In this document: positions 1-64,000 of the stretch, one piece after another
How the letters are laid out: each line of letters opens with the position of its first letter
How positions within the stretch are numbered: the stretch's first letter is position 1
Assembly: GCA_000092065.1 (NCBI GenBank)
Contig: CP000596.1
Length of the DNA stretch: 64,000 bases
DNA from: Ostreococcus lucimarinus
Taxonomy: Eukaryota
Reading direction: 5' to 3' (one strand)
Made by a program: the position numbers and the translations under genes
The notes under the pieces: generated by a model
Seen by the model: the letters and a program-made list of their open reading frames with translations, nothing else
Told to the model about the DNA's origin: nothing
Database searches by the model: none

Positions 1-270
1 CGTGGCGCGCGCGCGATTATGAAAACGAGGGGGCTGGCGTTCTCATTCGGTACGACGTGCGCGAGTACGCGTTTGCCGACGCCGCGCGACGCGGTCGCAC
101 CTCGCGCGTTCGCCGTCGTCCGAGCGACCCGACCGTGCGCGAAGGACGCGAATACGTCAACGCTCTTGAAAGCGTCGCGTGGGAAGCGCGCGCGCGCGCT
201 TTTCCCGTGGAATAATTGGAACACTGTACAGTAACATTACACAATATGTACATTTACGTAACACATTACG

Positions 271-1032
271 CTAATCAGAGTCTGAATTATCGCTCGCGGT
301 GAGTAAAAGATCCTTCGCGGCGTTGATCTCTTGCATCTTTTCTTTACCAGCCGGCCCGACCTTGTCCGTGTGATGCAGCTTCGCCTGTTTGTAAAAAGCT
401 TTCGTGATCTCCCTTTTCGTCGCACCTTCTGTCACCCCCAACGTCTCGCGCGCCGACTGCATCGCGTCGTCGTTATCATCTGCGGCCGGCGTGGTTTTGA
501 TGATTTGACGCTCGTTCTCCGCTTCCTTGTTCCGTTGCGCTCTTCGCTTTCGTCGACGACGGCGAAGGATATAATCCTCCGTCGCGGCGTCTTGGTTGTT
601 GTCCATCCCTCCAAACTCTGCCAGCGACGATCCCACTTCGACCTCCGGGGTTTCCGGTCCTCCCGCGTCGGCGTTGAGTTTAACGTGTCGATTAATCTCG
701 TCGCCGACCCAATTCGCCTCGCGAGAGTCTCTCGCGCGCCCCGGTCTCGCCGACGCGCCGTGTTGCATGCTCAATTGCTGCCCTCCCGCGATTTTTCGGT
801 TGTAGTACACGCTCAGCGCGCGCCGACCGACGCCGCGGTCGATGACGCGGTCATCGTTCGCGCTCGCGACGGGCGCATCGCGCGCGCGCGGCGTCGCGAG
901 CGCCAACGCGCCCCCCGTCGCCAACACCATGATCGTCAACACCCAACGCGCGCGCGCGAACGCGCGGTGACGCGGGCGATCTCGCGAGGCGTCGACCTCG
1001 CGCGCGGGCGCGGTGATCTCGATGTCGGACAT
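271..1032 (-). CDS. Membrane J-domain protein (TIM14/PAM18/DNAJC19-like) with the HPD motif replaced by HTD
   Basis: The 253-aa ORF starts at a real ATG (cat at 1030-1032 on the + strand). It has an N-terminal TM helix (WVLTIMVLATGGALALA). The C-terminal J-domain-like block (ITKAFYKQAKLHHTDKVGPAGKEKMQEINAAKDLL) aligns with PAM18 (...ANHPDKGGSP...INEAKDFLE). The overlapping +strand ORF 331-1152 is Arg-rich and was rejected. Confidence 0.5.
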   Translation of the reverse strand: MSDIEITAPAREVDASRDRPRHRAFARARWVLTIMVLATGGALALATPRARDAPVASANDDRVIDRGVGRRALSVYYNRKIAGGQQLSMQHGASARPGRARDSREANWVGDEINRHVKLNADAGGPETPEVEVGSSLAEFGGMDNNQDAATEDYILRRRRRKRRAQRNKEAENERQIIKTTPAADDNDDAMQSARETLGVTEGATKREITKAFYKQAKLHHTDKVGPAGKEKMQEINAAKDLLLTASDNSDSD

Positions 1033-1253
1033 CGTCGACGAACGCGCGCCGCGCCGACGGCGAGTGCGGGCTCTTACTTGATCGAGTCTCAGGTCGGTCG
1101 AGGAGGCCTAAACCCGCCGCAGTCGGCGAGACGCGAGCGCGCTCACTGTTAATGTTCAATAAAGATGTTGCATTAAAGATGTCGCACTGTAAGTTGTACT
1201 GTAGAGTTGAAATAGTTAAAATGACGGTGTTTTGGATTTTACGTCCAAGTCAA

Positions 1254-4200
1254 TCAGATGACGGAGCTGTAGCCGTCGACTTGGCGTGACGTCGTCGCGA
1301 CGAGCGACGTACGTTCGGACATTTCGGCGTCGGCTGGACGCGCGCGCGCGCGGAACGCGAACGCGAACAGCGCGACGCACAGCGTGAACGCGAAGGGAGT
1401 GTAAAAAATTGCGACCTTTTGACTGCCGTCGATGTCATCTTGAGGGCTCGATGATGCGAGAGATGATTTTTGTCGTGGAGAAGATCCCGACGACCCTAGT
1501 TGTGGCGTTTCGGCGGTGCTCGCGCCGACGCGCACAGGTGCGACGAATTCAAACTCAGCCGCTGGGTTGCCTGCGACGTCGGTCACTTCCGTAACAGTCA
1601 CTTTGTGATAGCCTTGTGAAAAGTATGGAAACTTCATCAACCAGTGACCACCAGCGCCATCGTTAACGCATTGAAGGACGTACTGTCTCAAGTCTTCGTT
1701 GGAAACGGCTTCGAAGGGACCCGTCGACGAGTTGCCTCGCTTGGCCGTGATCACTTGCTTCGTGCAATCAATGTCTTCCATGAAATCGACGCGTTGCGTT
1801 ACCTGTGAGCTCACATATTTGAAATCACCGACGAGCGGGTCCTTCGTATCTATCTTCACCATGAGATTTTGATCGCTCACAAATTCGTGCACTGACGGCT
1901 TTGCGAGGTGAGATCCGCCCACGCACATTGTTTTCAATCGGATATCATATTTCCCATCTTTATATCCACTCAGAAGTTTGTTGTAAGGGTCGTTTAGATC
2001 CCAGTCAAAGATGCAACCGTCTCCACCCCGCGACTCCGGGCAAAGTAAATTGAAATTCTTATTCGTGCCGGCACCGCGCTCGGCGTCTTTCGCTGTGATC
2101 CATTCGCCTCCTGATACCGAACGATATTGCACGTAGACGTAGGCGAGATTCCCATTCGTCACCAACGCTTCGGACGTGGATGCAGTTTCCTTGGGCCAGA
2201 GAGAATATCTATTCGGATTTACGACCGAGATGCTCAAAACGCTCGAATCAGACGCTGCGCTCTTCTCAAAGTAACTTGCTTCCTTGCTGAGCGTAGACGA
2301 GTGAAAAGCAACTTGAGGGCAATCTTTACTCCACGACATGGCACCGAGTGTAACACTGCTCGAGATGATCGGGCGATACATGTATTCTTCAATCATCGAC
2401 TCACACAAGCTCACCAAGGAAATCCCCAGGTACGAGCTTTCATACACTCCGTCGCTTGGCTCCACGCTCAGAAGCACGCGACTCTCGCGCACAACGCTTT
2501 GCGAATCCATACGCTCTCCAGCCAATCTTCGTAGAGGTAGGACTTCACCGAATGACCACATTTGAATACCATTGATCGAGAACTTCATTCCCTGTAGGAG
2601 TGTTCCTTGTGCTGTAGTGGTTTGCGTGAGACGAGCGATTGCGTTTGCCAACAATCTCCCTGCTCTGACGCTCATTGACTGTTCGTATGACGCTACGATG
2701 TCTTCAATCCGCGCCTTCAGGTCTTGAATGTCATCAGACTCTGACGCAAAGCATTCGTGGCTATCCGCCATGGCGTATGCTGCATTCTTTACGAACGTTG
2801 CGTTGTCCTCGTTCAACTGTGCCGCGTTATGAGCAGCCGCGATGATTTTTCCAACGCAGTCGGCGACTCCATCTACCAAACGAAGGCCCATGTTGGCCAC
2901 TTCCTTGTAGGGCGACTCATTGCTGATGAGAAGTTGGATCAAAGCGTGCTCTCCTGGGTTCAGATTCGTGTTATGCGTCGACTCCTTACCTATGGTAACG
3001 CCAGCTTCTCGGAACATCGTCCATTTTTCTCCCGGACATTGACTTCTGCCGCCCATCGTGATGAACACTGGAGATCCGAAACGTTTGTCGGAACTGACCT
3101 GGAGCACAAACTTATCCCCAAAATCTGGGTCACCTAATGAGTACATCGTGCTCATGTGTTCATACTTTGCCCAGGCAAAGGCACGACTTTTTGAAACTGA
3201 CTTGCTCATATCCGTGGTAGCACCTACATGCCCCTTGACGATGGCGATTGAACCCGCGAAGGAGTATCCGTTTTCAGCTGAGCCGTCCAGGCTGAGCGTC
3301 CATGCGTAATCTTGACCGTCGACGTTTTCGTTGGAAGAAAATATGTACTCTGTCGAAGCACCACCGCCGCTAAACGATAGTAAAATTGCTTCATCAGCGG
3401 GTCCATTCGAATCTGTGGTGGAGTAGCCGCGGGGACCCATACGCCCTGTAAACGACGCATCGACTCGTTTCGTATCGTTCATGTAAATGGATGCATCCTC
3501 TCCGAGCGTAAGATCGCTAAGATCGCTCGATTGAAGTAGTTGTGACGACACGTCTAGAGCCTGCGTTTTGCATTTTTCTGTGATGCAGGATGAAACCGTG
3601 TTGTTCAGATCTTCACGAGTGGGGCTATTCATCCCCATTGTCGTGACGAGCTCATCCGCTTCTTGAAATTGCTCGAGGAACTTCGGCTTCATCCTTTCAC
3701 TCTTTCGTGACCAGAAAACCTTGCCGACGTCTGGGGTGGCGTCGTTATCGTCGTCGTCACCGCGGAACCCAAGGTTTCCACTCAACAAGTCTGAAAATAA
3801 AGTCCCGGGATTGCTAACGTAGCCACTGATGAGCTGGGACAATCGAGATTCATCCGTCTCATCCGAGAGAATGAAGTCGTTAAGTGTGTCTATAGTACCA
3901 TCCGCGTCGCCCAAGTCCCCTGGAACGCCATGTATGTATGGACTAACTCTGTCGATTCTCTTCCAAGCAAGCTTCAACTCGTCTATTGGGGTAGAAATCG
4001 GACCGCTCGCGTCACTTATGAACGATGTTTCCATTTTCTCGGCTTCCATACCGAACGCGGATTGTTCATCCATAAAAGGAACCATGATGCGCTCCATTGC
4101 GCCGTAGTTTTTACCGTACAACACGGGAGCGCCTTCCGCAGTCGGCTCCATAGGAACCTTGTACACTGTTGGCGAAGCCCACAAAAGTGTGCGTTGCCAC

Positions 4201-7200
4201 ACGTTAATTTTGTCAGCGATGTACTGTGGCCAATTAGGCGCTTCCATTTTAGAATCATCCCCGACGATGAGGCCGCTTTCCACGACGGAAAGCAAATACC
4301 GCAAGTTTGGAATCACTTTCGCTTCAATCGAGTGTACCGTGAATATGTAGGACGTGGGTTTCCTCGGCATCCATGTGATCGCCGTCGATATCCGCAAGCA
4401 CGGTTTATCGTCTTCCCTTAGCGCAAGATCGAGCGTATCGGCTAGCCTGTAGACAAGTTCAACGCCGCCACCTAGAATCGCATCGCCCTGTCGTCCCGGG
4501 ATGGCGACGTCGGTACTTGTCCGTATGACACGATTTATCGTAGCCGTGAGATCCCAACCGACGGCGGAACTCTGAGCGACCGAAAATTCTGGTCCAGACT
4601 CCTCATGGTATGCGTCAAAATCTATCTTAAAGAGAGGCATTCCGAGCTGGAATAAAACCTCCATGCCATACCCAGCGCCGAACCCAGGTTTCGCCTCCAC
4701 TTCGAGTTCTACGCCGCCACCGCCTTCGTGTGAACTCGACACAGACGCCGCTTGTTCGTCTGAAAGCTCCACGGACATGGTCACTTCCGTGCCCATAAGA
4801 AGTTCGGCGTAAGAGTTGCCACCGGGCGGATCATGTACCGTCATGTACACCAAACCTTCGAGTGGAACAGTTGCCCAATACACGTCATCGCTTTCTTCGC
4901 CGTAGATCCCTTCGCCTCGCGGTTTCGAGCCAAGAGAGATGAGCTCTCGTTTCAACGGAACTGTCACTGTCATCGAACCATCAAATCTACCCACAGTCAG
5001 TTCGACAGATCTGCGGTAATTTCCTGAGAGCTTAGGATCTCCCGCGACAATGAGTCGATCCGTCGTCTTCTCGCCCTCATCCGTGGGGAATAAAAGTTTG
5101 TCGCTCTCCGGATCGATCTCAACGTCAAAGTCGCACAATGGTCCTCCATTGCGATCGGTATGACATGGATTTTCGGCTATATCGGTGACGCTTTGTCTGA
5201 ACATGGCCACCGTCATCCCGCCGCTCTCGGCGCTAGGCAGTGTCAAGCATTCATCGAGTGAACCATTCTCCACATGCAGTTCAAGTACTTTGGCGCTCAC
5301 AAGTTTCGGCCCCAAAGCGTAGAGCCCTTCTCCACCGAAATCATCAAAAAATGGCGATATCCCAACAAAGTGGTTGTGTCTAATGCCACCAGCTTTCACG
5401 CCATCAACGTCCCAGCAGTAATCGCCATCGTCGGTGATTACAGAAAGATCTACGAACTCTGCGCACAAATAACCGTGGTACTTGTATCTCGCCGAATACC
5501 AAGTGTGCTCAGTGCGTAATGGTACAAGCCTTTCGATCGTTGTTGGATGCTGGCGGAAGTATGGAATGATGCCGTCTACTCCGACATGACACAACGCGTT
5601 CGGATATTTCTCCTCGCGCATCGCCGTGAAATTCGCTGTGGATGGGGCCTCTTCGATCACTACCGAGTAATCCATCGCGGCGAGTGGCCACCGTCTTCCA
5701 TTCGGAACTTCTTGATATGTTGGTATAACGTCTGAGTTTTCCTTGTCGCGGTCAGGTAGAGTCCAGCCGGATACTTGAGCCGAAGTGAAGATGGCTGGTG
5801 GGTGACAGCCATTGATGGGGGTAATTTTGAAAGTCGCCCCTGTGTAAAGCTTTTCACACTCACCTTGATAGACACCCAAATCGACGTTTGCCGTCGTCGT
5901 GTCTGAGAAGAAAATGTACTTTTTCGATGATACGGCGTGGAGAGTAACTGTGGTCGGTTTACCGTCGCAGCTCCAAATTCTCGTAGCTTCCACGATGGTG
6001 GTTCCCGAATAGCAGATTTCGTGACCGGGATATTCCGCGGTTATCGTGTAGGTTTTCCCGTTTGTGACTGCGAATTCGAACCAGCCAGTCTCGTCTGTAG
6101 TGAATTGTCGCGGCGCACCAGCCTCGCTTTCATCTTTGACATAAATGCTTGCCTCAAAAAGTCCACACTCGGACAACTCGGTCCATTCTATTGGGAACAT
6201 GACGGCACCCAAAATGACCACTGTCGTATCGTCCTGCATTTTCTGCTCTACCTGATGATTATGGGTCAGCTCCAGGTTGATGACATCAATATCAGCCGTA
6301 TCCGAAAATACGGTATCACTTTCATATAGGTCACCATCGTCATCCGAAGTTCCAGCTTGCTTGACGACGTCATTGTTGTTGAATACATGCACGATTTCTG
6401 GCAGCTGCTGCGTGCTCCACAGCGCGACATCCAATCCAGGACGAGTGACGCGCGCGAACAGCGTCTGCGGATCATCTTGAACCACGTCGTGCAGTAGTGC
6501 GGCATCTAAGTCAACGAAAATCTTATTCGAGCCGGGAGATGTAGCAAGTAACGGTGTTGCATACACGGAGGTCTCATCGCCGACGACAATGGCATCGAAC
6601 TCGGCGTCTTCGAGAGGGCGACAGTGATCGATTTTTGACACAACATCACCCCCACTCTCTGCGCTGAGCTCATCATACCACTCGTTCCATCCCTCGGAAG
6701 AGTACGGAACGTGGGCTGATGTCGATCTTCGAACGATGAAATTTTCGCACGCTTTGCCAAACACTTGGCTACGCGCATCCTGGTGAGACTCGTCGGCGAT
6801 CGCAGCGCTAACACTCTGCACGGTGAACAAATCGAAGTCGTATGTAATTTTCCGCGGAGGGAATACGAGCACTGGCTCGACAAACAATGTCCGTTGAGCC
6901 AGACGATGCGCCACACTGAGGAATTCTTGTGCGTTCAGAAGTCCATCACCGTCCATATCCAACGACGAATTCCAAAGTTCTTCTGAAATTATCGCGTACC
7001 CATTGCTTGGAAAACTCGCACCTTTCTCGATGATGGCGGTCAACTCTGACTTATCGATGCCCCCGCTTCCATCTGTGTCTGTCTCGTCAAAATCGTGCAT
7101 CGGTGGTGGAGGCGATGGCGGTGGTGGCGATGGCGGCGGCGGCGATGGCGGCGGCGGCGATGGCGGCGGCGGCGACGGCGGCGGTGGCGACGGTGGCGGC

Positions 7201-10200
7201 GGCGGCGATGGCGGCGGCGGCGACGGCGGCGGCGGTGACGGTGGCGGCGACGGCGGCGGCGGCGATGGCGGCGGTGGTGATGCGATGCGCTCGACCCAGT
7301 GAACGTTTGTGAGAGAACCGGCCTTGACAGAGATATCCGCATGCAGCGGGTACTCGGGAGTCTGTTGACTGGTGTAAAAGCGAATTTCATTCTTGAAGTA
7401 CTCCACGGCTCCGGCGTCGTTGATGACGATTTGCAGCGAGTCGGACGAAGAGTAAGTCCCAGCCATCGTATACTCACGCTTGCCTTTCTCGTACACCTTG
7501 ATCTGTTTGGTATGCGTACAAAAAATCGCAAAATCAAGACTTTGATAATTCGTCGAATCCGTCGTCGACTGAGAGTTCAAACCGATCATCCTGTTGTTGT
7601 ATCCTCCGGCACAGACTGCGGAGATGCCACGCACAGAGTCAGAACCATTTCGAATAGCGCGCTGACTCACCGCACCGGCGTCCCAAGCGCCAGTCACTGC
7701 AGCCGTGCGCGTGACTTGGCCGCTTTCTGTGGATTCGACGCCGACTTGCGATACCCACGCGACATGATCGTCCGCCACCGCCTTTCCTGGCGGCGGCGGC
7801 GGCGGTGACGGTGGCGGCGGCGACGGCGGCGGCGGTGACGGTGGCGGCGGCGACGGCGGCGGCGGCGGCGACGGCGGTGGTGACGCGATGCGCTCGACCC
7901 AGTGAACGTTTGTGAGAGAACCGGCCTTGACAGAGATATCCGCATGCAGCGGGTACTCGGGAGTCTGTTGACTGGTGTAAAAGCGAATTTTATTCTTGAA
8001 GTACTCCACGGCTCCGGCGTCGTTGATGACGATTTGCAGCGAGTCGGACGAAGAGTAAGTCCCAGCCATCGTATACTTACGCTTGCCTTTCTCGTACACC
8101 TTGATCCGTTTGGTATACGTACAAAAAATCGCAAAATCAAGACTTTGATAATTCGTCGAATCCGTCGTCGACTGAGAGTTCAAACCGATCATCCTGTTGT
8201 TGTATCCTCCGGCACAGACTGCGGAGATGCCACGCACAGAGTCAGAACCATTTCGAATAGCGCGCTGACTCACCGCACCGGCGTCCCAAGCGCCAGTCAC
8301 TGCAGCCGTGCGCGTGACTTGGCCACTTTCTGTGGATTCGACGCCGACTTGCGATACCCACGCGACGCTACCAAGTATCTCGCCCGCCACCGCCTTTCCT
8401 GGCGGCGGCGGCGGCGGCGACGGCGACGGCGGCGGCGGTGACGGTGGCGGCGACGGCGGCGGCGGCGATGGCGGTGGTGGTGACGCCATGCGCTCGACCC
8501 ATTTAACATCGCTGAAGGAACCACGCATAATAAAAGCAACATCCGCGTGCAGCGGGTACTCGGGAGTCTGTTGACTGGTGTAAAAGCGAATTTCATTCTT
8601 GAAGTACTCCACGGCTCCGGCGTCGTTGATGACGACTTGCAGTGTATCGCTGTCCGTATACGCCACTGCAGCACCCTTAATTTTTTTACCACCTTCGTAC
8701 ACTTCAACTGCATCGGAGTGAAAATTGCATCTGATGCTGAAGTCCATTCGACTGGACACGGTCTCTGCCGCGGACTGCCGATTCAAGCCGATGAACTTGA
8801 GGCCGGACTCAGACCCACAACGAGCCGAGATTCCGCGCACTGAGTCCGTCAGGCCGTGGATCGACCGACGACTCACCGCACCGGCTGCGGAAAAATAATT
8901 CCACCAATTTGGAGATCGCCGCCAAACTTTTCGATTCGACGCTTTGGCTCTGCGAAGCGTCACCCAGACCACGTTGCCAACCGCCGCTTTTTCAGGCGGC
9001 GGCGGCGGCGGTGGCGACGGCGGCGGTGGCGACGGCGGCGGTGGTATGTACTGCGCAATGTTCCCCAGGAGGCGGCGCCCCCAGCGCTGCCTACCCAAGA
9101 GTGACGTCGTGGTTTCAGGAGATGACGAATCATCTTCCTTTAAGACCAATAAGACTTTACTGGGTACGTTCAGCGGGTCTGTCACGTCCGACGTTTGCAA
9201 GATGGGCTGCGTCGTCTTTTCAAAAACTTCCACTTTGTACGCCCCGATGTCAACGTGAGTTTTGATTGGCGTCATACCCGTGGAGTCTGTGATATGAACA
9301 ACAAACGATCCTTCCGAATCAGTGACCGCGCTGAAAGGGCATCGCGTCTCACCACCCAATACTCTTATTTCAGTCAAATTGACGTCTCGAACCGCCACGA
9401 CTGATACAAACTGCCCGTGCATCGCCTGCACAGTGTCGCCCCCGCCCCCCCCGCATGTAAACGTCAAACAGTCTGCGAATTCATCACTGACATCAGACGG
9501 ATCGTGGTTACATGCATATCCATAATTAGTCGTGTCTTCGGGATCGATTTCATGCACGTGCACTTTCATCGGTAAACTAAGCGTCGGACTCGCCTGTTGC
9601 CGAAATTCAAATCCCGTTACTTCAACTTTGCTCGATTCCGCACCAAACGAAATCTCGGGGAAAGTTATGTATTGATCTTGAGATGATATGAGGGTGGCGT
9701 TGAAACGTCTCCACGATTCCTCATGTATGGTGAATGATTCCGTACTGGCGTCAGTGGCGGATGTTCCGCGCAAGTCGATTGACACCGCGCGTTCACCACC
9801 CAAAGACTTCGCCCAAAACGACACCACGACAGAATCTCCAGTCAGGGCGCGCAAAGACTCGCCAGGAACGTGCACCGTGACTGAAACGCCTGCGTCCACC
9901 GATTTTACAACGTCCTCGAAACCAGGTGGAGGCGCAGTTGGGCTCGCGGTTAAAGGACTGATGGCGCTTGTCTGAACAAGCTCGAGGCGTTCGGTGAGAG
10001 TATTAAGAGTGAAATGAGCTCCGGTGAAGTAGAACGTACTTTCCGACCAAGCTGATACAGTAAATCCGACGAAAGCGGCGTCCTCTAACGTGTGCTTAAG
10101 CCTTATTTTCCTCCATTTATTCGGTTCAGCTGTAATGACGAGCGCGTCACCAACGGTCTGACGGCCTGCTGCTGTAGTTTGTTGTTCATACCCTAAAATC

Positions 10201-13162
10201 TGGAAAGTCATAATCGCCTCCTTCCCGACGGCGCGTACCCAGCATTCCAACAACACTGTATCACCAGCTTCGGCGTCTAGTCGATCAGTATTTTTCGCCC
10301 AGAGTTTCTCGTCTGCTCGCACGAGTCGGATGACATCATTCTCGTAACGAGGTGGATCAACGATCACGTCTGGATCATCGCCTGTATCGCCAGAATACCC
10401 CAGTCGGTCGGTGAGAGAACCCTCGGCAAGTTGGCGTGCCTTGATCGATTGCGGCTGTAGACATACTTGAACACTGCCTATTGACATCCAAAGACCAAGA
10501 TCGACGCGCGCGTAGCCACCCGTCGATACGACGACAGATTCACCGGTAGGTATGTGATTCCCATCGGTGAGCGTGTACGCTTGTTCATTCAAAGGGTTTG
10601 AGTATGCGTGCTTGAAAAGTGCGACATTGCTGGAAGATGATTCGACGTCGTCGCTCGGCCGTAAAGTTATCGTCGAATTCTCATTTTCATCCGCGTCTGG
10701 AGGCCTGGACCCTCGGTAATTTGCGACCTCCCCATCTATTACGATCGGGTCGTGAAAATTAGCGCATATTCGGACGTCGGGTACTGGAACAGCGGAATCA
10801 CCGGCGTACACGTAACCACCTACCTCTCCGTGCCAGGGCGTGATGAATTTGAAAGGGACAGAGTTTATACTTCCACCGGATGATGTTTTCGTCACCACCT
10901 TATACTTCCAAATCTGTCCTGGGATTGCCGCCGCCTCTCTGTCGGCGAAAAGCAACGGCGCGTACGATCGATGACAGTACGTGAGGCCACTGTCAATCAT
11001 CACCACTGACTCATAAGGTGCATCCGTCAGAGAATCCTGCATGCTTTGACGAAGAATCTCGAACCCAACGTCATTCCAGGCGGTATCACGGAAGCTGAAA
11101 GTGACTCCTACTGGATCCAGTTTTCCGTTGACGTCAATAGTAGAACCATCGTAGTACAATCCACCTCCACATTCAAACTTTGAGTAAGTTTCCTCGCGAG
11201 CGTCCGAAATGACGCCACTTAAACACACAATTCTTCGAGCTTTTGGTGCGGATGATTGACGAAGCACGCAGCGCTTGTAATGTCCACATCTTACGGTATC
11301 AATGAACATCACTTCGCGTATCACTCCGGTATACACTCGAACGTCGTCGAATTCAAAATCCACCGCGCCAAGCAGTGTAACGTCCGTCATTGACTCGAGC
11401 GCGCTCAGCGGCCAAGTTTCATCGCGCGTGTAAGTCGTATCATCGATTACTGTGGCCTTTGCGTCACTCGTTGGATCTACGTACAATGTCATGAAATTCA
11501 CCGAGTTTACGGCGAACGCGATGAGGTGCCACTCCCCGTCGCACGCAAAATCAAGTTTCACATCCTTTGAGGATGTGAAAGCGCTCGGAGGATCCACAGA
11601 CTCCTTGACCTGATGAGATGCCCGCAGTTCGACCATGCCGTCGCTCGTACGTATCTTGAGGTATACGTGGAGTCTGTGATCGTGAAGTCCCAACTGTCCT
11701 TGAAACTGAGCGACCGTCATGAGTGATTCGTCGTTGGAGGATTTGGGTTGCGAGCAACGACTTGGATCGATGCGCACCCATGTGCTCATCGCGATGTCGT
11801 GCCCAAGCGTATCTTCTTTATCAAGAGAGTATGAATAATCGTTCGTCCCAGGATCATCCACTGCTTGAAGGCAGCGAAATCCGTTGCCCCCCGAACATCC
11901 CGATATTGTGCGAGCGGATTTCGGCTGCAATCTCATCGGGACGGAAGACTGTCCGTCGACGATTGGCGCGACCGAATCAAGCGATCCGTCGTGTAAAGGG
12001 TCTTCATCAAACGTAAATGCTGCCACGAGAGAAGCGTGTTCGTCGAGAAAGTCACTCGTTGCTGGGCGAATGTCCGTGAAGGAGATGGGAAGTTGAAGCG
12101 TCGTGCCGCCGACTTCATACTCTTCAAAGCGCACATCGACGACGTCGTCGACTGTACCGTCGGCAACGTTGATCTGATTGAAGAGTATACCATCCACGTA
12201 TGCGCAGACGTAATCGCCGTTCGTTGGCTTAGGACTGTACGACCATGCAGTGGTGAGCCCGTTGAGGCCACTCACACAGCGATTCTCCGTTTGCCAGTCG
12301 AGAGTCGGATAGGTGATGCTATCGATACTGAAACTGTTCGACGGAGCTCCGCTGCACTTGACGGGTCGAACGGGGATTTCCATCACGTCGACAATAGACA
12401 CTGCCAGATCTGTGTCGTGCGCGGCGCGAAATTGGTCATTCCAAACGTTGAGAATGTACCTCGAAACGCTTTGTTCCACCAACATGGCCTGAAGTTCATT
12501 CAGTCGCAGCAGTCCGTCGCTGGGATCGACGTCGTGCCTACGAAAGATGCTTTCCTTTGTCTTGTAAATTTCGCCATCATCGCACAGCACGTTGTTGAAT
12601 TGATCGTTACTCAGCAATATGTACCGGACCAGTTCTTCAAGCCCCGAATTCTGATTCGCGCTCGCTTGGCCGGCGGCGTTGAATCCGAGAGGCAGGTGCA
12701 AATCGCAACCCTTGATAACTTCGAAAGAGTGTTGACCAACGGTTTCCGAACCTGGAACGATGCCATCGACCGTAACAAAGTGACAGTTATAAGTTATGGT
12801 GTGAGATCCAACCGAGTGCGTCCCATCCAACTCTGTGAGCGCGAGCGCCTTCGGGAAAAAATCATTCCATTTGCGACACGGTAAGTTATCCGCGTAATCC
12901 GACTCGGAACACGACTGATCGTCTCGTTTCACGCGAACATCGCATCGGAGACCAAGCGCGTGATTGCTCACGCTCTCTTCATTCACATTCAGTAAACAAT
13001 CGCTCGCTTCAGCGCACGCGGGATGATGCACCGCGACTTGGAAATCGTACGAGTACGCCGCAACCCTCTCCGTGGTGGAACCAAATCTCACTTCAATCGC
13101 AGCACCGGCACCAGGCGGCGGCGGTGGACTCGGCGGCGGCGGGCTCGGCGGCGGGCTCGGCG

Positions 13163-13202
<40 letters not shown>

Positions 13203-13569
13203 CGGACTCGGCGGCGGCGGCGGGCTCGGCGGCGGCGAACAATTCGCTATACCCTCGCAATTCTCCGTTCGTGTTTGTCCCTCATACGCTCCACAACTTC
13301 GTCCACCGTTTCGCGGCTTGACGGTGATCGTGAACGTCTGCGAGTACGTCGCCGGTCCGCAAAAAGCCGTGCAACTCCCTTGCCAAAAGCCTACACAATC
13401 CGTTTTCGGCGGCGACGGCGACGACCCCCCGTGGACCCCTCGCAGCGACGACAGCGCGCTCGCGACGACCAACCCGCGCATCATCGTTCGCGTCGCGTCC
13501 CATCGACGTCCGGCGCCATCGCGCGTCGTCGACCGCGACGGCGCGCGTCGTTCGCGAAGCTGACGCGGC

Positions 13570-13571
<2 letters not shown>
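1254..13571 (-). CDS. Giant (about 4,080-4,105 aa) single-exon cell-surface protein with a C-terminal TM anchor. N to C: signal peptide, TSP1-like Cys motif, extensin-like (S)PPPP spacers, LamG/concanavalin-like region, three tandem ~190-aa repeats, EF-hand/dockerin-like Ca-binding pair, ~2,500-aa C-terminal ectodomain. Function unknown.
   Basis: The ORF is uninterrupted for 12,318 nt on the minus strand. The probable true start is the ATG ATG at 13479-13484, giving MMRGLVVASALSSLRGVHG, which looks like a signal peptide. The TSP1-like motif is CVGFWQGSCTAFCGP...RNGGRSCGAYEG...NCEG. SPPPPSPPPP runs are encoded by GGCGGCGGCGGCGAY tracts. The LamG-like signature is FACDGEWHLIAFAVNSVNFMTLYVDPT. 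The Ca-binding loops are DTDGSGGIDKSE and DMDGDGLLNAQE. The C-terminal TM helix is VAIFYTPFAFTLCVALFAFAF, followed by a short tail. Confidence 0.8.
7040..9060 (-). repeat. In-frame tandem array of a roughly 600-bp unit (two near-identical 603-bp copies plus one or two diverged copies) inside the giant gene. Each unit encodes a ~160-aa domain plus a PPPS spacer.
   Basis: The string cgctcgacccagtgaacgtttgtgagagaaccggccttgacagagatatccgcatgcagcgggtactcgggagtctg occurs at 7291 and again at 7894, a period of 603 bp (201 codons). A diverged copy begins at 8494. The duplicated spurious ORFs in the track (MILRFFVRIPN..., MNVCERTGLD...) reflect the same repeat. Confidence 0.85.
13113..13240 (-). repeat. 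Coding G-rich 12-15-nt periodic microsatellite (GGCGGCGGCGGGCTC-like) encoding the (S)PPPP extensin-like spacer. Similar tracts lie at about 7100-7290, 7790-7890, 8395-8490 and 8990-9045.
   Basis: The periodicity is visible directly in the sequence. Read on the minus strand it gives SPPPPSPPPPPSPPPP. Confidence 0.7.
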
Positions 13572-13602
<31 letters not shown>

Positions 13603-13770
13603 GTCGTCCGTCCTCGCGCGCGGCCCTCGCGCGGGCGCCGCGTCGTCGCGCGTCGGGGGTTTCGGTTCGCTCCGCGTTCGTCGCGCTCGCGTCGCGCGAT
13701 GCCGTCGCGCGCGCGACGAACGCGCGCCGCGACGTTTGGGGGAGGTGTTGCGTCTTTTCAAAAAAAAACG

Positions 13771-13803
13771 AGGGTGTTACAAGGGTGTTACGAGGGTGTT
13801 GCG
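13771..13803. promoter_or_regulatory. Three tandem 11-bp repeats, AGGGTGTT(A/G)C(A/G), about 200-300 bp upstream of the giant-gene start. A degenerate fourth copy lies at 13743-13752, next to an A9 run.
   Basis: The sequence reads agggtgttac a agggtgttac g agggtgttgc. The 11-bp period is about one helical turn. It sits in the 5' flank of the minus-strand giant gene. Confidence 0.35.
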
Positions 13804-14218
13804 CGCGGGGCGTTACAAAATAAACGTCTAGGCTAGTTGGAGGACGCGAGGTCGAACGGATTGTTTTCTTCGGGATTCAATCGAATTCTTCGGAATTCTT
13901 GGAGATGCGAGCTCCGCAGCGGACCTCGCGCCCTACGCCTTCGCCCGATTTCGGCGAACGAACGAACGATCGCTCGCCTTCCGGCGGCGGCGCCGACAGC
14001 CCCTCGGGACTGGCGACCACCCACCTGGGAGGAGGGAAATCCCTGACCGCGATGCGCACCATCTCGAATGCGCGCACTCGGGATGATCCACGGACCCGCG
14101 CGCGCGCATCCGAACGATGCGGTAGGGAGTTTCTTTCGACCGACGCTTTTTTTTGTTTGACTTCCGTCGCCCCCGAAGGCGCGTCGACCGCTTCCATCGT
14201 AAAATTCGCGCGCGTCCG

Positions 14219-14764
14219 CTACATCTCGCCGCACTCCGCGATCACGCACGGCAGCTTGGGCTTATTCCCGCCCCCCGTCGCCACGTTCTCCACCTTTCTA
14301 ATCACCAACATCCCGTCTCCCAGCACGCGTCCGAACACCACGTGCTTATCGTCCAACCACTCCGTCTTCGCGCACGTCACGAAGAACTGGCACCCGTTCG
14401 TGTCCGGCCCGCTGTTCGCGCTCGACAGCAACCCCGCACCCGTGTGCCTGCCGACGAACGCCTCGTCGTCGAACTTCGATCCGTATATCGACGCGCACCC
14501 CGTGCCGTCGCCGTTGACGAAGTCCCCGCCCTGAATCATGAAATCCTTGATCACGCGATGAAACGCGCACCCCTTGTACCCTCGCGGCGCGCCCTCGCGC
14601 GAGCGAAACTCCCCCGCGCACATCTGCCTGAAGTTTTCGCACGTCTTCGGCGCGACGTCGGCGAAGAGCTCGAACGTCACCCGCCCCGCGCTCGCGCCGC
14701 CGATCGTCACGTCGAAGAAAACCACCGGATTCGAGTCGACGCGCGCGCGATCGTGCCACGACAT
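14219..14764 (-). CDS. Cyclophilin-type peptidyl-prolyl cis-trans isomerase (181 aa, cytosolic type)
   Basis: The protein reads [33 protein letters not shown]...[14 protein letters not shown]...[24 protein letters not shown]. It starts at a real ATG (cat at 14762-14764). Confidence 0.9.
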
Positions 14765-14919
14765 CCTCGGCGACGACGCGCGGCGTCGCCCGCGACGCGC
14801 GCGCGCGGTCCCGGTCGCGCCTCGCGACGCGACGCGGCGATGAGTGTGGACGATTCCTCACATCACAGCGCGCGACGTCGACCGCGTCGACGCTCGGACC
14901 CTCGCGAGACCTTCTCTTT

Positions 14920-14941
14920 ATGGCCGACGACTTAGTGTTCG
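14920..14941 (+). CDS. SUI1: eIF1/SUI1 exon 1 (22-nt micro-exon encoding MADDLVF plus the first base of the next codon). The intron spans 14942-15363 (422 nt; GTGCGT donor, GAGACTGACGAG branch site at 15323-15334, CAG acceptor).
   Basis: The SUI1 homology region (…NDPFANEA…YIHIRVQQRNGRK) has no in-frame Met before an upstream stop at 15297. The only GTGCGT in the 5' flank follows ATG GCC GAC GAC TTA GTG TTC G. Splicing to CC AAC GAT... gives MADDLVFANDPFANEA..., which matches the eIF1 N-terminus (MSDLD..AFDPFADA). Confidence 0.55.
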
Positions 14942-15363
14942 GTGCGTCGACGCCACGCGCGCGGCGCGTCGCGATCGCGTCGCGGCGCGCGCGCGGCGAC
15001 GCGATCGCGACGCGCGATCGCGACCTCGAATCGCGAACGATTCTTTCGGCGTCGCGCGGTTCGCGGCGCGCGCGCGCGCGAAGGGCGCGCGCGCGCGCGC
15101 GATGGACGCGCGATCGTCGCGCGCGACGGCGAGCGGCGCGAGCGGGGACGACGCGACGCGCGCGGGACGGGAAAACGGGACGATGGAGGGATCGCGCGGC
15201 GCGAGGGCGCGCGAGACGACGAGGCGCGCGGGAAGCGCGCGGATCTCGGACGAGACGCGCGAGGGATGACGAGGGATGACGAGGGATGGGGCGCGATGAC
15301 GACGACGACGACGACGCGAACGAGAGACTGACGAGAGGCGCGCGACGAATCCGCGAGACGCAG

Positions 15364-15713
15364 CCAACGATCCCTTTGCTAACGAAGCGCTTGACTTTGG
15401 AGACGAAGAAAAGCCAAAAAAGGAAAAGAAGGAAACCGCGGACTCGGTTCAGGAGAACTACATTCACATTCGCGTGCAACAGCGTAACGGACGTAAGAGC
15501 TTGACGACGGTGCAAGGACTCAACCCGAAGATCAACAAGAAATTGGTGCTCAAGGATCTCAAGAAGAAGTTCAACTGCAACGGATGCATCGTTGAGGATC
15601 CCGATCACGGAGACATCGTTCAGCTTCAAGGAGACCAGCGTAAGCAAATCGCGACGTTCCTTCTCGAGGCGAAGATTTCTAAAAAGGCGTTGATCAAGGT
15701 GCACGGGAGTTAA
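15364..15713 (+). CDS. SUI1: eIF1/SUI1 translation initiation factor, exon 2
   Basis: The protein reads YIHIRVQQRNGRKSLTTVQGLNPKINKKLVLKDLKKKFNCNGCIVEDPDHGDIVQLQGDQRKQIATFLLEAKISKKALIKVHGS, ending at TAA 15711-15713. Confidence 0.85.
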
Positions 15714-16035
15714 AATCTCACGCGCGTGATTTCACGACGGACGCGACGAGACGTCCAAAATTTTACTTACACGTTACACGACGCAAACGCGCGACTGGGA
15801 GACGGCGACCGCCGAAAGACAGACACGTTGAGGGGGGGTAGATTTTTTACCCGCGGCGCTCGCGCCGCCGGTGTACTTCTTGTAGCTTTCTCTTAGCGTT
15901 GTCAGATACGAAATGATACGAATTGCGTGACTTTCGTTTACCAGCCAAACTTCGTCAAGGGCGCGCTCTCGCGAGACGTCGAGTTTAAAAGTTCAATCTC
16001 ACACTACACACACCGCTCGTTCGATTCGTTCGCCG

Positions 16036-16827
16036 CTATTCTTCCTCATCCGGCGACGCGGCCTCGTCTTCGGTCGCCGCCTCCGCCGCGTCGTCGCCGC
16101 GTCGTTTCGTCCCCCACGAGCGCGCCTTTTCGTTCCTCGCCTTCGCCGCGGCCCTGCGCTCGTTCGCGCCCCCCCCGACCGGCCCGCTCACGACGACGTT
16201 CTTATAATTCTCCCCGCTCGACGTCATTTTCAGAATTTTAAATCCGCACAGCTCTCCGACCACGGGCGCGTCCACCTTCCCCCCCCCCGCCGCCGCTCGC
16301 TCCGCCGTCGTCGGCGGCGCTCGACCTCGATACGCTCTCGCCGGCAAAAACGCAATCATTCCCGCGATCCCCACCGCGTACCCCCCGTTCACCGCGTTCA
16401 ATATCCTCCCTTTCACCGTCGCACCCGCGTCGCGCGCTCGCACGAGCTCCCTCCACACCCGCTCCAGCGACCGCCGTCTCGCCAGCCCCTTCACCTCCAG
16501 GTCGAGCGCGCCCGCGGGATTATTCATCCACGTCACCCTCGCCTCCACGACGTCCCCGACCCGCGGCGTCGCGTCCAGCTCGCTCAACTTGTACGTCACC
16601 GCGCCCCGGATCCCCGTCAGCGCGCTCGCGACGCCGTTCCGCGCGTCGACGGCGACTATTCTCGTCGCGATGACTTTGCCCTGCACGCACGGCATCAGCG
16701 CGTTGTGCGCCGCGTCGTCGCGCGTCGGCGTCGAGTGCGGCGCCGTGGCGTCGCGCGTCGTCGTCGTCGTCGTCGCCGCGCCGCGCCGTCCCGCGAGACG
16801 CGCGAGCGCGACGCCGCGTCGAATCAT
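16036..16827 (-). CDS. Small S1-type RNA-binding-domain protein with a probable organellar transit peptide (MIRRGVALARLAGRRGAATTTTT...)
   Basis: S1-like segments are GKVIATRIVAVDARNGVASALTGIRGAVTYKLSEL...VGDVVEARV and ATVKGRILNAVNGGYAVGIAGMIAFLPARAY, followed by an acidic/basic tail. The start is a real ATG at 16825-16827. An alternative internal start lies at 16693-16695. The rest of the 627-aa track ORF upstream is Arg-rich and was rejected. Confidence 0.5.
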   Translation of the reverse strand: MIRRGVALARLAGRRGAATTTTTTRDATAPHSTPTRDDAAHNALMPCVQGKVIATRIVAVDARNGVASALTGIRGAVTYKLSELDATPRVGDVVEARVTWMNNPAGALDLEVKGLARRRSLERVWRELVRARDAGATVKGRILNAVNGGYAVGIAGMIAFLPARAYRGRAPPTTAERAAAGGGKVDAPVVGELCGFKILKMTSSGENYKNVVVSGPVGGGANERRAAAKARNEKARSWGTKRRGDDAAEAATEDEAASPDEEE

Positions 16828-16905
16828 CGTCGCGACGATCGGGACGCGCGTCGATCTGCGGCGCCGCACACGCGCGCGCGGGAGACGCGCGGCGCGGCGA
16901 CGACG

Positions 16906-18279
16906 ATGCGCGCGGCGACGCGCGCGACCGCGGCGCGCGTCGCCGCGACGCGCGCGCGCGCGCGACGCGCGAGGGCGACGACGATTCGCGACGACGATTC
17001 GACGCGGCGTCGTCGCCGCGCGTCTCGCGCCGAGGCGCGGCGCGGCGACGACGACGACGGCGCGAGCGGCGCGAGGGAGACGGCGCCCCGCGCGTCGGCG
17101 CAGGCGCGGGCGTCGGCGATGGACGCGGTGTGGGCGCGCGCGCACCCGAAGTACCTGCAGTCGGACGCGCTCGACGACGCGTTTTGCGACGAGATCGAGC
17201 GCGCGGACGACGTCGCGCGACGGCGGGACGCGGCGAAGATCGGGGCGTCGTCGCGGGAGGGCGGCGCGGGCGCGGCGGGCGACGAGGGGGCGGACGAGGC
17301 GGTGGATTACATTTGGACGGCGATTCGAGAGGAGGCGAGGCGAGACGCGGCGAGGGAGCCGATGCTGTCGAGCTCCCTGTACGCGAGCGTGCTCAGTCAC
17401 GACACGCTGGAGCAGAGCTTGAGCTTCGTGTTGGCGAATAAGTTGGCGGACAGCACGCTGCTGCCGACGCAGCTGATGGAGATTTTTAACACGGTGCTGA
17501 CGGAGGAGGAGGAGACGGCGGCGGGCGCGGAGCTGCGCGAGGCGGTGAGGGCGGACGTCGCGGCGTTCAAGGAACGAGATCCGGCGTGCGTGGGGTACTC
17601 GCACGCGTTGTTGTTGTTCAAGGGGTTTCACGCGCTGGAGTCGCATCGCATTCAGCACGCGCTGTGGAACCGCGGGCAGAGACTCATGGCGTTGGCGATG
17701 CAGAGTCGAATCTCCGCCGTGTTCTCGATGGACATTCATCCGGCGGCGCGGTTGGGGAAAGGGATCTTGATCGATCACGGCACGGGTGTGGTGATCGGTG
17801 AGACGTGCGTGATCGGAGACTCGGTGAGCATCTTGCAAGGCGTCACTCTGGGGGGCACCGGGAAGGCGGTCGGCGACCGTCATCCCAAAATCGAGTCGCA
17901 CGTCTTGATCGGCGCGCACAGCACCGTGCTCGGGAACATCAAAGTCGAGCGCGGATCGATGATCAGTGCGGGGAGCTTAGTGTTGAAGCCCGTCGCGGCG
18001 CACACCATGGTCGCTGGCTCGCCCGCGAAGGTCGTGGGTAAGGTTCGCGACAGCAAACCGTCGCTCGTCATGGACCATCACATCACGCCCATGGCGCCGA
18101 CGTTTTGCGACGACTTGGAAGAGGCGGTGCGTCGACAAGTGAGCGAGGAGAAAGAGAAGTGGACTCGCACGGCCGAAGATGAGGATCGAGTGCGCTCGCA
18201 AGTGATTTCCGCGGACGAGAAGAGGCGGCGAAGACGCGATCGAGGCAGTAGAAGCGGCGGCGATTCGTCGACGCGATGA
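16906..18279 (+). CDS. Serine O-acetyltransferase (SAT/SERAT; left-handed beta-helix hexapeptide acyltransferase) with an R/A/T-rich presequence and a roughly 110-aa C-terminal extension
   Basis: The core reads IHPAARLGKGILIDHGTGVVIGETCVIGDSVSILQGVTLGGTGKAVGDRHPKIESHVLIGAHSTVLGNIKVERGSMISAGSLVLKPV. The in-frame ATG at 16906 gives MRAATRATAARVAA..., and an alternative start (MDAVWARAHPKY) lies at 17119. The track ORF nominally begins at 16705 with GTG, which would overlap the divergent S1 gene. Confidence 0.8.
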   Translation: MRAATRATAARVAATRARARRARATTIRDDDSTRRRRRASRAEARRGDDDDGASGARETAPRASAQARASAMDAVWARAHPKYLQSDALDDAFCDEIERADDVARRRDAAKIGASSREGGAGAAGDEGADEAVDYIWTAIREEARRDAAREPMLSSSLYASVLSHDTLEQSLSFVLANKLADSTLLPTQLMEIFNTVLTEEEETAAGAELREAVRADVAAFKERDPACVGYSHALLLFKGFHALESHRIQHALWNRGQRLMALAMQSRISAVFSMDIHPAARLGKGILIDHGTGVVIGETCVIGDSVSILQGVTLGGTGKAVGDRHPKIESHVLIGAHSTVLGNIKVERGSMISAGSLVLKPVAAHTMVAGSPAKVVGKVRDSKPSLVMDHHITPMAPTFCDDLEEAVRRQVSEEKEKWTRTAEDEDRVRSQVISADEKRRRRRDRGSRSGGDSSTR

Positions 18280-18358
18280 TCGAGTTGTAACAAATGAACA
18301 GTAAATGAATTCACAGCTGCGTTCGCGCACGCCAATCGGACCGACTAAAGAATGTGTG

Positions 18359-19315
18359 TTAATCGAACGGGTCGATGCGAGGATCGTGCTCGGTCGCGAG
18401 CGCCATCCCGGTGCACAAGCACGACGTGCACATAACCTTCGCCGTGCCGCTGCACGTCGGACAAATACATCTCGTGTTCGACGTCGGATCGATCAATCGC
18501 CCCGGGCGGTTGCTCGTCGAGCACTCCGCGCACTGTAAGTACCCACTCCCCTTGCAATACATGCAAATCTTCTTGCGCTGCTCTTTGACGTTTTGAATTT
18601 CGATGACGAAGAAGGCGGAAATCGCCCCCACGGCGCCGCCCGTGAACGAAGCCACGATCGGATCAACCTGCGCGAGCTGCGCGGGCAAGTGCACGCTATC
18701 TATGAACTCCGCGTACGACGTCCCGCCGAGCCCGAGTTTCACTTCCGCCATGGGTGCGATCAACCCTCCGAAGAGGAGCAAAAATCCCACCGCCGCGCCC
18801 CAATAAATCCGATAATCCTTCACGCTATCCTCCGTCAACACCGGGAATCCCGGGATCACGGACTCGAACTCCCGCGTCTCCTTCACCTCATCGTCGTCCA
18901 ACCCGATCGTCTTCACGCGCTGCTGCACCCGCAACCGTCGCAACTCCTCCATCAACAAAAACAATCGCTGTCGGCGACTCTCGATGTTCTGCGCGATCTC
19001 CCCCGCCTGCATGTCCGCGAAATCCACCACACTGTTCCGCCCCTCGATGATGCAATAATTCTCCGGCAACGCTTGCGAATCAAAATCTCGCGCCTCGCCC
19101 TCCGCGTCGTCCTCCTCCGCGTCGTCGTTCGCCGCCGTCGTCGCCGCGCCCTCGCCTTCGCCCTCGCCGATCGCTCTGCGCGTCCCTCCCGCGCGCGTTC
19201 GCGCCCATTCCGCGCGCGCCGTCCGCGACGCTTTCGCGCGCATCCGCACTCGCGCGTTCACCGCCCCCGTTCGCGCGCGCATCGCGCATCGCGTCGTCGG
19301 CGTCGTCGCGCGCAT
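18359..19315 (-). CDS. OR: ORANGE (OR) protein: plastid DnaJ-like Cys-rich zinc-finger membrane protein, the phytoene-synthase holdase
   Basis: Near-identity to plant OR over the conserved core: CIIEGR..VDFA.M...I..NI.SRR...FLLMEE.RRLR.QQR; GLGGTSYAEFI; QVDPIVASFTGGAVGAISA; CMYCKGSGYLQC; KVMCTSCLCTGMALATEHDPRIDPFD. There are two TM helices and CxxCxGxG motifs. Confidence 0.9.
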   Translation of the reverse strand: MRATTPTTRCAMRARTGAVNARVRMRAKASRTARAEWARTRAGGTRRAIGEGEGEGAATTAANDDAEEDDAEGEARDFDSQALPENYCIIEGRNSVVDFADMQAGEIAQNIESRRQRLFLLMEELRRLRVQQRVKTIGLDDDEVKETREFESVIPGFPVLTEDSVKDYRIYWGAAVGFLLLFGGLIAPMAEVKLGLGGTSYAEFIDSVHLPAQLAQVDPIVASFTGGAVGAISAFFVIEIQNVKEQRKKICMYCKGSGYLQCAECSTSNRPGRLIDPTSNTRCICPTCSGTAKVMCTSCLCTGMALATEHDPRIDPFD

Positions 19316-19517
19316 GGCGCGACGCTTTTCGCCCTTTCGCGTCTTCTCGACGCCGTCGACGCGTCGTCGGGCCGCCGTTCGGCGTCGCGAGGCGGTCGGT
19401 CGGCGCGCGCGCTCGCGCGCTCGCGCTCGCGCGTCGCCGCGCGCGTCGGCGTCGGCTCGAGGCGCGCTGTGCGGCGTCGACGCGCGCGCGGGTTATCCGG
19501 AGCGGCCGTCGCCGCTG

Positions 19518-19533
19518 AACCCTAGCTAGGGTT
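19518..19533. promoter_or_regulatory. Perfect 16-bp palindrome AACCCTAGCTAGGGTT (telo-box-like AACCCTA core on both strands) in the OR/QS bidirectional promoter
   Basis: Read directly from the sequence; it is self-complementary. It contains TAGGGTTTAG, which is about 1.4 units of the plant telomere repeat TTTAGGG. It lies within the 384-bp spacer between divergent start codons 19315 and 19700. Confidence 0.4.
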
Positions 19534-19699
19534 TAGACGTATCCATCGCCGACGCCGTCGCCGCGACACGGCGACGCGCGCCGACCGCCCGACGCGCGCG
19601 CGCGACGCCGACGCGCGCGCGACGCTCGCGCCGACCGCCCGCGCGCGCCGACGCGCGCCGACGCGCCGACGCGCCGACGCGACGACGCGAAACGTCGCG

Positions 19700-21742
19700 A
19701 TGACGGCGGCTCGGACGTCGTCGACGTCGGCGCGCGCGACGACGCGCGGGACGGCGACGGCGAGGCGCGGAAGAGCGCGACGCGGCGCGGAAGAGCGACG
19801 CGCGATCGCGCGGCGCGCGATGACGCGCGAGACGACGACGGGCGGGAGCGTGCGGGAGCGCGCGTCGGCGGCGAGCGCGAGGGTTCGGGACGCGGGCGCG
19901 AGCGTCGCGGACCGCGTGAAATGGTTGATCGCGCTCGCGCGAACGCGGGGCGGCGACGACGCGTGGCTGGACGAGGATGGGAGAAATGCGACGACGCGCG
20001 TGATGGGGTGCGCGTCGGCGAGCTGGATCGAGGCGGTGGTGGATGAGGCGAGCGGACGGGTGCGAGCGCGATGCGCGAGCGAGAGCGACGCGACTCGAGG
20101 ATACGGAACGTTGTTGTGCGAGGCGTTGAGCGGTGGGACGGTGGATGAGTGCTTGGAGCTGGGAGATGATTTCGTGGACGCGATGGAGATCGGGATCGGG
20201 TCCAAGGTGGAGAAGTCGCGAACGAATGGGTTTAAGAATATGTTAGAGACGGCGAAGAAGCAGTTGCGAACGCTTCGAGCCGACGCCGGAGGGGATCCGT
20301 TTCCGAGCTTGATCGTCACCGCGGACGAAGTGCGATCGCGTGGATCGTTTGCGGCGTCGCAGGCGTCGTATTTGGAGCCCGATGCGGGCAAAGTGAAGGC
20401 TTTGGTCGAGGCGTTGTCGACGAAGAAGATCGGCATCGTGGCGCACTTTTACATGGATCCCGAGGTGCAAGGCATTTTGATGGCCGCAAAGGCGTCGTAT
20501 CCGCACATCGCCATCAGCGATTCGCTCGTCATGGCGGATTTAGCGGTGAAGATGGTCGAGGACGGGTGCGAGACGATCGGGGTGTTGGGGGTGGATTTCA
20601 TGTCTGAGAACGTTCGCGCCATCATCGACGAAGCCGGGCACGCGGACGCCAAGGTGTATCGCATGGCGGCGGAAGACATCGGATGCTCGCTCGCGGAAGC
20701 CGCACAGAGCGAAAGTTACGATAGCTATCTCGAAGATGCGAGTAAGACGAAGAACTCGGTGCACGTGATTTACATCAACACTGGTTTGGACACCAAGGCG
20801 GCGGCGAATGCGAAAATTCCCACCATCACGTGCACGTCTTCCAACGTCGTGGCGACGGTTTTGCAAGCCGCGGCGCAGATTCCCGACGTGCACGTATTTT
20901 ACGGCCCCGATACGTACATGGGCGGGAACTTGGCCGAGCTCTTGCGTCGGATGACGACGTGGGACGACGAGGACATCAAGGCGATGCATCCGGCGCACGA
21001 CAGAGAAACCGTCAAGGCGCTCTTGCCTCGTTTGAAGTACTTCAACGACGGCACGTGCATGGTGCACGACATGTTCGGCGAAGACGTTTGCAACACCGTG
21101 CGCGCGTTTTACGGCGATGCGTACCAAACCGCGCACTTTGAAGTTCCCGGAGAAATGTTCAAGCTCGCCATGGAGGCGAAGGATCGCGGGTTGGGCGTCG
21201 TCGGCTCGACGCAAAACATCTTGGATTACACGTGCGCGCGCGTGGACGAAGCCATCGAGCGCGCGCTTCCCGAAGGCGAACGTTTGCGATTCGTGCTCGG
21301 CACCGAGACTGGGATGGTGACGTCCATCGTGCGCGCGGTGCAGGCGCGTCTTCGCGCGGCGCGCGACGCGGGCGTTCGCGGCGTCGAAGCCGAAATCGTC
21401 TTCCCAGTTTCCGCCGACGCCATCACCGCCACGGGCGACGCGGAGATCCCTGTCGTGCCCGGCGTCGTCGCGGGCGAAGGGTGCTCGCTCGACGGCGGGT
21501 GCGCGTCTTGTCCGTACATGAAGATGAACTCGTACGACGCGTTGATGAAGATGTGCGACAAAATCGGCTCCGCCGCCGGCGAAGCCGTGCTCGCCGCGCA
21601 GGAGCCGCGCAAATACGAAAGCGCGGACGGCGCGGGTCCATCCATCGCATCGCAAGGATGCGTTCCGATCTTACACATGCGGCATTTCCAAAAGAACAAG
21701 ACGTTTAGCGACGCGTTGGTCGAGGACATCACCACTCGTTAA
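19700..21742 (+). CDS. QS: Quinolinate synthase (NadA) with an N-terminal SufE-like domain (the plant plastid QS/SufE3 architecture) and a transit peptide
   Basis: The SufE-like region reads RVMGCASASWIEAVVDE...LLCEALSGGTVDECLEL. The NadA core includes IGIVAHFYMDPEVQG, ITCTSSNVV and GTETGMVTSIV, plus a C-terminal GCSLDGGCASCPYMKMN. Confidence 0.9.
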   Translation: MTAARTSSTSARATTRGTATARRGRARRGAEERRAIARRAMTRETTTGGSVRERASAASARVRDAGASVADRVKWLIALARTRGGDDAWLDEDGRNATTRVMGCASASWIEAVVDEASGRVRARCASESDATRGYGTLLCEALSGGTVDECLELGDDFVDAMEIGIGSKVEKSRTNGFKNMLETAKKQLRTLRADAGGDPFPSLIVTADEVRSRGSFAASQASYLEPDAGKVKALVEALSTKKIGIVAHFYMDPEVQGILMAAKASYPHIAISDSLVMADLAVKMVEDGCETIGVLGVDFMSENVRAIIDEAGHADAKVYRMAAEDIGCSLAEAAQSESYDSYLEDASKTKNSVHVIYINTGLDTKAAANAKIPTITCTSSNVVATVLQAAAQIPDVHVFYGPDTYMGGNLAELLRRMTTWDDEDIKAMHPAHDRETVKALLPRLKYFNDGTCMVHDMFGEDVCNTVRAFYGDAYQTAHFEVPGEMFKLAMEAKDRGLGVVGSTQNILDYTCARVDEAIERALPEGERLRFVLGTETGMVTSIVRAVQARLRAARDAGVRGVEAEIVFPVSADAITATGDAEIPVVPGVVAGEGCSLDGGCASCPYMKMNSYDALMKMCDKIGSAAGEAVLAAQEPRKYESADGAGPSIASQGCVPILHMRHFQKNKTFSDALVEDITTR

Positions 21743-21853
21743 TCCTTCGTCTCCGCGCGCGCGGCGAATGGAATCAAACGGAATCAAAACAGTTGTCGAG
21801 AGTTGCAATACTACAATAAAGTGATAGCACCACCCATCGCCGTCGCGCACTTC

Positions 21854-22264
21854 CTACTCCTGCGCCCCCTTGACGCCGCGCGTGATGGGATCCTTCGCCA
21901 CGCTCAAAAGCTCCAAGTCGAGCGTCACCGTCCCGTTCGCCGGGATCTCCATGACCTCGTTCGGCCCGTACGCGTACTCCGGCGGCACGATCATCCGTCG
22001 CACCGTCCCGACGCCCATGCCCTTGATCCCCTCGTTAAACGCCTGTATGAACGGTCCTCCCGGCTCTCCCGCGGGTTGCCCGACGGTGAATCCGATCGGC
22101 GTCCCTCCCGTGACGCCCGCGCCCTGCCTCGACGTCCCCACCGTCACCGACCGAAACTTCAAGTCGTAGTGCACCGCCACGCGCGCCCCCTTCGGCACGC
22201 CCCCCGTCGCGCCGCTCGCGCCCTGTAAATCGTAGTACAGTATCGGCGGGTTCGTTCCCGGGAT
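21854..22264 (-). CDS. Thylakoid-lumen-type FKBP peptidyl-prolyl isomerase, exon 2. The intron spans 22265-22346 (82 nt).
   Basis: The FKBP domain reads PKGARVAVHYDLKF...GFTVGQP...FIQAFNEGIKGMGVGTVRRMIVPPEYAYGPNEVMEIPANGTVTLDLELLSV. It is one frame out of phase with the upstream Tat-signal ORF. The two are joined in phase by an 82-nt intron with a GTGCGC donor, GAGACTGACGA branch site and CAG acceptor. Confidence 0.7.
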   Translation of the reverse strand: MPGTNPPILYYDLQGASGATGGVPKGARVAVHYDLKFRSVTVGTSRQGAGVTGGTPIGFTVGQPAGEPGGPFIQAFNEGIKGMGVGTVRRMIVPPEYAYGPNEVMEIPANGTVTLDLELLSVAKDPITRGVKGAQE

Positions 22265-22346
22265 CTGCGTCGCGTCGCGCGTCGTCAGTCTCGCCGTCGT
22301 CGTCGCGTTCGTTCGCGGCGTTCGTCGTCGTCGTCGTCTCGCGCAC

Positions 22347-22577
22347 CGGCTGAAAGTTCTCGATCGGCACCCCTCCCGTGACGCCTCCCGAGAGTTTCGC
22401 GCGCGCCGCGCCCGGCGTCGCGACGAGCGCCAGCGCGGCGCCGACGAGCGCGTCGCGGCGTCGCGCGACGTCGCTCGATGCCGACGCGGACGCGCGCGGC
22501 CGCGTCTTCATCGCGCGTTCGCGTCGTCCTCGCGTCGCGCCGACGCGCGCGGGCGCGACGGCGCGTCGACAGCGCAT
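22347..22577 (-). CDS. Lumenal FKBP exon 1 (77 codons): short transit region plus a twin-arginine (Tat) lumenal signal
   Basis: The exon encodes MRCRRAVAPARVGATRGRRERAMKTRPRASASASSDVARRRDALVGAALALVATPGAARA|KLSGGVTGGVPIENFQP. An RRR-hydrophobic-AxA pattern precedes the FKBP domain. The start is a real ATG at 22575-22577, and an alternative ATG lies at 22509-22511. Confidence 0.6.
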
Positions 22578-22751
22578 GGCGTTCGCGCGCGCGCGCGCGC
22601 GGGGTCGCGGATCGGCGCGGTGGGACGCCCTCGCGTCGAGGAATGGCGACGATCGACGCGTCGAGCGCGGCGTCGAGCGCGCGCGAGCGGAAGAAACGCG
22701 CGCGACGCGTCGAAGGCGCGGCGATGGACGCGATGCGCGCGCGTGACATCG

Positions 22752-25475
22752 CTAAGAGGTGGCTAATTCGGGCGCGTCGCGGTCGTCGCGGTCGTCGTCG
22801 TCGCCGGGGCGAACGCGCTTGTTGGACGCGGGCTCGACGGCGAGATTTTCGGCGGAGGAAGAGCGGCGCGCGCTGTTGATCGTCCCGCGCTCGCGACGGA
22901 GCTTTCGACGCAATTCATCGTAACGCGCGTGATCCGACTTGCTCACCGAGGGTTGCACCTTCGTGAACGCCTCTTCGAAGTGCTTCGTCGTCACCGTCGG
23001 CGTCGATTCGAGCGTCATCGATTTCAACGCCGCCACGCACGCTTCGCGCACGAGCGCCGCCAAGTCGGCGCCGCTGAAGCCTTCGCACGATCGACCGAGC
23101 GCGATTTGATCCACGCGTACGTCTGGTGCGATGGGCGTTCGGCGCGTGAGCGTCTTCAAGATGGCGACTCGGCCGTCCGGCGGCGGCAACGGAACGTACA
23201 AGAGCTTGTCCAAGCGCCCGGGACGCAGCATCGCTGGATCGATCATGTCGGGTCGGTTCGTCGCCGCGATCAAGAACGTCGCGTTTCGCGCTTCGAGACC
23301 GTCCATCTCGGTGAGAAGTTGGTTCACGACGCGCTCGGCTGAGGTGTTGTCGCCGCCGCTTCCGCGACGCGGCGCCAGAGAATCCATCTCGTCAAAGAAT
23401 AACACGCACGGGCTCGCACTTCGTGCGCGCTGGAACAGCGTCCGCACCGCGCGCTCGCTCTCACCGACGTACTTATTTAATAACTCTGGACCTTTGATGG
23501 ATATGAAATTCGCCATCGCCTCGTTCGCCGTCGCCTTGGCGACGAGCGTTTTGCCGCACCCCGGTGGGCCGTAGAGCAAGACGCCCGTAGAGATGTTCAA
23601 ACCCATCGCTTGGAATCGCTCGGGATGAGCGATGGGCTCAGCAATGGAGAACTTCAACTCTTCGCGAATTTCTGTGAGCGAGCCAACGTCGTCCCAAGTC
23701 ACGTTCGGCGTCGTGGTGAAACCTTCGCGTTGCGCCGACGGTTGCACGCGCGTGAGCGCGAGGGAGAAATCTTCCATGGTGATTGCTAGATCCTCGAGTT
23801 CGTCCTCGGTGAGCGGACGCGGATCCGCTAAGCGACCAGTCGCGAGACGAGTGTCCCCCCCCAGTGCGGGCGCGACACCCTCGTCCATCGTCACATCCGC
23901 GCTCGCCCTTTCCTCGTCCTCGAGCTTTTTAAAGATGCGCGTGACCGCCGACGCGGCGGCTTCCTTGGCCAACGCCGATAAATCCGCGCCGACATAGCCG
24001 GGCGTTTTCTTTGCGATTTCGCGCAAGTCTAAATCTCCATTCAAGCGAAGCTTGGTCGCCTGCACTCGCAAAATGCGCTCTCGCGCGGCTTCGTCTGGAA
24101 TGCCGAGCATGATTTCGCGATCAAAGCGTCCGGCGCGACGAAGCGCGGCGTCCATACCGTCCGGTCTATTCGTGGCGCCGATGACGGTGACGTGGCGACG
24201 ACACCGCGCTAGTCGATCCACCTCGTCCGTGCCATCGATTGTTGATTGAAGATCGTCCATGGACGCTAACAGCTGGGCGACAATTCGACGTTCCATCTCT
24301 CGCTGCGCGCTCTCGCGCTTCGGGACGATTGCGTCGATCTCGTCGATGAAAATCAGCGACGGCGCGTGCGCGGCGGCGGACTGGAACAACTCACGTATCT
24401 TCGCTTCAGACTCGCCACTCATTCCACTCACAATCTCCGTGGCCGCTATGGAGAAGAAGGGCACTTTCGCCTCTTGCGCGATGGCGTGCGCCAACGTCGT
24501 CTTGCCGCAACCCGGCGGGCCGTGAAGCAACACCCCGCGCGGCGGATCGACCCCGAGCCATGCGTACAACTCGGGATGCATCAAAGGGCACAGTATGAGC
24601 TCCTTGATGTCCTTCAGCGAGTCCTCGATCCCGCCTAAATCCGACAACTTCACCGAGCGAGGCGACGTCATTTGCGCAAACGCCTTCGCGCTCGTCGTTC
24701 GTCCAAACTCATCCTCATCCAAACTCTCACTGTCGCTGTCTCGGTCACCCTTCCGCTTGCGACGATGCCCCTTACCTTTTTTCCCTCGCTTCTTATCCTT
24801 GCTTTTCTCCAGGCGTTCGATTTTCATTCCGCGCTCGTTCAGCTTCACCTCGTGACCGCGCGACTTCGCCTCCGCCACCGCCCGCACCGCGCGTTCGTGC
24901 GCTGACTCTTCCTCCTTCACCGCCTTAGACCCGGACGCGCTCGCTTTCGCCTCCGCTTCCAACTTCAACGCCCGCTGCGCGGCCGCCGCGACGACCTCCG
25001 GCGCCGCGAACGCCGCCGTCGTCGCCGCCTCGTCGCCGCCGTCCATCCCGTTCTCATCCCTCTCGATCGCCCCATTCTCGTCGCTCGTCCCGTCCGAGCT
25101 CGTCGCTTCACTCGTGCTCGTCTCGGAATCATCGCTATCTTCGTGATCGCTCGAGCCTTCGCCGTCCATTCGACTAAATTTCTCGTCGTCGCCGTTCCCG
25201 TCGTCGCCGTTCCCGTCGTCGCACCGCCCGCGCGCGCGCGCCTCCGCCATCGCGCGCTCCACCGCCTTACGAAACGGATTGACGGGTTTGCGCGCGTACT
25301 GCCTGTACTGCGAGCGCAGGTACTGCGCGCACGCGTCGACGTCGCGCAATGCGTTGAGGCCGCCGCCGGCGCTCGACCGCGCGAACGCCTCGACGCGCGG
25401 CAGCAACAGCGGGTCGCTCGTGACGTACGACGACGACACCCCACCGCGGAGCTTCGCGGGGCGCGCGTTGGGCAT
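22752..25475 (-). CDS. NVL: Nuclear VCP-like AAA+ ATPase (NVL/Rix7 family, two AAA domains; ribosome-biogenesis type)
   Basis: There are two Walker A motifs (GPPGCGKT twice), two second-region-of-homology segments, a basic NLS-like stretch (KSKDKKRGKKGKGHRRKRKG) and an N-terminal nucleolar-type domain. Confidence 0.9.
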   Translation of the reverse strand: MPNARPAKLRGGVSSSYVTSDPLLLPRVEAFARSSAGGGLNALRDVDACAQYLRSQYRQYARKPVNPFRKAVERAMAEARARGRCDDGNGDDGNGDDEKFSRMDGEGSSDHEDSDDSETSTSEATSSDGTSDENGAIERDENGMDGGDEAATTAAFAAPEVVAAAAQRALKLEAEAKASASGSKAVKEEESAHERAVRAVAEAKSRGHEVKLNERGMKIERLEKSKDKKRGKKGKGHRRKRKGDRDSDSESLDEDEFGRTTSAKAFAQMTSPRSVKLSDLGGIEDSLKDIKELILCPLMHPELYAWLGVDPPRGVLLHGPPGCGKTTLAHAIAQEAKVPFFSIAATEIVSGMSGESEAKIRELFQSAAAHAPSLIFIDEIDAIVPKRESAQREMERRIVAQLLASMDDLQSTIDGTDEVDRLARCRRHVTVIGATNRPDGMDAALRRAGRFDREIMLGIPDEAARERILRVQATKLRLNGDLDLREIAKKTPGYVGADLSALAKEAAASAVTRIFKKLEDEERASADVTMDEGVAPALGGDTRLATGRLADPRPLTEDELEDLAITMEDFSLALTRVQPSAQREGFTTTPNVTWDDVGSLTEIREELKFSIAEPIAHPERFQAMGLNISTGVLLYGPPGCGKTLVAKATANEAMANFISIKGPELLNKYVGESERAVRTLFQRARSASPCVLFFDEMDSLAPRRGSGGDNTSAERVVNQLLTEMDGLEARNATFLIAATNRPDMIDPAMLRPGRLDKLLYVPLPPPDGRVAILKTLTRRTPIAPDVRVDQIALGRSCEGFSGADLAALVREACVAALKSMTLESTPTVTTKHFEEAFTKVQPSVSKSDHARYDELRRKLRRERGTINSARRSSSAENLAVEPASNKRVRPGDDDDRDDRDAPELATS

Positions 25476-25599
25476 GGCGCGCGCGGACGAGGCGGCGAGG
25501 CGGGCAATGGGGCGCGAGGGTGATGATTCGGCAAAAATCTCGAGGCGGCGACGCGAGGCGAGCTAGAATGTGTCGATGTCAGAATTTCAAGAAAGAATA

Positions 25600-27873
25600 T
25601 CACGCTTCGCTGACGTTGCCGAGCAAGCTCATGCCGGACCTGTCTTCGATTTCCTCGAACCCGATTCCTCGCGGCGGGTTGGGGGGGATCTCGCCGAGCA
25701 AGTCGCGGCGGTCGAGGATGATTTCCAAATCTTTGTCGGAGATGTTGGCGGACTGCGGTGAATCCTCGTCGTTGGCGCCGGTTTCGCCCTTGAGGAGAGC
25801 CATGAGTTCGTCAGCGCCGAAAGCGCGACCGTCGTCGTTTTTCTCTTGTTTGAACCCGCCGTTGGTGACGACGAGCTTCTCGAGAGCGAGCTTGGAGGCG
25901 GCTTTTTTGAGCATTTTTCCTTCGACGGATTTCGCCGTGGCCAAGCGGTAGACGTGCACGGGCTTGGTTTGACCGATTCTGTGCACGCGATCCATCGCTT
26001 GCAAATCTTGATGCGGGTTCCAATCGCTGTCGTAAATGATAACGGTGTCACCGCCCGTGAGGTTGATGCCTAATCCTCCCGCGCGGGTCGAGAGCAAAAA
26101 GATGCCGTACTTCGGGTCTTCGTTGAATCGAGCGATGAACTCGCGACGGTCGTCTTGTTTCACCGAGCCGTCGATTCTGCACACCGGTTCGCCGCGCTGT
26201 TGGAAAAATGATTCGAGCAAGTCGAGCATGCGCGTCATCTGAGAAAAGATCAACACCTTGTGTCCGCGCGCGCGCAGGCGCGTCATCAACCTATCGAGGA
26301 GCTGCATCTTCCCGCACTGTTCCACGAGTTCGTCCGCGGAGGGGAACATGATGGATCCGTCCAGACCGCCGGTGATCAAATCCGGGTGGTTGCAGTTTTT
26401 CCGCAGTTGCATGAGCATGTTGTTCACAGCGGTGTGACCGACGGGAATGTGGCTGTTGCCCGCGAATTTCGTCAGCATCTCGGTGATGGTTTTGTTCACC
26501 AACGCGTCGTTGAACTCTTTTTGCTTTGGAACCATTTGCGCGTACAAAAGAATCTCCTTCTTGCGCGGAAGCGAAAGCTCGACGTCGCCCTTTAATCGGC
26601 GCAACAAAAATGGTCGCAAAATACCGTGCAACTTGCTCACGACGCGCGCGCGATGCTCTTGTTCATTCTTATCGACCACCTCCTGCTCTTGCGATTCGTC
26701 GTTCCCGATGTTGTCGGCAAAGTCAAACCAAGATTGGAACTGCGACAGCGAACTGAAGACGTCTGGGAGCAAAAAGTGCAAAAGCGACCAAAGCTCGGGC
26801 AAGTTGTTCTGGAGCGGCGTGCCGGTGAGCAACAACTTGTTCGCGGTGGGAATGTACTTGAGCTCGCGAATGAGCTTGCAGTCAAAGTTTTTCAATCTGT
26901 GACCTTCGTCCACGACCAAGTACTTGAAGTTGTACTTGGCCAAAAACTTGCGATCGGCCATGACGACTTCGTACGAGGTGACGATGACGGGGAAATCGGG
27001 TTTGATCGGCGTCGACGTCGGCAAGAATTCGATTCGCTTCTCCGCGCGTTCTTGCCTCGTGCCGTGGTACAAAAGCACGGGAATCGACGGCGTCCAACGT
27101 TGAAACTCGCTCACCCAATTGCTCAGCGTCGATAACGGACCGATGACGAGATACGGTCCCAACACGCCCTTCGATCGCAAGTGCGATAAAAAACCAATCG
27201 TCTGCACCGTCTTCCCGAGACCCATCTGGTCCGCCAAGATTCCGTTCAAGCCGTTTTGATATAAAGAAATCATCCAATTCACCCCCTTGAGCTGATAATC
27301 CCGCATCGAACCGCCCTCCATGAGCGGCAGCATCTTTCTCGTCGCCTCCAACTCCTCGCTCTCGCTCATCTTTTTCCGCTTCTTCGTCGCCTTCGCCTTG
27401 TCCCCATCCTTCCCGTGCTCGTCCTCCAGCGTGTCCATCTGCTCGCTCAAAAACTGCGAATAAATCGTCGTCTGATCCAGCAGCGCGTCCAACTGTTTAA
27501 ACTTTTTATCGTCCAACTTCGTCGTCCCGCTCGCCGCCGCGCTCGCGTCCTCGCTCGCGCCCTTCCCGCCGCCCTTCCCGCTCGGCGACGCCACGCGCGC
27601 CTTCTGCAGCTCCGCCTCCGCCTCGATCGCGTGCGCCTCGATCCCCGTCAGCGCCGACGCCGTCAGATCATCGTACGATTCCTCCGCGTCCGCGTTCACT
27701 CGCACCAGCCCCCCCCCGGCGCCGTCGTCGTCGTCGCCGTCCCGTTCCGTCGTCGTCATCATCTTTTCCCGCGCATCTCCCCCCGCGTCGTCGTCCTCGC
27801 GCGCGCTCTTCGCCGCGCCTTCGCCCGCGATCGGCGACGACGCCTTGCGTCGCTTCGCCCCGTTCGGCGCCAT
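25600..27873 (-). CDS. SNF2-family chromatin remodelling ATPase, DDM1/HELLS (LSH)-like, about 757 aa
   Basis: The SNF2_N motif is DYQLKGVNWMISLYQNGLNGILADQMGLGKTVQTIGFLSHL, followed by DEGHRLKN and the helicase-C QAMDRVHRIGQTKPVHVYRL. Its small size and N-terminal coiled-coil suit DDM1/HELLS better than ISWI. The real ATG is at 27871-27873 (MAPNGAKRRK); the track start at 28017 is GTG. Confidence 0.8.
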   Translation of the reverse strand: MAPNGAKRRKASSPIAGEGAAKSAREDDDAGGDAREKMMTTTERDGDDDDGAGGGLVRVNADAEESYDDLTASALTGIEAHAIEAEAELQKARVASPSGKGGGKGASEDASAAASGTTKLDDKKFKQLDALLDQTTIYSQFLSEQMDTLEDEHGKDGDKAKATKKRKKMSESEELEATRKMLPLMEGGSMRDYQLKGVNWMISLYQNGLNGILADQMGLGKTVQTIGFLSHLRSKGVLGPYLVIGPLSTLSNWVSEFQRWTPSIPVLLYHGTRQERAEKRIEFLPTSTPIKPDFPVIVTSYEVVMADRKFLAKYNFKYLVVDEGHRLKNFDCKLIRELKYIPTANKLLLTGTPLQNNLPELWSLLHFLLPDVFSSLSQFQSWFDFADNIGNDESQEQEVVDKNEQEHRARVVSKLHGILRPFLLRRLKGDVELSLPRKKEILLYAQMVPKQKEFNDALVNKTITEMLTKFAGNSHIPVGHTAVNNMLMQLRKNCNHPDLITGGLDGSIMFPSADELVEQCGKMQLLDRLMTRLRARGHKVLIFSQMTRMLDLLESFFQQRGEPVCRIDGSVKQDDRREFIARFNEDPKYGIFLLSTRAGGLGINLTGGDTVIIYDSDWNPHQDLQAMDRVHRIGQTKPVHVYRLATAKSVEGKMLKKAASKLALEKLVVTNGGFKQEKNDDGRAFGADELMALLKGETGANDEDSPQSANISDKDLEIILDRRDLLGEIPPNPPRGIGFEEIEDRSGMSLLGNVSEA

Positions 27874-28203
27874 CGTCGCGCCGTCGCGTCGCGTCGCGTC
27901 GCGTCGCGGCGTCGCGCGCGCGTTTGACGTCGACAGCCGACGTCGATCGTTCGAAACGCGCGCGCGCCCGTAATGTTCGCGCCTTTGGATCGTCGCGGCG
28001 GTCGCGGTCGCGGGCACGAAAACGCGTATTGTATGCGTTTTTCGTGCATTGTTGTCGATGTTTGTACTTTTTTTATCCGACTGTCCGACTGTCCGAACGA
28101 TGATTCAAAATCCACCGGCCCCGCGCGTCAGAGGTCGTCGGATCGATCGAACGCGCGCGCGCGCGCGTCGAGCGAACGAGCGCGCGCGTCGCGGACGCGG
28201 ACG

Positions 28204-28743
28204 ATGTCGACGATGTCGATGATGCCGATCGCGTCGACGTCGGCGCGAACGACGCGAACGCGCGCGCGCGCGCCGAGAACGACGCAGACGCGGGCGCCGC
28301 GGATGAAGATGGGGCGGGCGACGCGAGCGACGACGCGGACGCGGGCGATCGCGAACGAGGCGCAGACGAGCGAGGAGTTGAACTTTTGGGGGAAGATGCG
28401 ACAGGCGTATCGAATCTTTTTCCCGCCGAGCGCGGAGGAGAACGCGCGGAACGAGGCGAAGAAGCGCCTGCGAATGATTCTCGTCGCCGATCGGTGCACG
28501 ATGAGCGAGAGCTCGATGGACGAGATGAAGGCGAAGATAATGACCGTGGTCGGGGAATTCGTGGACGTGGACGATTCGCAGGAGGTGGACGTGAGCATGA
28601 ACACGGATGAGGAGTTGGGGACGATGTACGCGGTGTCGATTCCGGTGAAGCGCGTCAAGGCGGAGTACGACGCGGAGAACGACGCGTACATGTTGGGGGC
28701 GCAGTTCGTGTACGACGACGAGAACGTGTGGGACGACGAATGA
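28204..28743 (+). CDS. MINE: Plastid division topological specificity factor MinE, with a transit peptide
   Basis: AKKRLRMILVADRCTMSESSMDEMKAKIMTVVGEFVDVDDSQEVDVSMNTDEELGTMYAVSIPVKRV matches plant MinE (KKRLRLMLVSDRC...VEVNMSTDE...AVNIPVRRV). The start is ATG 28204 (MSTMSMMP...). Confidence 0.85.
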   Translation: MSTMSMMPIASTSARTTRTRARAPRTTQTRAPRMKMGRATRATTRTRAIANEAQTSEELNFWGKMRQAYRIFFPPSAEENARNEAKKRLRMILVADRCTMSESSMDEMKAKIMTVVGEFVDVDDSQEVDVSMNTDEELGTMYAVSIPVKRVKAEYDAENDAYMLGAQFVYDDENVWDDE

Positions 28744-28868
28744 TTAATTTTACTCGCGCATCGAGCGACGGGCGACGGACGGCGCGCGCGCGACGCGCGT
28801 CGATCGAGGCGACCGCGACCATTGTAAGCAAATCAAACGACAGACGGACCGCGTCACTTCGCCTCGCG

Positions 28869-29441
28869 ATGTCCGACGCGCGCGCGGCGTCGGGGCTCGA
28901 CCCCAAAACGTGGGCCGGCGCCTTCGACTGCGCGCGGTGCGCGCGCAAGCGCCTGCCCGCGATCGAATTCAGCAAAAAGGCGCTGCTCAGGATGCGCGAG
29001 CGCGGCGACGATGCCGGGACGTGCAAGGCGTGCGTCGACGCCGAGGCCGCGATCGAGCGCGCGCGCGCGAGGGAGAGCGCGAGCGCCGTCGACGACGACG
29101 CGGACGCGACGTGCGCGGCGTGCGGGGCGACGAAACCGGCGAGCGCGTTCTCGAAGACGCAGCGGCGCGGCGCGGCGCCGCGGTGCGGCGAGTGCGTCGA
29201 CGCCGCGGCGAGGGACGACGCGGCGCGCGGCGCCGCGGCGCTGGCGAAATCGTTGGAATCGGCGAGGGTCGACGCCGCGAGGGTCGGGGCGACGCTGGGG
29301 GATCACGTGCGAGAGACGAATCTGGACGCGGAGGCGGTGACGGGGTTGCGGGCGAAGTTCGTCGGCGCGCGGGGACGCGGACGCGGGCGAGGACGGTCGG
29401 CGAATCCGAACTCCATGCTCGGCCGAGGGGGGCGGAAGTGA
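28869..29441 (+). CDS. Small tandem CxxC zinc-ribbon protein with two C-x2-C…FSK…C-x2-CVD repeats (Stc1-like domain)
   Basis: The two repeats are CARCARKRLPAIEFSKKALLRMRERGDDAGTCKACVD and CAACGATKPASAFSKTQRRGAAPRCGECVD, followed by an RG-rich tail. The overlapping ORFs 28910-29455(+) and 28987-29490(-) are Arg/Gly-rich and were rejected. Confidence 0.4.
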   Translation: MSDARAASGLDPKTWAGAFDCARCARKRLPAIEFSKKALLRMRERGDDAGTCKACVDAEAAIERARARESASAVDDDADATCAACGATKPASAFSKTQRRGAAPRCGECVDAAARDDAARGAAALAKSLESARVDAARVGATLGDHVRETNLDAEAVTGLRAKFVGARGRGRGRGRSANPNSMLGRGGRK

Positions 29442-29522
29442 GCGCGACGCGATGATAGTGACTAGCTAGCTCTATTCTAGAAGATTGCAACGTTGTTCGT
29501 TTTGCTAATGATTGCGCGCGGG

Positions 29523-31736
29523 CTATTCGTCTCGCGCCCAGACGTCGCTGTAGACTCCGGGACGCGAGCTCTTCGGCGGATTGGCGCGACGACGAATGTA
29601 CGGCCCGCTCGATCTGAACCGACCGGTGCCGTCGTCGGGGAGCGCTAAAGCGACGTCACCGATGAGCGGGGTCGCAGCCTCGGTCCTGTCGGTGCGACGT
29701 CGATTGAATGAAATGGTTGAATCGTCGTCGTCGTTGACGCTGTACGAAAACGCCTTGACGGGCTTGTGCGTCGCCGTGCCGAATTCGTCGGCATGTGTGA
29801 TGTACAAGTCTTCATCGAACGCCAAAAGATCGACGTCTTCGTCTTCGTCGTCGCCGTCTATGATGCCGTAATCATCGACGTCCCGGTTGAACGCGCGACG
29901 AAGCGTGCACACGCTCGCCGCGACGAACGTGATCAACACGACGACGGAAAAAGACAGGAAACGCCAGACATCCGCGTTGACCTGCGCCGAGGCGCGCTTG
30001 TACACTCGAACGTAGTCGACGTAATGAAACATGTCATCGTCGCACTGATTGAGCGCCGCAGGCATGCCGAACGGCGACACCGCGGTGTTCAGGATGAGAT
30101 AAAACGGCCATCGCGGAATGATGGGCACATTAAAGCGCGTCAAGTGATGCACGGGATGACCGTCGACGGTGAACGTCAAGCTATCCTTCGACCACTCCAC
30201 CGCATACGTGTGGAAATCCGCGCTGAAATCGATCGCGGGGTCCATCATGGGCGGGTACGCGCTTCGCGAGAAGCCTTCGGCGCCGCACTCCGCCTTTGGG
30301 GCGAAATGATATCCCGATTCCACCGTTCCCGCACGCGTCCCGGGCCCGCCCAAACCTCTGCCGTACGACTGCATGATGTCAATTTGCCCGCCAAGCGGCC
30401 AGCACGCGCGCTTCGGCACGCTCTTCTCGGGGTCAGGTAACATCCAGTGCTGCGGCCAAACGCCCGGACACTTGGACTCGGGAATCTTCGCGCGAATCTC
30501 AACTCGCCCGTACGTTTGCGTGAACGCCTCTTTCGTGTCCACCCAGCACGACAGGAACGGATACTGATCACCGCGACCACGATGACCCACGGCACCTCCG
30601 TGTGGCGTCGCGGCAGTGCGCACGCCTCGCTGACGCCGCGTCCCGATGACGAGCGCGCCGTCGACGACTTTACACATCTCGGGAACGTAAAACTGTTGCT
30701 GTCCGCCGTGTCGCTCTAAACCTGGCGCGCTCTCGTTCACCTTCGGTCGCCATTTCGATAAATCTAACGCATCACCGTCGAACTCGTCGCTGAACGTCAA
30801 CTCCCATCCCGGCTGTCTCGCGTCCTTCGACGAGGCGCCCTTCGTCGACCCCGGCACGCTTTGCGGAAACCCACGTCGAGGGGTCGCGCCCGCGCGCCGC
30901 CGCGCCGCCGCGCGCTCTTTTATCGCCGCCGCGTTCGCTGGCGGTCGAGTCGGCATCGTTCTCGCCGCCGACGGCGCGTCTTCTTCCCCTCCCGTCGCGC
31001 CGTCGCCCGCGCCGGCGAGCGCGTCTCTCGCGCGACGCAGCGCCTCGTCTGGATCCTCCAACGCCCCCAGCGCCGCCTCATCGCGTTCTCTGCGCATTCG
31101 CGCCCGTCTAATTTTCATCATCTGTCGCTTCGTCGGCGCCCTCGCGCCCAACCGCGCCGTCGAACCGCCCGCGTCGTCTTCGTCCTCCTCCTCGTCCTCG
31201 TACGCCTCCTCGTCCTCGTCCTCGTCCGCCCCGTACATCTCGTCCGGATCGTCCGGCGCCTCGTCCTCGACGATCCTGCGCATCAACGCGTCGTCCATCG
31301 TCCCGAACCGCGTCCCCGCGCTCGCGTCGACGTACCCCGGCGCGTCGCCCGCGTCGTCCCGCGCGTTGGGTGTTGCGTCTCGCGTCGTCCCGTCCCCGCC
31401 CGCGCCTTCGCCCGTCGCGCGTCCCGATCGCGCCCTCGCGAGCGTCGCGAGCGTCACCGCGCACATCGCCGCCCGCGCGCGACGCGACGTCGCGCCGCGC
31501 GTCGCGCGCCGCGATCGGCGCCGCGTCGAATGCGCGGCGTCCATCGCCTCGCGCGCGTCGTCCCGCGTCGACGTCGTCGCCGTCGGTCGCCGCGCGCCGC
31601 CGCGCGCGTCGCCGCCGTCGCGCGTCACGCGCGCGACGTCGCCGTGTGTCGCGCGCCGCGCCGCGCGACCGACGACCGACGCCGCGCGCGGGATGTTGGC
31701 GCCGCGCATAAAACCAATCGCGCGATTCGTTCGCAT
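29523..31736 (-). CDS. GH16-like (laminarinase/beta-1,3-glucanase fold) membrane protein with both catalytic Glu replaced by Gln. It has a long disordered acidic/basic N-terminal region, one TM helix after the GH16 domain, and a C-terminal tail.
   Basis: GH16 signatures are VWPQHWMLP and FHTYAVEWSKDSLTFTVDG. The active-site strand is WPLGGQIDIMQ, where GEIDIME would be expected (CAA/CAG codons at + 30369-30389). The TM helix FLSFSVVVLITFVAASVCTL follows the domain. There is no N-terminal signal peptide in the ORF starting at ATG 31734-31736, so the start may differ. Confidence 0.65.
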   Translation of the reverse strand: MRTNRAIGFMRGANIPRAASVVGRAARRATHGDVARVTRDGGDARGGARRPTATTSTRDDAREAMDAAHSTRRRSRRATRGATSRRARAAMCAVTLATLARARSGRATGEGAGGDGTTRDATPNARDDAGDAPGYVDASAGTRFGTMDDALMRRIVEDEAPDDPDEMYGADEDEDEEAYEDEEEDEDDAGGSTARLGARAPTKRQMMKIRRARMRRERDEAALGALEDPDEALRRARDALAGAGDGATGGEEDAPSAARTMPTRPPANAAAIKERAAARRRAGATPRRGFPQSVPGSTKGASSKDARQPGWELTFSDEFDGDALDLSKWRPKVNESAPGLERHGGQQQFYVPEMCKVVDGALVIGTRRQRGVRTAATPHGGAVGHRGRGDQYPFLSCWVDTKEAFTQTYGRVEIRAKIPESKCPGVWPQHWMLPDPEKSVPKRACWPLGGQIDIMQSYGRGLGGPGTRAGTVESGYHFAPKAECGAEGFSRSAYPPMMDPAIDFSADFHTYAVEWSKDSLTFTVDGHPVHHLTRFNVPIIPRWPFYLILNTAVSPFGMPAALNQCDDDMFHYVDYVRVYKRASAQVNADVWRFLSFSVVVLITFVAASVCTLRRAFNRDVDDYGIIDGDDEDEDVDLLAFDEDLYITHADEFGTATHKPVKAFSYSVNDDDDSTISFNRRRTDRTEAATPLIGDVALALPDDGTGRFRSSGPYIRRRANPPKSSRPGVYSDVWARDE

Positions 31737-32010
31737 CGCGCGCGCGTTTTACCCCATCATCGCGCGTTCGCGTTCGCCGACCCCGCGACGCGCGTAAATT
31801 CCGAGATGGGCGTCGCGAGGCGCGGAATGCGCGATCACCGATCGACGGCGTCGATGACCGATCGTGGGAATCGCGGTTACGGGCGCGACGCGCGATCGCG
31901 GAATTCACGCGCGCGCCGGCGCGAACCCCGCGGGGCGACCGGCGGCACATCGTCGCGCGTCGCGGAGCACTCAGGACGCTCTTAAGAAGGCAACGCGCGA
32001 GGATAAAATC

Positions 32011-32239
32011 ATGGCTCCGAAGCAAGGATCGAAGAAGGCGGCCGAGGGCATCAACGCGCGACTGCAGATCGTCATGCGATCGGGGCGGTACACGCTCGGG
32101 TACAAGCAGTGCCTGAAGACGCTGCGCAAGGGACAGTCGAAGCTCGTGCTGATCTCGAACAACTGCCCGGCGCTGCGCAAGAGCGAGATCGAGTACTACG
32201 CGATGTTGGCGAAGACCGGGGTGCATCACTACGCCGGAA
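32011..32239 (+). CDS. RPL30: 60S ribosomal protein L30e, exon 1
   Basis: [76 protein letters not shown] matches RPL30e. The GTGCGT donor lies at 32240. Confidence 0.85.
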
Positions 32240-32297
32240 GTGCGTGCGCGAGGCGACGCGATTCGACGCGATGCGACGCGCGAGGACGGGGGGGTGG

Positions 32298-32307
32298 AAA
32301 ACCCTAA
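32298..32307. promoter_or_regulatory. Telo-box AAACCCTAAA inside the RPL30e intron
   Basis: The intron sequence ggaaaaccctaaagacgg holds 1.4 units of the CCCTAAA (TTTAGGG) telomere repeat. In plants this matches the telo-box cis-element typical of ribosomal-protein gene 5' regions and introns. Confidence 0.4.
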
Positions 32308-32362
32308 AGACGGCGACGACGCGCGAGAGACTGACGAAGACGACGAACGCGTCGCGTGAACA

Positions 32363-32469
32363 GATAACGTCGATCTCGGCACGGCGTGCGGTCGATACTA
32401 CCGCGTGTCTTGCATGTCGATCACCGATCCGGGCGACTCCGACATCGTCAAGGCGGTGCCGGAGGAGTA
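32363..32469 (+). CDS. RPL30: 60S ribosomal protein L30e, exon 2 (the 123-nt intron spans 32240-32362)
   Basis: After the splice (phase 1) the exon encodes [35 protein letters not shown], which matches the RPL30e C-terminus ([29 protein letters not shown]). The intron carries the branch motif GAGACTGACGA and a CAG acceptor. Confidence 0.85.
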
Positions 32470-32727
32470 AACGCGCGAAGCCGTTCGGCGACGCGCGGGC
32501 GATTCTTCGGACGATGATTGGTTCGGGCGATCGCGACGCGATCGACGTCGCGAGTTTGCTTGTAATAGATCATCGACTCGCTTCGAGAGTTATTTTAAAT
32601 CGGTCAAACGTCGCGGGTGGTGATGAAACTCTGTATCTGGTCTTCTTTCCACTGAGGAGACGTCGTCTCGGCGACGTCATGAAGAGAATGTCCGCATACC
32701 TTCTGAACCCAACTCTCTTTTGCGTCG

Positions 32728-32770
32728 CTCGTTCCTCGTTCGCTCGTTCGCTCGTTCGCTCGTTCGCTCG
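32728..32770. repeat. (TCGTTCGC)n octanucleotide microsatellite: four perfect copies plus degenerate flanks, in the RPL30e 3' region
   Basis: The sequence reads tcgttcgctcgttcgctcgttcgctcgttcgc at 32736-32767. Confidence 0.6.
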
Positions 32771-32810
32771 CGATAGAAATCTAGATTACAAAATGATGAT
32801 CAACGTTCGA

Positions 32811-33782
32811 CTACGCGGCGGCGGCGGCGGCGGCGCGCGCTGCCTCCCACTCGTCCACGCACTCGACGAGCAAACGATTGACGAGCTCGGGGGCCTCGTC
32901 TTGCGGGCAGTGTCCGACGCCCGGGAGCGGGATGAACTTATCGGCGTACGACGCGTATAGTTTCCGCCCTTGGTCGATGTTCTCCCACGGATCTTTATCG
33001 CCCCAGAACATGCGCACCGGGACGTCGCATCGAGGCAACAACTCCTCGGGCAGCGGACCGCCGCTGTACGAGATGAAATCCAAAAACACCTCCGCCGCGC
33101 CTTCGCGCAATCCCGGACTGAGAATCGCCTCCACGAGCTCATCCGTGACTTGCGCGGAGTCTCCGTACGCTTCGCACAAGATATTCTTCACCGTCCGCGC
33201 CTTGGCCACCGAACCGAAGAAGGACTTTCCCACGCTCGTCTCTCGAAGCGTTCGCTGCAGCGCCTTCACGAACGGTCGAATGATCGCCGGCTGCTTGCTC
33301 ACGTGCAATCCACGCAGGCTGATATTCATCAGCACCACCCCGCGCACCTTCGTCGGCGCGTCCACGGCGGCTTGCAACCCCGCGACGCCGCCCACCGAGT
33401 TGCACGCCACGTACGCCGGCGTCCCCACCACCTCGTCCAAAAAATCCTCAATCTGCTTTCCCCACGTCTCGAAGCAGTATATCTCGTTCTGTTCTCGCAG
33501 CATCGGATTCGGTTTATCGCTGTACCCGTACCCGAGCAGATCGATCGCGTACACGCGCTTGCCAGTCGCCGCCAGCGCGTTTACGTTTCTTCTCCAGTGG
33601 TCCGCGTTCCCGCCGAATCCGTGCACCAGCACCACCGCCGGTCCGTCGCCGTCGCCGACCGCCTCCGTGTACCGTATCGCGTGCGTCTCGTTCGTGCGCG
33701 GCGCGCGCCAGCGCCAGTAGCGCTCGTCCACGCCGTAGCGCTGCGCGCGCGTCGCCGGCGTCGTCGTCCCGGTCGACGTCAT
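32811..33782 (-). CDS. Alpha/beta-hydrolase of the pheophytinase (PPH)/CLD1-like family
   Basis: VVLVHGFGGNADHWRRNVNALAATGKRVYAIDLLGYGYSDKP, the nucleophile elbow CNSVGG, the Asp region GDKDPWE and the His motif GHCPQDE parallel the PPH-family motifs (VLIHGFGAS..HW, GNSLGG, GDLDPW, GHCPHDE). The start is ATG 33780-33782 (MTSTGTT…). A possible transit-peptide start (MTLGAAPRAPP...) lies at 33918-33920. The rest of the 684-aa track ORF is rejected because it overlaps Listerin. Confidence 0.8.
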   Translation of the reverse strand: MTSTGTTTPATRAQRYGVDERYWRWRAPRTNETHAIRYTEAVGDGDGPAVVLVHGFGGNADHWRRNVNALAATGKRVYAIDLLGYGYSDKPNPMLREQNEIYCFETWGKQIEDFLDEVVGTPAYVACNSVGGVAGLQAAVDAPTKVRGVVLMNISLRGLHVSKQPAIIRPFVKALQRTLRETSVGKSFFGSVAKARTVKNILCEAYGDSAQVTDELVEAILSPGLREGAAEVFLDFISYSGGPLPEELLPRCDVPVRMFWGDKDPWENIDQGRKLYASYADKFIPLPGVGHCPQDEAPELVNRLLVECVDEWEAARAAAAAAA

Positions 33783-33945
33783 CGCGACGCGCGCGCGCCG
33801 TCTCGCGTCGCCGCGCGCGCGCCGCGGCGCGCGACGCGCCGGCGAGCGACGCGCGACGTCGCGGAGCGTCGACGGCGGCGCGCGCGGCGCGGCGCCGAGC
33901 GTCATCGCGCGCGCGGCCGGCCGAGACGCGTCAGAGTGACGCGCG

Positions 33946-36900
33946 ATGGGACGCGAGCGCGTCGCCGCGTCGAGCGCGTCCGCGGCGCCCGCGAGCGCGG
34001 AGCGCGCGCGACGCGCGCTCGCGGACGCGCCCGCGGCGTCCGCGCTCTCGGGGTGCGTCGACCGCGCGAGCGACGCGAGGGCGACGCGCGCGAACGAAGG
34101 CGCGCGCGAACGACGACTGACGACGCGACGACGCGCGACGACGACGCGACGCAGGTTCGGGTTCGGTGGATACGCCGGACAGGTGTCCCTGACGGCGCGC
34201 GCGGCGAGCGACGCGAGCGCGGACGCGGGAGAGGTGGACGAGGACGCGGCGCGCGCGCTGCGGCGATGCGCGCAAAAGTCGTCGACGGCGACGAAGGCGA
34301 AGGCGCTGCGAGAACTCCGCGACGCGCTGTTCGTCGACGCCGCGGACGAAGATTCGATGGAGGAAGTGGCGAAAAAGGTGAAAACGGTCGCGGGCGTGCT
34401 CGGGGTGTCGCGGGCGTGGGCGAGGGCGTACGATAAATTGGCGGGCGACGGCGACGCGGGATGTCGACGCGAGGCGGCGGCGTTGAACGGAGCGATCGCG
34501 GTGGCGGCGGGGAAGGGACTGGGGAAGATTTTGAAGAGCACGCCGATCATGTGCGCGTGGGTGCGGGGGATGTGCGATCCAAGCGCGGAGGTGCGAGAGA
34601 TGGCGATGGTGGCGTTTGAGAAGACGTTTTCGACCGATGCGCGACGCGCGGGGGCGTTGGCGCTCGCGCACGAAGTGATTTTAGACGATTTGATCGAGGC
34701 TTTGAAACGGCGCGGGCCGCAGGATATGATCTTTAAGGAAGGCTCAGAGGCTGAGCAGTACGCGCGTTTCGAGTTGAGCGCGCGCGCGGCTCTCAGGGCG
34801 GTGACGTTTACGTGTGAGCGATTGAGCGCGTTTGAGGGAGACGAGAGCGACGCCGCGGCGAGCAAGTTTAGTTATTTGCTCGATGAGTTGGCGACGTTAA
34901 AGACGCAAATTCGAGGTGAATACATGGTCATACGCCGAGATGCGTACGCGACGTTGGCGGCGATTTGTAAGCGCGCGGTCGATGACGAAATCACCCCGGC
35001 GTGGCGAGACGCGCTTCGAGGCCAAGTGCCTAAAATTGCCTCGACGAGCTTCGCTCTGATTTCGTCCGAGACCGAGCCAGGAGCGATGCGTGATATGTGG
35101 GAGCTCATACTCGGTATCGCCACTTCGCACCCCGACGCTTGGGGCGCTATAGATGTCGAAAAAACCTTCATGTCTGGCTTGCGCAAGCACTTCAAACGCG
35201 GGAGCTACGGCGCCGCGAGTGTTTCGTCGCCGTCGCTCCTTCCGCTTCTCGCGCACTTGCCCCCGAAAGCGCTTATCGAGCGCGACGCCGATGGTCGCGC
35301 CATGTCGGGATTAGTGCGCGTCATGGACGCCGTTTTTGCGGGGTGGTGTTTCTTGAGTTCGAGCGCCGTTCGCTCAAACGAGGCGCGCGATACGCTGCCG
35401 GCGATGCGCGAAGGCGTTTTATACGGCGTTCTGAAGCTCGCCCCGCTCACCGATCACGCGGAAGAGTGCGCCACGCACGTCTTGGTCGATCACGTGGTCG
35501 ATGTGTGGATGCGAGAGTTTTTAGCGCGCGGTAACGGCGCCGCGCTCGATTTGATGTGCGACGTGCTCAACGTGCTGAGCACAAAGCCGCACGCGAAGAC
35601 CGCCGTCGTGGAGGCGTGGGCGAAATTAGGAGACATCACAGAAGCGGCGTTGGACGACCCCGAAAAAGGCGAACACGCAAATGCGATGTACGCTCGACTG
35701 TTTGCATCGGGGAAATTCGCGTCGTCGTCGCAGGCTACGGCGCCATTCGCGAAGGCTGTTTTCGCGCAAGCAGTGGATGCGCCGTCGAAGCAAACCTTCG
35801 AGCGATTGGCGACCTTGGTCGAGAGTCTAGGCGTTGAGCCATTCGACGGTGCGCAACGTTTGATGGACTTCGCACTCGCGGACAACGCGCCACAAGGTTC
35901 GGGCGCGGTCGTCGCTGCGGTGTTGAAGCACGACGCGAGCTGGTGGAGCGCGGTGCTGGATGACGCGAACGCGGCGGATGAATTGGAGTCGTCTTCGCGC
36001 GTGCGAGTCGTAACGGAAGCAATCGCCGCCACGAAATCGTTCGGTGAACTCAAATGCCCGGCGCTCGATGATCTCGTTCGTCGATGCGCGAAGCGATCGA
36101 GTGATGCTTCGTGCTCGCAACTGTTAATCGCCATCTCGCAGTTTTTTGAACCGGTTTCCGCCGACGTCGCATCCGACGTCTTTGAAAGTCTCGCTTCGAG
36201 CGACCTCGGCGACGGCGCGTCGAACGCGCGTAAAGCGCTGCGCGAGTGGATACTGATACCGCCTAAAGAAGCACTGAGTATTCCGTGGTCAAATGCCGTC
36301 GGTGCACTCTTCGCACACGTGCTCTTGGAAAGTCAGCACACCGTGAAGTGCGTGATTCACGAAGCCGAGAGCGAGGGTGAAAGCGAGGACGAGGTGGAAT
36401 ACGACGAGACGAAAGTCGGAGAAGTGCAACGCGATTGGAAAGCTTTCGAGTGCGACGCAGAGAGTAATCCAGTACTGTCACCCGCGCTTCAGGCCGCGTT
36501 CACAACCGCCATCGCACGCACCGCCGCGGCGACGGCGGCGACGCAACACCCAGGTGAATCCGATTTGGTTTTGAGATTGTGGGCGCAGATGACCGCGCGA
36601 GCGCTTCGAGCGTTCCACGTCGACGATGAGACGTTTGCAAAATGCATCGTCGACGAAATGGAAAATAACGTGGACGACGATGTGACTTTTCACTGGCTGA
36701 ACGCCGTCGCGCGCGTTCTCGATTGGAGCTCGTTGTTGCGCGCGATGGATGCAGACAGGCGAAAAGAATTCACGGTCGACGCGTTAGCGCTGGCGCCGAG
36801 TGTCAATAAAGCGTTCGCGATTGCGCTGTGCGGTGATGCTGCGATGCAAACGCAAATATTCGTCTCGCTCGTCAACGCGGTGTTGGAGGCGTCGCCAGAT

Positions 36901-39180
36901 GATGAATCTGCCGAAGACGCGTTGCTCAATTTTTCGCGTCGCGCTCGCGCGCTCGACGAGGCTTGGATCGACAATCACGCCGATGTCGTGCGCGAGTTCC
37001 TCGACGCGTCAAGCGCGAAGCGCGATACGTGTTCAAATCGTTTGACGCGAGTCATACCGTGGATATTACCCTCTGACATGTCTGGGGGCGCGCACGCCGA
37101 GCGTTTCATCGCTGAGCTCACGCGCGAGGTGATTGCGGATATCGAAAACCGTCGCCGACGATTGGATGGCGCTAAGATTCGACTCGTCGCCGCATGTTTT
37201 AGCCGCGCGGACGACTTGGGTGAAACGATTGTCGTGCATTCGATTCAAGACCCCGCGTGCGCGCCTCTCGTGGAGGTGTTTCGCGCGATTGCCAAACGAG
37301 AAGCGGCAGAGGCCGCCGCGAGCGCCGCCGCGGCGCGCTTCGGCGACGCTGGCGATAGCGAGTCGCGCGATGGTTCGAGTGCATCTGATGTAGGCATCGC
37401 CGCGCTCACCGCGGCAATCATTCGTCGCACCGCCGCGGATTTCGATTCTCGAGATTGGGGCTCTATAATCGGGCGATTGCACGCGTGGACGGCGTTGCGG
37501 GCGAAGATGGCGGAGACGTACGCAGAGAACGAAGCCGTCGACGGGGACGACGGTTCACAGTCGGCGCACGCTGCGGCGACGATCGTGTGTCTCATCGATG
37601 CGTTACCGATGGAACTTCTTGAAGCCACGGATTCGTCTTCGGGTGATCTCGTTCCTTACGCGGCGCATGGGTCGTCGATGATGACCATCGCCAAGGCGCT
37701 CGCGAATGCGTCGTGGCCGCGCGAGCGCGCCGAAATCGTCGAACGTTTATATCGTTGCGTCATCATCACCGGTACCGAGCTGCGCGACGTCGAAGAGGAG
37801 GACGACGACGAGCGTCGACATCGCTTCTGGGCCCGATGCCGGGACGAGACGCGCATGTGGATACGCATCGCTGACATTGCGTGCGGCGGCACGCCGACAA
37901 AGACGAGCGCGTGGCGAGCCGGCGTTTACGTAGACGCGTGGGACGATGCCCCGTGTGAATCCATAGGCGCGCTTTACCAGTTGCTCGCCATGTTGCCGAC
38001 GTTGTGGTTCGACGTTTCGGCCGCCGACGACGACGAAGTATTGGAAGCGCTCAGGCGCGCGGCTTATGGTTTGCTTTCCAACGAAGCGCTCATCCAAGCC
38101 GCCGTCGTCGGCTTGGACGCGGGAATCGCAGACGTCGCCAAGGTGGAGCAAGCCCTCGACGCCGCGCTCGCGGCCGCGGACGAGAACGACGAAGCAGACG
38201 TCGGTAACTTTGGGACACCCGCCGAAAGCGCCGGATTGCGCGAAGATTTGGCGACACTCCTATCGAGCGCCGGGTACGAGCCACGCGTCGCGTGGTTAGG
38301 CTGGGCCTTGCTCTTCCGCTACGTCCTCGCCTTGCCCATCGAGTCTTCGTGCAGGGAGCGTTTGGTGAATTATACGCGCGAAACAAAGGCGATTCCATCG
38401 CTTATGCGCGACATCATGCGCTCGATGCCCCTTCCCGAGAGTGCGGACGTAGAAAGCGAAGACGATTTGCCGTCGTCGTGGCGAGGCGTCGATTGGGACA
38501 ATCCCGCGTCGGCGACGCAAATTTATGATCCGAGATTCTCGTTCGAAGTCTTAATGTACGCCGCCGCGCTCCGCGCGCTTCCAGCGAGCGTTCGAGCGTT
38601 CGTAAGCGACATGAAACCTCAACGCGACGCCAAGCGTCTCGAAGGTGCCACCTCGGCGACGGTTTCGCCGACGCTCATCGCCGCCGAATTCAAAGCCGTC
38701 TCCGCCATGACGTTCGCCGGCGACGGCACGGGATCACTCACCGTCAAGCCCTCCATCGCCACGCGCGAATTTCTCACGACGTACGAAATCGACGAATCCT
38801 CCCTCGAGCTCACCGTGCGTCTCCCCAACGCCTACCCCCTCGCCCCGGCGGAGCTCGTCTGCGCCAAGCGCGTCGGCATCTCCGAGGCTCGCCTTCGCAA
38901 ATGGATGCTCGGCATCTCCGCCATCCTCAAGCATCAAAACGGTGCCGTCGCCCAGGCTTTACTCCAATGGCAGCGCAACATCGACGCCGAGTTCGCCGGC
39001 GTGGAGCCGTGTCCGATTTGCTACGCCGTCATCCACCCCGTGGATCATCAAAAGCCTCGCCTGCGCTGTCGCCAGTGCTCGAACACCTTTCACGCCACCT
39101 GTCTCTACACCTGGTTCCGCACGTCGAGCAAGAGTTCGTGTCCACTGTGCGTCACGCCGTGGGGGAGTTCGTACCGTTAG
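33946..39180 (+). CDS. LTN1: Listerin (LTN1/Rkr1) E3 ubiquitin ligase of ribosome quality control: 1,744 aa, single exon, HEAT/ARM repeats, RWD-like region and a C-terminal RING-CH
   Basis: The N-terminal conserved block is FGFGGYAGQV…KAKALRELRDAL (compare the human GFIGFG…KLKALQEF). The C-terminal RING is CPICYAVIHPVDHQKPRLRCRQCSNTFHATCLYTWFRTSSKSSCPLCVTPW. The overall size fits. Confidence 0.9.
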   Translation: MGRERVAASSASAAPASAERARRALADAPAASALSGCVDRASDARATRANEGARERRLTTRRRATTTRRRFGFGGYAGQVSLTARAASDASADAGEVDEDAARALRRCAQKSSTATKAKALRELRDALFVDAADEDSMEEVAKKVKTVAGVLGVSRAWARAYDKLAGDGDAGCRREAAALNGAIAVAAGKGLGKILKSTPIMCAWVRGMCDPSAEVREMAMVAFEKTFSTDARRAGALALAHEVILDDLIEALKRRGPQDMIFKEGSEAEQYARFELSARAALRAVTFTCERLSAFEGDESDAAASKFSYLLDELATLKTQIRGEYMVIRRDAYATLAAICKRAVDDEITPAWRDALRGQVPKIASTSFALISSETEPGAMRDMWELILGIATSHPDAWGAIDVEKTFMSGLRKHFKRGSYGAASVSSPSLLPLLAHLPPKALIERDADGRAMSGLVRVMDAVFAGWCFLSSSAVRSNEARDTLPAMREGVLYGVLKLAPLTDHAEECATHVLVDHVVDVWMREFLARGNGAALDLMCDVLNVLSTKPHAKTAVVEAWAKLGDITEAALDDPEKGEHANAMYARLFASGKFASSSQATAPFAKAVFAQAVDAPSKQTFERLATLVESLGVEPFDGAQRLMDFALADNAPQGSGAVVAAVLKHDASWWSAVLDDANAADELESSSRVRVVTEAIAATKSFGELKCPALDDLVRRCAKRSSDASCSQLLIAISQFFEPVSADVASDVFESLASSDLGDGASNARKALREWILIPPKEALSIPWSNAVGALFAHVLLESQHTVKCVIHEAESEGESEDEVEYDETKVGEVQRDWKAFECDAESNPVLSPALQAAFTTAIARTAAATAATQHPGESDLVLRLWAQMTARALRAFHVDDETFAKCIVDEMENNVDDDVTFHWLNAVARVLDWSSLLRAMDADRRKEFTVDALALAPSVNKAFAIALCGDAAMQTQIFVSLVNAVLEASPDDESAEDALLNFSRRARALDEAWIDNHADVVREFLDASSAKRDTCSNRLTRVIPWILPSDMSGGAHAERFIAELTREVIADIENRRRRLDGAKIRLVAACFSRADDLGETIVVHSIQDPACAPLVEVFRAIAKREAAEAAASAAAARFGDAGDSESRDGSSASDVGIAALTAAIIRRTAADFDSRDWGSIIGRLHAWTALRAKMAETYAENEAVDGDDGSQSAHAAATIVCLIDALPMELLEATDSSSGDLVPYAAHGSSMMTIAKALANASWPRERAEIVERLYRCVIITGTELRDVEEEDDDERRHRFWARCRDETRMWIRIADIACGGTPTKTSAWRAGVYVDAWDDAPCESIGALYQLLAMLPTLWFDVSAADDDEVLEALRRAAYGLLSNEALIQAAVVGLDAGIADVAKVEQALDAALAAADENDEADVGNFGTPAESAGLREDLATLLSSAGYEPRVAWLGWALLFRYVLALPIESSCRERLVNYTRETKAIPSLMRDIMRSMPLPESADVESEDDLPSSWRGVDWDNPASATQIYDPRFSFEVLMYAAALRALPASVRAFVSDMKPQRDAKRLEGATSATVSPTLIAAEFKAVSAMTFAGDGTGSLTVKPSIATREFLTTYEIDESSLELTVRLPNAYPLAPAELVCAKRVGISEARLRKWMLGISAILKHQNGAVAQALLQWQRNIDAEFAGVEPCPICYAVIHPVDHQKPRLRCRQCSNTFHATCLYTWFRTSSKSSCPLCVTPWGSSYR

Positions 39181-39268
39181 TCTCGATCGAGTAGCTAGTT
39201 TAGACGATACGAGTCGAGTTAGAATCCGTCGGCGTCGGCGTCGACGCCTCACACGTCGAGGCGTCGCG

Positions 39269-40762
39269 ATGAGCGCGCCGTCCATTTTCCTCGTCCTCGC
39301 CGTCGGCGCCCTCGAGCACGTCTACAGCGCGAGCGCGAACACGACGCACGTCAAGCGCACCGTGTTGATCGTCGACGGCGACCGCGCGCGTCGTCCGTCG
39401 CCGTTGATTCTTTGGAACGCCACGGCGAGATGCGAATTAAAAATCGGCGACGTCGCGTACGCGAGCGCGCTGCGGCGCGCGCACGCGTCGCCTCGATGGC
39501 GAACGCATCGCGACGCCCTCGTCGCGGCGCGCGGGTGCGAGATTCGCGCGGTGGCGAGCGCGGAGGCGGTGGCGGGACGGCGCGAGCGACGCGCGCCGGG
39601 TGCCGAGTTTTCAACGAAAAATGGATTCGACGGTCGCGCCGCGATGCGACGGACGATCGAGCGCGCGCGCAAGGAACACGCGGACGTGTTGCGACGCGCG
39701 GTGGACGCGGCGGAGGCGAGACGGCGGGAGAGCTTCGGAAGGGAGGCGGGGTACGTCGAGGTCGAGGCGCTCGACGGGACGAGCGCGGCGTTGGTGCACG
39801 TGCTGGGACGCGTCGTGCGAGAGACGATCGCGCCGAGCAGCTGGCGTCCGCGCGCGGGGGGACGCGACGGCGCGCGGTACGTGCGAAGGATCGTTTGGGT
39901 GGTGCAAACGCACGGGGGACGGTGCGTGGCGATTTGTTTACCGCCGACGACGGAGGCGGCGGCGGCGGAGCGATCTTTATTGAAAGACGGTGCGGTGATC
40001 GACGTGCGCAACGCGTTGGTTCGACGAAACGCGCAGACGGGCGTGTGTGACTTAGTGTGCGACGTTCGATCGCACTGGCGCGCGCTCGATGGGAAGGACC
40101 CGAGGTACGCCGACGTGTGCGCTCGCGCGCCGAAATCGGCGTTTGAGCAAACGCTGACGTTCGAAGCGCTCGCGCTCGCGATGCACTCGAACGGATTCGC
40201 GCGCGCGTCGTCCATGATTCGATTCAAAGCGTGCGTGCGATGGGTGAAGGTGGCCACAGAGCGTAGACGCGTGCCACCGATGCTTCGCGAGACGGACTCA
40301 TCCGTGACGGCGGCGATGACGTACTTGGCGTGCCTCGCGTGCTCGCGAGAGCTCGAAACCGATCACAACAACGTGTACAAGATGTGTCACTGCACGTCAA
40401 ACGACGCGAGGTGTGGGTTCGTGTGGCGGGACATCGTGCTCGGAATGCAAAGCGACCACGGAGATTCCAAGACGGTGATTCCGGTGCGGGCGCGCGGCGA
40501 CATCGCGCGACGACTTTTATTCAACGTCGACGCGTCGAGCGTGTTGGACGAACACGCCAGCGACGACGAGTTTGACGACTTCGACGACGACGACGCAGCT
40601 CCGCGTTCAGATCACAAGAAGGTCGTGGTTGCCGCCATCAACGCGCTCGCCGCCGGCCGTCGAAACGCCGCCATGGATTGGCGAGTGAAATTCCCCGCGC
40701 TCGACGAGAACGGACTGCCGAGACGAGACGAGCTCGAGCTCGTGGATTTTAACGCAGACTAA
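39269..40762 (+). CDS. Hypothetical 497-aa protein with an N-terminal signal-peptide-like segment (MSAPSIFLVLAVGALEHVYSA); function unknown
   Basis: The ORF has mixed, non-Arg-biased composition (K, N, F, Y, W and H present) and several Cys pairs (CDLVCDV, CHCTSNDARCGF). The start is ATG 39269; the upstream part of the track ORF overlaps the Listerin 3' end in another frame. I recognise no family. Confidence 0.5.
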   Translation: MSAPSIFLVLAVGALEHVYSASANTTHVKRTVLIVDGDRARRPSPLILWNATARCELKIGDVAYASALRRAHASPRWRTHRDALVAARGCEIRAVASAEAVAGRRERRAPGAEFSTKNGFDGRAAMRRTIERARKEHADVLRRAVDAAEARRRESFGREAGYVEVEALDGTSAALVHVLGRVVRETIAPSSWRPRAGGRDGARYVRRIVWVVQTHGGRCVAICLPPTTEAAAAERSLLKDGAVIDVRNALVRRNAQTGVCDLVCDVRSHWRALDGKDPRYADVCARAPKSAFEQTLTFEALALAMHSNGFARASSMIRFKACVRWVKVATERRRVPPMLRETDSSVTAAMTYLACLACSRELETDHNNVYKMCHCTSNDARCGFVWRDIVLGMQSDHGDSKTVIPVRARGDIARRLLFNVDASSVLDEHASDDEFDDFDDDDAAPRSDHKKVVVAAINALAAGRRNAAMDWRVKFPALDENGLPRRDELELVDFNAD

Positions 40763-41703
40763 GCCACATCACTCGTCGCCGCGTGGGCGATCTCTCGGAG
40801 CACGCGCGCGCGCTCTTCGACGAAGTCTAACTCGCGCGAGAGGCTCGCGTCGCCGCCGTAGGCGCGATTATCGCGTGAGCACCGACACGCCAGGTTTCGC
40901 ACCGCCATCTTCGCCTCGGCGAGACCGCGCACTTTTTCCACCATCGCCCGCGCCCTGTACGCCGCCTCCTGTTGCAATCGCCCGTTTTCGCGCTTCAAGT
41001 CTTCATCCTGTTGTCGCAGCCGAGCGACGGACGCCGTCGCCGCCAACCGTTCCTCCTCCATGTGTTTCACCGCGCGCTCGTGCGCCGCGCGCGTCGCCTC
41101 CACGCGCTCGTTCGACTCCACCACGCTCGCGCGCAAGCTTTCGTACGTCCGCTGCAGCGTATCGTGCCGTCCGAGCACATCGGCGATGTCCTCGAACGCG
41201 TTTCCCCGCGCCGCTTCCTCGGCGACGCGCGCCAGAAACCATTCAAACACCCGCACCCGACCCAACTCCTCCTCCACGCTCGCCCCCGCGCTCGCGCGCT
41301 CGCGCAGGCTCCATCGCATCTCCGTCAATCGCGCGTCCCGCGCCTCGTTCGCCTCCCGCTCCTCTTTCGCCCGTCGCAGCGCCGACTGTCGCTTCACCTC
41401 GTTCTCCCGCACGAACGCCTCGAACCGCCCGACGTCCGCGCGCGCGCGCCGCTGCGCCTCGTTCGTCGCGCGCTCGCGCCTCGCGCACGCCTCCGCGCGC
41501 GCGTCGCGCTCGCGCTTCTTCGCCTCGAGCGCGAGCGACACGCGCGCGAGCGCCAGCGCCTCGAGCGCGCGCGACGACCGCGCGGCGGTTCGCGCGAACG
41601 CCGCCACCGCGCGCGCCTCGCTCGCATCGCTCGTCGCCGCCGCGTCCGACGCGAGCGCGGTGAGGAAACCCTCGCGCGCGGTCGCGCGCGCGTCGTCGTC
41701 CAT
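40759..41703 (-). CDS. Coiled-coil protein, about 314 aa (possibly DUF4200/CCDC42-like); the stop codon overlaps the stop of the convergent upstream gene
   Basis: The protein is heptad-rich (…FEAFVRENEVKRQSALRRAKEEREANEARDARLTEMRWSLRE…VRVFEWFLARVAEEAARG…LKRENGRLQQEAAYRARAMVEKVRGLAEAK). The start is ATG 41701-41703. Upstream of that the track ORF is poly-Arg and was rejected. Confidence 0.5.
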   Translation of the reverse strand: MDDDARATAREGFLTALASDAAATSDASEARAVAAFARTAARSSRALEALALARVSLALEAKKRERDARAEACARRERATNEAQRRARADVGRFEAFVRENEVKRQSALRRAKEEREANEARDARLTEMRWSLRERASAGASVEEELGRVRVFEWFLARVAEEAARGNAFEDIADVLGRHDTLQRTYESLRASVVESNERVEATRAAHERAVKHMEEERLAATASVARLRQQDEDLKRENGRLQQEAAYRARAMVEKVRGLAEAKMAVRNLACRCSRDNRAYGGDASLSRELDFVEERARVLREIAHAATSDVA

Positions 41704-41720
41704 CGCGTCGCCCGCGTCGC

Positions 41721-41755
<35 letters not shown>

Positions 41756-42048
41756 CGGTTCGACGTGCGCGCGAACGTCGCTTTGTATCGCCAAAAATAA
41801 CCGTCGACGCCTCGACGCGCGCGACGCGCGCCGCCTCGACGCGCGCGCGAACGCGCGACGGTTCCCTCGACCGCGCCGAAAACAGGCGCGCGCGCGACGC
41901 GCGCGCGACGGGCCGCGTCCGCGCGCGCGCCGACGCCCGGCGCGTCGTCCGTCTCGACGTCGAAAACGCGCGCGCCGCGCACCGTCGCGGACCGTCGCGC
42001 GTTAAAACGCGCGCGCTCGAAACGCGCGCCGCGCGCGCGCGATGAACG

Positions 42049-45000
42049 ATGGAAAGTTTCGAGTCGTCGTCGCGGCGCGTCGTCCGTCTCGACGTCGCGC
42101 CCGCGCGACGCCGCTCGAGCGTCACGTCGCGACGCGCGATGTCGCGAATCGCCGCGCTTCGCGCGCTCGCGCTCGTCGCGTGCGTCGCGACGCTCGTCGA
42201 TCGTCGATGCGGCGTCCCGTCGTCGTCGTCGGCGTCCGACGCGACGGCGTTCGACGAGTCGCGCGCGCGCGCGACGGCGCGCGCGCTCGAGGCGCTCGGC
42301 GCGCGACCGTGCGGGACGCCCGCCGAGGCGCGCGGATTCGCGACGCTCGAGCGCGCGACGACGACGATGGCCGAGGCGCTCGCGCGGGACGCGGGCGCAC
42401 ACGGCGTCGCGTCCTGGACGACCGCGGAGACGCGCGCGACGTCGACGTGGACGAGCGAGGCGTACGAGACGACGTACGCGAACGCGACGGCGACGACGAC
42501 GAAGGCGATGAATCGGGACGCGATCGAGCGGTTAGGGTACGACGAGCGCGTGGTCGTCGTGAGCGCGCACGTGGACACGGCGCACGCGAGCGCGGGCGGG
42601 AGCGACGCGGGAGCGTGCGCGGCGATCGCGCTGGAGACGATGCGGGCGCTGTCGGCGCGAATCGCGGCGGCGGCGAACGAAAAGGCGAAGAGCGGAGGGA
42701 CGGCGTCGCCGGTGATGTGCGACGCGAAAGCGCGGCGGTGCGCGTCGGTGGTTTTGACGTTTAGCACGGCGGAGGAGGACGGATTGGCGGGCGCGCGAGG
42801 GTTGACGGCGTCGCGGGAGTGGGCGCGGCGAGCGCCGCAGGCGATTTTAAACCTCGAGTCGATGGGCGCGGGCGGGCCGCATCGAATGTTTCAGGCGCGC
42901 GCGGACACGGCGGTCGGAAGGCAGGCGCTGCGCGCGTGGGCGCGCGTCGCGCCGCTCGCGAGCGGCGGCGTCTTCGGAGACGATGTGTTCAAGTCGGGGT
43001 TGATCAACAGCGGCACCGATTACTCGGTGTTTCGGAAATTTAGCGACGCCGAGGCGCTGTTCGATTTCGCGTTCGTCGAGCGCACGATGGTGTATCACAC
43101 GCCGCGAGATCGGGTGAAATATATCCGGCCGGGGTCGTTTAAGCATTCGGGGGAGAATTTGCTCGAGTTTTTATCGGACTACGTCACGCGCGGCGGATTC
43201 GAGAGCGAAGGCGACGACGCGCGCGCGACGAAATCATCGCCGCCGGTGTCGTGGTACACGATCCCTGGATACGGCATGGTGGTGCACGACGCGCCTCGGC
43301 GCGAGACGCACGCGGTCTTCTTCGCCGCGCCGCTCGTCCTCTTCGCCGCGTTTTTGCACAAGGCGTACGTCGGCGAAATATTCGCCTCGTCGTCGGCTTG
43401 CTCCGAAGCCGCGCGCGTTCGCATGGAAAACACGTTTCGACTCATGGTGAGCGTCCCGTTCGTCATCGCGGGGTGCGCCGCGAGCTGGATGGGTGCCATC
43501 GCATCAGCCGCGCTCGCGCCCGCGACGGTGGCGTTCGCGTTCGGCGAGCCGAGTTTGTACGTCGCTCGTCCGCTCGCGCTCGGCGCGCTCGCGGGCTCAG
43601 CCGCGTGTCTCGCCTTCATCTGCGTTCAAAGGTTCACGCGCATGCTCGCGTTCGCGATGATGCCCTTACCGGTGAAGATGAAATCGAACGCCGACGACGA
43701 GCGCGTCGTCGAGTGGTCGCTGCTTCTGGGAAACGTCGCGATTTGGGGCGCGGCGGCGTCTCGCGCGACGCGCGCCGAGATCGGCTCGTCCTACATCCCG
43801 CTGCTTTGGCTGATATTGCCGTCGTCCATAATCATCGCGCCGGTTCTCGTGCCGTGGATTCTCGCGCATGGTCGATCGAGCGAAACGGAAGCCGCGCCGC
43901 CGCCGCCGACGCCGATGAACGTCGCGTTCGCCATCGCCGCGCCGGTGTGGATTACGTTTCCGAACGCCGCCCTCGTGCTTCGCGTCTTGCAAGGCATCGG
44001 CGCGCGTTCGCCTCTGAGTGATGATATCGTGTATCTCTACGACGCCATCGGCGGCGCCGTGGTCGGGATCTTCGTCGCCATGACGTGTAGCTTTTTGGTT
44101 CCGGGCGCGGTGGCGAAGGAGGACTCGGCGTCGTGGCGGCGCGGCGCCAGGATCTCAATCATCACGCTCGCTTCGGCGTGCGCGTATACCGTGGTTTTCA
44201 TGCGCGCGAACGCGGGCGTGCACTGGACGGCGTTGTCGCCGCAGCCACTGGTCTTGACGCACATCTCCGACGCGTCGTTTTCTCGCTCGCGCGTCGTGTT
44301 GGCGCGCGCTGGAGCGTCTCGCACGCGACGCGTCGTCGAGCACCTCGAATCCAACCCCGCCATCGCTCGCGCGTTCACGTTCGATTGCACCGCCAACGCG
44401 ACGTATGATTTTGTGAACACCGTCGTCAGGGGCGCGTGCGTGATCGATGCGAAACAGAAGACACCCGGCGTCGACGCGCTCGCGATGGAGGCGAGAGCCA
44501 CTGGAGCGTCGCCGCCGAAATTTACGACGCCGCGCCAAAGACACGCACCGAACGTGCGTTCGGTGACGATGGACGTGGGCGAAAGCACGCGATGGGTGCT
44601 CGCGGTGGACACGCGGTGCGTCGCTCGCGTCGCCATCAAGGCGCTTTACGATGAAAACGACGACGAATCGCCCGAGCAATGGGTGCGCGTCGAGCCGTAC
44701 GCGCCCGGCGGCAAGAAACGACACGTGCTCAACGGCGTCGGCGGCCTCTCGGCGCCGTCGACGTACGCGATTTGGTATGAAACGCGCGACGCGGAGACGC
44801 GCGCTCGTTACTTTTCGAGCGACGACGAAGCGCAAGCGCGCGCGTGCGCCAAAGGCTTGCGCGCGCGAACGGATTACGTCGCGCGAACGCCGAGCGTCGT
44901 CGCCGTCGACGCGGCTTTGCCCACATGGGCGGTGCCGTTCGGTAAACATCGAAGCCCGCAATGGCTAGGTTTCGTAGAAACGCACGATGTGTTGAATTGA
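42049..45000 (+). CDS. M28-family zinc metallopeptidase with a C-terminal polytopic membrane region (ERMP1/FXNA-like)
   Basis: The M28 core is VVVVSAHVDTAHASAGGSDAGACAAIALETMRAL…TFSTAEEDGLAGARG, with at least eight predicted TM helices in the C-terminal half. ATG lies at 42049, with an alternative at 42139 (MSRIAALRALALVACV). Confidence 0.8.
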   Translation: MESFESSSRRVVRLDVAPARRRSSVTSRRAMSRIAALRALALVACVATLVDRRCGVPSSSSASDATAFDESRARATARALEALGARPCGTPAEARGFATLERATTTMAEALARDAGAHGVASWTTAETRATSTWTSEAYETTYANATATTTKAMNRDAIERLGYDERVVVVSAHVDTAHASAGGSDAGACAAIALETMRALSARIAAAANEKAKSGGTASPVMCDAKARRCASVVLTFSTAEEDGLAGARGLTASREWARRAPQAILNLESMGAGGPHRMFQARADTAVGRQALRAWARVAPLASGGVFGDDVFKSGLINSGTDYSVFRKFSDAEALFDFAFVERTMVYHTPRDRVKYIRPGSFKHSGENLLEFLSDYVTRGGFESEGDDARATKSSPPVSWYTIPGYGMVVHDAPRRETHAVFFAAPLVLFAAFLHKAYVGEIFASSSACSEAARVRMENTFRLMVSVPFVIAGCAASWMGAIASAALAPATVAFAFGEPSLYVARPLALGALAGSAACLAFICVQRFTRMLAFAMMPLPVKMKSNADDERVVEWSLLLGNVAIWGAAASRATRAEIGSSYIPLLWLILPSSIIIAPVLVPWILAHGRSSETEAAPPPPTPMNVAFAIAAPVWITFPNAALVLRVLQGIGARSPLSDDIVYLYDAIGGAVVGIFVAMTCSFLVPGAVAKEDSASWRRGARISIITLASACAYTVVFMRANAGVHWTALSPQPLVLTHISDASFSRSRVVLARAGASRTRRVVEHLESNPAIARAFTFDCTANATYDFVNTVVRGACVIDAKQKTPGVDALAMEARATGASPPKFTTPRQRHAPNVRSVTMDVGESTRWVLAVDTRCVARVAIKALYDENDDESPEQWVRVEPYAPGGKKRHVLNGVGGLSAPSTYAIWYETRDAETRARYFSSDDEAQARACAKGLRARTDYVARTPSVVAVDAALPTWAVPFGKHRSPQWLGFVETHDVLN

Positions 45001-45020
45001 ATTAAATTGAATCGGCTCGT

Positions 45021-45755
45021 TCACGCCGCCGCCGCGCTTCTCGAAGAGCGAGTCTCCACGAAGAGCAAGTCTTCATCCGTCCCGAACGCCGTCCGCGCCT
45101 CGTCGAACCGCGCGCGAGAGACCATCACGTCGCCCCCATCCGGCGCCGGGTCGAATATTCTAAATCGAATCACCCTCCCGCCGTCGACGTCCGCGCCTCG
45201 CACGACGACGAAGTGCCCGACGAAATCGCGCTCGCGTTCGCGTTCGCCCTCCCGCGCCGTCAACAACCGCGCGTCCACCAGAGCCACGCACCGCACCGCC
45301 CGCGTCGAGAGCGCTCGCGCGATGTCCTCCGCGCGCATCCTCGCGCGCACCACCGTCGAGGCGTCCGCGCGCGCGAAGAGCCTCGCCACGCGCTCGCAGT
45401 CCTTTATCAACTCGTTCTCGTAAAAGCCGTCGTTCGCGTACCGCGGATCGACGCCCGCGCGCGTCGTCACCAGCGTCGCCCTCGCGCCCGTCGCTCGCAC
45501 CGCGCGCAGCAAATCGATCGTCCAGCACGACCTCGCGCGCAGCGCCCGTCGCAGGGCGTCGCGCGGCGTCCCGCTCGCGCTCGCCGCCGCGCTCAGCCCG
45601 CAGTCCCACGCCGAGCGCTGTTCGCGCGGCGTCCAATCCGCCGCCTCGTCGCGCGCGCGCGCGGGAAACCGTCCAAACGTTCGGTCGAACGCGCGCGCCG
45701 TCATGGCGCGCGCGCGCGCGGTCCGGTCGTCGTCGTCGCGCCGTCGCGTTCGCAT
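45021..45755 (-). CDS. Peptidase-C39-like fold protein (Pfam Guanylylate_cyc-like, cf. plant GC1-type proteins)
   Basis: The ORF has AWDCGLSAAASA (Cys region), GHFVVVRGADVDGGRVIRFRIFDPA (the GHxVVxxGYD-like His motif typical of C39-like domains) and VMVSRARFDEAR. A real ATG lies at 45753-45755. The family call is tentative. Confidence 0.4.
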   Translation of the reverse strand: MRTRRRDDDDRTARARAMTARAFDRTFGRFPARARDEAADWTPREQRSAWDCGLSAAASASGTPRDALRRALRARSCWTIDLLRAVRATGARATLVTTRAGVDPRYANDGFYENELIKDCERVARLFARADASTVVRARMRAEDIARALSTRAVRCVALVDARLLTAREGERERERDFVGHFVVVRGADVDGGRVIRFRIFDPAPDGGDVMVSRARFDEARTAFGTDEDLLFVETRSSRSAAAA

Positions 45756-46376
45756 CGTTCGAACACCGTTACTCGAAATGTTTGATTGATGAAGGCGCGA
45801 TTCGTCGCGCGAGGACGCGAAATGCGGCGCCGAGGCGCGCGCGCGACGCGCGCGACGGCGTCGTTCGCGCGCGTCGTCGCGCGCGGCGCGCGGCGCGCGG
45901 CGCGCGGCGGTGTGAGGAAATGGAGCGTCGACTCGCGCTCACGCGAGGCACGGGACGGCGGCGGCGGCGGCGAAGAGGAGCGACGCGCGCTCGCTCGCGG
46001 CGATGGCGGCGCACGCGCTCGAGCCCGACGCCGACGTGGTGCCGACGGCGCACGCGGCGCACGCGCTCGAGCCCGCGTTCGCGGCGAACGTGCCCGACGG
46101 ACAGAAATCACACGCGCCGGCGACGCGTCCGCGCGCGCGCGCCCGGGATCGATCGCTCACTGTTACTCATACCCGAATGTCCGAAATCGTCGTCGTATTT
46201 ATGCGCGACGCGCACCGTACTCGAGCGCTCTGAAAGGCCATCAGTAAAGCGTCGCGAGACGTCGCGTCCGACCGCCTCCCGCGCGCGCGTCGCACACCGC
46301 GACGCGCGCGCGCGACGCGACGGACGACGCGGAAGACGACACGGAAGACGGACGACGGACGCTCGAACCGCGAGCG

Positions 46377-47447
46377 ATGCCGACCGCCGCGATGACGGCG
46401 CGAACGAAGGACGAACGACGACGATTCGTCGTTCGAGGCGCGATCACGCGCGCGCCCTGCCTCCCGGAATTGAGCGCGAAGGCGACGCCGGAAGCGCGTA
46501 AGAAGGTCGATTTCAACGAGGTGATGAAGAAGGCGTCCGCGCGGGCGTTTCGCGGCGGCGTCGCGGGATTCGCGGCGGGCGTGATTCAGGTCGGGACGTT
46601 CATGTGGATGCGAACGGCGATGAATTATCAGTACGCGAACGGCGGGACGATGCTGTCGAGCATTAAGGCGCTGTATAAGGAGGGCGGAGTGCCGAGATTG
46701 TATAAGGGGATGTCGTTTGCGATCGTGCAAGCGCCGTTGAGCCGATTCGGGGACACGGCGGCGAACACTGGGGTGATCGCGGCGTTGGAGGCGTACTATC
46801 CGCAAATGCCGGTGAGCGTGATGACGGGATTCGCGAGCGTCGGAGGCGCGACGTGGCGGATCTTTTTAACGCCCGTGGACACGTTCAAGACGACGCTGCA
46901 AGTGCAAGGGAACGCGGCCTTCGCGTTGTTGAAGGATAAGGTGCGAACTGGTGGCGTCGGAGTGTTGTACAACGGCGCGGCGGCGAACTTCGCGGCGAAC
47001 TGGGTCGGCAACTATCCGTGGTTCGCGACGTTCAACTACTTGCAAAAGGCGATCCCGAAGCAAGACACGAAGTTGAAGAACAACGCGCGCAACGCTTTGA
47101 TCGGTATGGCGGCGTCGATCGTGTCCGATTGCATCTCCAACTCTTTGCGCGTCGTGAAGACGGTCAAGCAAACCTCTGGCGACGCCAAGTTGAGTTACAC
47201 GGGCGCCATCAAGGGTGTGCTCGAAAAGGACGGCATGAAGGGCTTGTTCGGCCGTGGATTGTCCACGCGCATCGCCACGAATGTGTTGCAAGCCATGGTG
47301 TTCTCTGTGGCGTGGAAGGCTATCGAGGAAGAGCTCAACAAGAAGGCTGAAGCCAAGAACGCCGCGCCGGCGAAGAAGGGCAAAAAGGCGTCCCTCACCG
47401 CCGCGCAAGTCGCCGGCGTCGGGTTACCCCCGCTCAGCATCGCGTAA
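46377..47447 (+). CDS. Mitochondrial carrier family (SLC25) transporter
   Basis: There are three carrier repeats with P-x-D/E-x-x-K/R signatures (PVDTFKTTLQ, …), six TM segments, and a possible N-terminal extension or presequence. Confidence 0.85.
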   Translation: MPTAAMTARTKDERRRFVVRGAITRAPCLPELSAKATPEARKKVDFNEVMKKASARAFRGGVAGFAAGVIQVGTFMWMRTAMNYQYANGGTMLSSIKALYKEGGVPRLYKGMSFAIVQAPLSRFGDTAANTGVIAALEAYYPQMPVSVMTGFASVGGATWRIFLTPVDTFKTTLQVQGNAAFALLKDKVRTGGVGVLYNGAAANFAANWVGNYPWFATFNYLQKAIPKQDTKLKNNARNALIGMAASIVSDCISNSLRVVKTVKQTSGDAKLSYTGAIKGVLEKDGMKGLFGRGLSTRIATNVLQAMVFSVAWKAIEEELNKKAEAKNAAPAKKGKKASLTAAQVAGVGLPPLSIA

Positions 47448-47681
47448 ACAAACGCGATTAATATCTGTAGATCATTCGATCTCTGTGCCGCTCGAAAACC
47501 GAGCAGCGCACATTTTTCTCGCGTCGACACGAAGCAGAGCGCTCGCGGGGCGAGCGGTGATACAATACGCCGTTTCGCTCTTCGGCGAATTCCAGCATGT
47601 GAAATAAACACGCACGTATATAATCATAATCACAATGCTCGTCTCTCTAACTAAAACTTAATATCCTCGTCACACGCGCGC

Positions 47682-48977
47682 TCACGCCGCGACCGGGTCG
47701 AGCTGCTTGTCCGTGAACACCCACTCGTCGCCCTTCTTGACGACGGCGATGCACTTGCTGCCGACGCGCCAAGTCGCCGTGGCGATGGGCGTCGGGTCAT
47801 ACAGGTACAGATCCGGGAACGCCTTTTGCAACGCCTCGGTGGCCTTCTTGGCGTGGTAGTGCGGGATGGTGTGGTTGATGTGATGCGCGACGTGCGTGCT
47901 GCCGATGCGGTGGTGCAAAAAGTCAAACACTGGCCCGTACGGGCGATCAATCGTCATAAACGCGCCCTTGACCAAGTTCCAGTCGTCGCCCTCAAAGTGC
48001 GGCACGTCCACGTCAGTGTGCTGCAACCACGTGTACAGGACGAGCCAAAAGTTGGTCACCATGTACGGTCCGACGTAGAGCGCCATGACGGTGGCGACAC
48101 CGCTGTGCGCCGCCCACGCCGCGAGCGCTCCCAAAACCGCCACGACGCCGACGTCGCTCTGCCAAACCTTCTTCGCCCACTTCCCCGGGAACAACGCGTG
48201 CTTACCCTTCTCGCCCATGAACGGCAAGAAGTGGTTCGTGTTCCCGCGAACCGGCCCACCGCTGGCGCCGGTGAGCAAATAAATCGGCCACCCCAAGGCG
48301 AACACTCCGACGAGGTTCAAAAACGTAAACGGCCCTTCGCCGAGCAACCCGCGCAACTTGAACATCACGTTCGCGTCCTCCGTCCCCAACCGCGCCGGCA
48401 CGTGCGTCTCTCCCTCGAGCACGTGATTAGTCCTCGAGTGATGCACCGCGTGCGACCGCTGCCACGAAAAATACGGCACCAACAACAACGAGTGCAGCGC
48501 GTATCCCACCGCGTCTTGAATCGTTTTATCGTCGCTAAACGCGCCGTGTCCGCACTCGTGCGCCGCGACCCAGCACCCGGTCGCCGCCGTTCCCGTCACG
48601 AACGCGTACGCCACCCACACCGGCCAATACGCCGCCGTCACCGGCACGCACGCCCACGCCAGCGCGCCGCACGCCAGCGTGATCGCCGTCGAGCACGCCG
48701 CGTACGCGAGCGACTTTCCCGTGTCCCGCTCGAAGCACTCCCTCGGGATCGCGCGCAGCACCTCTTGCATCGTCGGGAACGTCTTCGCCTCGGCGTTCAG
48801 CGCCTTGGCGTTCAAGCCCGAGCGCAGTTGTTCGTGTCGCGACGTGTCGTAGGTCGTCGCGGCGTCGGCGCGCGCGGCGCGGGCGACGCGCGCGCGATCG
48901 CGACGTGACGTCGTCGAGCGAGAGAACGCGGCGCGCGGGAGCGCGCGAGCGCGCGGGAGCGTCAGAGCGCGGAGCAT
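47682..48977 (-). CDS. Membrane-bound fatty-acid desaturase, Δ12/ω6 (FAD2/FAD6)-like, with a plastid-type transit peptide
   Basis: The three His boxes are HECGHGAF, WQRSHAVHHSRTNH (FAD2-like W..SH..HHS.T) and HVAHH. The N-terminus is MLRALTLPRARALPRAAFSRSTTSRR. There is no cytochrome-b5 fusion. Confidence 0.85.
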   Translation of the reverse strand: MLRALTLPRARALPRAAFSRSTTSRRDRARVARAARADAATTYDTSRHEQLRSGLNAKALNAEAKTFPTMQEVLRAIPRECFERDTGKSLAYAACSTAITLACGALAWACVPVTAAYWPVWVAYAFVTGTAATGCWVAAHECGHGAFSDDKTIQDAVGYALHSLLLVPYFSWQRSHAVHHSRTNHVLEGETHVPARLGTEDANVMFKLRGLLGEGPFTFLNLVGVFALGWPIYLLTGASGGPVRGNTNHFLPFMGEKGKHALFPGKWAKKVWQSDVGVVAVLGALAAWAAHSGVATVMALYVGPYMVTNFWLVLYTWLQHTDVDVPHFEGDDWNLVKGAFMTIDRPYGPVFDFLHHRIGSTHVAHHINHTIPHYHAKKATEALQKAFPDLYLYDPTPIATATWRVGSKCIAVVKKGDEWVFTDKQLDPVAA

Positions 48978-49143
48978 GACGCGCGACTGTCGTTCGTGGA
49001 TCGCGGTGCCGCGGGAAAGCGGTCGACGCGCGAGCGCCGGTGAGTGCGAACGCGACGACGCGACGGGAGAGCCTTATCCCGCGAGGCGCGAAGGCGGACG
49101 CGAGGCGAGCGAAACGCGCGAACGAATCGGGGCGTTACAAAGG

Positions 49144-52100
49144 CTAGACGACGCGCGAGAGACGCATGGAACGTAAAATCTTATCCACGAGTTGTGCGAT
49201 CACGGTGTGGGATTGACGCTCGTCGCCGTGGTCGGTGAATAAAGACTTGAGCCTGGCGACGACGTCGTGGCGGATGATGAGCTCCTTGGGACGCTGGGCG
49301 TGCTCGTGGACGACGCCGAGGGTCTTGAGAAGGGTGATGCGGATCGTCGGTTTCGTGGTTGGGGAAGTGATGGCGTCCATGAGGGATGGGATGAAATCCT
49401 CGTTGGCCAGGGCTTGGCACAAGCGGGGGGATTTGGAGATGAGATCGAGCAAGGCTTCGAGGACGTTGGCTTGGGAGGTGGATTCGTCGAGGACCTCGAG
49501 GATGGAATCGATGGCGTCCGTCTCGAGCAAGCGAGCTTCGACTTTCCACGGTTCGATAGCGAGCCAGGAACCGACGGCATTGAGCGCGGAGAGTGTCCAT
49601 CCGGAGTTCACGGCTATGAGCTGGACGTAGGTGTCCAACGCGCCGTGCTTCTCCAAAATTTCGCGCGTTTTCCGACTCGTCGACGCCATGTCGCACAAGA
49701 GCGGCACGGCGAGCGTCATCGCGGAAGAGCGCGCGGTGGTCGCGACTGCGGCGGTGTTGACTTTATCGCCATTCGTGGCCGTCGACATCGAGCCATCTCC
49801 GTTCTTTTCGTCCCGAGCGCTGGCGATGATTTGAACGAGGATTGGAATCAAACCCGCCACGGCGGCTTGCTCCTGACGCTCCTTGTTCACCGCGCACAAG
49901 TTGTGCAACGCCTTCAGCGCCATCTCCCACGATTGCGCGTGACCACTTCGAAAGTTACCTTCGACGCATTTCACCAATTTGGGAATCGCTCCGGCGTTTT
50001 GCAACACATGAAATGCATTCGTTTGTTGAGACAGCAAGTGCACCAGACCGAGAATCTTCGTCGCCGTCGAGCGAGGGACGACGCTCAATTGCGCCAAACA
50101 TCCGTGAATAATTCTCACGTCCACGAGCGCCTTGGAGACTTCTGCGCATCCTTCACCACGTTTGGCGACACGATACAGCGTCTCGGCGACGAGTTCGCGG
50201 TAATACTTGCCCCCACTGGAACCTCCGCTGCGCGATCGACTGATCGTACTCGCGCCGCCGATTGATCCTGTCATCGACGAACCCCCCTCGCTGCGCGCGT
50301 CGTCGATATCGTCCGTGATCATCGCCGCATCTTCTAAACTCGCTGTGTGCGTTGCACCGAGCAAGGTGACAAGTTTCGGGAACAGGCCTGCGCTAGCAAG
50401 GGCAAGCGAGACGGTTTGAGCGAGTTGTTTCGGCAGCTGGTCGCCGCGCTCGATCTCCGCGGCAATATAAATCGCCCCGAGTGCGTATTTGGTGAGCTCG
50501 CGCCCGTTTCCGCTGTATCCGTAATCCAATACGTCGACTAATATGGGAAGCGCCCCGCATGCGACGAGACATCGTGTGAACACCGGTCCAGCCTTGGCGG
50601 TGGCGCGACACAGCCGCAACGCCGCGAGCTTGATCCTCATGCTTGAATCCTTCTTTTTCAGCACCTCTAAAGCCCTAGGTAGCACCGCAAGCGTGACGAA
50701 CGATGTGAGTATATCTCTGCTCAACATACTCGCTGCCGTGACACACTCTAACGCCACCGTTCGCATTCTTGCCGACGCCGATTCATTTTCTAAGACGTTG
50801 ACGAAAACGCCGCACGCTCGCGTGGTAAAGAGCGTCTCGTTCGCCACCAATACGCTCGTAGCGGTCTCCATCGCGCGTACGAATTCTGCACCAGCCTGTT
50901 CGGCGTCATCTATCGCCGCCACATCACTCGTTGACGTGCCGAACGCATCCTTCAAGCGATCGACGATTGAGATGAGCGATTTGTTGAAGTCGATTTGCGC
51001 CTTTGTCACGCCCGAGTCGCTCTTCATAAAGTTCCCCAAATCGCTCTTCATAAAGTTTTCTAAGTCCTTTTGCGAGCTTGAGCGCTCGCTCGCGGCTATT
51101 AGGGGTGACGAATTGGCGGCTGCGGCGTCGTCCGCCGCCGTGACGTCGCCGTTCACGCCAACTTTTGCCATTTGATCGATGACTTTAACGATGACGCCTT
51201 CCTCCGCGTCGTCATTCTGCGTTCGCCCACCGCTCGCGTCTCGTTTGGTCCACGTCTCGGCGAGCACTTTGTGCTCGTCCATCAACCACGTGTGGTTGAT
51301 CAACTCCTCCGCGCTCGGTCGATCTTTCGGGTCCCTTTTGAAGCACAACAACAAGAAATCCCGCAACGCCTCTGAAATCCCCGTCGGCAGCGGCGGGTGC
51401 TCGTCGCGTACGATCCTAAACAACGCCGGCATGGGATCGAGATCAAAATACGGCGGGTTGCTGGTCAATAACTCTATGATAGTACATCCCACGCTCCATA
51501 TATCCGCCGCCGCCGTGACGCTCCGCATTTCGATCACTTCCGGCGCCATCCAATACGGAGTCCCCAGCGCCTTGTCGCCCTCGCCCTCACCCTCGGCTCG
51601 CGTCCCATCGCCAATCCCGCGCCCATCGCTCGCATCACCATCGCTTCCTTCCGACCTCCCCTCCGCCCCGAACACACCACTCAACCCATCCCCCGACGCC
51701 CGTCCGCCCTTTGTCGCCACGCCGAAATCCGCCAACTTCACCACTCCCTCCTTCGTCGTCAATATATTCGCCCCCTTGATGTCCCTGTGCACCACTCCTT
51801 GCGAGTGCAAGTACGCCAACCCTCTCAACACCTGCGCGACGTACACCGCGCACAGGCTCTCCGGGAACGCCCCGAATCGACTCGGATGTACCGTTCGCGC
51901 CAGCGACCCATTCTCCGCGTACTCCAGCATGATGTACAAGCACTCCTCCACGCGCACCGCGCCCTCATATTTCACGATATTCGCGTGTTCGAGCCTCGAC
52001 AGCAGCTCCACTTCGCTCGTGATGCGCTCGAGCTGCTCGACCGGGACGCCGCGCAGCGGAATCTCCTTCACCGCGCAAATCGACCCCGTGCGCTGGTCGA

Positions 52101-52209
52101 CGGCTTTGTGCACGCGCGACGTCGCGCCGGAGCCGATGAGCTCGCCCAGGATGTGGTTACCGACGCGTTTCACCGCGTGGTGCGGCGACGCCGGCGGCGA
52201 CGCCGGCAT
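49144..52209 (-). CDS. MAP3K-epsilon (Cdc7/sepH-type) Ser/Thr protein kinase with C-terminal ARM/HEAT repeats and a long Gly/Asp/Ser-rich activation-loop insert
   Basis: Kinase motifs are GSGATSRVHKAV…AVKEI, HRDIKGANIL, DFGVAT and (about 45-aa insert) GTPYWMAPEV, followed by an ARM-like repeat region. The real ATG is at 52207-52209 (MPASPPASP…); the track start at 52341 is GTG. Confidence 0.85.
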   Translation of the reverse strand: MPASPPASPHHAVKRVGNHILGELIGSGATSRVHKAVDQRTGSICAVKEIPLRGVPVEQLERITSEVELLSRLEHANIVKYEGAVRVEECLYIMLEYAENGSLARTVHPSRFGAFPESLCAVYVAQVLRGLAYLHSQGVVHRDIKGANILTTKEGVVKLADFGVATKGGRASGDGLSGVFGAEGRSEGSDGDASDGRGIGDGTRAEGEGEGDKALGTPYWMAPEVIEMRSVTAAADIWSVGCTIIELLTSNPPYFDLDPMPALFRIVRDEHPPLPTGISEALRDFLLLCFKRDPKDRPSAEELINHTWLMDEHKVLAETWTKRDASGGRTQNDDAEEGVIVKVIDQMAKVGVNGDVTAADDAAAANSSPLIAASERSSSQKDLENFMKSDLGNFMKSDSGVTKAQIDFNKSLISIVDRLKDAFGTSTSDVAAIDDAEQAGAEFVRAMETATSVLVANETLFTTRACGVFVNVLENESASARMRTVALECVTAASMLSRDILTSFVTLAVLPRALEVLKKKDSSMRIKLAALRLCRATAKAGPVFTRCLVACGALPILVDVLDYGYSGNGRELTKYALGAIYIAAEIERGDQLPKQLAQTVSLALASAGLFPKLVTLLGATHTASLEDAAMITDDIDDARSEGGSSMTGSIGGASTISRSRSGGSSGGKYYRELVAETLYRVAKRGEGCAEVSKALVDVRIIHGCLAQLSVVPRSTATKILGLVHLLSQQTNAFHVLQNAGAIPKLVKCVEGNFRSGHAQSWEMALKALHNLCAVNKERQEQAAVAGLIPILVQIIASARDEKNGDGSMSTATNGDKVNTAAVATTARSSAMTLAVPLLCDMASTSRKTREILEKHGALDTYVQLIAVNSGWTLSALNAVGSWLAIEPWKVEARLLETDAIDSILEVLDESTSQANVLEALLDLISKSPRLCQALANEDFIPSLMDAITSPTTKPTIRITLLKTLGVVHEHAQRPKELIIRHDVVARLKSLFTDHGDERQSHTVIAQLVDKILRSMRLSRVV

Positions 52210-52388
52210 GGCGCGTCGGAGAGTGCGTTCGATGCGATTGAGATTGGCGACGACGGTTGAAAATTTGAGATTTCGGCGGAGGCGCGGTCGGCGACGGATG
52301 CACGCGCGATGCGGGACGCGCGCGACGCGAACGCGCGTCACGAACGAAATGAAAAGACTCGCATGAGATTACACGCGAGATGGCGCGG

Positions 52389-55300
52389 TTAGATCTCGGC
52401 CGAGGTGGAGACGTCGAGGATTCGACGGCGAATGACGCGGTCGGCGACGGCGAGTTGGGCGTCGGCGACGGAGGCTCGAACGGCGCGAATCGCGGATGCG
52501 GTCGTGGCGATGATGGCGATCGCGCCGAGAGGCGATTTGGGGGGTAACGTTCCCGCGCGAATGTGCGCGGAGAGGGCGTAGATGGCGTACACGGTGGGGA
52601 TGGCTTGGAAGACGTAAAAGGCGACGACGGCGAGGCGTTGCGACGCGGCGTACGCGACGGTTTCGTAGTGAGGAAAACCGCTCGCCGTTCGGGCGAATGT
52701 GCGGAAGTGTACCGTGGCGTCGCGGAGTTCGGTGATGAGCGAACACGCGATTGCGACGACGAAAACGTCGTGGTGCAACGCGAGGAGCGTGACGGCCAAA
52801 GCGACGACGCGGCGAAACATCTCGCCGCGCTCGCGGCGGGCGCCGTCGACGACGACACGACCGACCATCACCATGACGTACACCTTGAGTAACTCCACCG
52901 CAGCTAACTTTCCAGCCTGCTTTCTTTCGTTCGGAAGTATCCACGAGATGGCGGCGGCGCGCACGTTTTGCGTGTCGTCGATGAAGCGATACGCCGCCGT
53001 GCCGACGGCGGCGGCGACGACTGCCTTGGTCAACGGGACGCTGAGCGCCAAGGAACGTTCCATGAGCGTGCCGTGTGCGCTCGATGCTTCGGCGAGCTTG
53101 ACTTTACTAACCTTTTTACCGAGCTGCGGCAACGCCACGCTCGAGACGACGGCGGCTAAGAAGGTCGCGCAGCTAAAGACTGCGACGACGCCGACGAGCA
53201 GAGGCACAGCCATCGGGAGCATTTCCGTCACTGTTGAAGGATTGCGCTGCGCGAACATCGCACAGATGGCCACTACCACGGCTAAGTATTGAAATTCCGG
53301 CGCGATGGACGAGGTAGAAACCTCGCTTCTAGATGCATCGTCGCTCTTCTTGACCCACGTCATTTGCAAATCGTAAATCAACTTGTTCGCAAACGCAGCC
53401 TCGCAATACGCAAAGTAAAACTCAAACATGCGCAAAAACTTTCGTGAGTAGCCCATAGAAAGGATTCGTTGGGCGTGATGCATCATACGCTCGCGCCACA
53501 ATCGCAAAGTGACGGCATAATGCAAGCCGATATCGTCGTATCCCTCGAGCACGAGACCACGCGGCGAAGCGCTCTTCATCGCCCCCACCGACGGCAAGTG
53601 GCCACCTGGGAAAATGTACGCACGAATGAAGTCGCTTTCACTGTTGCAGTATGACTCGTAGCGGCCGTCCGGCATAGTGATGACTTGGATCGCGGCTCGC
53701 CCGCCGGGTTTCAGCACTCTGTGCACGGTGCCAAAGAACGTCGGCAAGTGTTCGTGTCCGACCGCCTCAAGCATTTCAATCGACACCACCTTGTCGAACG
53801 TTCCTTGCACATCGCGGTAGTCACAAATGACGATGTCGATCAAGTGTGACAAACCGGCGGCTTTGACGCGCGCCGTTGCTTCGGCGTGCTGCTCGTGCGA
53901 CAGTGTCAAACCAGTGACATGGCAATTCTTCTCGCTCGCCATGCGAATCGCGCACGTCCCCCAACCGCAGCCAATCTCAAGCACGCGATCGCCTGGCTTA
54001 ATACCCGCTCGAGCGATCATGGCGTCTATCTTTAAATACTGCGCCTCTTCCAAGTGCTTTTCTTGGGCCTCGAACGTCTTGAACTTCTTCAAAACGTCTA
54101 CGGACATCGCAGCGTCGTCGATAGCGCCGTGAATGGCGCTCGAGTACAACATGGTGTCATCCAAAAACAGCTTGTAGAACTCGTTTCCAGCGTCGTAGTG
54201 GTACTCTATGTTTTTACGAGATCCTTCTTTCGTGTTACTTAACGCCTTGTGTGCTGCCATCTCCATTTGCGCTCCTACCCAGTTAACCGCCTCCGTGAGG
54301 AGACCCACTGGGTCGAGACGCATCTTCGGCTTACAGCTCTCCGTCTCTGCGCCAGAAGCCGCGGGATGGCCTTTGCAAATCATGTCCATGAACCCAATTA
54401 AATCCACGTCGAAATCTCCGTTCATATAACACTCACCAAGACCGATATCTGCGCGCAAAATCGTTTGCATGAAGAGTCTTTGGTTGAATACCGTCATGGT
54501 AATCGTCTCCGACGACGCGTTGGCCTCTTTACCCATCATAAGACGTTCGCTTCCATCCGGTAAAATCATGCGGAGTCGTTTGTCGGCTGGTAACCACCCC
54601 ACGCACGCGCGCTGGAAAAGCGGTAAGACCATCTTCGTGCTCATGGACAACTTTGGATCGCACGACCGCGGCATCCACGGCACGGATGACTTGCCGAGCA
54701 TTTTGTCCACACAATCAACCGCTGATTTGATACCATCCTCGTGAAATCCGTAGCCGCACCACGCGCCGCAAAACCAAACCCGGTCTTTACCTTGTAACGC
54801 CTTGATCTCCTCCTGCGCCGCGATCGCGGCTTTGTTAAATAACGGATGCGCGAGCGTGACTTTGTGTTCGACCGAGCCTGCCTTCGGCTCGCGCGGCGGG
54901 TTCAGCGTGACGAACAAATCCTTCGTCCCAGGGGCGAGGTTTTGCAACAAGTTGACCCAGTAAGTCACACAAACGCTTCGATTTGCGGCTTCTTCGGCGG
55001 GAATGCCTAAGCGATCGCCGCGAAGGCAGTTCCACGATGCCCAGGCATCTTTGTTCCGCGGCATCATTGTTTCGTCGGTGTGCAAATACACGTCATTCTC
55101 TTGATACTTCACCGCCGACAGAGCCGAGACTTCTTCCTCGCTCGCAGCTTTGCCAAGTATTTGTAACGCTTGATCGCTATGGCACGCGAAAACGACGTCG
55201 TCGAAAACCTCGGTGGACTCCTGAACTTTTCCCTTGGCGTCCTCTGTCTTAAAAGTCACGCTCACGCCCCCCGCCACGCGGTACACCTTGGTCACGTACG

Positions 55301-56072
55301 CGCCCTTACGCACGTCTTTGAGCTCGCGCTCAACGGCGTCGACGTAAGCGCTCGATCGACCACTGACGACTCGCCAGAGAGGTCGCTCGATGATGTTTAA
55401 TAAGTGATGGTTCACCCAAAATCGTACGAGCGTGCGCACTGGGAACGCCATCGCGTCGTCGTCGCTGCAGCTCCAAATCGCCGCACACATCGGCACCACG
55501 TACGACTCTTGAAAGAACGCCGAGTACTTGCGAGCTTTGAGGTACTCACCCAAAGAGACGTCCGCGAACTCGCTCGCGCGTTCCGGCGCCAAAACCTCTG
55601 GCGCCTCGCGACCAAAACGTAGAATCTCCCGAATCATATTCAAAAACCGTCCGCTCATCGCGTTCGACTTTTGCGCGAACACGCCTTTCAGTCCTATGCT
55701 CCCCCACTCGACGTCTCCCGTGGACAATGAAAACGACATGTCGCTCGGTTCGCTCTCGACGCCGAGCTCGCCGAACAGGCCCACCAGGTGCGGGTACGTC
55801 GTCAGGTTGAACACCTGGAAGCCCAAATCCACGTCGCACTTCGCCGTGCTCGAGTATTGCGTCAGTGCGTGTCCACCGAGCTTCGTCGACGCTTCGAACA
55901 GCGTCACCGCGCCGCACGAGGGCGTCGAGGGCGCGCTTTGCGCTTTTACACTTTTTGGTCCGCCGCCGGCGTCGTCGGCGTTCTTTTGGAGTAAATACGC
56001 CGCCGACAGGCCGCTGACGCCGCCGCCGATGACGGCGACGCGTTTACCGCGTGTGGTGGCTTCGTCCTTCAT
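52389..56072 (-). CDS. CFAS: Tri-domain fusion of 1,227 aa: N-terminal FAD-dependent amine-oxidase-like domain, a cyclopropane-fatty-acyl-phospholipid synthase (CFAS, SAM methyltransferase) domain, and a C-terminal ~330-aa polytopic membrane domain
   Basis: The FAD Rossmann motif is KRVAVIGGGVSGLSAAYLL. The CFAS region reads NIEYHYDAGNEFYKLFLDDTMLYSSAIH…VLEIGCGWGTCAIRMASEKNCHVTGLTLSHEQ…FDKVVSIEMLEAVGHEHLPTFF…LKPGGRAAIQVIT. After it come six or seven hydrophobic helices (LAVVVAICAMFAQ…, MAVPLLVGVVAVFSCATFLAAVV, VVALAVTLLALHHDVFVVAIACSL, LAVVAFYVFQAIPTVYAIYAL…). Confidence 0.85.
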   Translation of the reverse strand: MKDEATTRGKRVAVIGGGVSGLSAAYLLQKNADDAGGGPKSVKAQSAPSTPSCGAVTLFEASTKLGGHALTQYSSTAKCDVDLGFQVFNLTTYPHLVGLFGELGVESEPSDMSFSLSTGDVEWGSIGLKGVFAQKSNAMSGRFLNMIREILRFGREAPEVLAPERASEFADVSLGEYLKARKYSAFFQESYVVPMCAAIWSCSDDDAMAFPVRTLVRFWVNHHLLNIIERPLWRVVSGRSSAYVDAVERELKDVRKGAYVTKVYRVAGGVSVTFKTEDAKGKVQESTEVFDDVVFACHSDQALQILGKAASEEEVSALSAVKYQENDVYLHTDETMMPRNKDAWASWNCLRGDRLGIPAEEAANRSVCVTYWVNLLQNLAPGTKDLFVTLNPPREPKAGSVEHKVTLAHPLFNKAAIAAQEEIKALQGKDRVWFCGAWCGYGFHEDGIKSAVDCVDKMLGKSSVPWMPRSCDPKLSMSTKMVLPLFQRACVGWLPADKRLRMILPDGSERLMMGKEANASSETITMTVFNQRLFMQTILRADIGLGECYMNGDFDVDLIGFMDMICKGHPAASGAETESCKPKMRLDPVGLLTEAVNWVGAQMEMAAHKALSNTKEGSRKNIEYHYDAGNEFYKLFLDDTMLYSSAIHGAIDDAAMSVDVLKKFKTFEAQEKHLEEAQYLKIDAMIARAGIKPGDRVLEIGCGWGTCAIRMASEKNCHVTGLTLSHEQHAEATARVKAAGLSHLIDIVICDYRDVQGTFDKVVSIEMLEAVGHEHLPTFFGTVHRVLKPGGRAAIQVITMPDGRYESYCNSESDFIRAYIFPGGHLPSVGAMKSASPRGLVLEGYDDIGLHYAVTLRLWRERMMHHAQRILSMGYSRKFLRMFEFYFAYCEAAFANKLIYDLQMTWVKKSDDASRSEVSTSSIAPEFQYLAVVVAICAMFAQRNPSTVTEMLPMAVPLLVGVVAVFSCATFLAAVVSSVALPQLGKKVSKVKLAEASSAHGTLMERSLALSVPLTKAVVAAAVGTAAYRFIDDTQNVRAAAISWILPNERKQAGKLAAVELLKVYVMVMVGRVVVDGARRERGEMFRRVVALAVTLLALHHDVFVVAIACSLITELRDATVHFRTFARTASGFPHYETVAYAASQRLAVVAFYVFQAIPTVYAIYALSAHIRAGTLPPKSPLGAIAIIATTASAIRAVRASVADAQLAVADRVIRRRILDVSTSAEI

Positions 56073-56242
56073 CTCGGCGTCGCCCGCGCGCGCGATGACG
56101 CGTCGAGCGCTGACGTCACTCTGAGGTGGTCACTTTAGGGGACGGCGGGACGAGGCGCGCGCGGACGCGAACGCGGCCACGTTTGGGCGCTACGATGATC
56201 TAATTCTAGTTACACGTTGTTGTGCTAATGTTTGAGCGCGCG

Positions 56243-57712
56243 CTACGTCCACACGATGTGCCGGTCGGAGGTGACCTCGTATCGGCGCTGGTCCACGAGG
56301 CGACGCTTTACGTGGTCGCATCGAAGGTCGGGGTGCGGGAACCGCGCGAGGTCGGCCACGCCGTCGTGGTCGAAATCGGTGGCGGATCGTAATGGAATGG
56401 CGGTCGTGGCGTCGGGCCCGATTCCGAGCGCGGCTTCGGCGTTGTGCTTGGTTTCGAGGACGTGCTGGAGGAATTGTTCCTTGTCGCGCGCGTCTCCGCA
56501 ATACGACGCCGTGACGGTGTGCGCGCCTGGGAACGTACCATCGTCTCCCGCGTTGGCGGTGATGAAATTTCCCGATTCTGCGGTGCTCATGGCGTGGATG
56601 TGGAACTCTCCCGCCGTCGTCGGCACGAGAACGTAGTTGAAGTAACTCTGCTCCGGAAATTCGCCGTAGTTCACCTTGGATACTAATCGACTCTCCCCCT
56701 CGAGCCATCGCTCGCACAAACTCACGCTCCGCGTCGTGGCTGGGAAAATGACGAGCTTCGTGTTCATGTTTCCTTGCGCCTCGAACTCGTTACCGACGTC
56801 TGAGCTCACGACGACGTCGTACTTTTCGAGCGCGCTCGTCCACGCTTCGGTTGGATCGGACAAAAACACCGTGTCCGAATCGAGCATCACCACTGGGATG
56901 CGCGCTTTCAGTAATTCTAAGGCCGCGTGTACCTTGCGCCACGACATGGCGTCGCGCGCGACGCCATCGTTCGGATCTTGCCCGTACGCCCGCGCGAAGT
57001 CGGCGTCGTAAAAGCAATCCACGCCGCGATGCGCCTCGCACGATCGCTGCGTCTCCGTGTCGTACGTCAGCACCGTGACGTGCGGCAACAACGCCGGTGC
57101 CCATCGTTTAACGCTCTGAATCTGCAAATACGTCATCCCCCACTCGAACGGCTTGGTGAGGATTAATATCCGCGCGTCGTCGCTCGCCCGCTGCGTCTCT
57201 CGCACGTGCGTCCGCAGCCCCGGCACGCCGCGTCCCGGCGACCGCAGTCCCGGCACGCGCGTGCGCAGCGATATCCTATTTATCACATCCGCCTTCGCCG
57301 GCGCCCGCATCCGCGCTTCCGCGCTCAACGGCGCTCCGAAAAAGTTCCCTCGCTCGTTCGCCGTCCCGCCCAGCCTCGCCGTCGCCCTCGATCGCCCCGC
57401 CGCGCCCTCTCGCACCGCCGCGACCGCGAGCGCGCACGCCAGCGCGACCGCCACCGCGACCGCGATCCCCGAGCCGCGCGTTCGCGCGCCGATTCGCCTC
57501 GCGCGGCGCACCTCGGCGACGCGTTCGTCCTCAACACCATTCGCTTCCCGCGCGCGCGACTCCGTCCCGTACGCCGTCGACGCGCCGCGCGCCATCAGCC
57601 CCGTCGCGGGGTCCTCGCTCGACATCTCCGCGCGTCGACGCTCGCGCGCGCGCGCGTCGCGGTGTGCCGCGCGCGTCGCCCGCGCGCCGCGCGAAGATGT
57701 CGTAACACCCAT
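56243..57712 (-). CDS. Type-II membrane nucleotide-diphospho-sugar glycosyltransferase (Nucleotid_trans/GT77-like) with a DxD motif
   Basis: The N-terminal cytosolic tail is followed by a signal anchor (IAVAVAVALACALAVAAV). The catalytic region contains IPVVMLDSDTVFLSDPTEAW (DxD), VVVSSDVGNE and KLVIFPATTRS. An alternative ATG lies at 57623-57625. Confidence 0.55.
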   Translation of the reverse strand: MGVTTSSRGARATRAAHRDARARERRRAEMSSEDPATGLMARGASTAYGTESRAREANGVEDERVAEVRRARRIGARTRGSGIAVAVAVALACALAVAAVREGAAGRSRATARLGGTANERGNFFGAPLSAEARMRAPAKADVINRISLRTRVPGLRSPGRGVPGLRTHVRETQRASDDARILILTKPFEWGMTYLQIQSVKRWAPALLPHVTVLTYDTETQRSCEAHRGVDCFYDADFARAYGQDPNDGVARDAMSWRKVHAALELLKARIPVVMLDSDTVFLSDPTEAWTSALEKYDVVVSSDVGNEFEAQGNMNTKLVIFPATTRSVSLCERWLEGESRLVSKVNYGEFPEQSYFNYVLVPTTAGEFHIHAMSTAESGNFITANAGDDGTFPGAHTVTASYCGDARDKEQFLQHVLETKHNAEAALGIGPDATTAIPLRSATDFDHDGVADLARFPHPDLRCDHVKRRLVDQRRYEVTSDRHIVWT

Positions 57713-57822
57713 CGACGGCGCGACACAAATCGTCGCGCGAGCGCGCGCGAGCGTCGCGCTCGACGCCCGGCGCCGACTCGAGCGACGCGCGAACGCGATC
57801 GACGCGCGATCGACGACGCGCG

Positions 57823-59406
57823 ATGGCGCGAACGGAGCGCACGGCGCTGCTGCGCGGCGATGAAGACGTGGAAATCGCGTTGAAAACGCGTCGCGGCGAC
57901 AAAGACGCGTCCGCGGACGACGCGCGCGAGGCTCTCGGGCGACGCGAGAGGCGCGCGCGCGAGTCGAACGGTGGCGCGGAGGCGTCGACGAGCGCGCGCG
58001 GGATGAAGACGGCGCGCGCGGTGGTGGTGGGGACGTTGGCGGCGGGGGCGATCGCGGCGGGCGTCGCGGCGTTCGCGGCGTCGCCGCGCGCGGCGTCGAT
58101 GACGGCCGATCGCGCGTTCGCGTCGCTCGGTGAGCGAGGAATGGCGATGTTGGGCTCGAGCGAGGGCGCGGGTCGCGACGCGAGACCGGTGCCGGTGCTG
58201 TCGAAACGATTTCCGGGATACGCGGCGCCGTTTAGCGGACGTTTCGAACGCATCGGCGAGTGGCCCGAGCACTGGTTGGTGAAGTGCTCGAAGCACGTGG
58301 TGTGCGAGCAATCACACTTGGGAGCGTTTTTGGGGTCTCGTGACGCGCCCGCGCCGTATGCTAACCCGCTCGGGCACGGGCTGCCGCGTGGATACGTGCG
58401 GCCAGACCAGGCGCGCATAAACGAGTTCATCTCGACGTGGGACAGCAACGCTAGACAGGCGCACGGGGGGGTGTATGAGCTGCCGCAAGCTGGCAAGGCT
58501 AAAATGGTCGCGATGGCGCATAATTCTGCGTACTTTTACAACTTTGTGCACGTGCCAAAGGCGGGCGGGTCGTATTTTTCCATCACCGTCTTGATGGAAG
58601 CCCTGGAGCGCAGCGGTGAGCATCACGGGTATCCGTACAAACTCACGCACGAGCCCGTATCGCACTGGATCACGCTTCCACAGGTGGATCTTACGCAGAC
58701 AAACGTGAAGGAGACGTATACACATTTCCAGGAAGGGAAGCCGGAGGGCATTTTTGGACCCGAAAATACCAAACAAATGTATAAAGAAGGCAAGCGGATG
58801 TTCGGAAAGGGCCAGTTCGGCATGGGACTGTGCGGAGTTATTCACGCACCGTGCGTGTACTTGACTGTGTTGCGCGATCCGGTGGAACGTTACTTGAGTC
58901 ATTACAAGTACTCGTGCTTGGCCGGGTCTGAGGGCGCCGCGCAGTGGTTACCCGAGTGGAAAGAACTCGACCGTTGCCCGTTGGATCCGATCGAGTTCAT
59001 GGACTACCTCGGACCAAACCTGGACTGGACGATCGAGCTCGCCCCTGGCGCGAAGAACGCGCAAGAGCGCATGGAGACAGCCAAAAGAAATCTCGACAGT
59101 AACTGCTTGCGATACCTCATACTCGAGAAGTACGAAGACGGGTTGGATAAACTCGGCGCGACGTACGCCGATTTCTTATTTTTGAACAAAGAGCCCGCGA
59201 AAGAAAGGCACAAAAAAAAAAACGAAAAGGCCAAAAACGCCGGGCACGGCGTGAGCGAAGGCGAGCAAGACAGGTTTGACATCTACATGAAGAACCAAAC
59301 CATCGTCGACGCCATCGCCGCGCGTCACGCAAAGATGAAGGAAGTGTACGACTACGCGGTCGCCAAATACGAAGCCAACTGGGCGCGCGCGCCGGGGAGC
59401 TGCTAA
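57823..59406 (+). CDS. Type-II membrane carbohydrate sulfotransferase, paralog 1 (Sulfotransfer_2/HS6ST-Gal3ST-like)
   Basis: The signal anchor is AVVVGTLAAGAIAAGVAAFAA. The 5'-PSB motif is FVHVPKAGGSYF. The 3'-PB motif is YLTVLRDPVERYLSHYKYSCL. There are conserved luminal Cys. Confidence 0.7.
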   Translation: MARTERTALLRGDEDVEIALKTRRGDKDASADDAREALGRRERRARESNGGAEASTSARGMKTARAVVVGTLAAGAIAAGVAAFAASPRAASMTADRAFASLGERGMAMLGSSEGAGRDARPVPVLSKRFPGYAAPFSGRFERIGEWPEHWLVKCSKHVVCEQSHLGAFLGSRDAPAPYANPLGHGLPRGYVRPDQARINEFISTWDSNARQAHGGVYELPQAGKAKMVAMAHNSAYFYNFVHVPKAGGSYFSITVLMEALERSGEHHGYPYKLTHEPVSHWITLPQVDLTQTNVKETYTHFQEGKPEGIFGPENTKQMYKEGKRMFGKGQFGMGLCGVIHAPCVYLTVLRDPVERYLSHYKYSCLAGSEGAAQWLPEWKELDRCPLDPIEFMDYLGPNLDWTIELAPGAKNAQERMETAKRNLDSNCLRYLILEKYEDGLDKLGATYADFLFLNKEPAKERHKKKNEKAKNAGHGVSEGEQDRFDIYMKNQTIVDAIAARHAKMKEVYDYAVAKYEANWARAPGSC

Positions 59407-59436
59407 TCAGATCCCAAAATTAGAACCATAACTGTA

Positions 59437-59466
59437 ACATCAACGCGCATCAACGCGCATCAACGC
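59437..59466. repeat. (CATCAACGCG)x3 tandem decamer between the two sulfotransferase paralogs, just downstream of a TGTAA poly(A)-type signal
   Basis: The sequence reads ctgtaacatcaacgcgcatcaacgcgcatcaacgcg. Confidence 0.5.
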
Positions 59467-59708
59467 GCTGGATGGAGCGCGCGTCCAAAGTCCAAAATCG
59501 CCGAGCGCGCCGCCGGCGCCTCCGTCTCGTCGATGTCTGCTCGCGCCTCACTGCGCCGCGCGCGGCGTCTCGCGCGAACGCCCACGGCTCGAACGCGCGT
59601 CTAAAACGCTTTCGAGCGCGAGCGACGCCTCCGCGTTCGCGAGCGATCGCCGGCGACGCCCCGAGCGACGATCTCTCGCGGCGGGCGGGGCGTAACACCC
59701 TCTGGACG

Positions 59709-61157
59709 ATGACGAAAGAAACGAGCGCCCACAACGCCGAGCGCGCGCCGTTGGTCGTGAAAACCACCGCGCGCGATGCGGTGGACGTAGAGATTGCCGA
59801 TCGCGCGCGTCACGCGGGCGGTGAAGGCGAAGCAACGCCGACAGCGCGAGGAAAGTGGTCGATCGCGGGCAGAGCGGCGTTGGCGGTGGCGTGCGCGACG
59901 TTCGCGGCGGTGGGCGTCGCGCGCGCGTCCACCGTTCGTCGCGGTGGTGAGGTCGTGACGTTGTTCCCCGAACTAGGTGGGGTTTCGGAGTGGCGCAGGG
60001 ACTTCGTGGCGGGGAAGATTGCGCCGGGGCGGAAGTTTAGCGACACGGTGCCGAGCAAGACGTGCGTGCGACAAACGAGCCGGAATAGATTGGAGGACGT
60101 GGAAAAGTATTACATCGTGAGGGCGATGAATCACGAAAACGAGCTGCATAAGGGTAATAAAACGATCGCGGCGATGCCGACGTACGATCACATAAAGGCG
60201 GAGTCGATGTTCATGACGGGCATGGTGAACAAGAATTCAGAGTCGCCGTACATGTTGCCGTCAAGCGGGTACGAGAAGAGCATCAAGCAGTCCGGAAACT
60301 CGGCGATGATGTATAATTTCGTGCACATTCCCAAGGCTGGGGGGACGTACTTGTGCGAAGTTTTGCAGCAGGTGCAATCTCATTTGGACGCTCGACACGG
60401 GAGCGTCTTTGGAAATTACAACCTGTACCGCGACCCATGGTCCATGAAACCGCTCTTAGACGCCACGTCGCGCAATGTTTGGCAAACCACGCATCTCATG
60501 AAAAGTAAGCTCAAGGCGTTTACCGACGAAAATCTGGCGAGAGGCTACGCCAAGGGCCAGCGGATGATGTCGAAGGGGTCGTATAATATGGGCTTGTGCT
60601 CAACCACGGAGGCGCCGTGCATGTACCTCACCGTTTTACGAAATCCCTTTCAGCGCTTTATGAGTCACTACAAGTATTCTTGCCTCGAAGGCGCGGAGAA
60701 CCGAGCGATGTGGATGCCGGCTTGGAAAAAGCAAGGCTCGTGTCCACTCAACCCATTGGAATGGTTTTACTTCACGCAAGGCGACGATTGGACGCATCTG
60801 ATCGCCCCGGGGGCGTTCCCGCGTGACTCCCAGTGTCACATCGACGCCGCGAAGAATAATTTAATGAGTGGTTGCATGCGATACTTGATCACGGAGAACT
60901 TGCACGACGGATTAGCCAAGCTTAAGAATAAGCTTCCAGATTTCGCGACGTTGGATCTCAACGCCGTCAAGTCGCTCTTCAAGAATGACAGCGCTGGTCG
61001 ATTAACGCCGGCGCTGCAAGCGAGGTTGAAGCGGTACGAGGAAGATAAGAACATGATGCACCAGATCAAACAAGGACTGTGGCATCAAACGAAAATTTAC
61101 AACTTTGCCGTAGAGAACTACGAAAAGTCGTGGGACAGAGACATTCAGACGTGCTGA
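59709..61157 (+). CDS. Type-II membrane carbohydrate sulfotransferase, paralog 2, a tandem duplicate of 57823-59406
   Basis: The protein has FVHIPKAGGTYL and YLTVLRNPFQRFMSHYKYSCL, and is collinear with paralog 1 along its whole length (…CMRYLITENLHDGLAKL vs …CLRYLILEKYEDGLDKL). The start ATG 59709 aligns with the paralog-1 N-terminus (…DVEIA…). An alternative ATG lies at 59472. Confidence 0.7.
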   Translation: MTKETSAHNAERAPLVVKTTARDAVDVEIADRARHAGGEGEATPTARGKWSIAGRAALAVACATFAAVGVARASTVRRGGEVVTLFPELGGVSEWRRDFVAGKIAPGRKFSDTVPSKTCVRQTSRNRLEDVEKYYIVRAMNHENELHKGNKTIAAMPTYDHIKAESMFMTGMVNKNSESPYMLPSSGYEKSIKQSGNSAMMYNFVHIPKAGGTYLCEVLQQVQSHLDARHGSVFGNYNLYRDPWSMKPLLDATSRNVWQTTHLMKSKLKAFTDENLARGYAKGQRMMSKGSYNMGLCSTTEAPCMYLTVLRNPFQRFMSHYKYSCLEGAENRAMWMPAWKKQGSCPLNPLEWFYFTQGDDWTHLIAPGAFPRDSQCHIDAAKNNLMSGCMRYLITENLHDGLAKLKNKLPDFATLDLNAVKSLFKNDSAGRLTPALQARLKRYEEDKNMMHQIKQGLWHQTKIYNFAVENYEKSWDRDIQTC

Positions 61158-61227
61158 GACCAATCGAGAAAATCTGTTGTAATATGCAAAACGCTAATTA
61201 GTGGTGCTAACCCGCTGAGATGCTCGC

Positions 61228-62391
61228 CTAGACCGCAGCCGAGCCGATGCCGCCCGTTGTGGCGGCGGCGATCCCCTCCCGATACGCCTCGGCGCGCGCC
61301 TGCTCGAGCGTGTGCCCGCCGCTGCGGAACGAGCTGTACACCCAGCGAATAGCCAAGACGGACAAGACGGAGTCCGCCGCGAACAGCAGCATGACGATGG
61401 TGTGCATGACGCCAATGGTCTTGTTGCCTTGCAGCGCTTCGTTGAGATTCAATATTCCGCACAGCGACCATTTCTGCGCGCCGAACATGTTCGGCGGCGC
61501 CAGGGTGGCGAAGAAGACGAATCCGATGTGCACCATGAACATCAAGAAGAACCAAAGGAACCCGAACGCGCGGTCGGTTTTGCACGAATTATAAACTCGT
61601 CTGTACCACAACATGTAGGCACCGGGGATGCCACACACCATGTATATGAACGCCATGAGAAACGCCGCGAAGTCCATGTGCAAGAACATGCGCGCCATGG
61701 CCACGAAAAAGTTGCTCACGAGGGCGAGCGCGAAGACGCAGTACACCGTGTAACAGAACTTCACGCACGATCGGTGCTGCGGATGAATCTCGTCGGAGAT
61801 GTTGTGGTACGTGAACGCCCAGAACGAGAACGGCCAGTTCGGCGTCTTCCCTCCCCCTCCGCTTCGCGCCGACCGCTCGCGAACCTCCAAGTCGCGCTCT
61901 CGCCGTAAAATTTCCGCCTCGCGACGCTCGAGGTCGCGTCGCGCCGCCGTCAACGTCGCCGCCGACGCGCCACCGCCGCCCGCGCTCGTCCCCATCGCGC
62001 CTTGCGTCCCCCCCACCGCGGACGCGGACGAAGACCCGCCGCCGAACGCGCCCTTAAACGCGCTCGTCGCCGATCGAAACGCCGACCGCCCGCCCTCCGC
62101 GGCCGCCTCCACCCCTCCCGTCGCCCCAGCCCCCGCCGCGACGTCGTACGCCCCGAACGTCGAGTGCGGCGCCCCCCCGCTTCCCACCGCTCGCTCGTAC
62201 GCGCTCTCCGGCATCGGCACGTCCGGCAGCGTCTCGCCGACCCCCCCCGCGCCGCCGCCCTCCGTCGTCGTCGACGCCCCCTCGAACGGGTTACTGAACC
62301 CATCCTGCGACTCGTCGCTCGCGCGTCGCGCGCGTCCGCTCTCGAACGGGTTCGACGCCCGCGCGGGCGTCGTCTCGAACGGGTTGCTCAT
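61228..62391 (-). CDS. SCAMP: Secretory carrier membrane protein (SCAMP)
   Basis: There are three N-terminal NPF repeats (NPFE) and a coiled-coil. The SCAMP box is KTPNWPFSFWAFTYHNISDEI. Four TM helices follow, then a C-terminal tail. Confidence 0.85.
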   Translation of the reverse strand: MSNPFETTPARASNPFESGRARRASDESQDGFSNPFEGASTTTEGGGAGGVGETLPDVPMPESAYERAVGSGGAPHSTFGAYDVAAGAGATGGVEAAAEGGRSAFRSATSAFKGAFGGGSSSASAVGGTQGAMGTSAGGGGASAATLTAARRDLERREAEILRRERDLEVRERSARSGGGGKTPNWPFSFWAFTYHNISDEIHPQHRSCVKFCYTVYCVFALALVSNFFVAMARMFLHMDFAAFLMAFIYMVCGIPGAYMLWYRRVYNSCKTDRAFGFLWFFLMFMVHIGFVFFATLAPPNMFGAQKWSLCGILNLNEALQGNKTIGVMHTIVMLLFAADSVLSVLAIRWVYSSFRSGGHTLEQARAEAYREGIAAATTGGIGSAAV

Positions 62392-62411
62392 TCGAACGCG
62401 TCGGATCGAAT

Positions 62412-62446
62412 CAAATCTTCAAATCTTCAAATCTTTCGCAAATCTG
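62412..62446. repeat. (CAAATCTT)n tandem octamer (three or four copies), 20 bp upstream of the SCAMP ATG in the SCAMP/SET bidirectional promoter
   Basis: The sequence reads tcaaatcttcaaatcttcaaatctttcgcaaatctg. Confidence 0.5.
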
Positions 62447-62623
62447 TGCGCGTTCGCGCCCCTCGCGAAGCGTCGCGACGGATTCGCGCGTAAAGCGTCG
62501 CTCGTGGGCGTCCCGCGTCTCTCCCGCGCGCGAACCCGCGGCGGCGCGCGGCGTCAGCGCGCGAACCGCGTCGCGAAATGCCGAATCCGCAGCGTCACTG
62601 CGCGACGCCGATCGATCGACGAC

Positions 62624-64000
62624 ATGGCGCCGAGCGACGCGCTGACGCGATTGCTCGAAGAAACCCCGCTCACGACGGACGCGTGGGTGCAGTGCGATTC
62701 GTGCGAGACGTGGCGCCGCGTCCCGCGCGTCGTCGCGGACCGGTTGGGGGAAAACACGGCGTGGTTTTGTCATCAGAATTTGGATCAGAAATTCTCGACG
62801 TGCGACGACGCGCAGGAGCTGAGCGACGACGAGATCGATCGGTTGATGCGCGCGCAGGCGCATGCGGCGACGAGCGCGGCGAACGGTGAGGACGCGTGCG
62901 ATGGGGATTCGAACGCGAGGGCGCGCGGGCGCGCGGTGACGAACGAGTGGTACAGGACGACGCGAAACATATTCGCGCACCGAGCGCCGAGGACGCCGTC
63001 GGAGGACGACGCGATGATCTGCGCGTGCGCGCCGGAGAGCGGCGCGGGGTGCGGGAGCGATTGTTTGAATCGATTGGTGCTGAGCGAGTGCGATCCGGCG
63101 CACTGTCCGTGCGGGAGCGCGTGCGGGAATCAGAGGATGAGTCGGGGGGAGAGCAGAGCGACGACGGTGCGACGAACGGGGAAAAAGGGACACGGGTTGT
63201 TCGCCGCGGAGCGCGTCGGCGCGGGGGAGTTCGTGTTGGAGTACTGCGGGGAGGTTTTGCACGAGGAGGCGTACAAGGAACGGAAGCGGCGGTATCAAGA
63301 CGAGGGAAGGAGTCATTATTACTTCATGACGCTGTCGAGCAGCGAAACGATCGACGCGACGATTCGAGGAAACGAGGGGCGGTTTTTAAATCACTCGTGC
63401 GCGCCGAATTGCGAGACGCAAAAGTGGATGGTTCGCGGGGAGCTGTGCATCGGAATATTCGCCACGCGAGACATCGAGGAGGGGGAGGAGCTGACGATCG
63501 ATTACAAGTTTGAGCGCTTCGGTGAGAAACCGTCGCGATGCTACTGCATGGCGGGCGCGTGTTGCGGGTGGATCGGCGGCGCGAAAGCCGCCGAGGCGGC
63601 CAAGGCGTACAACGTCGACGGCGACGACGACGAGGGGCACGAGGACGATCCGGAGCCGATAATGCGCGAACTCGACGAGGCGCTCATCGCGCAAGAAGAA
63701 GCCAAGGGACGAGAACAGATGGCGGACAAGTACGCACCGAAAAAGGTGGCCGTCAAGGCCGAAAACAAGTCTTGGCGACCGCCCGAGGAGGTTCGCGAAA
63801 TCGAGCGACAGCGCAAGGCGACGGAACGAGACGAAAACCGCGCGGCGCGCGCGGCGAGATCGAGCGGTGGCTCCAACGTCCGTCGCGTCAAGATTCCCGC
63901 GGGTTCGTACGCGCAAAAGTGGAGCGCGATGTCCGCCGGGGCGAAGAAGCGGACCGAGGTCGATCTCACCATGGAGGAGTTGCAATCCACGACTGGGGGG
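62624..64000 (+). CDS. SET-domain histone-lysine methyltransferase of the SET2/ASH1 (H3K36) class with an N-terminal CW-type zinc finger. It is 5'-complete and 3'-truncated by the window end.
   Basis: The ORF opens at ATG 62624 and runs to the window end without a stop, so it is absent from the ORF track. The CW domain reads WVQCDSCETWRRVPRVVADRLGENTAWFCHQN. The AWS region reads CACAPESGAGCGSDCLNRLVLSECDPAHCPCGSACGNQRM. The SET domain reads GKKGHGLFAAERVGAGEFVLEYCGEVL…RFLNHSCAPNCETQKWMVRGELCIGIFATRDIEEGEELTIDYKFERFG. The post-SET segment reads CYCMAGACCGW. Confidence 0.85.
   Translation, partial: MAPSDALTRLLEETPLTTDAWVQCDSCETWRRVPRVVADRLGENTAWFCHQNLDQKFSTCDDAQELSDDEIDRLMRAQAHAATSAANGEDACDGDSNARARGRAVTNEWYRTTRNIFAHRAPRTPSEDDAMICACAPESGAGCGSDCLNRLVLSECDPAHCPCGSACGNQRMSRGESRATTVRRTGKKGHGLFAAERVGAGEFVLEYCGEVLHEEAYKERKRRYQDEGRSHYYFMTLSSSETIDATIRGNEGRFLNHSCAPNCETQKWMVRGELCIGIFATRDIEEGEELTIDYKFERFGEKPSRCYCMAGACCGWIGGAKAAEAAKAYNVDGDDDEGHEDDPEPIMRELDEALIAQEEAKGREQMADKYAPKKVAVKAENKSWRPPEEVREIERQRKATERDENRAARAARSSGGSNVRRVKIPAGSYAQKWSAMSAGAKKRTEVDLTMEELQSTTGG

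Follow-up and report, generated by a model that had tools for sequence, protein, structure and literature searches.

In Chlamydomonas, cell-cell recognition is mediated by SAG1 and SAD1, two giant hydroxyproline-rich agglutinins. Together with other chimeric green-algal HRGPs they exceed 3,000 aa and combine Ser-Pro polyproline rods with globular domains at the cell surface, features which they share with the protein described here. Arabinosylation classically occurs at Ser-Pro tracts, and the extensin arabinosyltransferases belong to the GT77 family. Ostreococcus, the smallest free-living eukaryote, has no wall, no scales and no flagella. To our knowledge neither cell-cell recognition nor virus attachment nor particle adhesion is understood molecularly in this genus, and for all three the main candidates are the few large proteins at its surface. 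The window analysed here, a stretch of 64,000 nucleotides of DNA, carries a real single gene of an Ostreococcus-type picoalga for a 4,105-residue surface protein with a putative membrane anchor. Proteins encoded next to it share 90%-identity clusters with proteins of Ostreococcus lucimarinus CCE9901, which marks the host as a naked, O. lucimarinus-like picoalga. With moderate confidence we lean towards reading it as a type-I, plasma-membrane-anchored modular surface glycoprotein of long reach, i.e. a lectin-type adhesin or surface receptor. An exact look-up of the 4,105-aa product returned no record, and we found neither a named reference protein for the gene nor a description of the giant protein in the literature.

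The gene was read from the sequence as a single unbroken ATG-to-stop ORF of 4,105 codons plus stop (1254..13571, minus strand; all coordinates given below are window positions on this strand). At a GC content of about 54% this number of stop-free codons is impossible by chance, and the second-longest ORF in the window has 1,744 aa. An earlier note on this DNA had described one giant gene, by far the largest here, and had named mis-assembly of repeated sequence as one danger to that view. Both parts of the description proved correct, and the danger did not materialise, as the ORF was recovered in independent assemblies. A metagenome scaffold of the same species is 99.8-99.9% identical at the DNA level, with an N-gap within the tandem repeats as the sole break, and a separate metagenome contig, which appears to be long-read assembled, is 96.4% identical across the entire 12.3 kb and contains the same three repeats. 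Other assemblies yielded ORFs of 3,735 and 3,569 aa, both reaching the contig end. Compared with the 96% relative, dN/dS is 0.46 overall, which indicates purifying selection; values range from 0.31 to 0.42 in the conserved blocks versus 0.78 to 0.80 in the repeats and a variable insert, and every segment is under purifying selection. We give practically no credence to an artefact, be it a mis-assembled repeat or a chance fusion of several genes: short-read scaffolds are interrupted at the tandem repeats and one contig shows frameshifts, but the layout is the same in three kinds of independent assembly, selection is purifying throughout, and the N-terminal and C-terminal regions are joined in distant relatives too. 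The repeats are also where public metagenome gene calls cut the gene. Public calls of 1,948 aa were considered as the true gene and rejected, as they begin right after a 100-N scaffold gap. The GC3 of the giant gene is far below that of the neighbouring genes, and this may reflect low or stage-specific expression, which would count against a "main" constitutive surface component. A location in a low-GC outlier region was likewise rejected, the low GC being confined to the gene and the flanks being normal.

From the N to the C terminus the protein consists of a signal peptide, a small Cys box, five Ser-Pro rods that lie between modules, an N region with a putative concanavalin-like jelly roll, three tandem (T) domains, an EF-hand pair, a C module, a transmembrane helix and a short tail. 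Met30 is the probable start of translation, because a signal-peptide-like hydrophobic stretch was read at residues 30-48 (MMRGLVVASALSSLRGVHG, 13428..13484) and the preceding 29 residues are Arg-rich and hydrophilic. The adjacent box (residues 58-111, 13239..13400) contains six Cys and a C-x3-CG motif, but just one Trp. The TSP1-like Cys motif proposed earlier was not significant, as the Pfam model TSP1_spondin scored 14.2 bits against a cut-off of 41 (E 0.054) and no thrombospondin repeat was matched among PDB sequences at E up to 10. In composition the five rods are made up of S and P only and show the Ser-Pro(3-5) repeats of extensins and HRGPs, in agreement with the extensin-like (S)PPPP spacers of the earlier note. 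They comprise residues 112-154 (13110..13238), 1510-1527 (8991..9044), 1697-1725 (8397..8483), 1897-1929 (7785..7883) and 2098-2157 (7101..7280, the longest with 60 aa), in total 184 residues. Tyr is absent from all five tracts, in which we looked for the cross-link motifs YXY and VYK, and extensin-type cross-linking within the tracts is therefore impossible.

The rods bear on a second reading, in which the protein would build a structural scaffold for the glycocalyx and serve as dedicated substrate for the products of the window's GT77 glycosyltransferase and sulfotransferase-like genes. The window does contain a GT77 gene and two genes with weak Sulfotransfer_2 matches, at 56.2-61.2 kb, and the combination of arabinosylation sites in the protein with a GT77 gene, from the family of the extensin arabinosyltransferases, is what this reading would lead one to expect. 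These genes, called nearby in the earlier note, are however separated from the giant gene by more than 42 kb and by at least 17 genes of unrelated, Pfam-assigned function, and gene order gives no functional link in eukaryotes. At the locus of the syntenic orthologue only the DnaJ neighbour was retained, the tracts lack the Tyr needed for cross-linking, and a scale scaffold is at odds with a genus that has neither scales nor wall. We consider this reading unlikely.

Searches of the whole protein against Pfam and NCBIfam returned just EF-hand and sub-threshold matches, and a segment-by-segment Pfam scan added only one, a weak Laminin_G_2 match at residues 635-707 (E 0.065, 14.1 bits against a cut-off of 22.9). 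The latter falls into the N region (residues 155-1509, 9045..13109), in which residues 160-1048 and 1335-1490 are conserved in long homologues of 3,050-4,140 aa. An AlphaFold model of this region, built with six sequences, has a mean pLDDT of 34.7 and reaches 50-76 only at about residues 515-755 (11307..12029). For this segment Foldseek returned botulinum toxin Hc, calreticulin lectin domains and GH16 enzymes (E 4e-6, probability 1.0), which suggests a concanavalin A-like or LamG-like jelly roll. The LamG/concanavalin-like region postulated before may be present at the level of the fold, weakly in view of the low-confidence model, while the Laminin_G_2 assignment stays below its cut-off; no lectin domain scored above the curated threshold anywhere in the protein.

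The tandem internal domains, also mentioned in the earlier note, are three in number and about 170 aa each: T1 at residues 1528-1696 (8484..8990), T2 at 1726-1896 (7884..8396) and T3 at 1930-2097 (7281..7784). Internal repeat comparison showed that T2 and T3 are 94% identical, with T1 being 56% identical to both. Beyond same-species fragments the only relatives of T2 found were a fragment with 65% identity and a bacterial protein with 35%, and by their sequence the T domains appear to be an accessory nearly confined to this lineage. Profile comparison revealed no relationship between the T domains and the N region. They are followed by an EF-hand pair (residues 2160-2221, 6909..7094) with two 12-residue loops of the DxDxDG/SGxIxxxE type, DTDGSGGIDKSE and DMDGDGLLNAQE. 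The Pfam models EF-hand_6, EF-hand_1, EF-hand_5 and EF-hand_7 match at E 1.6e-5 to 3.7e-4, 0.3 to 9 bits short of their cut-offs (best 24.7 bits versus 25), and EF-hand matches are also on record for homologues. Where an EF-hand/dockerin-like Ca-binding pair had been suggested, the EF-hand half is upheld and the dockerin half is not, as no dockerin family was among the Pfam matches at E up to 1. Since the loops would be permanently loaded with calcium in seawater, their role is probably structural rather than sensory.

The C-terminal half harbours a conserved module of about 1,900 aa, the C module, which we divided into blocks B0 to B7. The verdict that some 2,500 aa of ectodomain belong to no assignable family has to be revised accordingly: homologues of the module are numerous on picoalgal metagenome contigs, and secreted surface proteins of Bacteroidota share its core. 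Block B0 (residues 2230-2440, 6252..6884) is conserved in the algal family only. Blocks B1 and B2 (residues 2447-2879, 4935..6233) are Cys-rich, hence probably disulfide-stabilised, beta-sandwiches, the first of which is transthyretin/CarboxypepD_reg/CnaB-like. Block B3 (residues 2880-3140, 4152..4934), the first part of the core as delimited by conservation and the predicted model, carries the motif WATVP..GLVY.VVHDPPGG.SYA and is modelled as a sheet whose strands have 16-24 residues, with two helices after it. Then comes a fast-evolving insert (residues 3141-3339, 3555..4151) that is helical or disordered in the low-confidence model, with an identity fraction of 0.15-0.23, pLDDT below 50 and a dN/dS of 0.80. 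In most bacterial relatives the insert is mostly missing, and B3 together with B5 makes a compact unit of 350-390 aa. Blocks B4 and B5 (residues 3340-3570, 2862..3554), drawn on the same two grounds as B3, contain the motif GDKFV..V..D.RFG(T/S)PVF.T.GGRS.CPGE, of which the Cys-Pro-x-Glu is nearly invariant across the core superfamily, and are modelled as a beta-hairpin with 35-residue strands. Blocks B6 and B7 (residues 3571-4010, 1542..2861), defined by conservation, appear to consist of a helical segment and beta-rich, membrane-proximal, putative Ig-like or Big_5-like domains; here a weak Big_13 match (E 0.15) was found, and in bacterial relatives Big_5 domains come after the core. No Pfam, NCBIfam or PDB entry covers the two-block core, and searches of PDB sequences with the single protein and with profiles A1 and A5 returned no relative of it.

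The module is followed by a Ser-rich juxtamembrane stalk read from the sequence (residues 4011-4052, 1416..1541), a transmembrane helix at about residues 4053-4073 (1353..1415), where a peak at 4053-4071 is the sole hydropathy window above 1.8 in the protein, and a putative cytoplasmic tail of 32-34 aa (residues 4074-4105, 1257..1352) that ends in GYSSVI. Nearly all complete homologues possess the transmembrane segment, and 33 of the 38 family members end in Y-G-[AST]-[AST]-[VIL]-COOH, of which YSSVI is a variant. The type-I membrane protein of the earlier note is in keeping with these data, as a signal-like stretch is paired with one C-terminal transmembrane segment and a short tail whose motif is conserved in homologues; a single-pass type-I topology is predicted on this basis.

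A search with the C module yielded a family of proteins of 1,800-4,140 aa on picoalgal metagenome contigs. Collinear homology extends over about 1,850 aa, with 24 of 25 cluster representatives matching at E ≤6e-149 and 34-98% identity. The window protein shares all hallmarks of the family, i.e. collinear B0 to B7, a transmembrane helix and a YG..[VIL]-type end. In relatives of 3,050-4,140 aa the order of N region, C module, transmembrane segment and tail is kept and the outer modules vary; in one relative the head is ricin-B-like and another insert takes the place of the T domains. Some members consist of the complete C module only (1,973 aa). One homologue adjoins an RWP-RK transcription-factor gene, which we took as coincidence only.

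A wider search for the two-block core turned up 1,055 proteins at E up to 1e-3, of which 350 reach E up to 1e-10; many are type-IX-secreted proteins of Bacteroidota. All distant proteins of at least 900 aa that were checked contain a "DPPG" block and a "GTPVF.T.GG.S.CP.E" block in this order, with D-P-P-G and C-P-x-E being nearly invariant, and both blocks are present in the same order in the window protein. The distant relatives bear LamG, C-type lectin, BACON, Big_5 and type-IX-secretion sorting domains, and these domains mark them as bacterial surface proteins. A C-terminal sorting domain (Por_Secre_tail or CHU_C) is present in 9-10 of 21 distant relatives, and Pfam and NCBIfam found neither in the window protein. 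Scanning viral contigs and bacterial and archaeal genomes with patterns of the algal motifs gave no relatives. It is plausible that a gene passed between marine bacteria and picoalgae.

The predicted shape of the core weakly hints, through its long amphipathic hairpins and some faint matches to pore-formers, at an activity other than adhesion. In its most explicit form the B3-B5 core would, in the manner of aerolysin or CEL-III, form pores or insert into membranes while staying tethered, so that the protein attacks or fuses with a target membrane (of a grazer, virus, competitor or gamete) after lectin binding, and the bacterial relatives would act likewise. The modelled sheets have strands of 16-35 residues with low-confidence hairpin tips, the hairpins read from the alignment are Ser/Thr-rich with alternating polar and apolar residues, and the arrangement of lectin plus core is reminiscent of haemolytic lectins. 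Foldseek repeatedly returned the aerolysin-family proteins Dln1, lamprey LIP, LSL and the Salpingoeca lectin (E 2e-3 to 3e-2), and Pfam CEL_III_C appeared below threshold in 2 of 20 core-containing proteins, in P0163 between B3 and B5. All of these matches are however sub-significant (Foldseek probability 0.08-0.30, Pfam 16 bits versus a cut-off of 27), so that the core has no significant sequence or fold match to the aerolysin, ETX/MTX2 or CEL-III families, and profile searches of PDB sequences found nothing. Alternating residues are common in any two-faced beta-sheet, and the module adjoins the cell's own membrane in an anchored 4,105-aa protein without an identified release site. We therefore regard pore formation as very improbable. 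A broader proposal, that the core represents a structurally new extracellular domain superfamily, of Mamiellophyceae giants and about a thousand other proteins including many secreted ones of Bacteroidota, that acts as a lectin-targeted membrane-inserting or oligomerising module, is speculative and in our estimate quite unlikely. If true, the alga could use the protein as a tethered effector, in gamete fusion, in its interaction with viruses or in defence, and not as a passive adhesin.

The reading as a long-reach adhesin or receptor draws on several lines of evidence: the signal-like N-terminus and the single C-terminal transmembrane segment lie in one ORF, Ser-Pro tracts part every module, the N region contains a putative concanavalin-like jelly roll, B1-B2 are similar to stalk domains of Gram-positive pilins and adhesins, and the distant relatives of the core are bacterial surface proteins with lectin-type domains. 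The base keeps its layout in relatives of 3,050-4,140 aa while the outer modules differ, and in some family members it occurs alone. The difference in dN/dS between the base and the T domains and insert is what is expected of a conserved scaffold with fast-evolving exposed parts. Points that weigh against this reading are that no lectin domain of the protein exceeds a curated threshold, that the model of the N region is poor, that neither the T domains nor the B3-B5 core received a fold assignment in the searches, and that GC3 is low. We envisage that the conserved C-terminal 1,900 residues, with the EF-hand pair, the pilin-like beta-sandwiches, the long-strand B3-B5 core and the putative Ig-like domains, would form a membrane-proximal base that ends with the one transmembrane helix and the short tail. 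The conserved motif of the last five residues fits a tail with a function of its own, and the tail probably docks onto a sorting or scaffolding partner in the cytoplasm. If hydroxylated and arabinosylated as in plant and green-algal HRGPs, the 184 Ser-Pro residues would make up stiff polyproline-II rods with a combined length of about 57 nm, which could hold the outer modules tens of nm, possibly about 100 nm, off a naked cell only about 1 micrometre wide. These variable modules, namely the three T domains, the concanavalin-like lectin region and the N-terminal Cys box, might then attach to a carbohydrate or a protein, as their ligand, on another cell, a particle or a virus.

Two narrower roles would be compatible with such an architecture. 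One, a special case of the adhesin reading, is a gamete-recognition protein resembling the sexual agglutinins and made only in a rarely seen sexual stage. Giant size, Ser-Pro rods with globular domains, fast evolution of exposed parts, outer modules that differ among lineages and a low GC3 compatible with rare expression would all suit it, but no homology to SAG1 or SAD1 was detected in the globular parts, and with flanks of normal GC the gene lies outside a low-GC mating-type-like region. According to the abstract of PMC8557840, sexual stages have not been observed in Ostreococcus, and we rate this role as quite improbable. Still more doubtful is that of an attachment receptor or decoy for prasinoviruses, with an arms race behind the fast-changing outer modules. 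By its inferred length the protein would be the most protruding one of the naked cell, dN/dS is about 0.8 in T domains and insert, and outer modules are swapped among lineages; on the other hand, the pattern scan of viral contigs found no viral relatives or partners, and the literature, as far as its abstracts go, ties resistance to glycosyltransferase-rich outlier chromosomes and not to the giant-gene locus.

Compared with known systems, the adhesin or receptor proposed here differs from SAG1 and SAD1 in having five short linkers instead of one long shaft, and a predicted C-terminal transmembrane anchor which the agglutinins lack. Thrombospondin-repeat adhesins of the TRAP/MIC2 type are also type-I surface proteins that have a short cytoplasmic tail with a C-terminal motif; in the algal protein, however, the thrombospondin repeat is unconfirmed (14 bits versus 41) and a von Willebrand A domain is absent. 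To Gram-positive pilins and MSCRAMM adhesins (SpaA, BcpA, SdrD, TIE proteins) the B1-B2 domains are alike in fold only, with 10-14% identity, and the algal domains are Cys-rich. The haemolytic lectins of the aerolysin family and CEL-III likewise combine lectin domains with an elongated, long-strand beta module, a likeness accompanied by weak Foldseek and Pfam hints. The type-IX cargo of Bacteroidota (for example P0025 from an uncultured Bacteroidia genome, P0145, P0148, P0163) is homologous in both core blocks and likewise consists of large modular surface proteins with lectin-type accessory domains, often with a CarboxypepD_reg-like domain upstream and Ig-like or Big_5 domains downstream of the core, as in the algal protein. 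These bacterial proteins end in a secretion sorting domain, in contrast to the algal transmembrane helix, mostly have the compact 350-390-aa core without the algal insert of about 300 aa, and are without B0, B2, B4, B6, the EF-hand pair and the Ser-Pro rods. Through the shared core the surface biology of picoalgae is tied to a large unannotated family of secreted Bacteroidota proteins, so that a structure or phenotype obtained in either would inform both.

The giant gene is a single ATG-to-stop open reading frame of 4,105 codons (window 1254-13571, minus strand); the runner-up in the 64-kb window encodes 1,744 aa, and a frame of 4,105 codons at 54% GC cannot have arisen by chance. The exact 4,105-aa product was not found by database look-up, while the corresponding DNA is on record. 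On metagenome scaffold L003 the entire gene is present at 99.8-99.9% identity to the window, except for a 100-N gap (L003 9258-9357, window ~7336-7667) at the tandem T repeats. Because of this gap, public gene calls on metagenome scaffolds end at 1,948 aa, and the family is under-represented in protein databases since the deposited gene calls are cut there. In further assemblies the called ORFs measure 3,735 and 3,569 aa and reach the contig end. A separate metagenome contig with the look of a long-read assembly (L023) matches the full 12.3 kb at 96.4% with an identical three-repeat layout. Its copy (7052-19298) is broken by a few frameshifts into ORFs of 936, 401 and 2,547 aa. Read errors probably account for the frameshifts, with a pseudogene in that strain as the possible alternative. 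dN/dS against this copy is 0.46 overall; it falls to 0.31 and 0.36 in the two conserved C blocks, takes a value of 0.42 for the N region and rises to 0.78-0.80 for the T repeats and variable insert, a pattern indicating that all segments are coding, with fastest evolution in the parts predicted to be exposed or variable. The single-exon giant gene proposed in the earlier note is upheld by the intact frame, the full-length matches in both contigs (gap apart) and the overall dN/dS; the finding is real and its earlier interpretation was partly right.

The protein begins with an Arg-rich N-terminus (residues 1-29) and a stretch resembling a signal peptide (30-48), which makes Met30 the likely start. 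There follows a box of six Cys (58-111), once read as TSP1-like; its score of 14 bits falls short of the cut-off of 41, and PDB sequences yield no thrombospondin-repeat match. Five rods made exclusively of Ser and Pro (112-154, 1510-1527, 1697-1725, 1897-1929 and 2098-2157; 184 residues summed) are located between the modules. The model of the N region (155-1509) is poor, and its sole moderately confident part (residues ~515-755, pLDDT 50-76) matches concanavalin-like jelly rolls in Foldseek (E 4e-6, probability 1.0), namely those of botulinum toxin Hc, calreticulin and GH16 enzymes. Together with a Laminin_G_2 hit at residues 635-707 (E 0.065) this lends weak support to the proposed LamG/concanavalin-like region. 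The three tandem domains T1-T3 comprise ~170 aa each, T2 and T3 being 94% identical and T1 56% identical to both. The predicted Ca-binding pair was borne out by two canonical EF-hand loops at residues 2160-2220, the dockerin-like assignment being without support. The C module extends to about residue 4010; beyond it come a stalk rich in Ser, a segment (4053-4071) that alone in the protein resembles a transmembrane helix, and a 34-aa tail. The family tails (window 1257-1352, minus strand; C-termini of P0001-P0022, P0061-P0088 and P0324) are conserved in their final pentapeptide alone, with 33 of 38 members terminating in Y-G-[AST]-[AST]-[VIL]-COOH and the window protein in GYSSVI; this looks like a sorting or PDZ-type binding motif.

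The earlier note could not assign the ~2,500-aa ectodomain to any family. Searching with residues 2231-4105, we found 24 strong cluster representatives (34-98% identity, E <= 6e-149) and one weak Bacteroidia match (P0025, E 1.3e-8). All 24 originate from marine metagenomes and none is a named protein; eukaryotic genes are present on the contigs of these strong relatives. A 58%-identical relative is taken as the orthologue because it retains the same DnaJ gene directly downstream. Relatives of 3,050-4,140 aa share the N region (residues 160-1048 and 1335-1490) and have no T domains. A second lineage of equally giant members (P0324 and P0313; 4,139 and 4,131 aa) carries a ricin-B-like lectin close to its N-terminal end (24.3 bits, cut-off 25.6) and a different insert of ~550 aa in place of the T domains, and one complete member of 1,973 aa contains nothing beyond the C module. 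C module, transmembrane helix and tail make up the base that stays constant, and the outer modules are exchanged between lineages. The T domain is rare: apart from same-species fragments, its search returned just two relatives, a fragment at 65% identity and a 178-aa bacterial protein at 35% identity (P0060; contig L024, 2951-3487). The bacterial protein is encoded in a glycan-gene cluster alongside ABC transporters, glycosyltransferases and methyltransferases, and it apparently covers the last part of one T-like unit and the first part of the following one. In another species (contig L017, 5128-9031) a 3,254-aa homologue adjoins DnaJ and RWP-RK transcription-factor genes. Green-algal mating-type regulators occur among RWP-RK factors; this adjacency may be coincidence.

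A profile of residues 2440-3639, run against 1.84 billion representative proteins, retrieved 1,055 proteins at E <= 1e-3 and 350 at E <= 1e-10. Only the algal group has the complete set of blocks B0-B7; what the distant proteins share with it is limited to two blocks, B3 (residues 2880-3140, motif HDPPGG.SY) followed in the same order by B5 (3440-3570, motif GDKFV..RFGTPVF.T.GGRS.CPGE), often preceded by a CarboxypepD_reg-like domain. In many distant proteins the two blocks are joined compactly within 350-390 aa; in the algal proteins an additional fast-evolving insert of ~300 aa separates them. Type-IX-secretion sorting domains were found in 9-10 of 21 distant proteins, LamG, BACON, Big_5, fn3 or C-type lectin domains in many of the 21, and one core-containing protein is encoded in an uncultured Bacteroidia genome. 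Pfam and NCBIfam contain no model for the core, nor did any PDB sequence match it. In the AlphaFold model of the C module (56 aligned sequences, mean pLDDT 74.4) B3 is a sheet with strands of 16-24 residues followed by two helices, and B5 contains a hairpin with strands 35 residues long; the hairpin tips are modelled with low confidence and, in the alignment read by eye, are Ser/Thr-rich with polar/apolar alternation. Of 20 core-containing proteins, 2 matched Pfam CEL_III_C below threshold; in P0163 this match is placed between B3 and B5. These structural and profile hints are mutually consistent with a pore-former-like core, but none reaches significance, and we regard such a fold as improbable.

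The genes around the giant gene are eukaryotic and of green-lineage type, including a SufE-NadA fusion, listerin, an SNF2 ATPase, an NVL-type AAA ATPase, a GH16/KRE6-like protein and an M28 peptidase. Several of the neighbouring proteins share 90%-identity clusters with Ostreococcus lucimarinus CCE9901 proteins XP_001422034.1 and XP_001422044.1, which identifies the host as a picoalga of O. lucimarinus type. The GH16/KRE6-like gene (window 29523-31736, minus strand) encodes 737 aa with GH16 and SKN1/KRE6-like beta-glucan synthesis domains in an alga without a cell wall. A further gene (52389-56072, minus strand) encodes a 1,227-aa protein in which a flavin amine-oxidase domain is fused to a cyclopropane-fatty-acid-synthase-type methyltransferase. 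The glycosyltransferase and sulfotransferase genes named earlier as nearby partners are real: a GT77 nucleotide-diphospho-sugar transferase (56243-57712, E 2.5e-38) and two weak Sulfotransfer_2 proteins (57823-61157, E 1.4e-4 and 8.3e-4) may constitute a small glycan-modification cluster (56243-61157). They are however >42 kb from the giant gene, separated from it by at least 17 Pfam-assigned genes of unrelated function and outside the conserved synteny, so that position supplies no evidence for a link. The giant gene has a GC content of 0.54 and GC3 of 0.50-0.65, compared with GC3 of 0.71-0.83 in its neighbours. Homologous genes at three other loci from other species (L001, L017, L018) show the same dip (GC 0.52-0.54 amid GC-rich flanks), which ties the low GC to the gene family instead of the chromosome region; it could reflect low or stage-specific expression, or bacterial origin.

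The best reading of this layout, as predicted from sequence, is a long-reach adhesin or surface receptor, because proline rods would link variable outer modules of lectin type to a constant membrane-proximal base with a single-helix anchor and a conserved tail end. Were the 184 Ser-Pro residues to adopt polyproline-II helices, they would add ~57 nm, and with some twenty globular domains the reach might be of the order of 100 nm from a cell ~1 micrometre wide. Seawater calcium would keep the EF-hands saturated, and their role is probably structural. As sub-cases or rivals of the adhesin or receptor reading, gamete recognition, attachment of viruses and adhesion of particles or bacteria are all possible. 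The gene sequence is already public in assemblies; databases returned no named protein or family model for the giant protein, and the literature no describing paper. The constant C module and its connection to secreted proteins of Bacteroidota are previously undescribed, while giant modular surface glycoproteins with proline rods are an already known kind of protein.

What the first reader, a model, noticed from the sequence alone, without database searches (positions are those of the whole stretch)
7040..9060. In-frame 603-bp tandem repeat array (VNTR-like) inside the giant gene
Two copies are nearly identical at the DNA level (period exactly 603 bp, 201 codons) and are flanked by diverged copies. 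Near-identity implies recent duplication or concerted evolution. Copy number is likely strain-variable, which would change the length of the surface protein, a classic antigenic or host-virus interface feature. Short-read assemblies may have collapsed the array.
Basis: seen in the sequence. Interest (0 to 1): 0.6.

Follow-up and report, generated by a model that had tools for sequence, protein, structure and literature searches.

The report
Triplicated lectin-like module in giant surface gene
A giant membrane glycoprotein gene of the tiny marine alga Ostreococcus lucimarinus holds three in-frame copies of a ~170-residue SPRY-fold (lectin-like) module on proline-rich stalks. Two copies are kept almost identical by gene conversion, and the module content of this part of the gene differs between wild haplotypes.

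Summary
Window 7101-9044 (minus strand), inside a 4105-codon ORF (1254-13571), holds three units of one ~170-aa domain plus an SPPPP linker. R2 (7884-8399) and R3 (7281-7787) lie at a 603-nt lag and differ at 11 of 507 nt. There is only one diverged copy, R1 (8484-8993, 51% aa), not diverged copies on both sides.

The near-identity reflects concerted evolution of an old duplication. Against a related haplotype, 31 sites are shared by the paralogues within a lineage and 1 by orthologues, yet an R2/R3-specific indel is shared across lineages.

Copy-number variation of the identical pair is not shown. Four contigs resolve three copies. The two-copy contigs look like assembly collapse, and many short-read contigs break at the array.

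The slot does vary. A related haplotype replaces R1 with three SUEL lectin domains, another carries an R1 allele only 66% identical, and distant orthologues carry 0 or 1 copies.

A surface binding role is inferred. A virus link is untested.

The parts
1254..13571 (-). Giant uninterrupted ORF (4105 codons plus stop). The probable start is Met30 at 13484, giving 4076 aa, which equals JGI O. lucimarinus model 25682, a 'long chimeric extensin'.
   Evidence: ORF and translation; length 4076 and SP3/SP4/SP5/YXY counts of 5/19/9/7 match S1 Table of PMC4769139 exactly; the neighbouring ORF equals XP_001421908.1 of O. lucimarinus CCE9901.
13428..13484 (-). Signal-peptide-like N-terminus (MMRGLVVASALSSLRGVHG).
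   Evidence: Read from the translation. Signal peptide 'Yes' for model 25682 in PMC4769139 S1 Table. No signal-peptide predictor was run here.
13113..13238 (-). First SPPPP (extensin-like) linker, 42 aa.
8994..9044 (-). SP4 linker 1 (17 aa), upstream boundary of the array.
8484..8993 (-). R1: the diverged SPRY-fold module (170 aa; 51% aa and 61% nt identity to R2/R3). It is the most polymorphic block among haplotypes.
   Evidence: Window against L001 gives dS 0.54 and dN 0.40 here, against dS 0 in the C-terminal quarter (aa 3101-4105).
8541..8642 (-). 102-nt tract in R1 (LQVVINDAGAVEYFKNEIRFYTSQQTPEYPLHAD) that is 97-98% identical to R2/R3. Interpreted as a gene-conversion tract.
   Evidence: The same tract is only 81-82% identical to R2/R3 in haplotype L001, and the R1 sequence 5' of the tract is about 51% identical to R2.
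8400..8483 (-). SP4 linker 2 (28 aa).
7884..8399 (-). R2: SPRY-fold module (172 aa), near-identical to R3.
7788..7883 (-). SP4 linker 3 (32 aa).
7281..7787 (-). R3: SPRY-fold module (169 aa). This is the copy whose structure was modelled.
7101..7280 (-). SP4 linker 4 (60 aa; 15-nt periodic GGCGAYGGCGGCGGC on the + strand). Many short-read contigs break here.
6909..7079 (-). EF-hand pair directly after the array; start of the conserved C-terminal half.
   Evidence: EF-hand_1/5/6/7, just below the curated cut-offs. (orthologues at 35-58% identity). (coordinates).
1353..1415 (-). Single C-terminal transmembrane segment, followed by RARAR and a tail of about 32 aa.
   Evidence: the only 19-residue window with Kyte-Doolittle mean above 1.9.

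Best explanation
Shown:
- The repeat is a three-module array in the ectodomain of a giant type I membrane, extensin-like glycoprotein of Ostreococcus lucimarinus.
- Each unit encodes a ~170-aa all-beta module of SPRY/concanavalin-A-like fold plus a Ser-Pro4 linker.
- R2 and R3 are an old duplication whose bodies are kept nearly identical within a lineage by gene conversion. A shorter conversion tract reaches into R1.

Inferred (origin):
- The array arose by unequal recombination between the linker-coding stretches. These are near-identical 15-nt-periodic GC-rich microsatellites, so any misalignment stays in frame.
- The same linkers probably allow whole modules to be gained, lost or swapped. 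The slot between the N-terminal region and the EF-hand/C-terminal half holds 0, 1 or 3 SPRY-like modules, two LamG-like modules, or three SUEL lectins plus two SPRY-like modules, depending on the orthologue or haplotype.

Inferred (function):
- The modules are binding domains, probably glycan- or protein-binding.
- They are held away from the membrane on rigid, probably hydroxyproline-glycosylated, polyproline stalks, giving a multivalent and fast-evolving recognition surface.
For: Anatomy.

Identity of organism and gene.

Fold:
- The AlphaFold2 model has pLDDT 86 and pTM 0.85.

Concerted evolution:
- Site patterns for window R2/R3 against L015 copies a/b are 31 within-lineage shared, 1 orthologous and 0 crossed.
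- The 9-nt N-terminal indel (GEILGS against DDH) and the K/E site are shared orthologously.
- L001 R2 and R3 both carry GTTGAA where all other haplotypes carry GTGGAG.
- Paralogue dS is 0.025, against 0.105 for orthologues. The near-identity therefore holds at synonymous sites too.
- The R1 tract is 97-98% identical to R2/R3 in the window but 81% in L001.

Linkers as repeats.

Variable slot:
- L004 has one copy.
- P0356 has two LamG-like modules and P0400 has none.
- L015-17 have three SUEL lectins (PF02140, E 3e-74) plus two SPRY-like copies.

Fast protein evolution: dN/dS is about 1.0 in R2/R3, against 0.35 in the C-terminal flank.
Against: - No ligand, localisation or expression data exist for this protein; the function is inferred from fold and architecture only.
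- SPRY domains are typically intracellular protein-interaction modules, so a lectin role is not implied by the fold.
- The module matches no sequence model.
- L001 and L002 carry 1-nt indels that break the frame, so some single differences may be sequencing errors.
- Metagenome contigs across SP4 linkers longer than the assembler's k-mer could be mis-joined.
- dN/dS near 1 is also what relaxed constraint would give.
Confidence: 0.7

Rival explanations
1. True VNTR: the number of near-identical units differs between strains (two against three) through recurrent unequal crossing-over, changing the protein's length.
For: - L011, L013 and L003 have exactly one 603-nt unit fewer.
- The L011 hybrid copy shows one clean switch from R2-type to R3-type states, as a crossover would give.
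- L003 is an R1/R2 hybrid with its junction in the conserved tract.
- A second O. lucimarinus gene with the same module has 10-19 copies among cluster mates at 90% identity or more.
Against: - A single switch inside a long identical stretch is also what an assembly-graph collapse produces.
- L012 (at least three copies) and L013 (two copies) are 99.76% identical over 4606 nt and come from sister samples.
- L011 is 99.5% and 98.9% identical to the three-copy reference on the two sides of the missing unit.
- L003 ends in the last linker.
- The window (reference genome), L001, L002 and L012 all resolve three copies.
Confidence: 0.25
2. Recent duplication: R2 and R3 are near-identical simply because the duplication is young, with no gene conversion.
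For: Only 11 differences between R2 and R3. R3 orthologues are slightly closer to each other (99.6%) than R2 and R3 are within the window (98.0%) among the closest haplotypes.
Against: - The R2-type and R3-type N-terminal indel is already present in the L015 lineage.
- Both copies there differ from both window copies at 31 shared sites.
- Shared derived changes occur in both L001 copies.
Confidence: 0.05
3. Assembly artefact: the reference assembly duplicated a single unit.
For: Near-identical tandem units are a known source of assembly error.
Against: - R2 and R3 differ at 11 sites and by a 9-nt indel.
- Three independent contigs show the same order R1-R2-R3 with the same copy-specific markers.
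- The ORF stays open through the array.
Confidence: 0.02
4. Spacer role: the modules mainly set the length and stiffness of the ectodomain, with little constraint on their surfaces.
For: dN/dS is about 1 between lineages. Orthologues do without the module or use unrelated ones in the same slot.
Against: - The family is large and conserved, with 5999 representative proteins and arrays of up to 25 copies.
- The 34-aa C-terminal motif is nearly invariant.
- The alternative occupants of the slot are recognised lectin folds, SUEL and LamG-like.
Confidence: 0.15

Closest known systems
SPRY / B30.2 domains (Pfam PF00622; e.g. SPRYD3, TRIM PRY-SPRY, RanBP9/10)
   Different: - 8-17% sequence identity and no hit to any Pfam model, even at E up to 10.
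- Here the module is extracellular, tandemly repeated and joined by SP4 linkers.
- Classical SPRY domains are mostly single intracellular protein-interaction modules (general knowledge).
Concanavalin-A-like lectins and CBMs (CBM66, legume lectins, LamG)
   Different: No sequence match. No sugar-binding or metal-binding residues have been identified. Binding is untested.
Long chimeric extensins / algal hydroxyproline-rich glycoproteins (Liu et al. 2016, PMC4769139); Chlamydomonas sexual agglutinins and volvocine pherophorins, from my own knowledge
   Same: Very large secreted or surface proteins in which globular modules are separated by Ser-Pro(3-5) rods. This gene is itself listed as O. lucimarinus long chimeric EXT 25682.
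   Different: - Ostreococcus is described as having no cell wall (my own knowledge; not checked here).
- This protein has a C-terminal TM anchor.
- The globular modules are SPRY-fold, not pherophorin or agglutinin heads.
- Hydroxylation and glycosylation were not tested.
Tandem-repeat surface or recognition proteins under concerted evolution (abalone VERL, Candida Als, yeast Flo adhesins), from my own knowledge
   Same: In-frame domain-sized repeats that are homogenised within a lineage, diverge between lineages and evolve fast at the protein level.
   Different: Only three units. Copy-number polymorphism is not demonstrated. The partner is unknown.

Membership tests
SPRY domain (PF00622 / B30.2) | Sequence match to the family model at or above its curated threshold | tested here: not met
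   hmmscan of R1, R2 and R3 against Pfam-A at E up to 10 returned no families. A profile against PDB sequences returned no matches.
SPRY domain (PF00622 / B30.2) | Bent beta-sandwich of two antiparallel sheets, superposable on solved SPRY domains | tested here: met
Concanavalin-A-like lectin/glucanase superfamily | Jelly-roll sandwich similar to lectins and CBMs | tested here: met
Concanavalin-A-like lectin/glucanase superfamily | Carbohydrate binding | not testable with these tools
   Needs glycan arrays or ITC with a recombinant module.
Long chimeric extensin (Liu et al. 2016) | At least two SPPP motifs, more than 2000 aa, non-extensin domains, signal peptide | tested here: met
   SP3/SP4/SP5 counts of 5/19/9 and 4076 aa from Met30, identical to entry 25682 in S1 Table. 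The signal peptide is taken from that table and from the N-terminal hydrophobic segment.
Long chimeric extensin (Liu et al. 2016) | Proline hydroxylation and O-arabinosylation/galactosylation of SP4 motifs | not testable with these tools
   Biochemical property.
VNTR / minisatellite-type coding repeat | Head-to-tail in-frame units of high identity | tested here: met
   603-nt lag, 97.8% identity between R2 and R3. R1 is only 61% identical.
VNTR / minisatellite-type coding repeat | Unit number differs between individuals of one species | tested here: inconclusive
   Three copies in the window, L001, L002 and L012. Two in L011, L013 and L003, which are compatible with assembly collapse. The L015-17 haplotype has two SPRY-like copies plus three SUEL lectins.
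Concertedly evolving tandem array | Paralogues within a lineage share substitutions absent from their orthologues in another lineage | tested here: met
   31 concerted, 1 orthologous and 0 crossed sites. Paralogue dS 0.025-0.036 against orthologue dS about 0.105. The orthologous indel marker is retained.

The most novel reading that the evidence does not exclude
The middle of this giant surface glycoprotein may be a recombination-driven 'lectin cassette' site. In-frame SP4-linker microsatellites would act as crossover points that swap, duplicate or delete whole binding modules. Several deeply diverged structural alleles would then be kept in one natural Ostreococcus population by balancing or diversifying selection: R1a-R2-R3, R1b-R2-R3, and three SUEL lectins plus two SPRY-like copies. 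That pattern is expected of a mating or self-recognition molecule, or of a virus-attachment target.

The evidence leaves this reading open but does not establish it:
- L001 is 100% identical to the window outside the gene, but has dS 0.54 in R1.
- L001 and L015 are 99.5-100% identical in both gene halves, yet carry different cassettes.
Probability: 0.3. Interest if true: 0.7.

Novelty: new member of a known kind. Interest (0 to 1): 0.5.

Why it matters
Ostreococcus is described as a naked, scale-less cell (my own knowledge), and its surface molecules for mating or for prasinovirus attachment are, as far as I know, not identified. This gene is a concrete candidate. It is a giant membrane-anchored glycoprotein whose exposed binding modules are homogenised within lineages, evolve fast between them, and are exchanged as cassettes between wild haplotypes.

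There are two practical points. The array breaks or collapses short-read assemblies, so population surveys of this locus need long reads. And the module belongs to a large family (about 6000 representative proteins, with arrays of up to 25 copies) that has no Pfam or NCBIfam model.

Tried and rejected
- Tandem Repeats Finder misses the array because its longest period is 500; it reports only the 15-nt linker repeats.
- Exact look-ups of the 4105-aa and 4076-aa products found nothing on record. I therefore could not obtain an NCBI accession, or other contigs encoding the identical protein.
- Pfam, NCBIfam and PDB-sequence searches with the module gave nothing.
- A viral-contig scan with the module profile found no relative. 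The BFVD fold search gave only generic SPRY/ConA-like phage and giant-virus proteins and no prasinovirus hit among the 50 matches listed.
- The afdb50 fold library was unavailable.
- I tried to tell real two-copy alleles from collapse by the pattern of copy-specific sites. The single switch seen fits both.
- I considered protein-level purifying selection as the cause of near-identity and rejected it, because synonymous sites are also nearly identical.
- I considered independent duplications in each lineage and rejected this, because of the shared R2/R3 indel.
- Literature searches found no paper describing this repeat or a function for the gene; they found only the extensin catalogue.
Full report
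**1. Observation**

A self-comparison at a lag of 603 nt shows 97-100% identity for window 7300-7720 against 7903-8323, over a background near 25%. The repeat finder reports a three-copy direct family starting at 7185, 7788 and 8391, with spacing 603 and 603. Tandem Repeats Finder sees only the 15-nt GGCGAYGGCGGCGGC arrays, because its longest period is 500.

The repeat lies inside one uninterrupted ORF on the minus strand, 1254-13571, of 4105 codons. 603 nt is 201 codons, so the repeat is in frame.

In the protein the array is built as follows:

| Element | Size | Window coordinates |
|---|---|---|
| Linker 1 | 17 aa | 8994-9044 |
| R1 | 170 aa | 8484-8993 |
| Linker 2 | 28 aa | 8400-8483 |
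| R2 | 172 aa | 7884-8399 |
| Linker 3 | 32 aa | 7788-7883 |
| R3 | 169 aa | 7281-7787 |
| Linker 4 | 60 aa | 7101-7280 |

- R2 and R3 differ at 11 of 507 aligned nt, which is 97.8% nt and 95.9% aa identity.
- R1 is 61% nt and 51% aa identical to them.
- A domain HMM run on all six frames finds exactly three copies in the 64-kb window.
- So there is one diverged copy on one side, not diverged copies on both sides.

**2. Organism and gene**

Several neighbouring ORFs are exact matches to proteins of Ostreococcus lucimarinus CCE9901. For example, 33946-39177 equals XP_001421908.1, on a 428,333-bp record.

Counted from Met30, the product is 4076 aa with SP3/SP4/SP5/YXY counts of 5/19/9/7. That is exactly the entry [quoted passage not shown] in S1 Table of Liu et al. 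2016 (PMC4769139).

The protein has these features:
- a signal-like N-terminus;
- a weak TSP1-like hit;
- five SP4 linkers;
- an EF-hand pair directly after the array (Pfam scores just below the cut-offs);
- a single C-terminal hydrophobic segment followed by RARAR and a short tail.

I read this as a type I membrane, extensin-like glycoprotein. Hydroxylation, glycosylation and surface location are inferred, not shown.

**3. What the module is**

- R1, R2 and R3 match no Pfam model even at E up to 10, no NCBIfam model and no PDB sequence.
- An AlphaFold2 model of R3, built with an 11-sequence alignment, is confident (pLDDT 86, pTM 0.85) and all-beta.
- Other concanavalin-A-like sandwiches follow, such as CBM66 (14.0) and legume lectins (13.2).
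- A full profile search finds 5999 representative proteins at E up to 1e-3. Many are giants with up to 25 tandem copies, including bacterial proteins and another O. lucimarinus protein.

So the unit is a member of a large, uncatalogued SPRY-fold family that typically occurs in arrays.

**4. Why R2 and R3 are nearly identical**

I collected related loci from metagenomes. Among close haplotypes, all R2 and R3 copies are 97-99.8% identical, both within and between contigs. That comparison alone does not decide the question.

The decisive comparison is with L015-17. These are three contigs from three samples, identical to each other, with flanks about 93-95% identical to the window.
- Their two SPRY-like copies keep the R2-type and R3-type N-termini: GKAVVGKISGQVVWV against GKAVAGDHVAWV, compared with GKAVAGEILGSVAWV against GKAVADDHVAWV in the window. 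They also keep the K/E site.
- At the other variable sites, 31 are shared by the two paralogues within a lineage, 1 by orthologues and 0 crosswise.
- dS between paralogues is 0.025-0.036, against about 0.105 between orthologues. The identity therefore holds at synonymous sites and is not protein-level constraint.
- Both R2 and R3 of L001 carry GTTGAA where every other haplotype carries GTGGAG.
- A 102-nt tract of R1 (8541-8642) is 97-98% identical to R2/R3 in the window but only 81-82% in L001. The R1 sequence 5' of the tract is about 51% identical to R2 in both.

Together these show an old duplication homogenised by repeated gene conversion, with occasional tracts reaching R1.

**5. Copy number**

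- Three copies are resolved in the window, L001, L002 and L012, where the third copy is cut by the contig end.
- L011 and L013 have exactly one unit fewer, with an R2/R3 hybrid copy.
- L003 has an R1/R2 hybrid with its junction in the conserved tract, and then ends in the last linker.
- L013 and L012 are 99.76% identical over 4606 nt and come from sister samples.
- L011 is 99.5% and 98.9% identical to the three-copy reference on the two sides of the missing unit.
- The hybrid copy of L011 switches once from R2 states to R3 states, inside a 208-nt identical stretch. An unequal crossover and an assembly-graph collapse would both produce this.
- Many short-read contigs simply start at the last linker or inside the array: L007-L010, L014 and L018-L021.

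I conclude that the assembly warning is right. Strain-variable copy number of the identical pair is unproven and, on balance, unlikely to explain the two-copy contigs seen here.

Linker lengths do vary by one to six residues between haplotypes.

**6. The slot itself is variable**

Across orthologues of the conserved C-terminal half (35-58% identity), the position between the N-terminal region and the EF-hand holds different content:

| Sequence | Content of the slot |
|---|---|
| Window (O. lucimarinus) | three SPRY-like modules |
| L004 | one SPRY-like module |
| P0400 | none |
| P0356 / P0367 | two LamG-like modules |
| L015-17 | three SUEL lectin domains (PF02140, E 3e-74) in place of R1, plus two SPRY-like modules |

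Within what looks like one species the locus is a mosaic.
- L001 is 100% identical to the window on both sides of the gene and in its C-terminal third.
- It is about 95% identical through the N-terminal two thirds and only 60-75% across R1. dS is 0.54 in R1, against 0 in the C-terminal quarter (aa 3101-4105).
- L001 and L015 are 99.5-100% identical to each other in both halves of the gene, yet carry different cassettes.
- The R2 of L001 starts with the L015-type N-terminus and then switches to window-type sequence.
- Between lineages, R2 and R3 have dN/dS of about 1.0, against 0.35 for the C-terminal flank.

**7. Mechanism**

Shown:
- the anatomy of the array;
- the fold of the module;
- gene conversion between the copies;
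- the variable content of the slot.

Inferred:
- The linker-coding DNA forms long, near-identical direct repeats of 15-nt period. These offer in-frame substrates for unequal recombination, which would explain the original duplication, the conversion tracts and the cassette exchange.
- The SP4 stretches probably form rigid glycosylated rods that present the beta-sandwich modules away from the membrane (general knowledge of extensins).
- The modules probably bind a glycan or protein partner, which would give multivalent recognition.

A role in virus attachment or mating is speculation. No relative of the module was found in viral contigs, and the viral fold matches are generic.

**8. Comparison and novelty**

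- It works like other tandem-repeat surface or recognition proteins that evolve in concert, and like algal chimeric extensins.
- By fold it belongs with SPRY/ConA-like sandwiches, but it fails the sequence test for PF00622.
- The gene was already catalogued as a long chimeric extensin.
- I found no paper describing the repeat, its fold, the conversion or the cassette polymorphism.

I rate it as a new member of a known kind, of moderate interest. The more novel possibility is a selected, recombination-driven lectin-cassette site.

Noticed in passing
window 1254-13571 against 14000-64000: The giant gene has a G+C fraction of 0.51-0.56 (0.60 in the 12001-14000 bin that holds its 5' end), while the neighbouring genes are at 0.56-0.70, mostly above 0.60. 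This is a local low-GC island on an otherwise ordinary chromosome.
   Followed up: no
P0303 = XP_001421376.1 (O. lucimarinus CCE9901, record of 708,927 bp); cluster mates P0305, P0307, P0309, P0311: A second O. lucimarinus protein (2165 aa) carries 13 HMM matches (about 12 modules) of the same SPRY-fold module in an alternating two-subtype pattern. Metagenome proteins in the same 90%-identity cluster show 10 to 19 matches, so that gene may be the real copy-number-variable array. Some of these are partial gene calls.
   Followed up: partly
L015/L016/L017 2249-3420 (equivalent to the R1 position, window about 8484-9044): In a related haplotype seen identically in three samples, R1 is replaced by three SUEL-type (galactose/rhamnose-binding) lectin domains between SP-rich linkers.
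   Followed up: partly
window 13400-5000 against L001; window 16000-13540 and 4300-1: L001 is 100% identical to the window outside the gene and in its 3' third. It is about 95% identical in the 5' two thirds and 60-75% in R1. L001 and L015 share one allele class, and the window, L002 and L013 share another. This looks like old alleles recombining within one population.
   Followed up: partly
window 13270-14200 (upstream intergenic region and start of the gene): This stretch is only 59-88% identical in L002 and L003, with many indels, although the adjacent coding sequence is mostly 97-100% identical. The promoter or 5' region is hypervariable.
   Followed up: no
window about 3200-3850: In L013 and L021 this block of the C-terminal half drops to 81-91% identity, while the preceding few kb are about 96-97% identical. 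It is a second divergent block in the same gene.
   Followed up: no
P0136/P0297 (6469 aa, 25 copies), P0152 (TNF25669.1, Deltaproteobacteria MAG, 6283 aa), P0014/L006: The module family has about 6000 representative proteins, including bacterial giants and single-domain secreted bacterial proteins. It has no Pfam or NCBIfam model.
   Followed up: partly
L001 about 9450-9490 and about 10400-10500; L002 about 10000-10040 and 10620-10640: Both three-copy metagenome contigs carry 1-nt indels that break the giant ORF inside or next to the array. These are probably sequencing or assembly errors at homopolymers, but pseudogenisation was not excluded.
   Followed up: no
window 14900-20000, 33700-34100, 41400-42300, 45800-45900: There are many short CG-rich tandem repeats (CGCGCGA, CGACG and similar) throughout the window. 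None was examined.
   Followed up: no

What the first reader, a model, noticed from the sequence alone, without database searches (positions are those of the whole stretch)
14920..15363. Hidden 22-nt first exon and a 422-nt 5' intron in eIF1/SUI1, inside the cyclophilin/SUI1 bidirectional promoter
The SUI1 homology has no in-frame ATG. The only GTGCGT in the 5' flank follows ATG GCC GAC GAC TTA GTG TTC G. Splicing it to the CAG acceptor at 15361-15363 restores MADDLVF-ANDPFANEA…, a good match to the eIF1 N-terminus. The intron (422 nt) is three to five times longer than the other introns here. It fills most of the space between the divergent cyclophilin start at 14764 and the SUI1 start at 14920, 155 bp apart. 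It may carry promoter or enhancer function (intron-mediated enhancement).
Basis: partly seen in the sequence, partly recalled or inferred. Interest (0 to 1): 0.5.

Follow-up and report, generated by a model that had tools for sequence, protein, structure and literature searches.

The report
Missed first exon of algal eIF1
The translation factor eIF1 gene of the tiny green alga Ostreococcus lucimarinus starts with a 22-base exon followed by a 422-base ordinary intron, as public RNA assemblies confirm; this repairs a truncated reference gene model but is an ancient, already known gene structure.

Summary
The window is Ostreococcus lucimarinus CCE9901. Exon 1 is 14920-14941 and the intron is 14942-15363 (422 nt). 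It has the donor GTGCGTC, the branch site GACTGACG and the acceptor CGCAG. Exon 2 is 15364-15713. Together they encode a 123-aa eIF1.

Four independent RNA-derived public contigs are 100% identical to the window and join 14941 directly to 15364. One ends in a poly(A) tail after 15930. A Tara metatranscriptome protein reads from the 5' UTR through the same junction.

The splice signals match the published O. lucimarinus consensus. The same short first exon and phase-1 intron occur in every Ostreococcus lineage sampled (215-422 nt), in Bathycoccus, in Micromonas, and at almost the same site in a moss. The intron is therefore ancestral.

It is already annotated in O. tauri RCC4221 (XP_022840475.1, MADDLVFANDPF...). 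The O. lucimarinus reference holds only a 5'-truncated "partial" 86-aa model (XP_001421903.1).

The enhancer idea gains no support. The intron interior is the least conserved part of the locus, at 73% identity against 93% at synonymous sites. It shows no conserved block, no selected fold and no Rfam family, and its CpG-rich composition is common here.

Verdict: a correct gene-model repair, ordinary biology, low interest.

The parts
14219..14764 (-). Intronless cyclophilin (PPIase H-type) gene of 181 aa, divergent neighbour of eIF1
   Evidence: Continuous ORF. Pfam PF00160, E 3.7e-46. Exact match to XP_001422030.1 of O. lucimarinus CCE9901.
14765..14919 (.). 155-bp spacer between the two start codons. 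It holds the shared divergent promoter region and the eIF1 5' UTR.
   Evidence: The cyclophilin-eIF1 head-to-head pairing is conserved in six Ostreococcus lineages (spacer 155-284 bp) and in Bathycoccus. The spacer sequence itself is poorly conserved (79% against sister lineage L053; no shared motif).
14860..14919 (+). Minimum eIF1 5' UTR seen in transcripts
   Evidence: MERC protein P0001 translates 14860-14919 in frame ahead of the AUG. The RNA contigs L015 and L013 begin matching at 14876 and 14882. The true TSS is not determined.
14920..14941 (+). eIF1 coding exon 1: 22 nt, Met-Ala-Asp-Asp-Leu-Val-Phe plus the first base of Ala8. The AUG has U at -3.
   Evidence: A 22-nt exon 1 occurs in all Ostreococcus lineages, all with T at -3.
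14942..15363 (+). Phase-1 GT-AG spliceosomal intron, 422 nt, 75.6% GC
   Evidence: Absent from four RNA contigs that are otherwise 100% identical. Composition.
14942..14948 (+). 5' splice site GTGCGTC
   Evidence: Matches 6 of 7 positions of the published O. lucimarinus consensus GTGCGTG (PMC2483917). Unique in the 5' flank.
14948..15014 (+). CG-rich palindromic and tandem repeat forming a long hairpin
   Evidence: TRF period 30, 2.2 copies. Self inverted match of 96% over 52 nt. Only sub-threshold miRNA-like Rfam hits. Metagenome scaffolds carry N gaps or a 55-nt collapse here.
15260..15316 (+). Tandem repeats CGAGGGATGA x2.9 and (CGA)n x7.7
15326..15333 (+). Branch site GACTGACG. The branch A is at 15331, 32 nt from the 3' splice site.
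   Evidence: Exact match to the extended consensus found in 66.5% of confirmed non-chromosome-2 introns. The published branch-to-AG distance is 20-35 nt (PMC2483917). Present in all Ostreococcus lineages.
15359..15363 (+). 3' splice site CGCAG
   Evidence: Matches the published CGCAG preference (PMC2483917). Junction seen in RNA.
15364..15713 (+). eIF1 coding exon 2, including the TAA stop at 15711-15713
   Evidence: Pfam SUI1 PF01253, E 3.4e-25, residues 38-112. Human eIF1 4kzx_l, E 8.9e-30.
15714..15930 (+). 3' UTR, with the poly(A) site at about 15930
   Evidence: L012 matches through 15930 and then carries 23 A not present in the genome.

Best explanation
This is the complete eIF1 (SUI1) gene of Ostreococcus lucimarinus CCE9901.

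Shown:
- Transcription starts in the short spacer shared with the divergent cyclophilin gene.
- The AUG at 14920 opens a 22-nt coding exon.
- A canonical U2-type GT-AG intron of 422 nt (14942-15363, phase 1) is removed by the spliceosome. It uses the strong, species-typical signals GTGCGTC, GACTGACG and CGCAG.
- The mRNA is polyadenylated near 15930 and encodes a 123-aa eIF1.
- Splicing is obligatory for making the protein. Exon 2 has no Met codon, and the unspliced RNA has an in-frame TGA at 15297.
- The intron is an ancestral green-lineage intron.

Inferred:
- It persists probably because 5'-most introns of highly expressed genes are the ones retained in intron-poor genomes.
- Its unusual length comes from fast-evolving CG-rich repeats and palindromes, not from a conserved embedded element.
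- The U at -3 of the AUG fits the conserved poor-context start codon through which eIF1 limits its own translation in other eukaryotes.
For: - RNA: L012-L015 join 14941 to 15364 at 100% identity, and L012 has a poly(A) tail. MERC protein P0001 (ERR1712205_13795) reads from the 5' UTR through exon 1 into exon 2.
- Signals: donor, branch site, branch-to-AG distance of 32 nt and acceptor all match the EST-derived O. lucimarinus consensus (PMC2483917).
- Orthology: O. tauri XP_022840475.1 and O. mediterraneus MMETSP transcripts start MADDLVFANDPF. The O. tauri genome has ATGGCCGACGACCTCGTTTTTG|GTGCGT 250 nt upstream of exon 2.
- Survey: 24 of the 25 Ostreococcus loci returned by the metagenome scan carry the 22-nt exon followed by an intron of 215-412 nt. 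The 25th, L108, is an intron-free RNA contig.
- Deeper homologues: Bathycoccus (25-nt exon, 362-nt intron), Micromonas pusilla (25 nt, 297 nt, annotated) and Physcomitrium (40 nt, 285 nt) all have a phase-1 intron 0-2 codons before the DPF motif.
- Family: Pfam SUI1 and PDB eIF1 hits.
- Repeat content of the intron.
- Rapid divergence of the interior.
- Start context: -3 is T in all Ostreococcus lineages and in Bathycoccus. It is a purine in 19 of 23 crude long-ORF starts in this window. The eIF1 AUG is in poor context in most eukaryotes, and U is the least favourable base at -3 (PMC3326321).
- O. lucimarinus ESTs show more and longer introns in highly expressed genes (PMC2367439).
Against: Nothing contradicts the gene model.

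- The reasons given for retention and for length are inferences. No expression measurement was possible.
- The TSS is only bracketed. Two RNA contigs (L012, L014) run on through the spacer into cyclophilin. Some transcripts may therefore start upstream of the uATG at 14840, or the two divergent transcripts overlap and were merged by the assembler.
- Autoregulation through the weak AUG context is carried over from yeast and human work and was not tested in algae.
- Micromonas pusilla has G at -3, so the weak context is not universal in the order.
Confidence: 0.95

Rival explanations
1. The intron acts as a promoter-proximal enhancer (intron-mediated enhancement) for eIF1, and perhaps for the divergent cyclophilin gene. 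This would explain why it is long and retained.
For: - It lies about 80 nt from the apparent 5' end of the mRNA. That is the position where enhancing introns act in plants (general knowledge).
- An intron at this site is retained in all Mamiellales sampled, while the second eIF1 intron was lost in O. lucimarinus, O. tauri and O. mediterraneus.
- It is at least 215 nt in every lineage, about twice the species median.
- Intron presence and length correlate weakly with expression in O. lucimarinus (PMC2367439).
Against: - The interior is the least conserved segment of the locus: 73% identity against about 93% at third codon positions and 94% in the 3' UTR.
- No conserved block exists among eight lineages.
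- Base composition changes completely in Bathycoccus, at 37% GC.
- CpG-rich tracts of this kind are common in the window.
- The soybean EIF1 promoter worked equally well with and without its first intron (PMC9590564).
- Retention of 5' introns is also expected from 3'-biased intron loss without any function.
Confidence: 0.12
2. eIF1 is made from a different first exon or from a non-AUG start, and the 14920 exon is a chance match.
For: Before RNA evidence was found, exon 2 extends open upstream to 15300. O. tauri strain RCC1115 is annotated with an in-intron ATG (OUS45446.1, MTDDARGAA...).
Against: - Four RNA contigs and one metatranscriptome protein show the 14941|15364 junction.
- In O. lucimarinus there is no ATG between the in-frame TGA at 15297 and exon 2.
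- The RCC1115 ATG overlaps the branch site in gATGACTGAC.
- The exon 1 peptide MADDLVF is identical across all Ostreococcus lineages sampled.
Confidence: 0.01
3. The intron hosts a functional non-coding RNA (snoRNA, miRNA-like hairpin) or a selected RNA structure that brings the 5' splice site and branch site together, as in long yeast ribosomal-protein introns.
For: - A near-perfect hairpin lies at about 14961-15018 and gives sub-threshold miRNA-family hits. It shows a 96% inverted self-match.
- The predicted fold shortens the path from 5' splice site to branch site from 384 nt to 23 steps.
Against: - All Rfam hits are far below the gathering scores (bits 19-31 against 61-268).
- Folding energy is no better than for dinucleotide shuffles (z = -1.06). 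Shuffles shorten the path similarly (28.8 +/- 6.2). Other lineages show no consistent signal.
- The hairpin region is missing in L058 and differs in sister lineage L053.
Confidence: 0.03
4. The intron is a copy of a mobile introner element, like those of Micromonas.
For: It is a long, repeat-rich intron in a member of the Mamiellales.
Against: - No second copy exists in the 64-kb window. The only matches are 71-76% identical and fall in other CG-rich tracts.
- The intron position and phase are shared with Bathycoccus, Micromonas and a moss. It is therefore old, not a recent insertion.
Confidence: 0.01

Closest known systems
O. tauri RCC4221 eIF1 gene model (XP_022840475.1 / CEG00609.1, 127 aa)
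   Same: The first 20 residues (MADDLVFANDPFANEALDFG) are identical. It shares the 22-nt first exon, the GTGCGT donor, the GACTGACG branch site, the phase-1 position and the divergent cyclophilin neighbour.
   Different: The intron is 256 nt rather than 422 nt, with no alignable interior. In O. lucimarinus the reference model is only a 5'-truncated "partial" 86-aa protein (XP_001421903.1).
Canonical non-chromosome-2 introns of O. lucimarinus (Irimia and Roy 2008, PMC2483917)
   Same: Donor GTGCGTG-type, branch site GACTGACG, branch-to-AG distance within 20-35 nt, and CGCAG acceptor.
   Different: Its length of 422 nt compares with a median of 111 and a mean of 168 nt for predicted introns of the species.
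Long 5'-proximal introns of highly expressed translation genes in intron-poor yeasts (ribosomal protein genes of S. cerevisiae)
   Same: Both genomes are intron-poor, with strict splice signals. In both, the intron sits just after a very short first coding exon in a translation-machinery gene and is longer than the genome's typical intron. This parallel rests on general knowledge; the yeast comparison is also drawn in PMC2367439.
   Different: No evidence here for a selected intron structure or for regulation. The lineage and the signal consensus also differ (ACTGAC here, ACTAAC in yeast).
eIF1 translational autoregulation through a poor-context AUG (Ivanov et al. 2010, as cited in PMC3326321)
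   Same: U at -3 of the only in-frame AUG, conserved across Ostreococcus and Bathycoccus.
   Different: Not tested in any alga. +4 is the favourable G here. Micromonas pusilla has G at -3.
Plant eIF1 leader introns used in expression cassettes (soybean EIF1, PMC9590564)
   Same: Both are large 5'-proximal introns in an eIF1 gene with strong constitutive expression.
   Different: The soybean intron lies in the 5' UTR, and its removal did not reduce reporter activity. The algal intron splits codon 8.

Membership tests
eIF1 / SUI1 translation initiation factor | SUI1 domain (Pfam PF01253) above the gathering score | tested here: met
   88.7 bits against a cut-off of 25.5, residues 38-112.
eIF1 / SUI1 translation initiation factor | Close sequence similarity to structurally characterised eIF1 across the whole domain | tested here: met
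   Human eIF1 4kzx_l E 8.9e-30. Yeast eIF1 2ogh_A E 2.7e-27.
eIF1 / SUI1 translation initiation factor | Short flexible N-terminal tail with the DPF(A) motif, as in orthologues | tested here: met
   The motif ANDPFANEA is present. The first 20 residues equal those of O. tauri XP_022840475.1.
eIF1 / SUI1 translation initiation factor | Function in start-codon selection | not testable with these tools
   Inferred from homology only.
U2-type GT-AG spliceosomal intron (O. lucimarinus non-chromosome-2 class) | Precise removal from mature RNA | tested here: met
   L012-L015 lack 14942-15363 and are otherwise 100% identical. L012 has a poly(A) tail.
U2-type GT-AG spliceosomal intron (O. lucimarinus non-chromosome-2 class) | 5' splice site GTGCGTG | tested here: met
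   GTGCGTC matches 6 of 7 positions.
U2-type GT-AG spliceosomal intron (O. lucimarinus non-chromosome-2 class) | Branch site (G)ACTGAC(G) 20-35 nt from the AG | tested here: met
   GACTGACG at 15326-15333. The branch A is 32 nt from the 3' splice site.
U2-type GT-AG spliceosomal intron (O. lucimarinus non-chromosome-2 class) | Acceptor preference CGCAG | tested here: met
   CGCAG at 15359-15363.
Intron-mediated enhancement (IME) intron | Position close to the transcription start | tested here: met
   The intron starts no more than about 82 nt from the most upstream transcript evidence at 14860.
Intron-mediated enhancement (IME) intron | Intron-dependent increase in mRNA or protein | not testable with these tools
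   Needs reporter or knock-in experiments.
Intron-mediated enhancement (IME) intron | Sequence constraint on the intron interior | tested here: not met
   73% identity against about 93% at synonymous sites in sister lineage L053. No conserved block. Redundant, dispersed signals would escape this test.
Bidirectional (head-to-head) gene pair | Divergent genes with start codons less than 1 kb apart | tested here: met
   155 bp between 14764 and 14920.
Bidirectional (head-to-head) gene pair | Conserved pairing across species | tested here: met
   Cyclophilin-eIF1 pairing in six Ostreococcus lineages and in Bathycoccus. Not found in Micromonas pusilla.
Bidirectional (head-to-head) gene pair | Shared regulatory element or co-expression | not testable with these tools
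   No conserved motif in the spacer alignment. No expression data.
Intron-hosted ncRNA (snoRNA / miRNA) | Match to a curated RNA family, or a conserved structured element | tested here: not met
   Only sub-threshold Rfam hits. Fold z = -1.06. Not conserved.
Introner element (Micromonas-type repeated intron) | Multiple near-identical copies in other introns | tested here: not met
   No copy elsewhere in the 64-kb window. The position is ancient. The whole genome was not searched.

The most novel reading that the evidence does not exclude
The conserved distance of 22-25 nt between the AUG and the first exon junction in Mamiellales might matter. It would place the exon-junction complex, deposited about 24 nt upstream of a junction, directly on the weak-context start codon. 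Splicing of this intron could then set how efficiently the poor AUG of eIF1 is recognised, coupling splicing to eIF1 autoregulation. My evidence neither supports nor excludes this. It rests only on the conserved exon-1 length (22 nt in all Ostreococcus, 25 nt in Bathycoccus and Micromonas, but 40 nt in moss) and on the conserved U at -3.
Probability: 0.04. Interest if true: 0.55.

Novelty: already known. Interest (0 to 1): 0.15.

Why it matters
The practical value is annotation. The O. lucimarinus CCE9901 reference lists this essential initiation factor only as an 86-aa "predicted protein, partial". One O. tauri strain annotation starts the protein at an ATG that is really part of the intron's branch site. 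The corrected 123-aa model, its poly(A) site and the splice signals can be transferred directly.

Biologically it is one more example of known patterns. An ancestral 5' intron is retained in a highly expressed translation gene of an intron-poor genome. The eIF1 start codon is in weak context. It opens no new question by itself.

Tried and rejected
- Rfam scan of 14600-15900 at a permissive E-value gave only sub-threshold miRNA and SymR hits on the CG palindrome.
- RNA folding of ten orthologous introns, with dinucleotide shuffles and a path length from 5' splice site to branch site, gave no consistent excess of stability or shortening.
- Multiple alignment of eight Ostreococcus introns and of the promoter spacers showed nothing conserved except the splice signals and the ATATATG start context.
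- I asked whether contigs L002-L006 show a lineage that lost the intron. They do not. Genomic contigs of the same lineage (L051, L080, L105) carry a 215-218-nt intron 1 plus a second intron. L002-L006 are therefore spliced RNA assemblies.
- Apparent intron length differences among O. lucimarinus metagenome scaffolds (474 and 522 nt) are runs of N in the palindrome, not real polymorphism.
- A look-up of the NCBI gene table around cyclophilin returned only metagenome contigs with prokaryote-style gene calls. The reference model was found through the cluster look-up instead.
- The introner-element idea was rejected.
- A pattern scan for other introns in the window gave several candidates, of which only the RPL30 intron was verified. 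The others are unverified.

Full report
**What is in the sequence**

Reading 14000-16500 and splicing in silico confirms every coordinate of the finding.
- ATGGCCGACGACTTAGTGTTCG occupies 14920-14941.
- The next bases are GTGCGTC.
- The segment 14942-15363 is 422 nt and ends in CGCAG.
- Joining 14941 to 15364 gives a 372-nt ORF plus TAA (15711-15713). It encodes MADDLVFANDPFANEALDFGDEEK...KVHGS, 123 aa.

Exon 2 contains no methionine codon. The frame is closed upstream by a TGA at 15297-15299. Within 14765-15363 the only GTGCGT, and the only GTRNGY-like donor, is the one at 14942. It is also the only ATG...GT combination with a consensus donor that joins in frame.

On the other strand a continuous 181-aa cyclophilin ORF starts at 14764 (Pfam PF00160). 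This is 155 bp from the eIF1 ATG.

**Which organism and what the databases hold**

The cyclophilin is an exact match to XP_001422030.1 of Ostreococcus lucimarinus CCE9901. The window is 100% identical to contigs of about 428 kb from several samples.

The spliced 123-aa protein exists in the protein collection only from unnamed sources: Logan assemblies, one JGI contig and the Tara metatranscriptome catalogue.

The reference annotation of CCE9901 has only XP_001421903.1, "predicted protein, partial". It is 86 aa and begins at ENYIHIRV. So the annotators saw the SUI1 domain but not the start.

**RNA evidence**

Looking up the exact 123-aa protein returned four Logan contigs from four sequencing runs. 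Aligned to the window, all are 100% identical, stop at 14941 and resume at 15363/15364.
- L012 continues to 15930 and then has 23 A that the genome lacks. It therefore derives from polyadenylated mRNA and marks the poly(A) site.
- The MERC protein P0001 (ERR1712205_13795) reads TSQRATSTASTLGPSRDLLF-MADDLVF-ANDPF. That is the in-frame translation of 14860-14919 followed by exon 1 and exon 2.

L012 and L014 also run upstream through the whole spacer into the cyclophilin gene. L013 and L015 begin matching at 14882 and 14876. The TSS is therefore only bracketed. The two divergent transcripts either overlap or were merged by the assembler. Overlapping head-to-head transcripts were reported for 8.9% of O. 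lucimarinus EST clusters (PMC2367439).

**Splice signals**

Irimia and Roy (PMC2483917) derived a consensus for EST-confirmed O. lucimarinus introns outside chromosome 2:
- Donor GTGCGTG.
- Branch site ACTGAC in 87%, extended to GACTGACG in 66.5%.
- Branch-to-AG distance of about 20-35 nt.
- Acceptor preference CGCAG.

This intron has GTGCGTC, GACTGACG (15326-15333, branch A 32 nt from the 3' end) and CGCAG. Apart from its length it is a textbook member of that class.

The same paper gives a median of 111 nt and a mean of 168 nt for predicted introns of the species. In this window I could verify one other intron, in RPL30 (32240-32363, 124 nt). The Pfam L7Ae/L30e match runs unbroken across its junction. 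"Three to five times longer" is therefore a fair description.

**Comparative evidence**

O. tauri has ATGGCCGACGACCTCGTTTTTG|GTGCGT about 250 nt upstream of exon 2, giving a 256-nt intron.
- The O. tauri RCC4221 reference protein XP_022840475.1 begins MADDLVFANDPF. The structure is therefore already annotated there.
- The RCC1115 model OUS45446.1 (MTDDARGAA...) instead starts at an ATG that overlaps the branch site gATGACTGAC. It is probably wrong.
- O. mediterraneus MMETSP transcripts give MADDLVFANDPF, and its genome has a 384-nt intron.

One scan of metagenome contigs with a degenerate exon-1 pattern returned 25 Ostreococcus eIF1 loci.
- All 24 genomic loci have the 22-nt exon followed by GT(G/A)CGT, a GACTGACG branch site and an intron of 215-412 nt, depending on lineage.
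- The one intron-free hit (L108, the same contig as L002) belongs to a lineage whose genomic contigs (L051, L080, L105) do carry the intron. L002-L006 are therefore spliced RNA.

Deeper homologues carry a phase-1 intron at nearly the same site:
- Bathycoccus has a 25-nt exon and a 362-nt phase-1 intron one codon before DPF.
- Micromonas pusilla CCMP1545 has a 25-nt exon and a 297-nt phase-1 intron, correctly annotated.
- The moss Physcomitrium has a 40-nt first coding exon and a 285-nt phase-1 intron, in the D codon of DPFA.

The intron is therefore ancestral in the green lineage.

A second, phase-0 intron (TTxQ|G) survives in Micromonas, a pedinophyte and two Ostreococcus lineages. It has been lost in O. 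lucimarinus, O. tauri and O. mediterraneus. Only the 5' intron is universally kept.

**Does the intron carry regulatory information?**

The tests available say there is no sign of it.
- Against a sister lineage (L053) whose eIF1 differs by one residue, identities are as follows:

| Segment | Identity |
|---|---|
| Cyclophilin CDS | 96.3% |
| Exon 2 | 97.4% |
| Third codon positions | about 93% |
| 3' UTR | 93.7% |
| Spacer | 79.4% |
| Intron | 73.0%, plus 28 gap columns |

- Among eight lineages only the donor, branch site and acceptor align. The rest is CG repeats and (GAC)n runs in different places.
- The interior of the O. lucimarinus intron is made of tandem and palindromic repeats.
- The palindrome at 14948-15014 is where metagenome scaffolds break or collapse.
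- Folding energy is not different from dinucleotide shuffles (z = -1.06). The shortening of the path from 5' splice site to branch site is matched by shuffles.
- Rfam gives only sub-threshold hits on the palindrome.
- CpG-rich tracts of equal density and length occur about a dozen times in the window.
- There is no second copy of the intron in the window, so it is not an introner element.
- In soybean, an EIF1 promoter reporter gave similar activity with or without its (5' UTR) first intron (PMC9590564).

None of this excludes a generic, sequence-independent benefit of splicing close to the promoter. That remains an inference. It is consistent with the weak positive correlation of intron presence and length with expression in O. 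lucimarinus ESTs (PMC2367439).

The intron lies downstream of the eIF1 ATG, not between the two start codons. The promoter for both genes must fit in the 155-bp spacer. At least the last 60 bp of that spacer are eIF1 5' UTR.

**An additional point that supports 14920 as the true start**

The base at -3 is U in O. lucimarinus (cTTTATGG). It is also U in every other Ostreococcus lineage and in Bathycoccus (ATATATGG). Crude first-ATG models of 23 long ORFs in this window have a purine at -3 in 19 cases.

The eIF1 start codon is in poor context in most eukaryotes, and it is "often the only in-frame AUG". This is the basis of eIF1 translational autoregulation, and U is the least favourable base at -3 (PMC3326321). 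The algal gene fits this pattern. The regulation itself is untested here, and Micromonas pusilla has G at -3.

**Verdict**

The gene-model interpretation is confirmed by RNA and by orthologues. The enhancer speculation is unsupported.

What is there is the ordinary, ancestral two-exon eIF1 gene of O. lucimarinus, with an unusually long but unconstrained repeat-filled intron. The structure is already annotated in O. tauri and Micromonas. The useful outcome is a corrected model for a gene that the CCE9901 reference lists only as a partial protein.

Interest is low, at 0.15.

Noticed in passing
L001:2751-3028 (O. tauri RCC1115, KZ155790.1): The strain's eIF1 model OUS45446.1 (129 aa, MTDDARGAA...) starts at an ATG that overlaps the intron branch site gATGACTGAC. 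The conserved 22-nt exon 1 and GTGCGT donor lie 250 nt upstream. The RCC4221 model XP_022840475.1 has the spliced N-terminus, so the RCC1115 model is probably wrong.
   Followed up: yes
window 14840-14935 (+): An upstream ATG at 14840 opens a 31-codon ORF that ends at 14935, overlapping the eIF1 AUG out of frame. It would act as a uORF only in transcripts that start upstream of 14840. Most transcript evidence starts at 14860-14882, but two RNA contigs run through it.
   Followed up: partly
window 14948-15014; L022, L029, L058: The CG-rich palindrome near the 5' end of the intron is replaced by runs of N in two metagenome scaffolds and by a 55-nt deletion in a third. This is probably an assembly or sequencing failure at a strong hairpin rather than a real polymorphism.
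   Followed up: partly
L049, L051, L073, L080 and related loci; L018:2972-3134; L126:1184-1778: A second, phase-0 eIF1 intron at TTxQ|G is present in two Ostreococcus lineages, in Micromonas pusilla and in a pedinophyte. It is absent in O. lucimarinus, O. tauri and O. mediterraneus. This shows differential intron loss within the genus, with the 5' intron always kept.
   Followed up: partly
window 32240-32363 (+): A 124-nt GTGCGT...GACTGAC...AG intron splits a ribosomal protein L30e gene. The Pfam match is continuous across the junction.
   Followed up: yes
window 34053-34154 (+), 9255-9529 (+), 55865-56138 (+), 5732-5863 (-): Further candidate introns with consensus donor and branch site (102, 275, 274 and 132 nt). 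None was verified.
   Followed up: no
window 1257-13574 (-): A very large ORF of about 4100 codons lies in the lower-GC first 13 kb of the window. It has internally repeated segments (for example VCAGGYNNRMIGLNSQSTTDSTNYQSLDFAIFC, seen twice) and no Pfam hit on record in the neighbouring gene tables.
   Followed up: no
P0002 (MERC) versus window 15534-15560: A metatranscriptome protein variant lacks the nine residues KLVLKDLKK, between the KINKK and KKKFN motifs. It is likely a protein-space assembly slip at the lysine repeats rather than a splice variant.
   Followed up: no
P0142 (MMETSP Transcript_5055, O. mediterraneus); L016:2470-2513: Intron-retaining transcripts occur in an O. mediterraneus culture transcriptome. 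They give an ORF MTDACFFIVSLSRA-ANDPF that again starts at an ATG next to the branch site. In O. lucimarinus the equivalent reading frame is closed by TGA at 15297.
   Followed up: partly
window 14219-15713; L001, L016, L020, L049, L051, L073: The head-to-head cyclophilin H - eIF1 gene pair is conserved across Ostreococcus lineages and Bathycoccus (spacers 155-324 bp, shortest in O. lucimarinus). It is not conserved in Micromonas pusilla.
   Followed up: partly
window 13877-14197 (-) and 14844-15269 (+): Prokaryote-style gene callers on metagenome contigs place spurious ORFs here (106 aa downstream of cyclophilin; 141 aa across the spacer and intron). The 141-aa call is an artefact of the open GC-rich intron.
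   Followed up: partly

Follow-up and report, generated by a model that had tools for sequence, protein, structure and literature searches.

A textbook case of convergence on strong splice signals among intron-poor eukaryotes is the strict signal set of Ostreococcus lucimarinus introns. The closest described set comprises 319 EST-confirmed O. lucimarinus introns outside chromosome 2, in which the donor consensus is GTGCGTG, the branch point reads ACTGAC in 87.2% and the extended form GACTGACG in 66.5% of cases, the acceptor is CGCAG and the distance from branch point to AG is 20-35 nt (Irimia and Roy, 2008; PLoS Genet 4:e1000148; PMC2483917). The canonical introns of Micromonas belong to the same strong-signal class, in the GC-rich bulk of the mamiellophycean genome, and combine an AG/GTGCGT donor with the branch point NCTGAC, so that the signal is lineage-wide (Verhelst et al., 2013; PMC3879977). 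A more distant parallel is provided by the hemiascomycete yeasts, which are likewise intron-poor and combine a near-invariant branch sequence, UACUAAC, with a 5' splice site that is strong but atypical, a likeness ascribed to convergence (Irimia and Roy, 2008; PMC2483917). However, yeast UACUAAC and Ostreococcus GACUGAC(G) differ at two positions, with a G·U wobble in place of A-U beside the branch A and a G instead of U as the first base, and the donors are GUAUGU and GUGCGU, respectively. The U1 of Mamiellales is reported as standard, without compensatory change (Roy and Bowser, 2022, preprint).

In the stretch of 64,000 nucleotides analyzed here (the window), four introns were delimited in the following gene models.

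14920..14941, plus strand: SUI1/eIF1 exon 1, a 22-nt mini-exon encoding MADDLVF plus 1 nt
14942..15363, plus strand: SUI1 intron, 422 nt, phase 1, donor GTGCGTC, acceptor ACGCAG
15324..15334, plus strand: SUI1 branch-site block GAGACTGACGA, putative branch A at 15331, 32 nt from the 3' splice site
15364..15713, plus strand: SUI1 exon 2 of the spliced CDS
22347..22511, minus strand: FKBP exon 1, encoding a 55-aa N-terminal targeting-like peptide with RRRDAL
22265..22346, minus strand: FKBP intron, 82 nt, phase 0, donor GTGCGCG, acceptor ACGCAG
22282..22292, minus strand: FKBP branch-site block GAGACTGACGA, putative branch A 20 nt from the 3' splice site
21854..22264, minus strand: FKBP exon 2, encoding the FKBP_C domain
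32011..32239, plus strand: RPL30e exon 1 of the spliced model
32240..32363, plus strand: RPL30e intron, 124 nt, phase 1, donor GTGCGTG, acceptor GAACAG
32327..32337, plus strand: RPL30e branch-site block GAGACTGACGA, putative branch A 29 nt from the 3' splice site
32364..32470, plus strand: RPL30e exon 2 of the spliced model
33946..34052, plus strand: listerin/LTN1 exon 1 of the spliced model
34053..34154, plus strand: LTN1 intron, 102 nt, phase 2, donor GTGCGTC, acceptor ACGCAG
34115..34123, plus strand: LTN1 branch-site block GACTGACGA in the context ACGACTGACGA, putative branch A 34 nt from the 3' splice site

The first-pass annotation had proposed the SUI1, FKBP and RPL30e introns, each beginning with GTGCG(T/C) and ending with CAG. 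Excision of these intervals indeed reconstitutes SUI1/eIF1, an FKBP of the lumenal type, and RPL30e. The spliced SUI1 CDS encodes a 123-aa protein (Pfam SUI1, E 3.4e-25) and its junction is that of an intronless homologue (L027), in which ATGGCCGACGATCTCGTCTTTGCGAACGATCCT encodes MADDLVFANDP across the junction. Since 82 nt is not a multiple of three, only removal of the intron joins FKBP exon 1 to the FKBP_C domain, which spans residues 79-175 (Pfam E 7.4e-14). Spliced RPL30e, a protein of 111 aa, gives a single-stretch match to Pfam Ribosomal_L7Ae (3-94 of 95) across the junction at residue 76/77; its intron ends at 32363, one base beyond the previously assigned end at 32362. The statement that three of three introns share the block was correct in that these three contain the exact 11-mer, but the fourth intron, that of LTN1, had been overlooked. 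ORF finders read through the LTN1 intron because it is in-frame and stop-free, and listerin has 1744 aa in ORF-based gene calls versus 1710 aa once the intron is removed. The identity of this gene follows from Pfam Ltn1_1st and related domains in gene calls on syntenic contigs, where the orthologous introns of 112 nt (L011) and 149 nt (L012) are flanked by conserved exon ends (…GG/GT and CAG/GTT(C/T)GG) and are frame-breaking, as neither length is a multiple of three. Judged by protein continuity and the comparative data, from which the splice junctions are deduced, the four intervals are real introns. Their acceptor is ACGCAG in three cases and GAACAG in RPL30e. As the branch nucleotide we infer, by analogy and not by mapping, the second A of ACTGAC.

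The comparison with the canonical O. lucimarinus introns (PMC2483917) revealed likeness in donor type, branch motif, CGCAG preference and spacing. The four donors GTGCGTC, GTGCGCG, GTGCGTG and GTGCGTC fit the published GTGCGTG-type signal, GACTGACG is present in four of four introns, and the distances from the branch A to the last intron base (32 nt in SUI1, 20 nt in FKBP, 29 nt in RPL30e and 34 nt in LTN1) fall within 20-35 nt. They are shorter than the 43-52 nt between branch site and acceptor in Micromonas (PMC3879977). Relative to the published 8-mer, the 11-nt block noticed in the first pass adds three flank positions, which are weakly biased in a cross-lineage sample of 17 introns, and nothing else substantive. 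We consider it highly probable (about 0.93) that the window is nuclear DNA of O. lucimarinus or a near-identical strain and that its introns are four ordinary U2-type 'canonical' introns with a strict donor and a strict GACTGACG branch consensus. The organism is indicated by exact matches at the protein level and by XP_001422044 of O. lucimarinus CCE9901 as a member of one protein cluster. The block and the donor are the already-known strict signals of ordinary O. lucimarinus introns, and the finding is real but ordinary; with GTGCGTG and GACTGACG described in 2008, its discovery value is small. One of the two explanations offered originally, a rigid yeast-like branch-point element, is supported and corresponds exactly to the signals reported by Irimia and Roy (2008). 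In the strict sense of the yeast type, that is, an invariant UACUAAC with perfect pairing to the GUAGUA of U2, the window motif GACUGAC departs from UACUAAC.

For comparison between lineages, syntenic contigs of other Ostreococcus lineages, in which the GH16 neighbor is 90% or ~60% identical, were used together with metagenome SUI1 loci. Ten metagenome contigs with an identical GH16 protein had introns that were 100% identical and hence uninformative. An intron occupies the same site of SUI1 in L015, L019, L021, L022, L025 and L037 and in the Bathycoccus-like, AT-rich contigs L045, L046 and L052. Orthologous introns of RPL30e were present in L011-L014 and that of FKBP, with a length of 63 nt, in L013. 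In these orthologs the position, GT(G/A)CG and (G)ACTGAC(G) are kept, while lengths differ and interiors are unalignable. In the sister strain L019, the SUI1 branch block forms a perfectly conserved island of ~29 nt within an intron that is otherwise ~75% identical, with indels. Over the 17 introns from several lineages, the information content was 1.4 bit for the first G, 1.7 bit for A, 2.0 bit for CTGAC, which had served to locate the site, and 1.5 bit for the last G. Among these introns, strong constraint across lineages is limited to the 8-mer GACTGACG. The earlier emphasis on identity over 11 nt was therefore justified for GACTGACG but not for the flanks G-A…A, which carry 0.5-0.7 bit and read AC for GA in LTN1. 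The branch-to-acceptor segment contains 0-8% T in O. lucimarinus-type introns versus 21-53% in the orthologous introns of sister Ostreococcus clades; the polypyrimidine tract is absent from the former and kept in the latter. A pyrimidine-rich tract is also present in Micromonas-like contigs (L041).

In this reading, the shared GTGCG(T/C) is the strict 5' splice-site consensus of the genome, and the shared block is its strict branch-site consensus GACTGACG, flanked by three bases with a weak bias. If the mechanism resembles that of yeast UACUAAC, SF1/BBP would bind the block first. The block would then pair with the GUAGUA box of U2 snRNA (A-U, C-G, U-A, G·U, bulged branch A, C-G), and this pairing would set the position of the branch adenosine at 20-34 nt before the (C)GCAG acceptor. 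Because O. lucimarinus-type introns have no polypyrimidine tract, the branch block presumably bears most of the 3'-end recognition. The G that directly precedes ACUGAC would lie opposite A38 in a standard U2 and form a G·A mismatch, so that canonical U2 pairing leaves the strong conservation of this G unexplained.

Three other origins of the shared signals were weighed against this reading. The similarity could be a coincidence of GC-rich, GACG-rich sequence, as had been allowed for from the start, and indeed neither GACTGACG (4 copies observed versus 4.16 expected, whole window, both strands) nor ACTGAC (14 versus 19.6) is over-represented window-wide. The donor string GTGCG alone is uninformative as well, with 310 occurrences over both strands. 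Yet the 11-mer GAGACTGACGA is found in three exact copies, 15324-15334(+), 22282-22292(-) and 32327-32337(+), where 0.07 were expected, and three copies were reached in 0 of 100 dinucleotide-preserving shuffles of the window. Each copy lies inside an interval opening with GTGCGT or GTGCGC and closing with CAG. All four GACTGACG copies are intronic, on the sense strand and 20-34 nt from the acceptor; placement and not frequency is the non-random feature of this motif in the window. Moreover, the core is kept in orthologous introns whose remaining sequence has turned over. Placement and conservation across lineages together refute chance, to which we assign a negligible probability. Minor, U12-type introns are just as improbable. 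A rigid 5' splice site combined with a rigid branch site is classic for this type, the consensus being /GTATCCTT or /ATATCCTT (/RTATCCTT) for the donor and TCCTTAAC, 10-20 nt from the acceptor, for the branch site. The window introns read GTGCG… and GACTGACG at 20-34 nt and do not match this consensus. In green algae, Davila Lopez (2008) found no snRNAs other than U2-dependent ones, and we reject a U12-type identity in view of the sequence and of this reported absence of minor snRNAs.

Descent from a mobile introner-like element, as known from Micromonas pusilla, Aureococcus and some fungi, was the second of the original explanations, according to which the block would be inherited from the ancestor element. 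In its favor, related algae do possess introners. Of the Micromonas elements IE-A/B/C/D, which resemble the window introns in GT…AG ends, IE-C of strain RCC299 (~67 nt, 221 copies) carries the GACTGACG branch motif and is about as short as the FKBP intron (Verhelst et al., 2013; PMC3879977). In addition, blastn without low-complexity filter aligned the FKBP and LTN1 introns with 77% identity over 88 nt, the SUI1 and LTN1 introns both start with GTGCGTCGAC, and the FKBP and LTN1 introns both finish with CGCGACGCAG. However, the FKBP/LTN1 match consists of GACGAC low complexity (whole-intron z 2.2). The family structure that had been suggested as a check was not found: after removal of donor, branch block and acceptor, pairwise local alignments of the interiors gave z values from -0.49 to 1.62, and the observed scores were reached by 22-207 of 300 dinucleotide shuffles. 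Lengths are not uniform (82, 102, 124 and 422 nt), terminal inverted repeats beyond the splice consensus are missing (6-10 of 20 terminal identities), and neither a target-site duplication nor a duplicated exon/intron junction was present. Pairing between donor and acceptor ends was at consensus level (GUGCG/CGCAG) and not greater within than between introns (4.93 vs 4.68). Neither the window nor the 20 kb of extra flank yielded further copies. Introners are multi-copy, alignable lengthwise and located at lineage-specific sites, whereas the window introns are unalignable, of varied length and at ancient shared sites. The introns are older than the corresponding lineage splits, since divergent Ostreococcus lineages have all four positions in common with the window and Bathycoccus-like contigs also have that of SUI1. 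Orthologous introns keep the signals only, and selection on nothing but these signals across lineages again argues against introner origin. The Micromonas introner studies consulted describe such elements in Micromonas only, with none reported for Ostreococcus. We conclude that an introner origin of these introns is not supported and largely refuted; we rate it as very improbable.

A refinement of the ordinary U2-type reading, which we regard as unlikely, is that the branch consensus of O. lucimarinus and close relatives extends beyond the 8-mer, roughly to R-A-GACTGACG-A. Upstream G-A is found in three of the four window introns and downstream A in all of them. A first-order model of intron interiors gave 0.024 for this flank set and p ~0.03 for at least three of four introns sharing any triple, AG being a rare dinucleotide in these introns. 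Of the 17 introns from several lineages, 16 have a purine at -3, and neither G at -2 nor T at +2 occurs in any of them. Judging by the universal U2 sequence, a standard U2 snRNA might offer U39 and C40 as pairing partners for A at -2 and G at -3, respectively. On the other hand, the set holds only four independent O. lucimarinus introns, that of LTN1 has AC at -3/-2, and other lineages show TG, CG, AC or AA as upstream flanks and C, G or A at +2. The flank bias of 0.5-0.7 bit is small and in part compositional, because T makes up 2-8% of these introns. With the same reserve, O. lucimarinus-type lineages may have moved 3'-end recognition almost wholly onto the extended block, with loss of the polypyrimidine tract. 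If true, this would provide a natural within-genus contrast for the trade-off between branch-site and polypyrimidine-tract (SF1/U2AF) recognition.

Scanning of the window for signals combined with ORF joining yielded only the four introns among the well-supported candidates. The interval 59251-59423, considered as an intron joining adjacent ORFs, was rejected as the gap that separates two sulfotransferase-like genes in tandem, which have a stop and a start of their own, and a scan for T-poor windows proved far too unspecific as a composition-based intron finder. No further introns or copies were found in 10 kb of extra flank on each side of the window. Rfam searches of the window and 144 kb of related loci detected neither snRNAs, including U2, nor intronic snoRNAs, and a tRNA search of the window was negative. 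The literature search for the string GACTGACG returned primer matches only. The host region has 60-69% GC and ~1 intron per 20 kb, whereas the outlier region of chromosome 2 is low-GC and intron-dense. The motif pair of donor and branch site is a dependable intron finder in the O. lucimarinus genome and revealed the fourth, in-frame intron of LTN1.

The exact sharing of an 11-nt branch block by the SUI1/eIF1, FKBP and RPL30e introns, all starting with GTGCG(T/C), was confirmed: the 64-kb window holds three exact copies of GAGACTGACGA and no more, at 15324-15334 (+), 22282-22292 (-) and 32327-32337 (+), against an expectation of 0.07, and none of 100 dinucleotide-preserving shuffles contained three. 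Every copy lies inside an interval that begins with GTGCGT or GTGCGC and ends with CAG. By itself GTGCG is uninformative here, as the window holds 310 copies on both strands. The first-pass annotation was right that these three introns carry the exact block, but its count of three of three overlooked a fourth intron, in LTN1, and the RPL30e intron ends at 32363 rather than 32362.

Introns of the window
14942-15363 (+), SUI1/eIF1; splicing yields a 123-aa protein with a Pfam SUI1 domain
22265-22346 (-), FKBP; 82-nt intron between an N-terminal targeting-like peptide and the FKBP_C domain
32240-32363 (+), RPL30e; splicing yields a 111-aa protein with a Ribosomal_L7Ae domain
34053-34154 (+), LTN1 (listerin); GTGCGTC…ACGACTGACGA…ACGCAG

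The SUI1 junction MADDLVF/ANDP is uninterrupted in an intronless metagenome homologue, and in RPL30e the Ribosomal_L7Ae match is a single stretch (positions 3-94 of 95) crossing the junction at residue 76/77. Without splicing, the FKBP targeting-like peptide and the FKBP_C domain (Pfam E 7.4e-14) are in different frames. The LTN1 block matches the 11-mer at 9/11 bases. This intron of 102 nt is in-frame and free of stop codons, so that ORF callers translate it as exon; on metagenome contigs, prokaryote-style gene calling gives a listerin of 1744 aa with 34 spurious residues, the spliced product having 1710 aa. Since the orthologous interval measures 112 and 149 nt in two related lineages and is flanked by conserved exon ends, it must be spliced out. 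When the window was scanned for ORFs that could be joined across a donor, a branch-like signal and an acceptor, no other convincing intron emerged, and none did in an extra 10 kb on each side. Two weakly sulfotransferase-like ORFs, 57823-59406 (+) and 59472-61157 (+), of 527 and 561 aa and 65 nt apart, were considered as one spliced gene; this was rejected, and they appear to be tandem paralogues.

The 8-mer GACTGACG, which forms the core of the block, is not enriched overall (4 observed versus 4.16 expected), yet all four copies are intronic and on the sense strand, and the distance from the presumed branch A to the last intron base is 32 nt in SUI1, 20 nt in FKBP, 29 nt in RPL30e and 34 nt in LTN1. 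Its non-random feature is thus placement rather than abundance. Outside introns it is absent from both strands of the whole window, where dinucleotide shuffles predict about four copies; it is possible that cryptic branch sites are avoided, or the absence may be due to chance (p ~0.02).

These signals are those already described for this species. In EST-confirmed O. lucimarinus introns outside chromosome 2, the donor is the atypical GTGCGTG, ACTGAC is present in 87.2% and the extended 8-mer in 66.5%, CGCAG is the preferred acceptor and the branch-to-AG distance is ~20-35 nt (Irimia & Roy 2008, PMC2483917). All four window introns agree with this set in every respect. Of the two readings initially offered, the first, a rigid branch-point element, is therefore correct; the strict branch site is real and was published in 2008. 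Micromonas canonical introns likewise have an AG|GTGCGT donor and an NCTGAC branch motif (Verhelst et al. 2013, PMC3879977). U1 is standard in five Mamiellales (Roy & Bowser 2022 preprint), so the odd donor comes without a compensatory U1 change. Three proteins encoded in the window belong, as exact members, to marine metagenome protein clusters, one of which includes XP_001422044 of O. lucimarinus CCE9901.

The intron positions of RPL30e, FKBP, LTN1 and SUI1 are common to other Ostreococcus lineages, as seen on syntenic contigs fetched via the neighbouring GH16 gene (L011, ~90% protein identity; L012-L014, ~60%) and among 80 metagenome loci retrieved with the SUI1 protein; that of SUI1 also occurs in AT-rich, Bathycoccus-like contigs. 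The interiors are unalignable, and lengths vary (124, 123, 162, 129 and 159 nt for RPL30e; 218-422 nt for SUI1). All orthologous introns begin with GT(G/A)CG, and 20-50 nt from a YAG they retain (G)ACTGAC(G), or ACTAAC in the AT-rich lineage. The SUI1 intron of the nearest sister strain (99% protein identity) is ~75% identical, with indels; ~29 nt around the branch block form an island of perfect conservation, and a second island lies at the 3' end. In a same-species contig this intron has lost 55 nt close to its 5' end (367 versus 422 nt). SUI1 has no intron in one lineage (L027, 575-925; 77% protein identity), and another (L037, ~2690-2800) has a second SUI1 intron, likewise GTGCGTT…GACTGACG.

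Information content was computed over 17 introns from Ostreococcus lineages. Around ACTGAC the preceding G scored 1.4, the first A 1.7 and the following G 1.5 bit; CTGAC scored 2.0 bit but had served to locate the site. The three extra positions of the 11-mer (-3, -2 and +2) reached only 0.7, 0.5 and 0.5 bit. The unit conserved across lineages is hence the published 8-mer. All three flank bases are common to 3/4 window introns; a first-order intron-composition model gives 0.024 for the observed flank set and ~0.03 for at least 3/4 introns with any common triple, values whose lowness stems in part from the rarity of the dinucleotide AG in these introns. The consensus may thus be modestly extended in this species, four introns being too few to establish it.

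The second reading, descent of the introns from a common introner-like mobile element, is not supported. IE-C introners of Micromonas RCC299 do bear the same 8-mer (Verhelst et al. 2013, PMC3879977). When the four interiors, stripped of donor, branch block and acceptor, were compared for family structure, however, pairwise local-alignment scores fell inside the dinucleotide-shuffle distribution (z -0.49 to 1.62), and a blastn match of the FKBP intron to the LTN1 intron (77% across 88 nt) proved to be GACGAC low complexity. The defining introner-family features tested are lacking: the four introns have no target-site duplications and, outside the splice consensus, no terminal inverted repeats, their lengths range from 82 to 422 nt, and their positions are older than the divergence of the compared lineages. 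Over 4-7 nt, the donor consensus GUGCGUC is the reverse complement of the acceptor consensus GACGCAG, for example at these termini:

14942-14948 and 15357-15363, SUI1
34053-34060 and 34147-34154, LTN1

Pairing potential is nevertheless about equal within (4.93 of 7) and between introns (4.68 of 7), so that end complementarity is a property of the consensus rather than intron-specific covariation.

As for the rigid branch-point element, the segments between branch block and acceptor are GACG-rich and contain 0-8% T.

Branch-to-acceptor segments
15333-15363, SUI1
22265-22283, FKBP
32336-32363, RPL30e
34122-34154, LTN1

The O. lucimarinus introns thus have no polypyrimidine tract, whereas in sister Ostreococcus clades this segment of the orthologous introns contains 21-53% T, which suggests that the branch block bears most 3'-end recognition in the O. 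lucimarinus lineage. On the model of UACUAAC, SF1/BBP would bind the block, which would then pair with U2 GUAGUA (A-U, C-G, U-A, G·U, bulged branch A, C-G). The conserved G preceding ACUGAC would face an A in standard U2, and canonical pairing would leave its conservation unexplained.

Within the RPL30e intron, a telomere-repeat-like telo-box lies at 32298-32309 (AAAACCCTAAAG, core AAACCCTA). It is the sole conserved interior element besides the splice signals in all five lineages compared, taking the forms gaaaaccctaaag, gaaaaccctaaaag, gaaaaccctagag and aaaaaccctaag in orthologous introns (including L012, L013 and L014). The core occurs twice in the window versus 0.23 expected. In plants, telo-boxes act as cis-elements in genes for ribosomal proteins and translation factors.

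The SUI1 intron contains a short tandem repeat at 15262-15295 (GAGGGATGAC, ~3x) and long CGCGCG runs. In blastn it matches many GC-rich non-coding stretches of the two strands at ~70%, indicating that non-coding DNA of the window shares a low-complexity CG/GA composition. The first ~12 kb have 51-57% GC versus 60-69% elsewhere; this low-GC start (1-13571) is almost wholly one 4105-aa ORF, 1254-13571 (-), with EF-hand matches, all weak, GGC-type coding repeats and identical 50-nt stretches at 7662 and 8265, ~603 nt apart.
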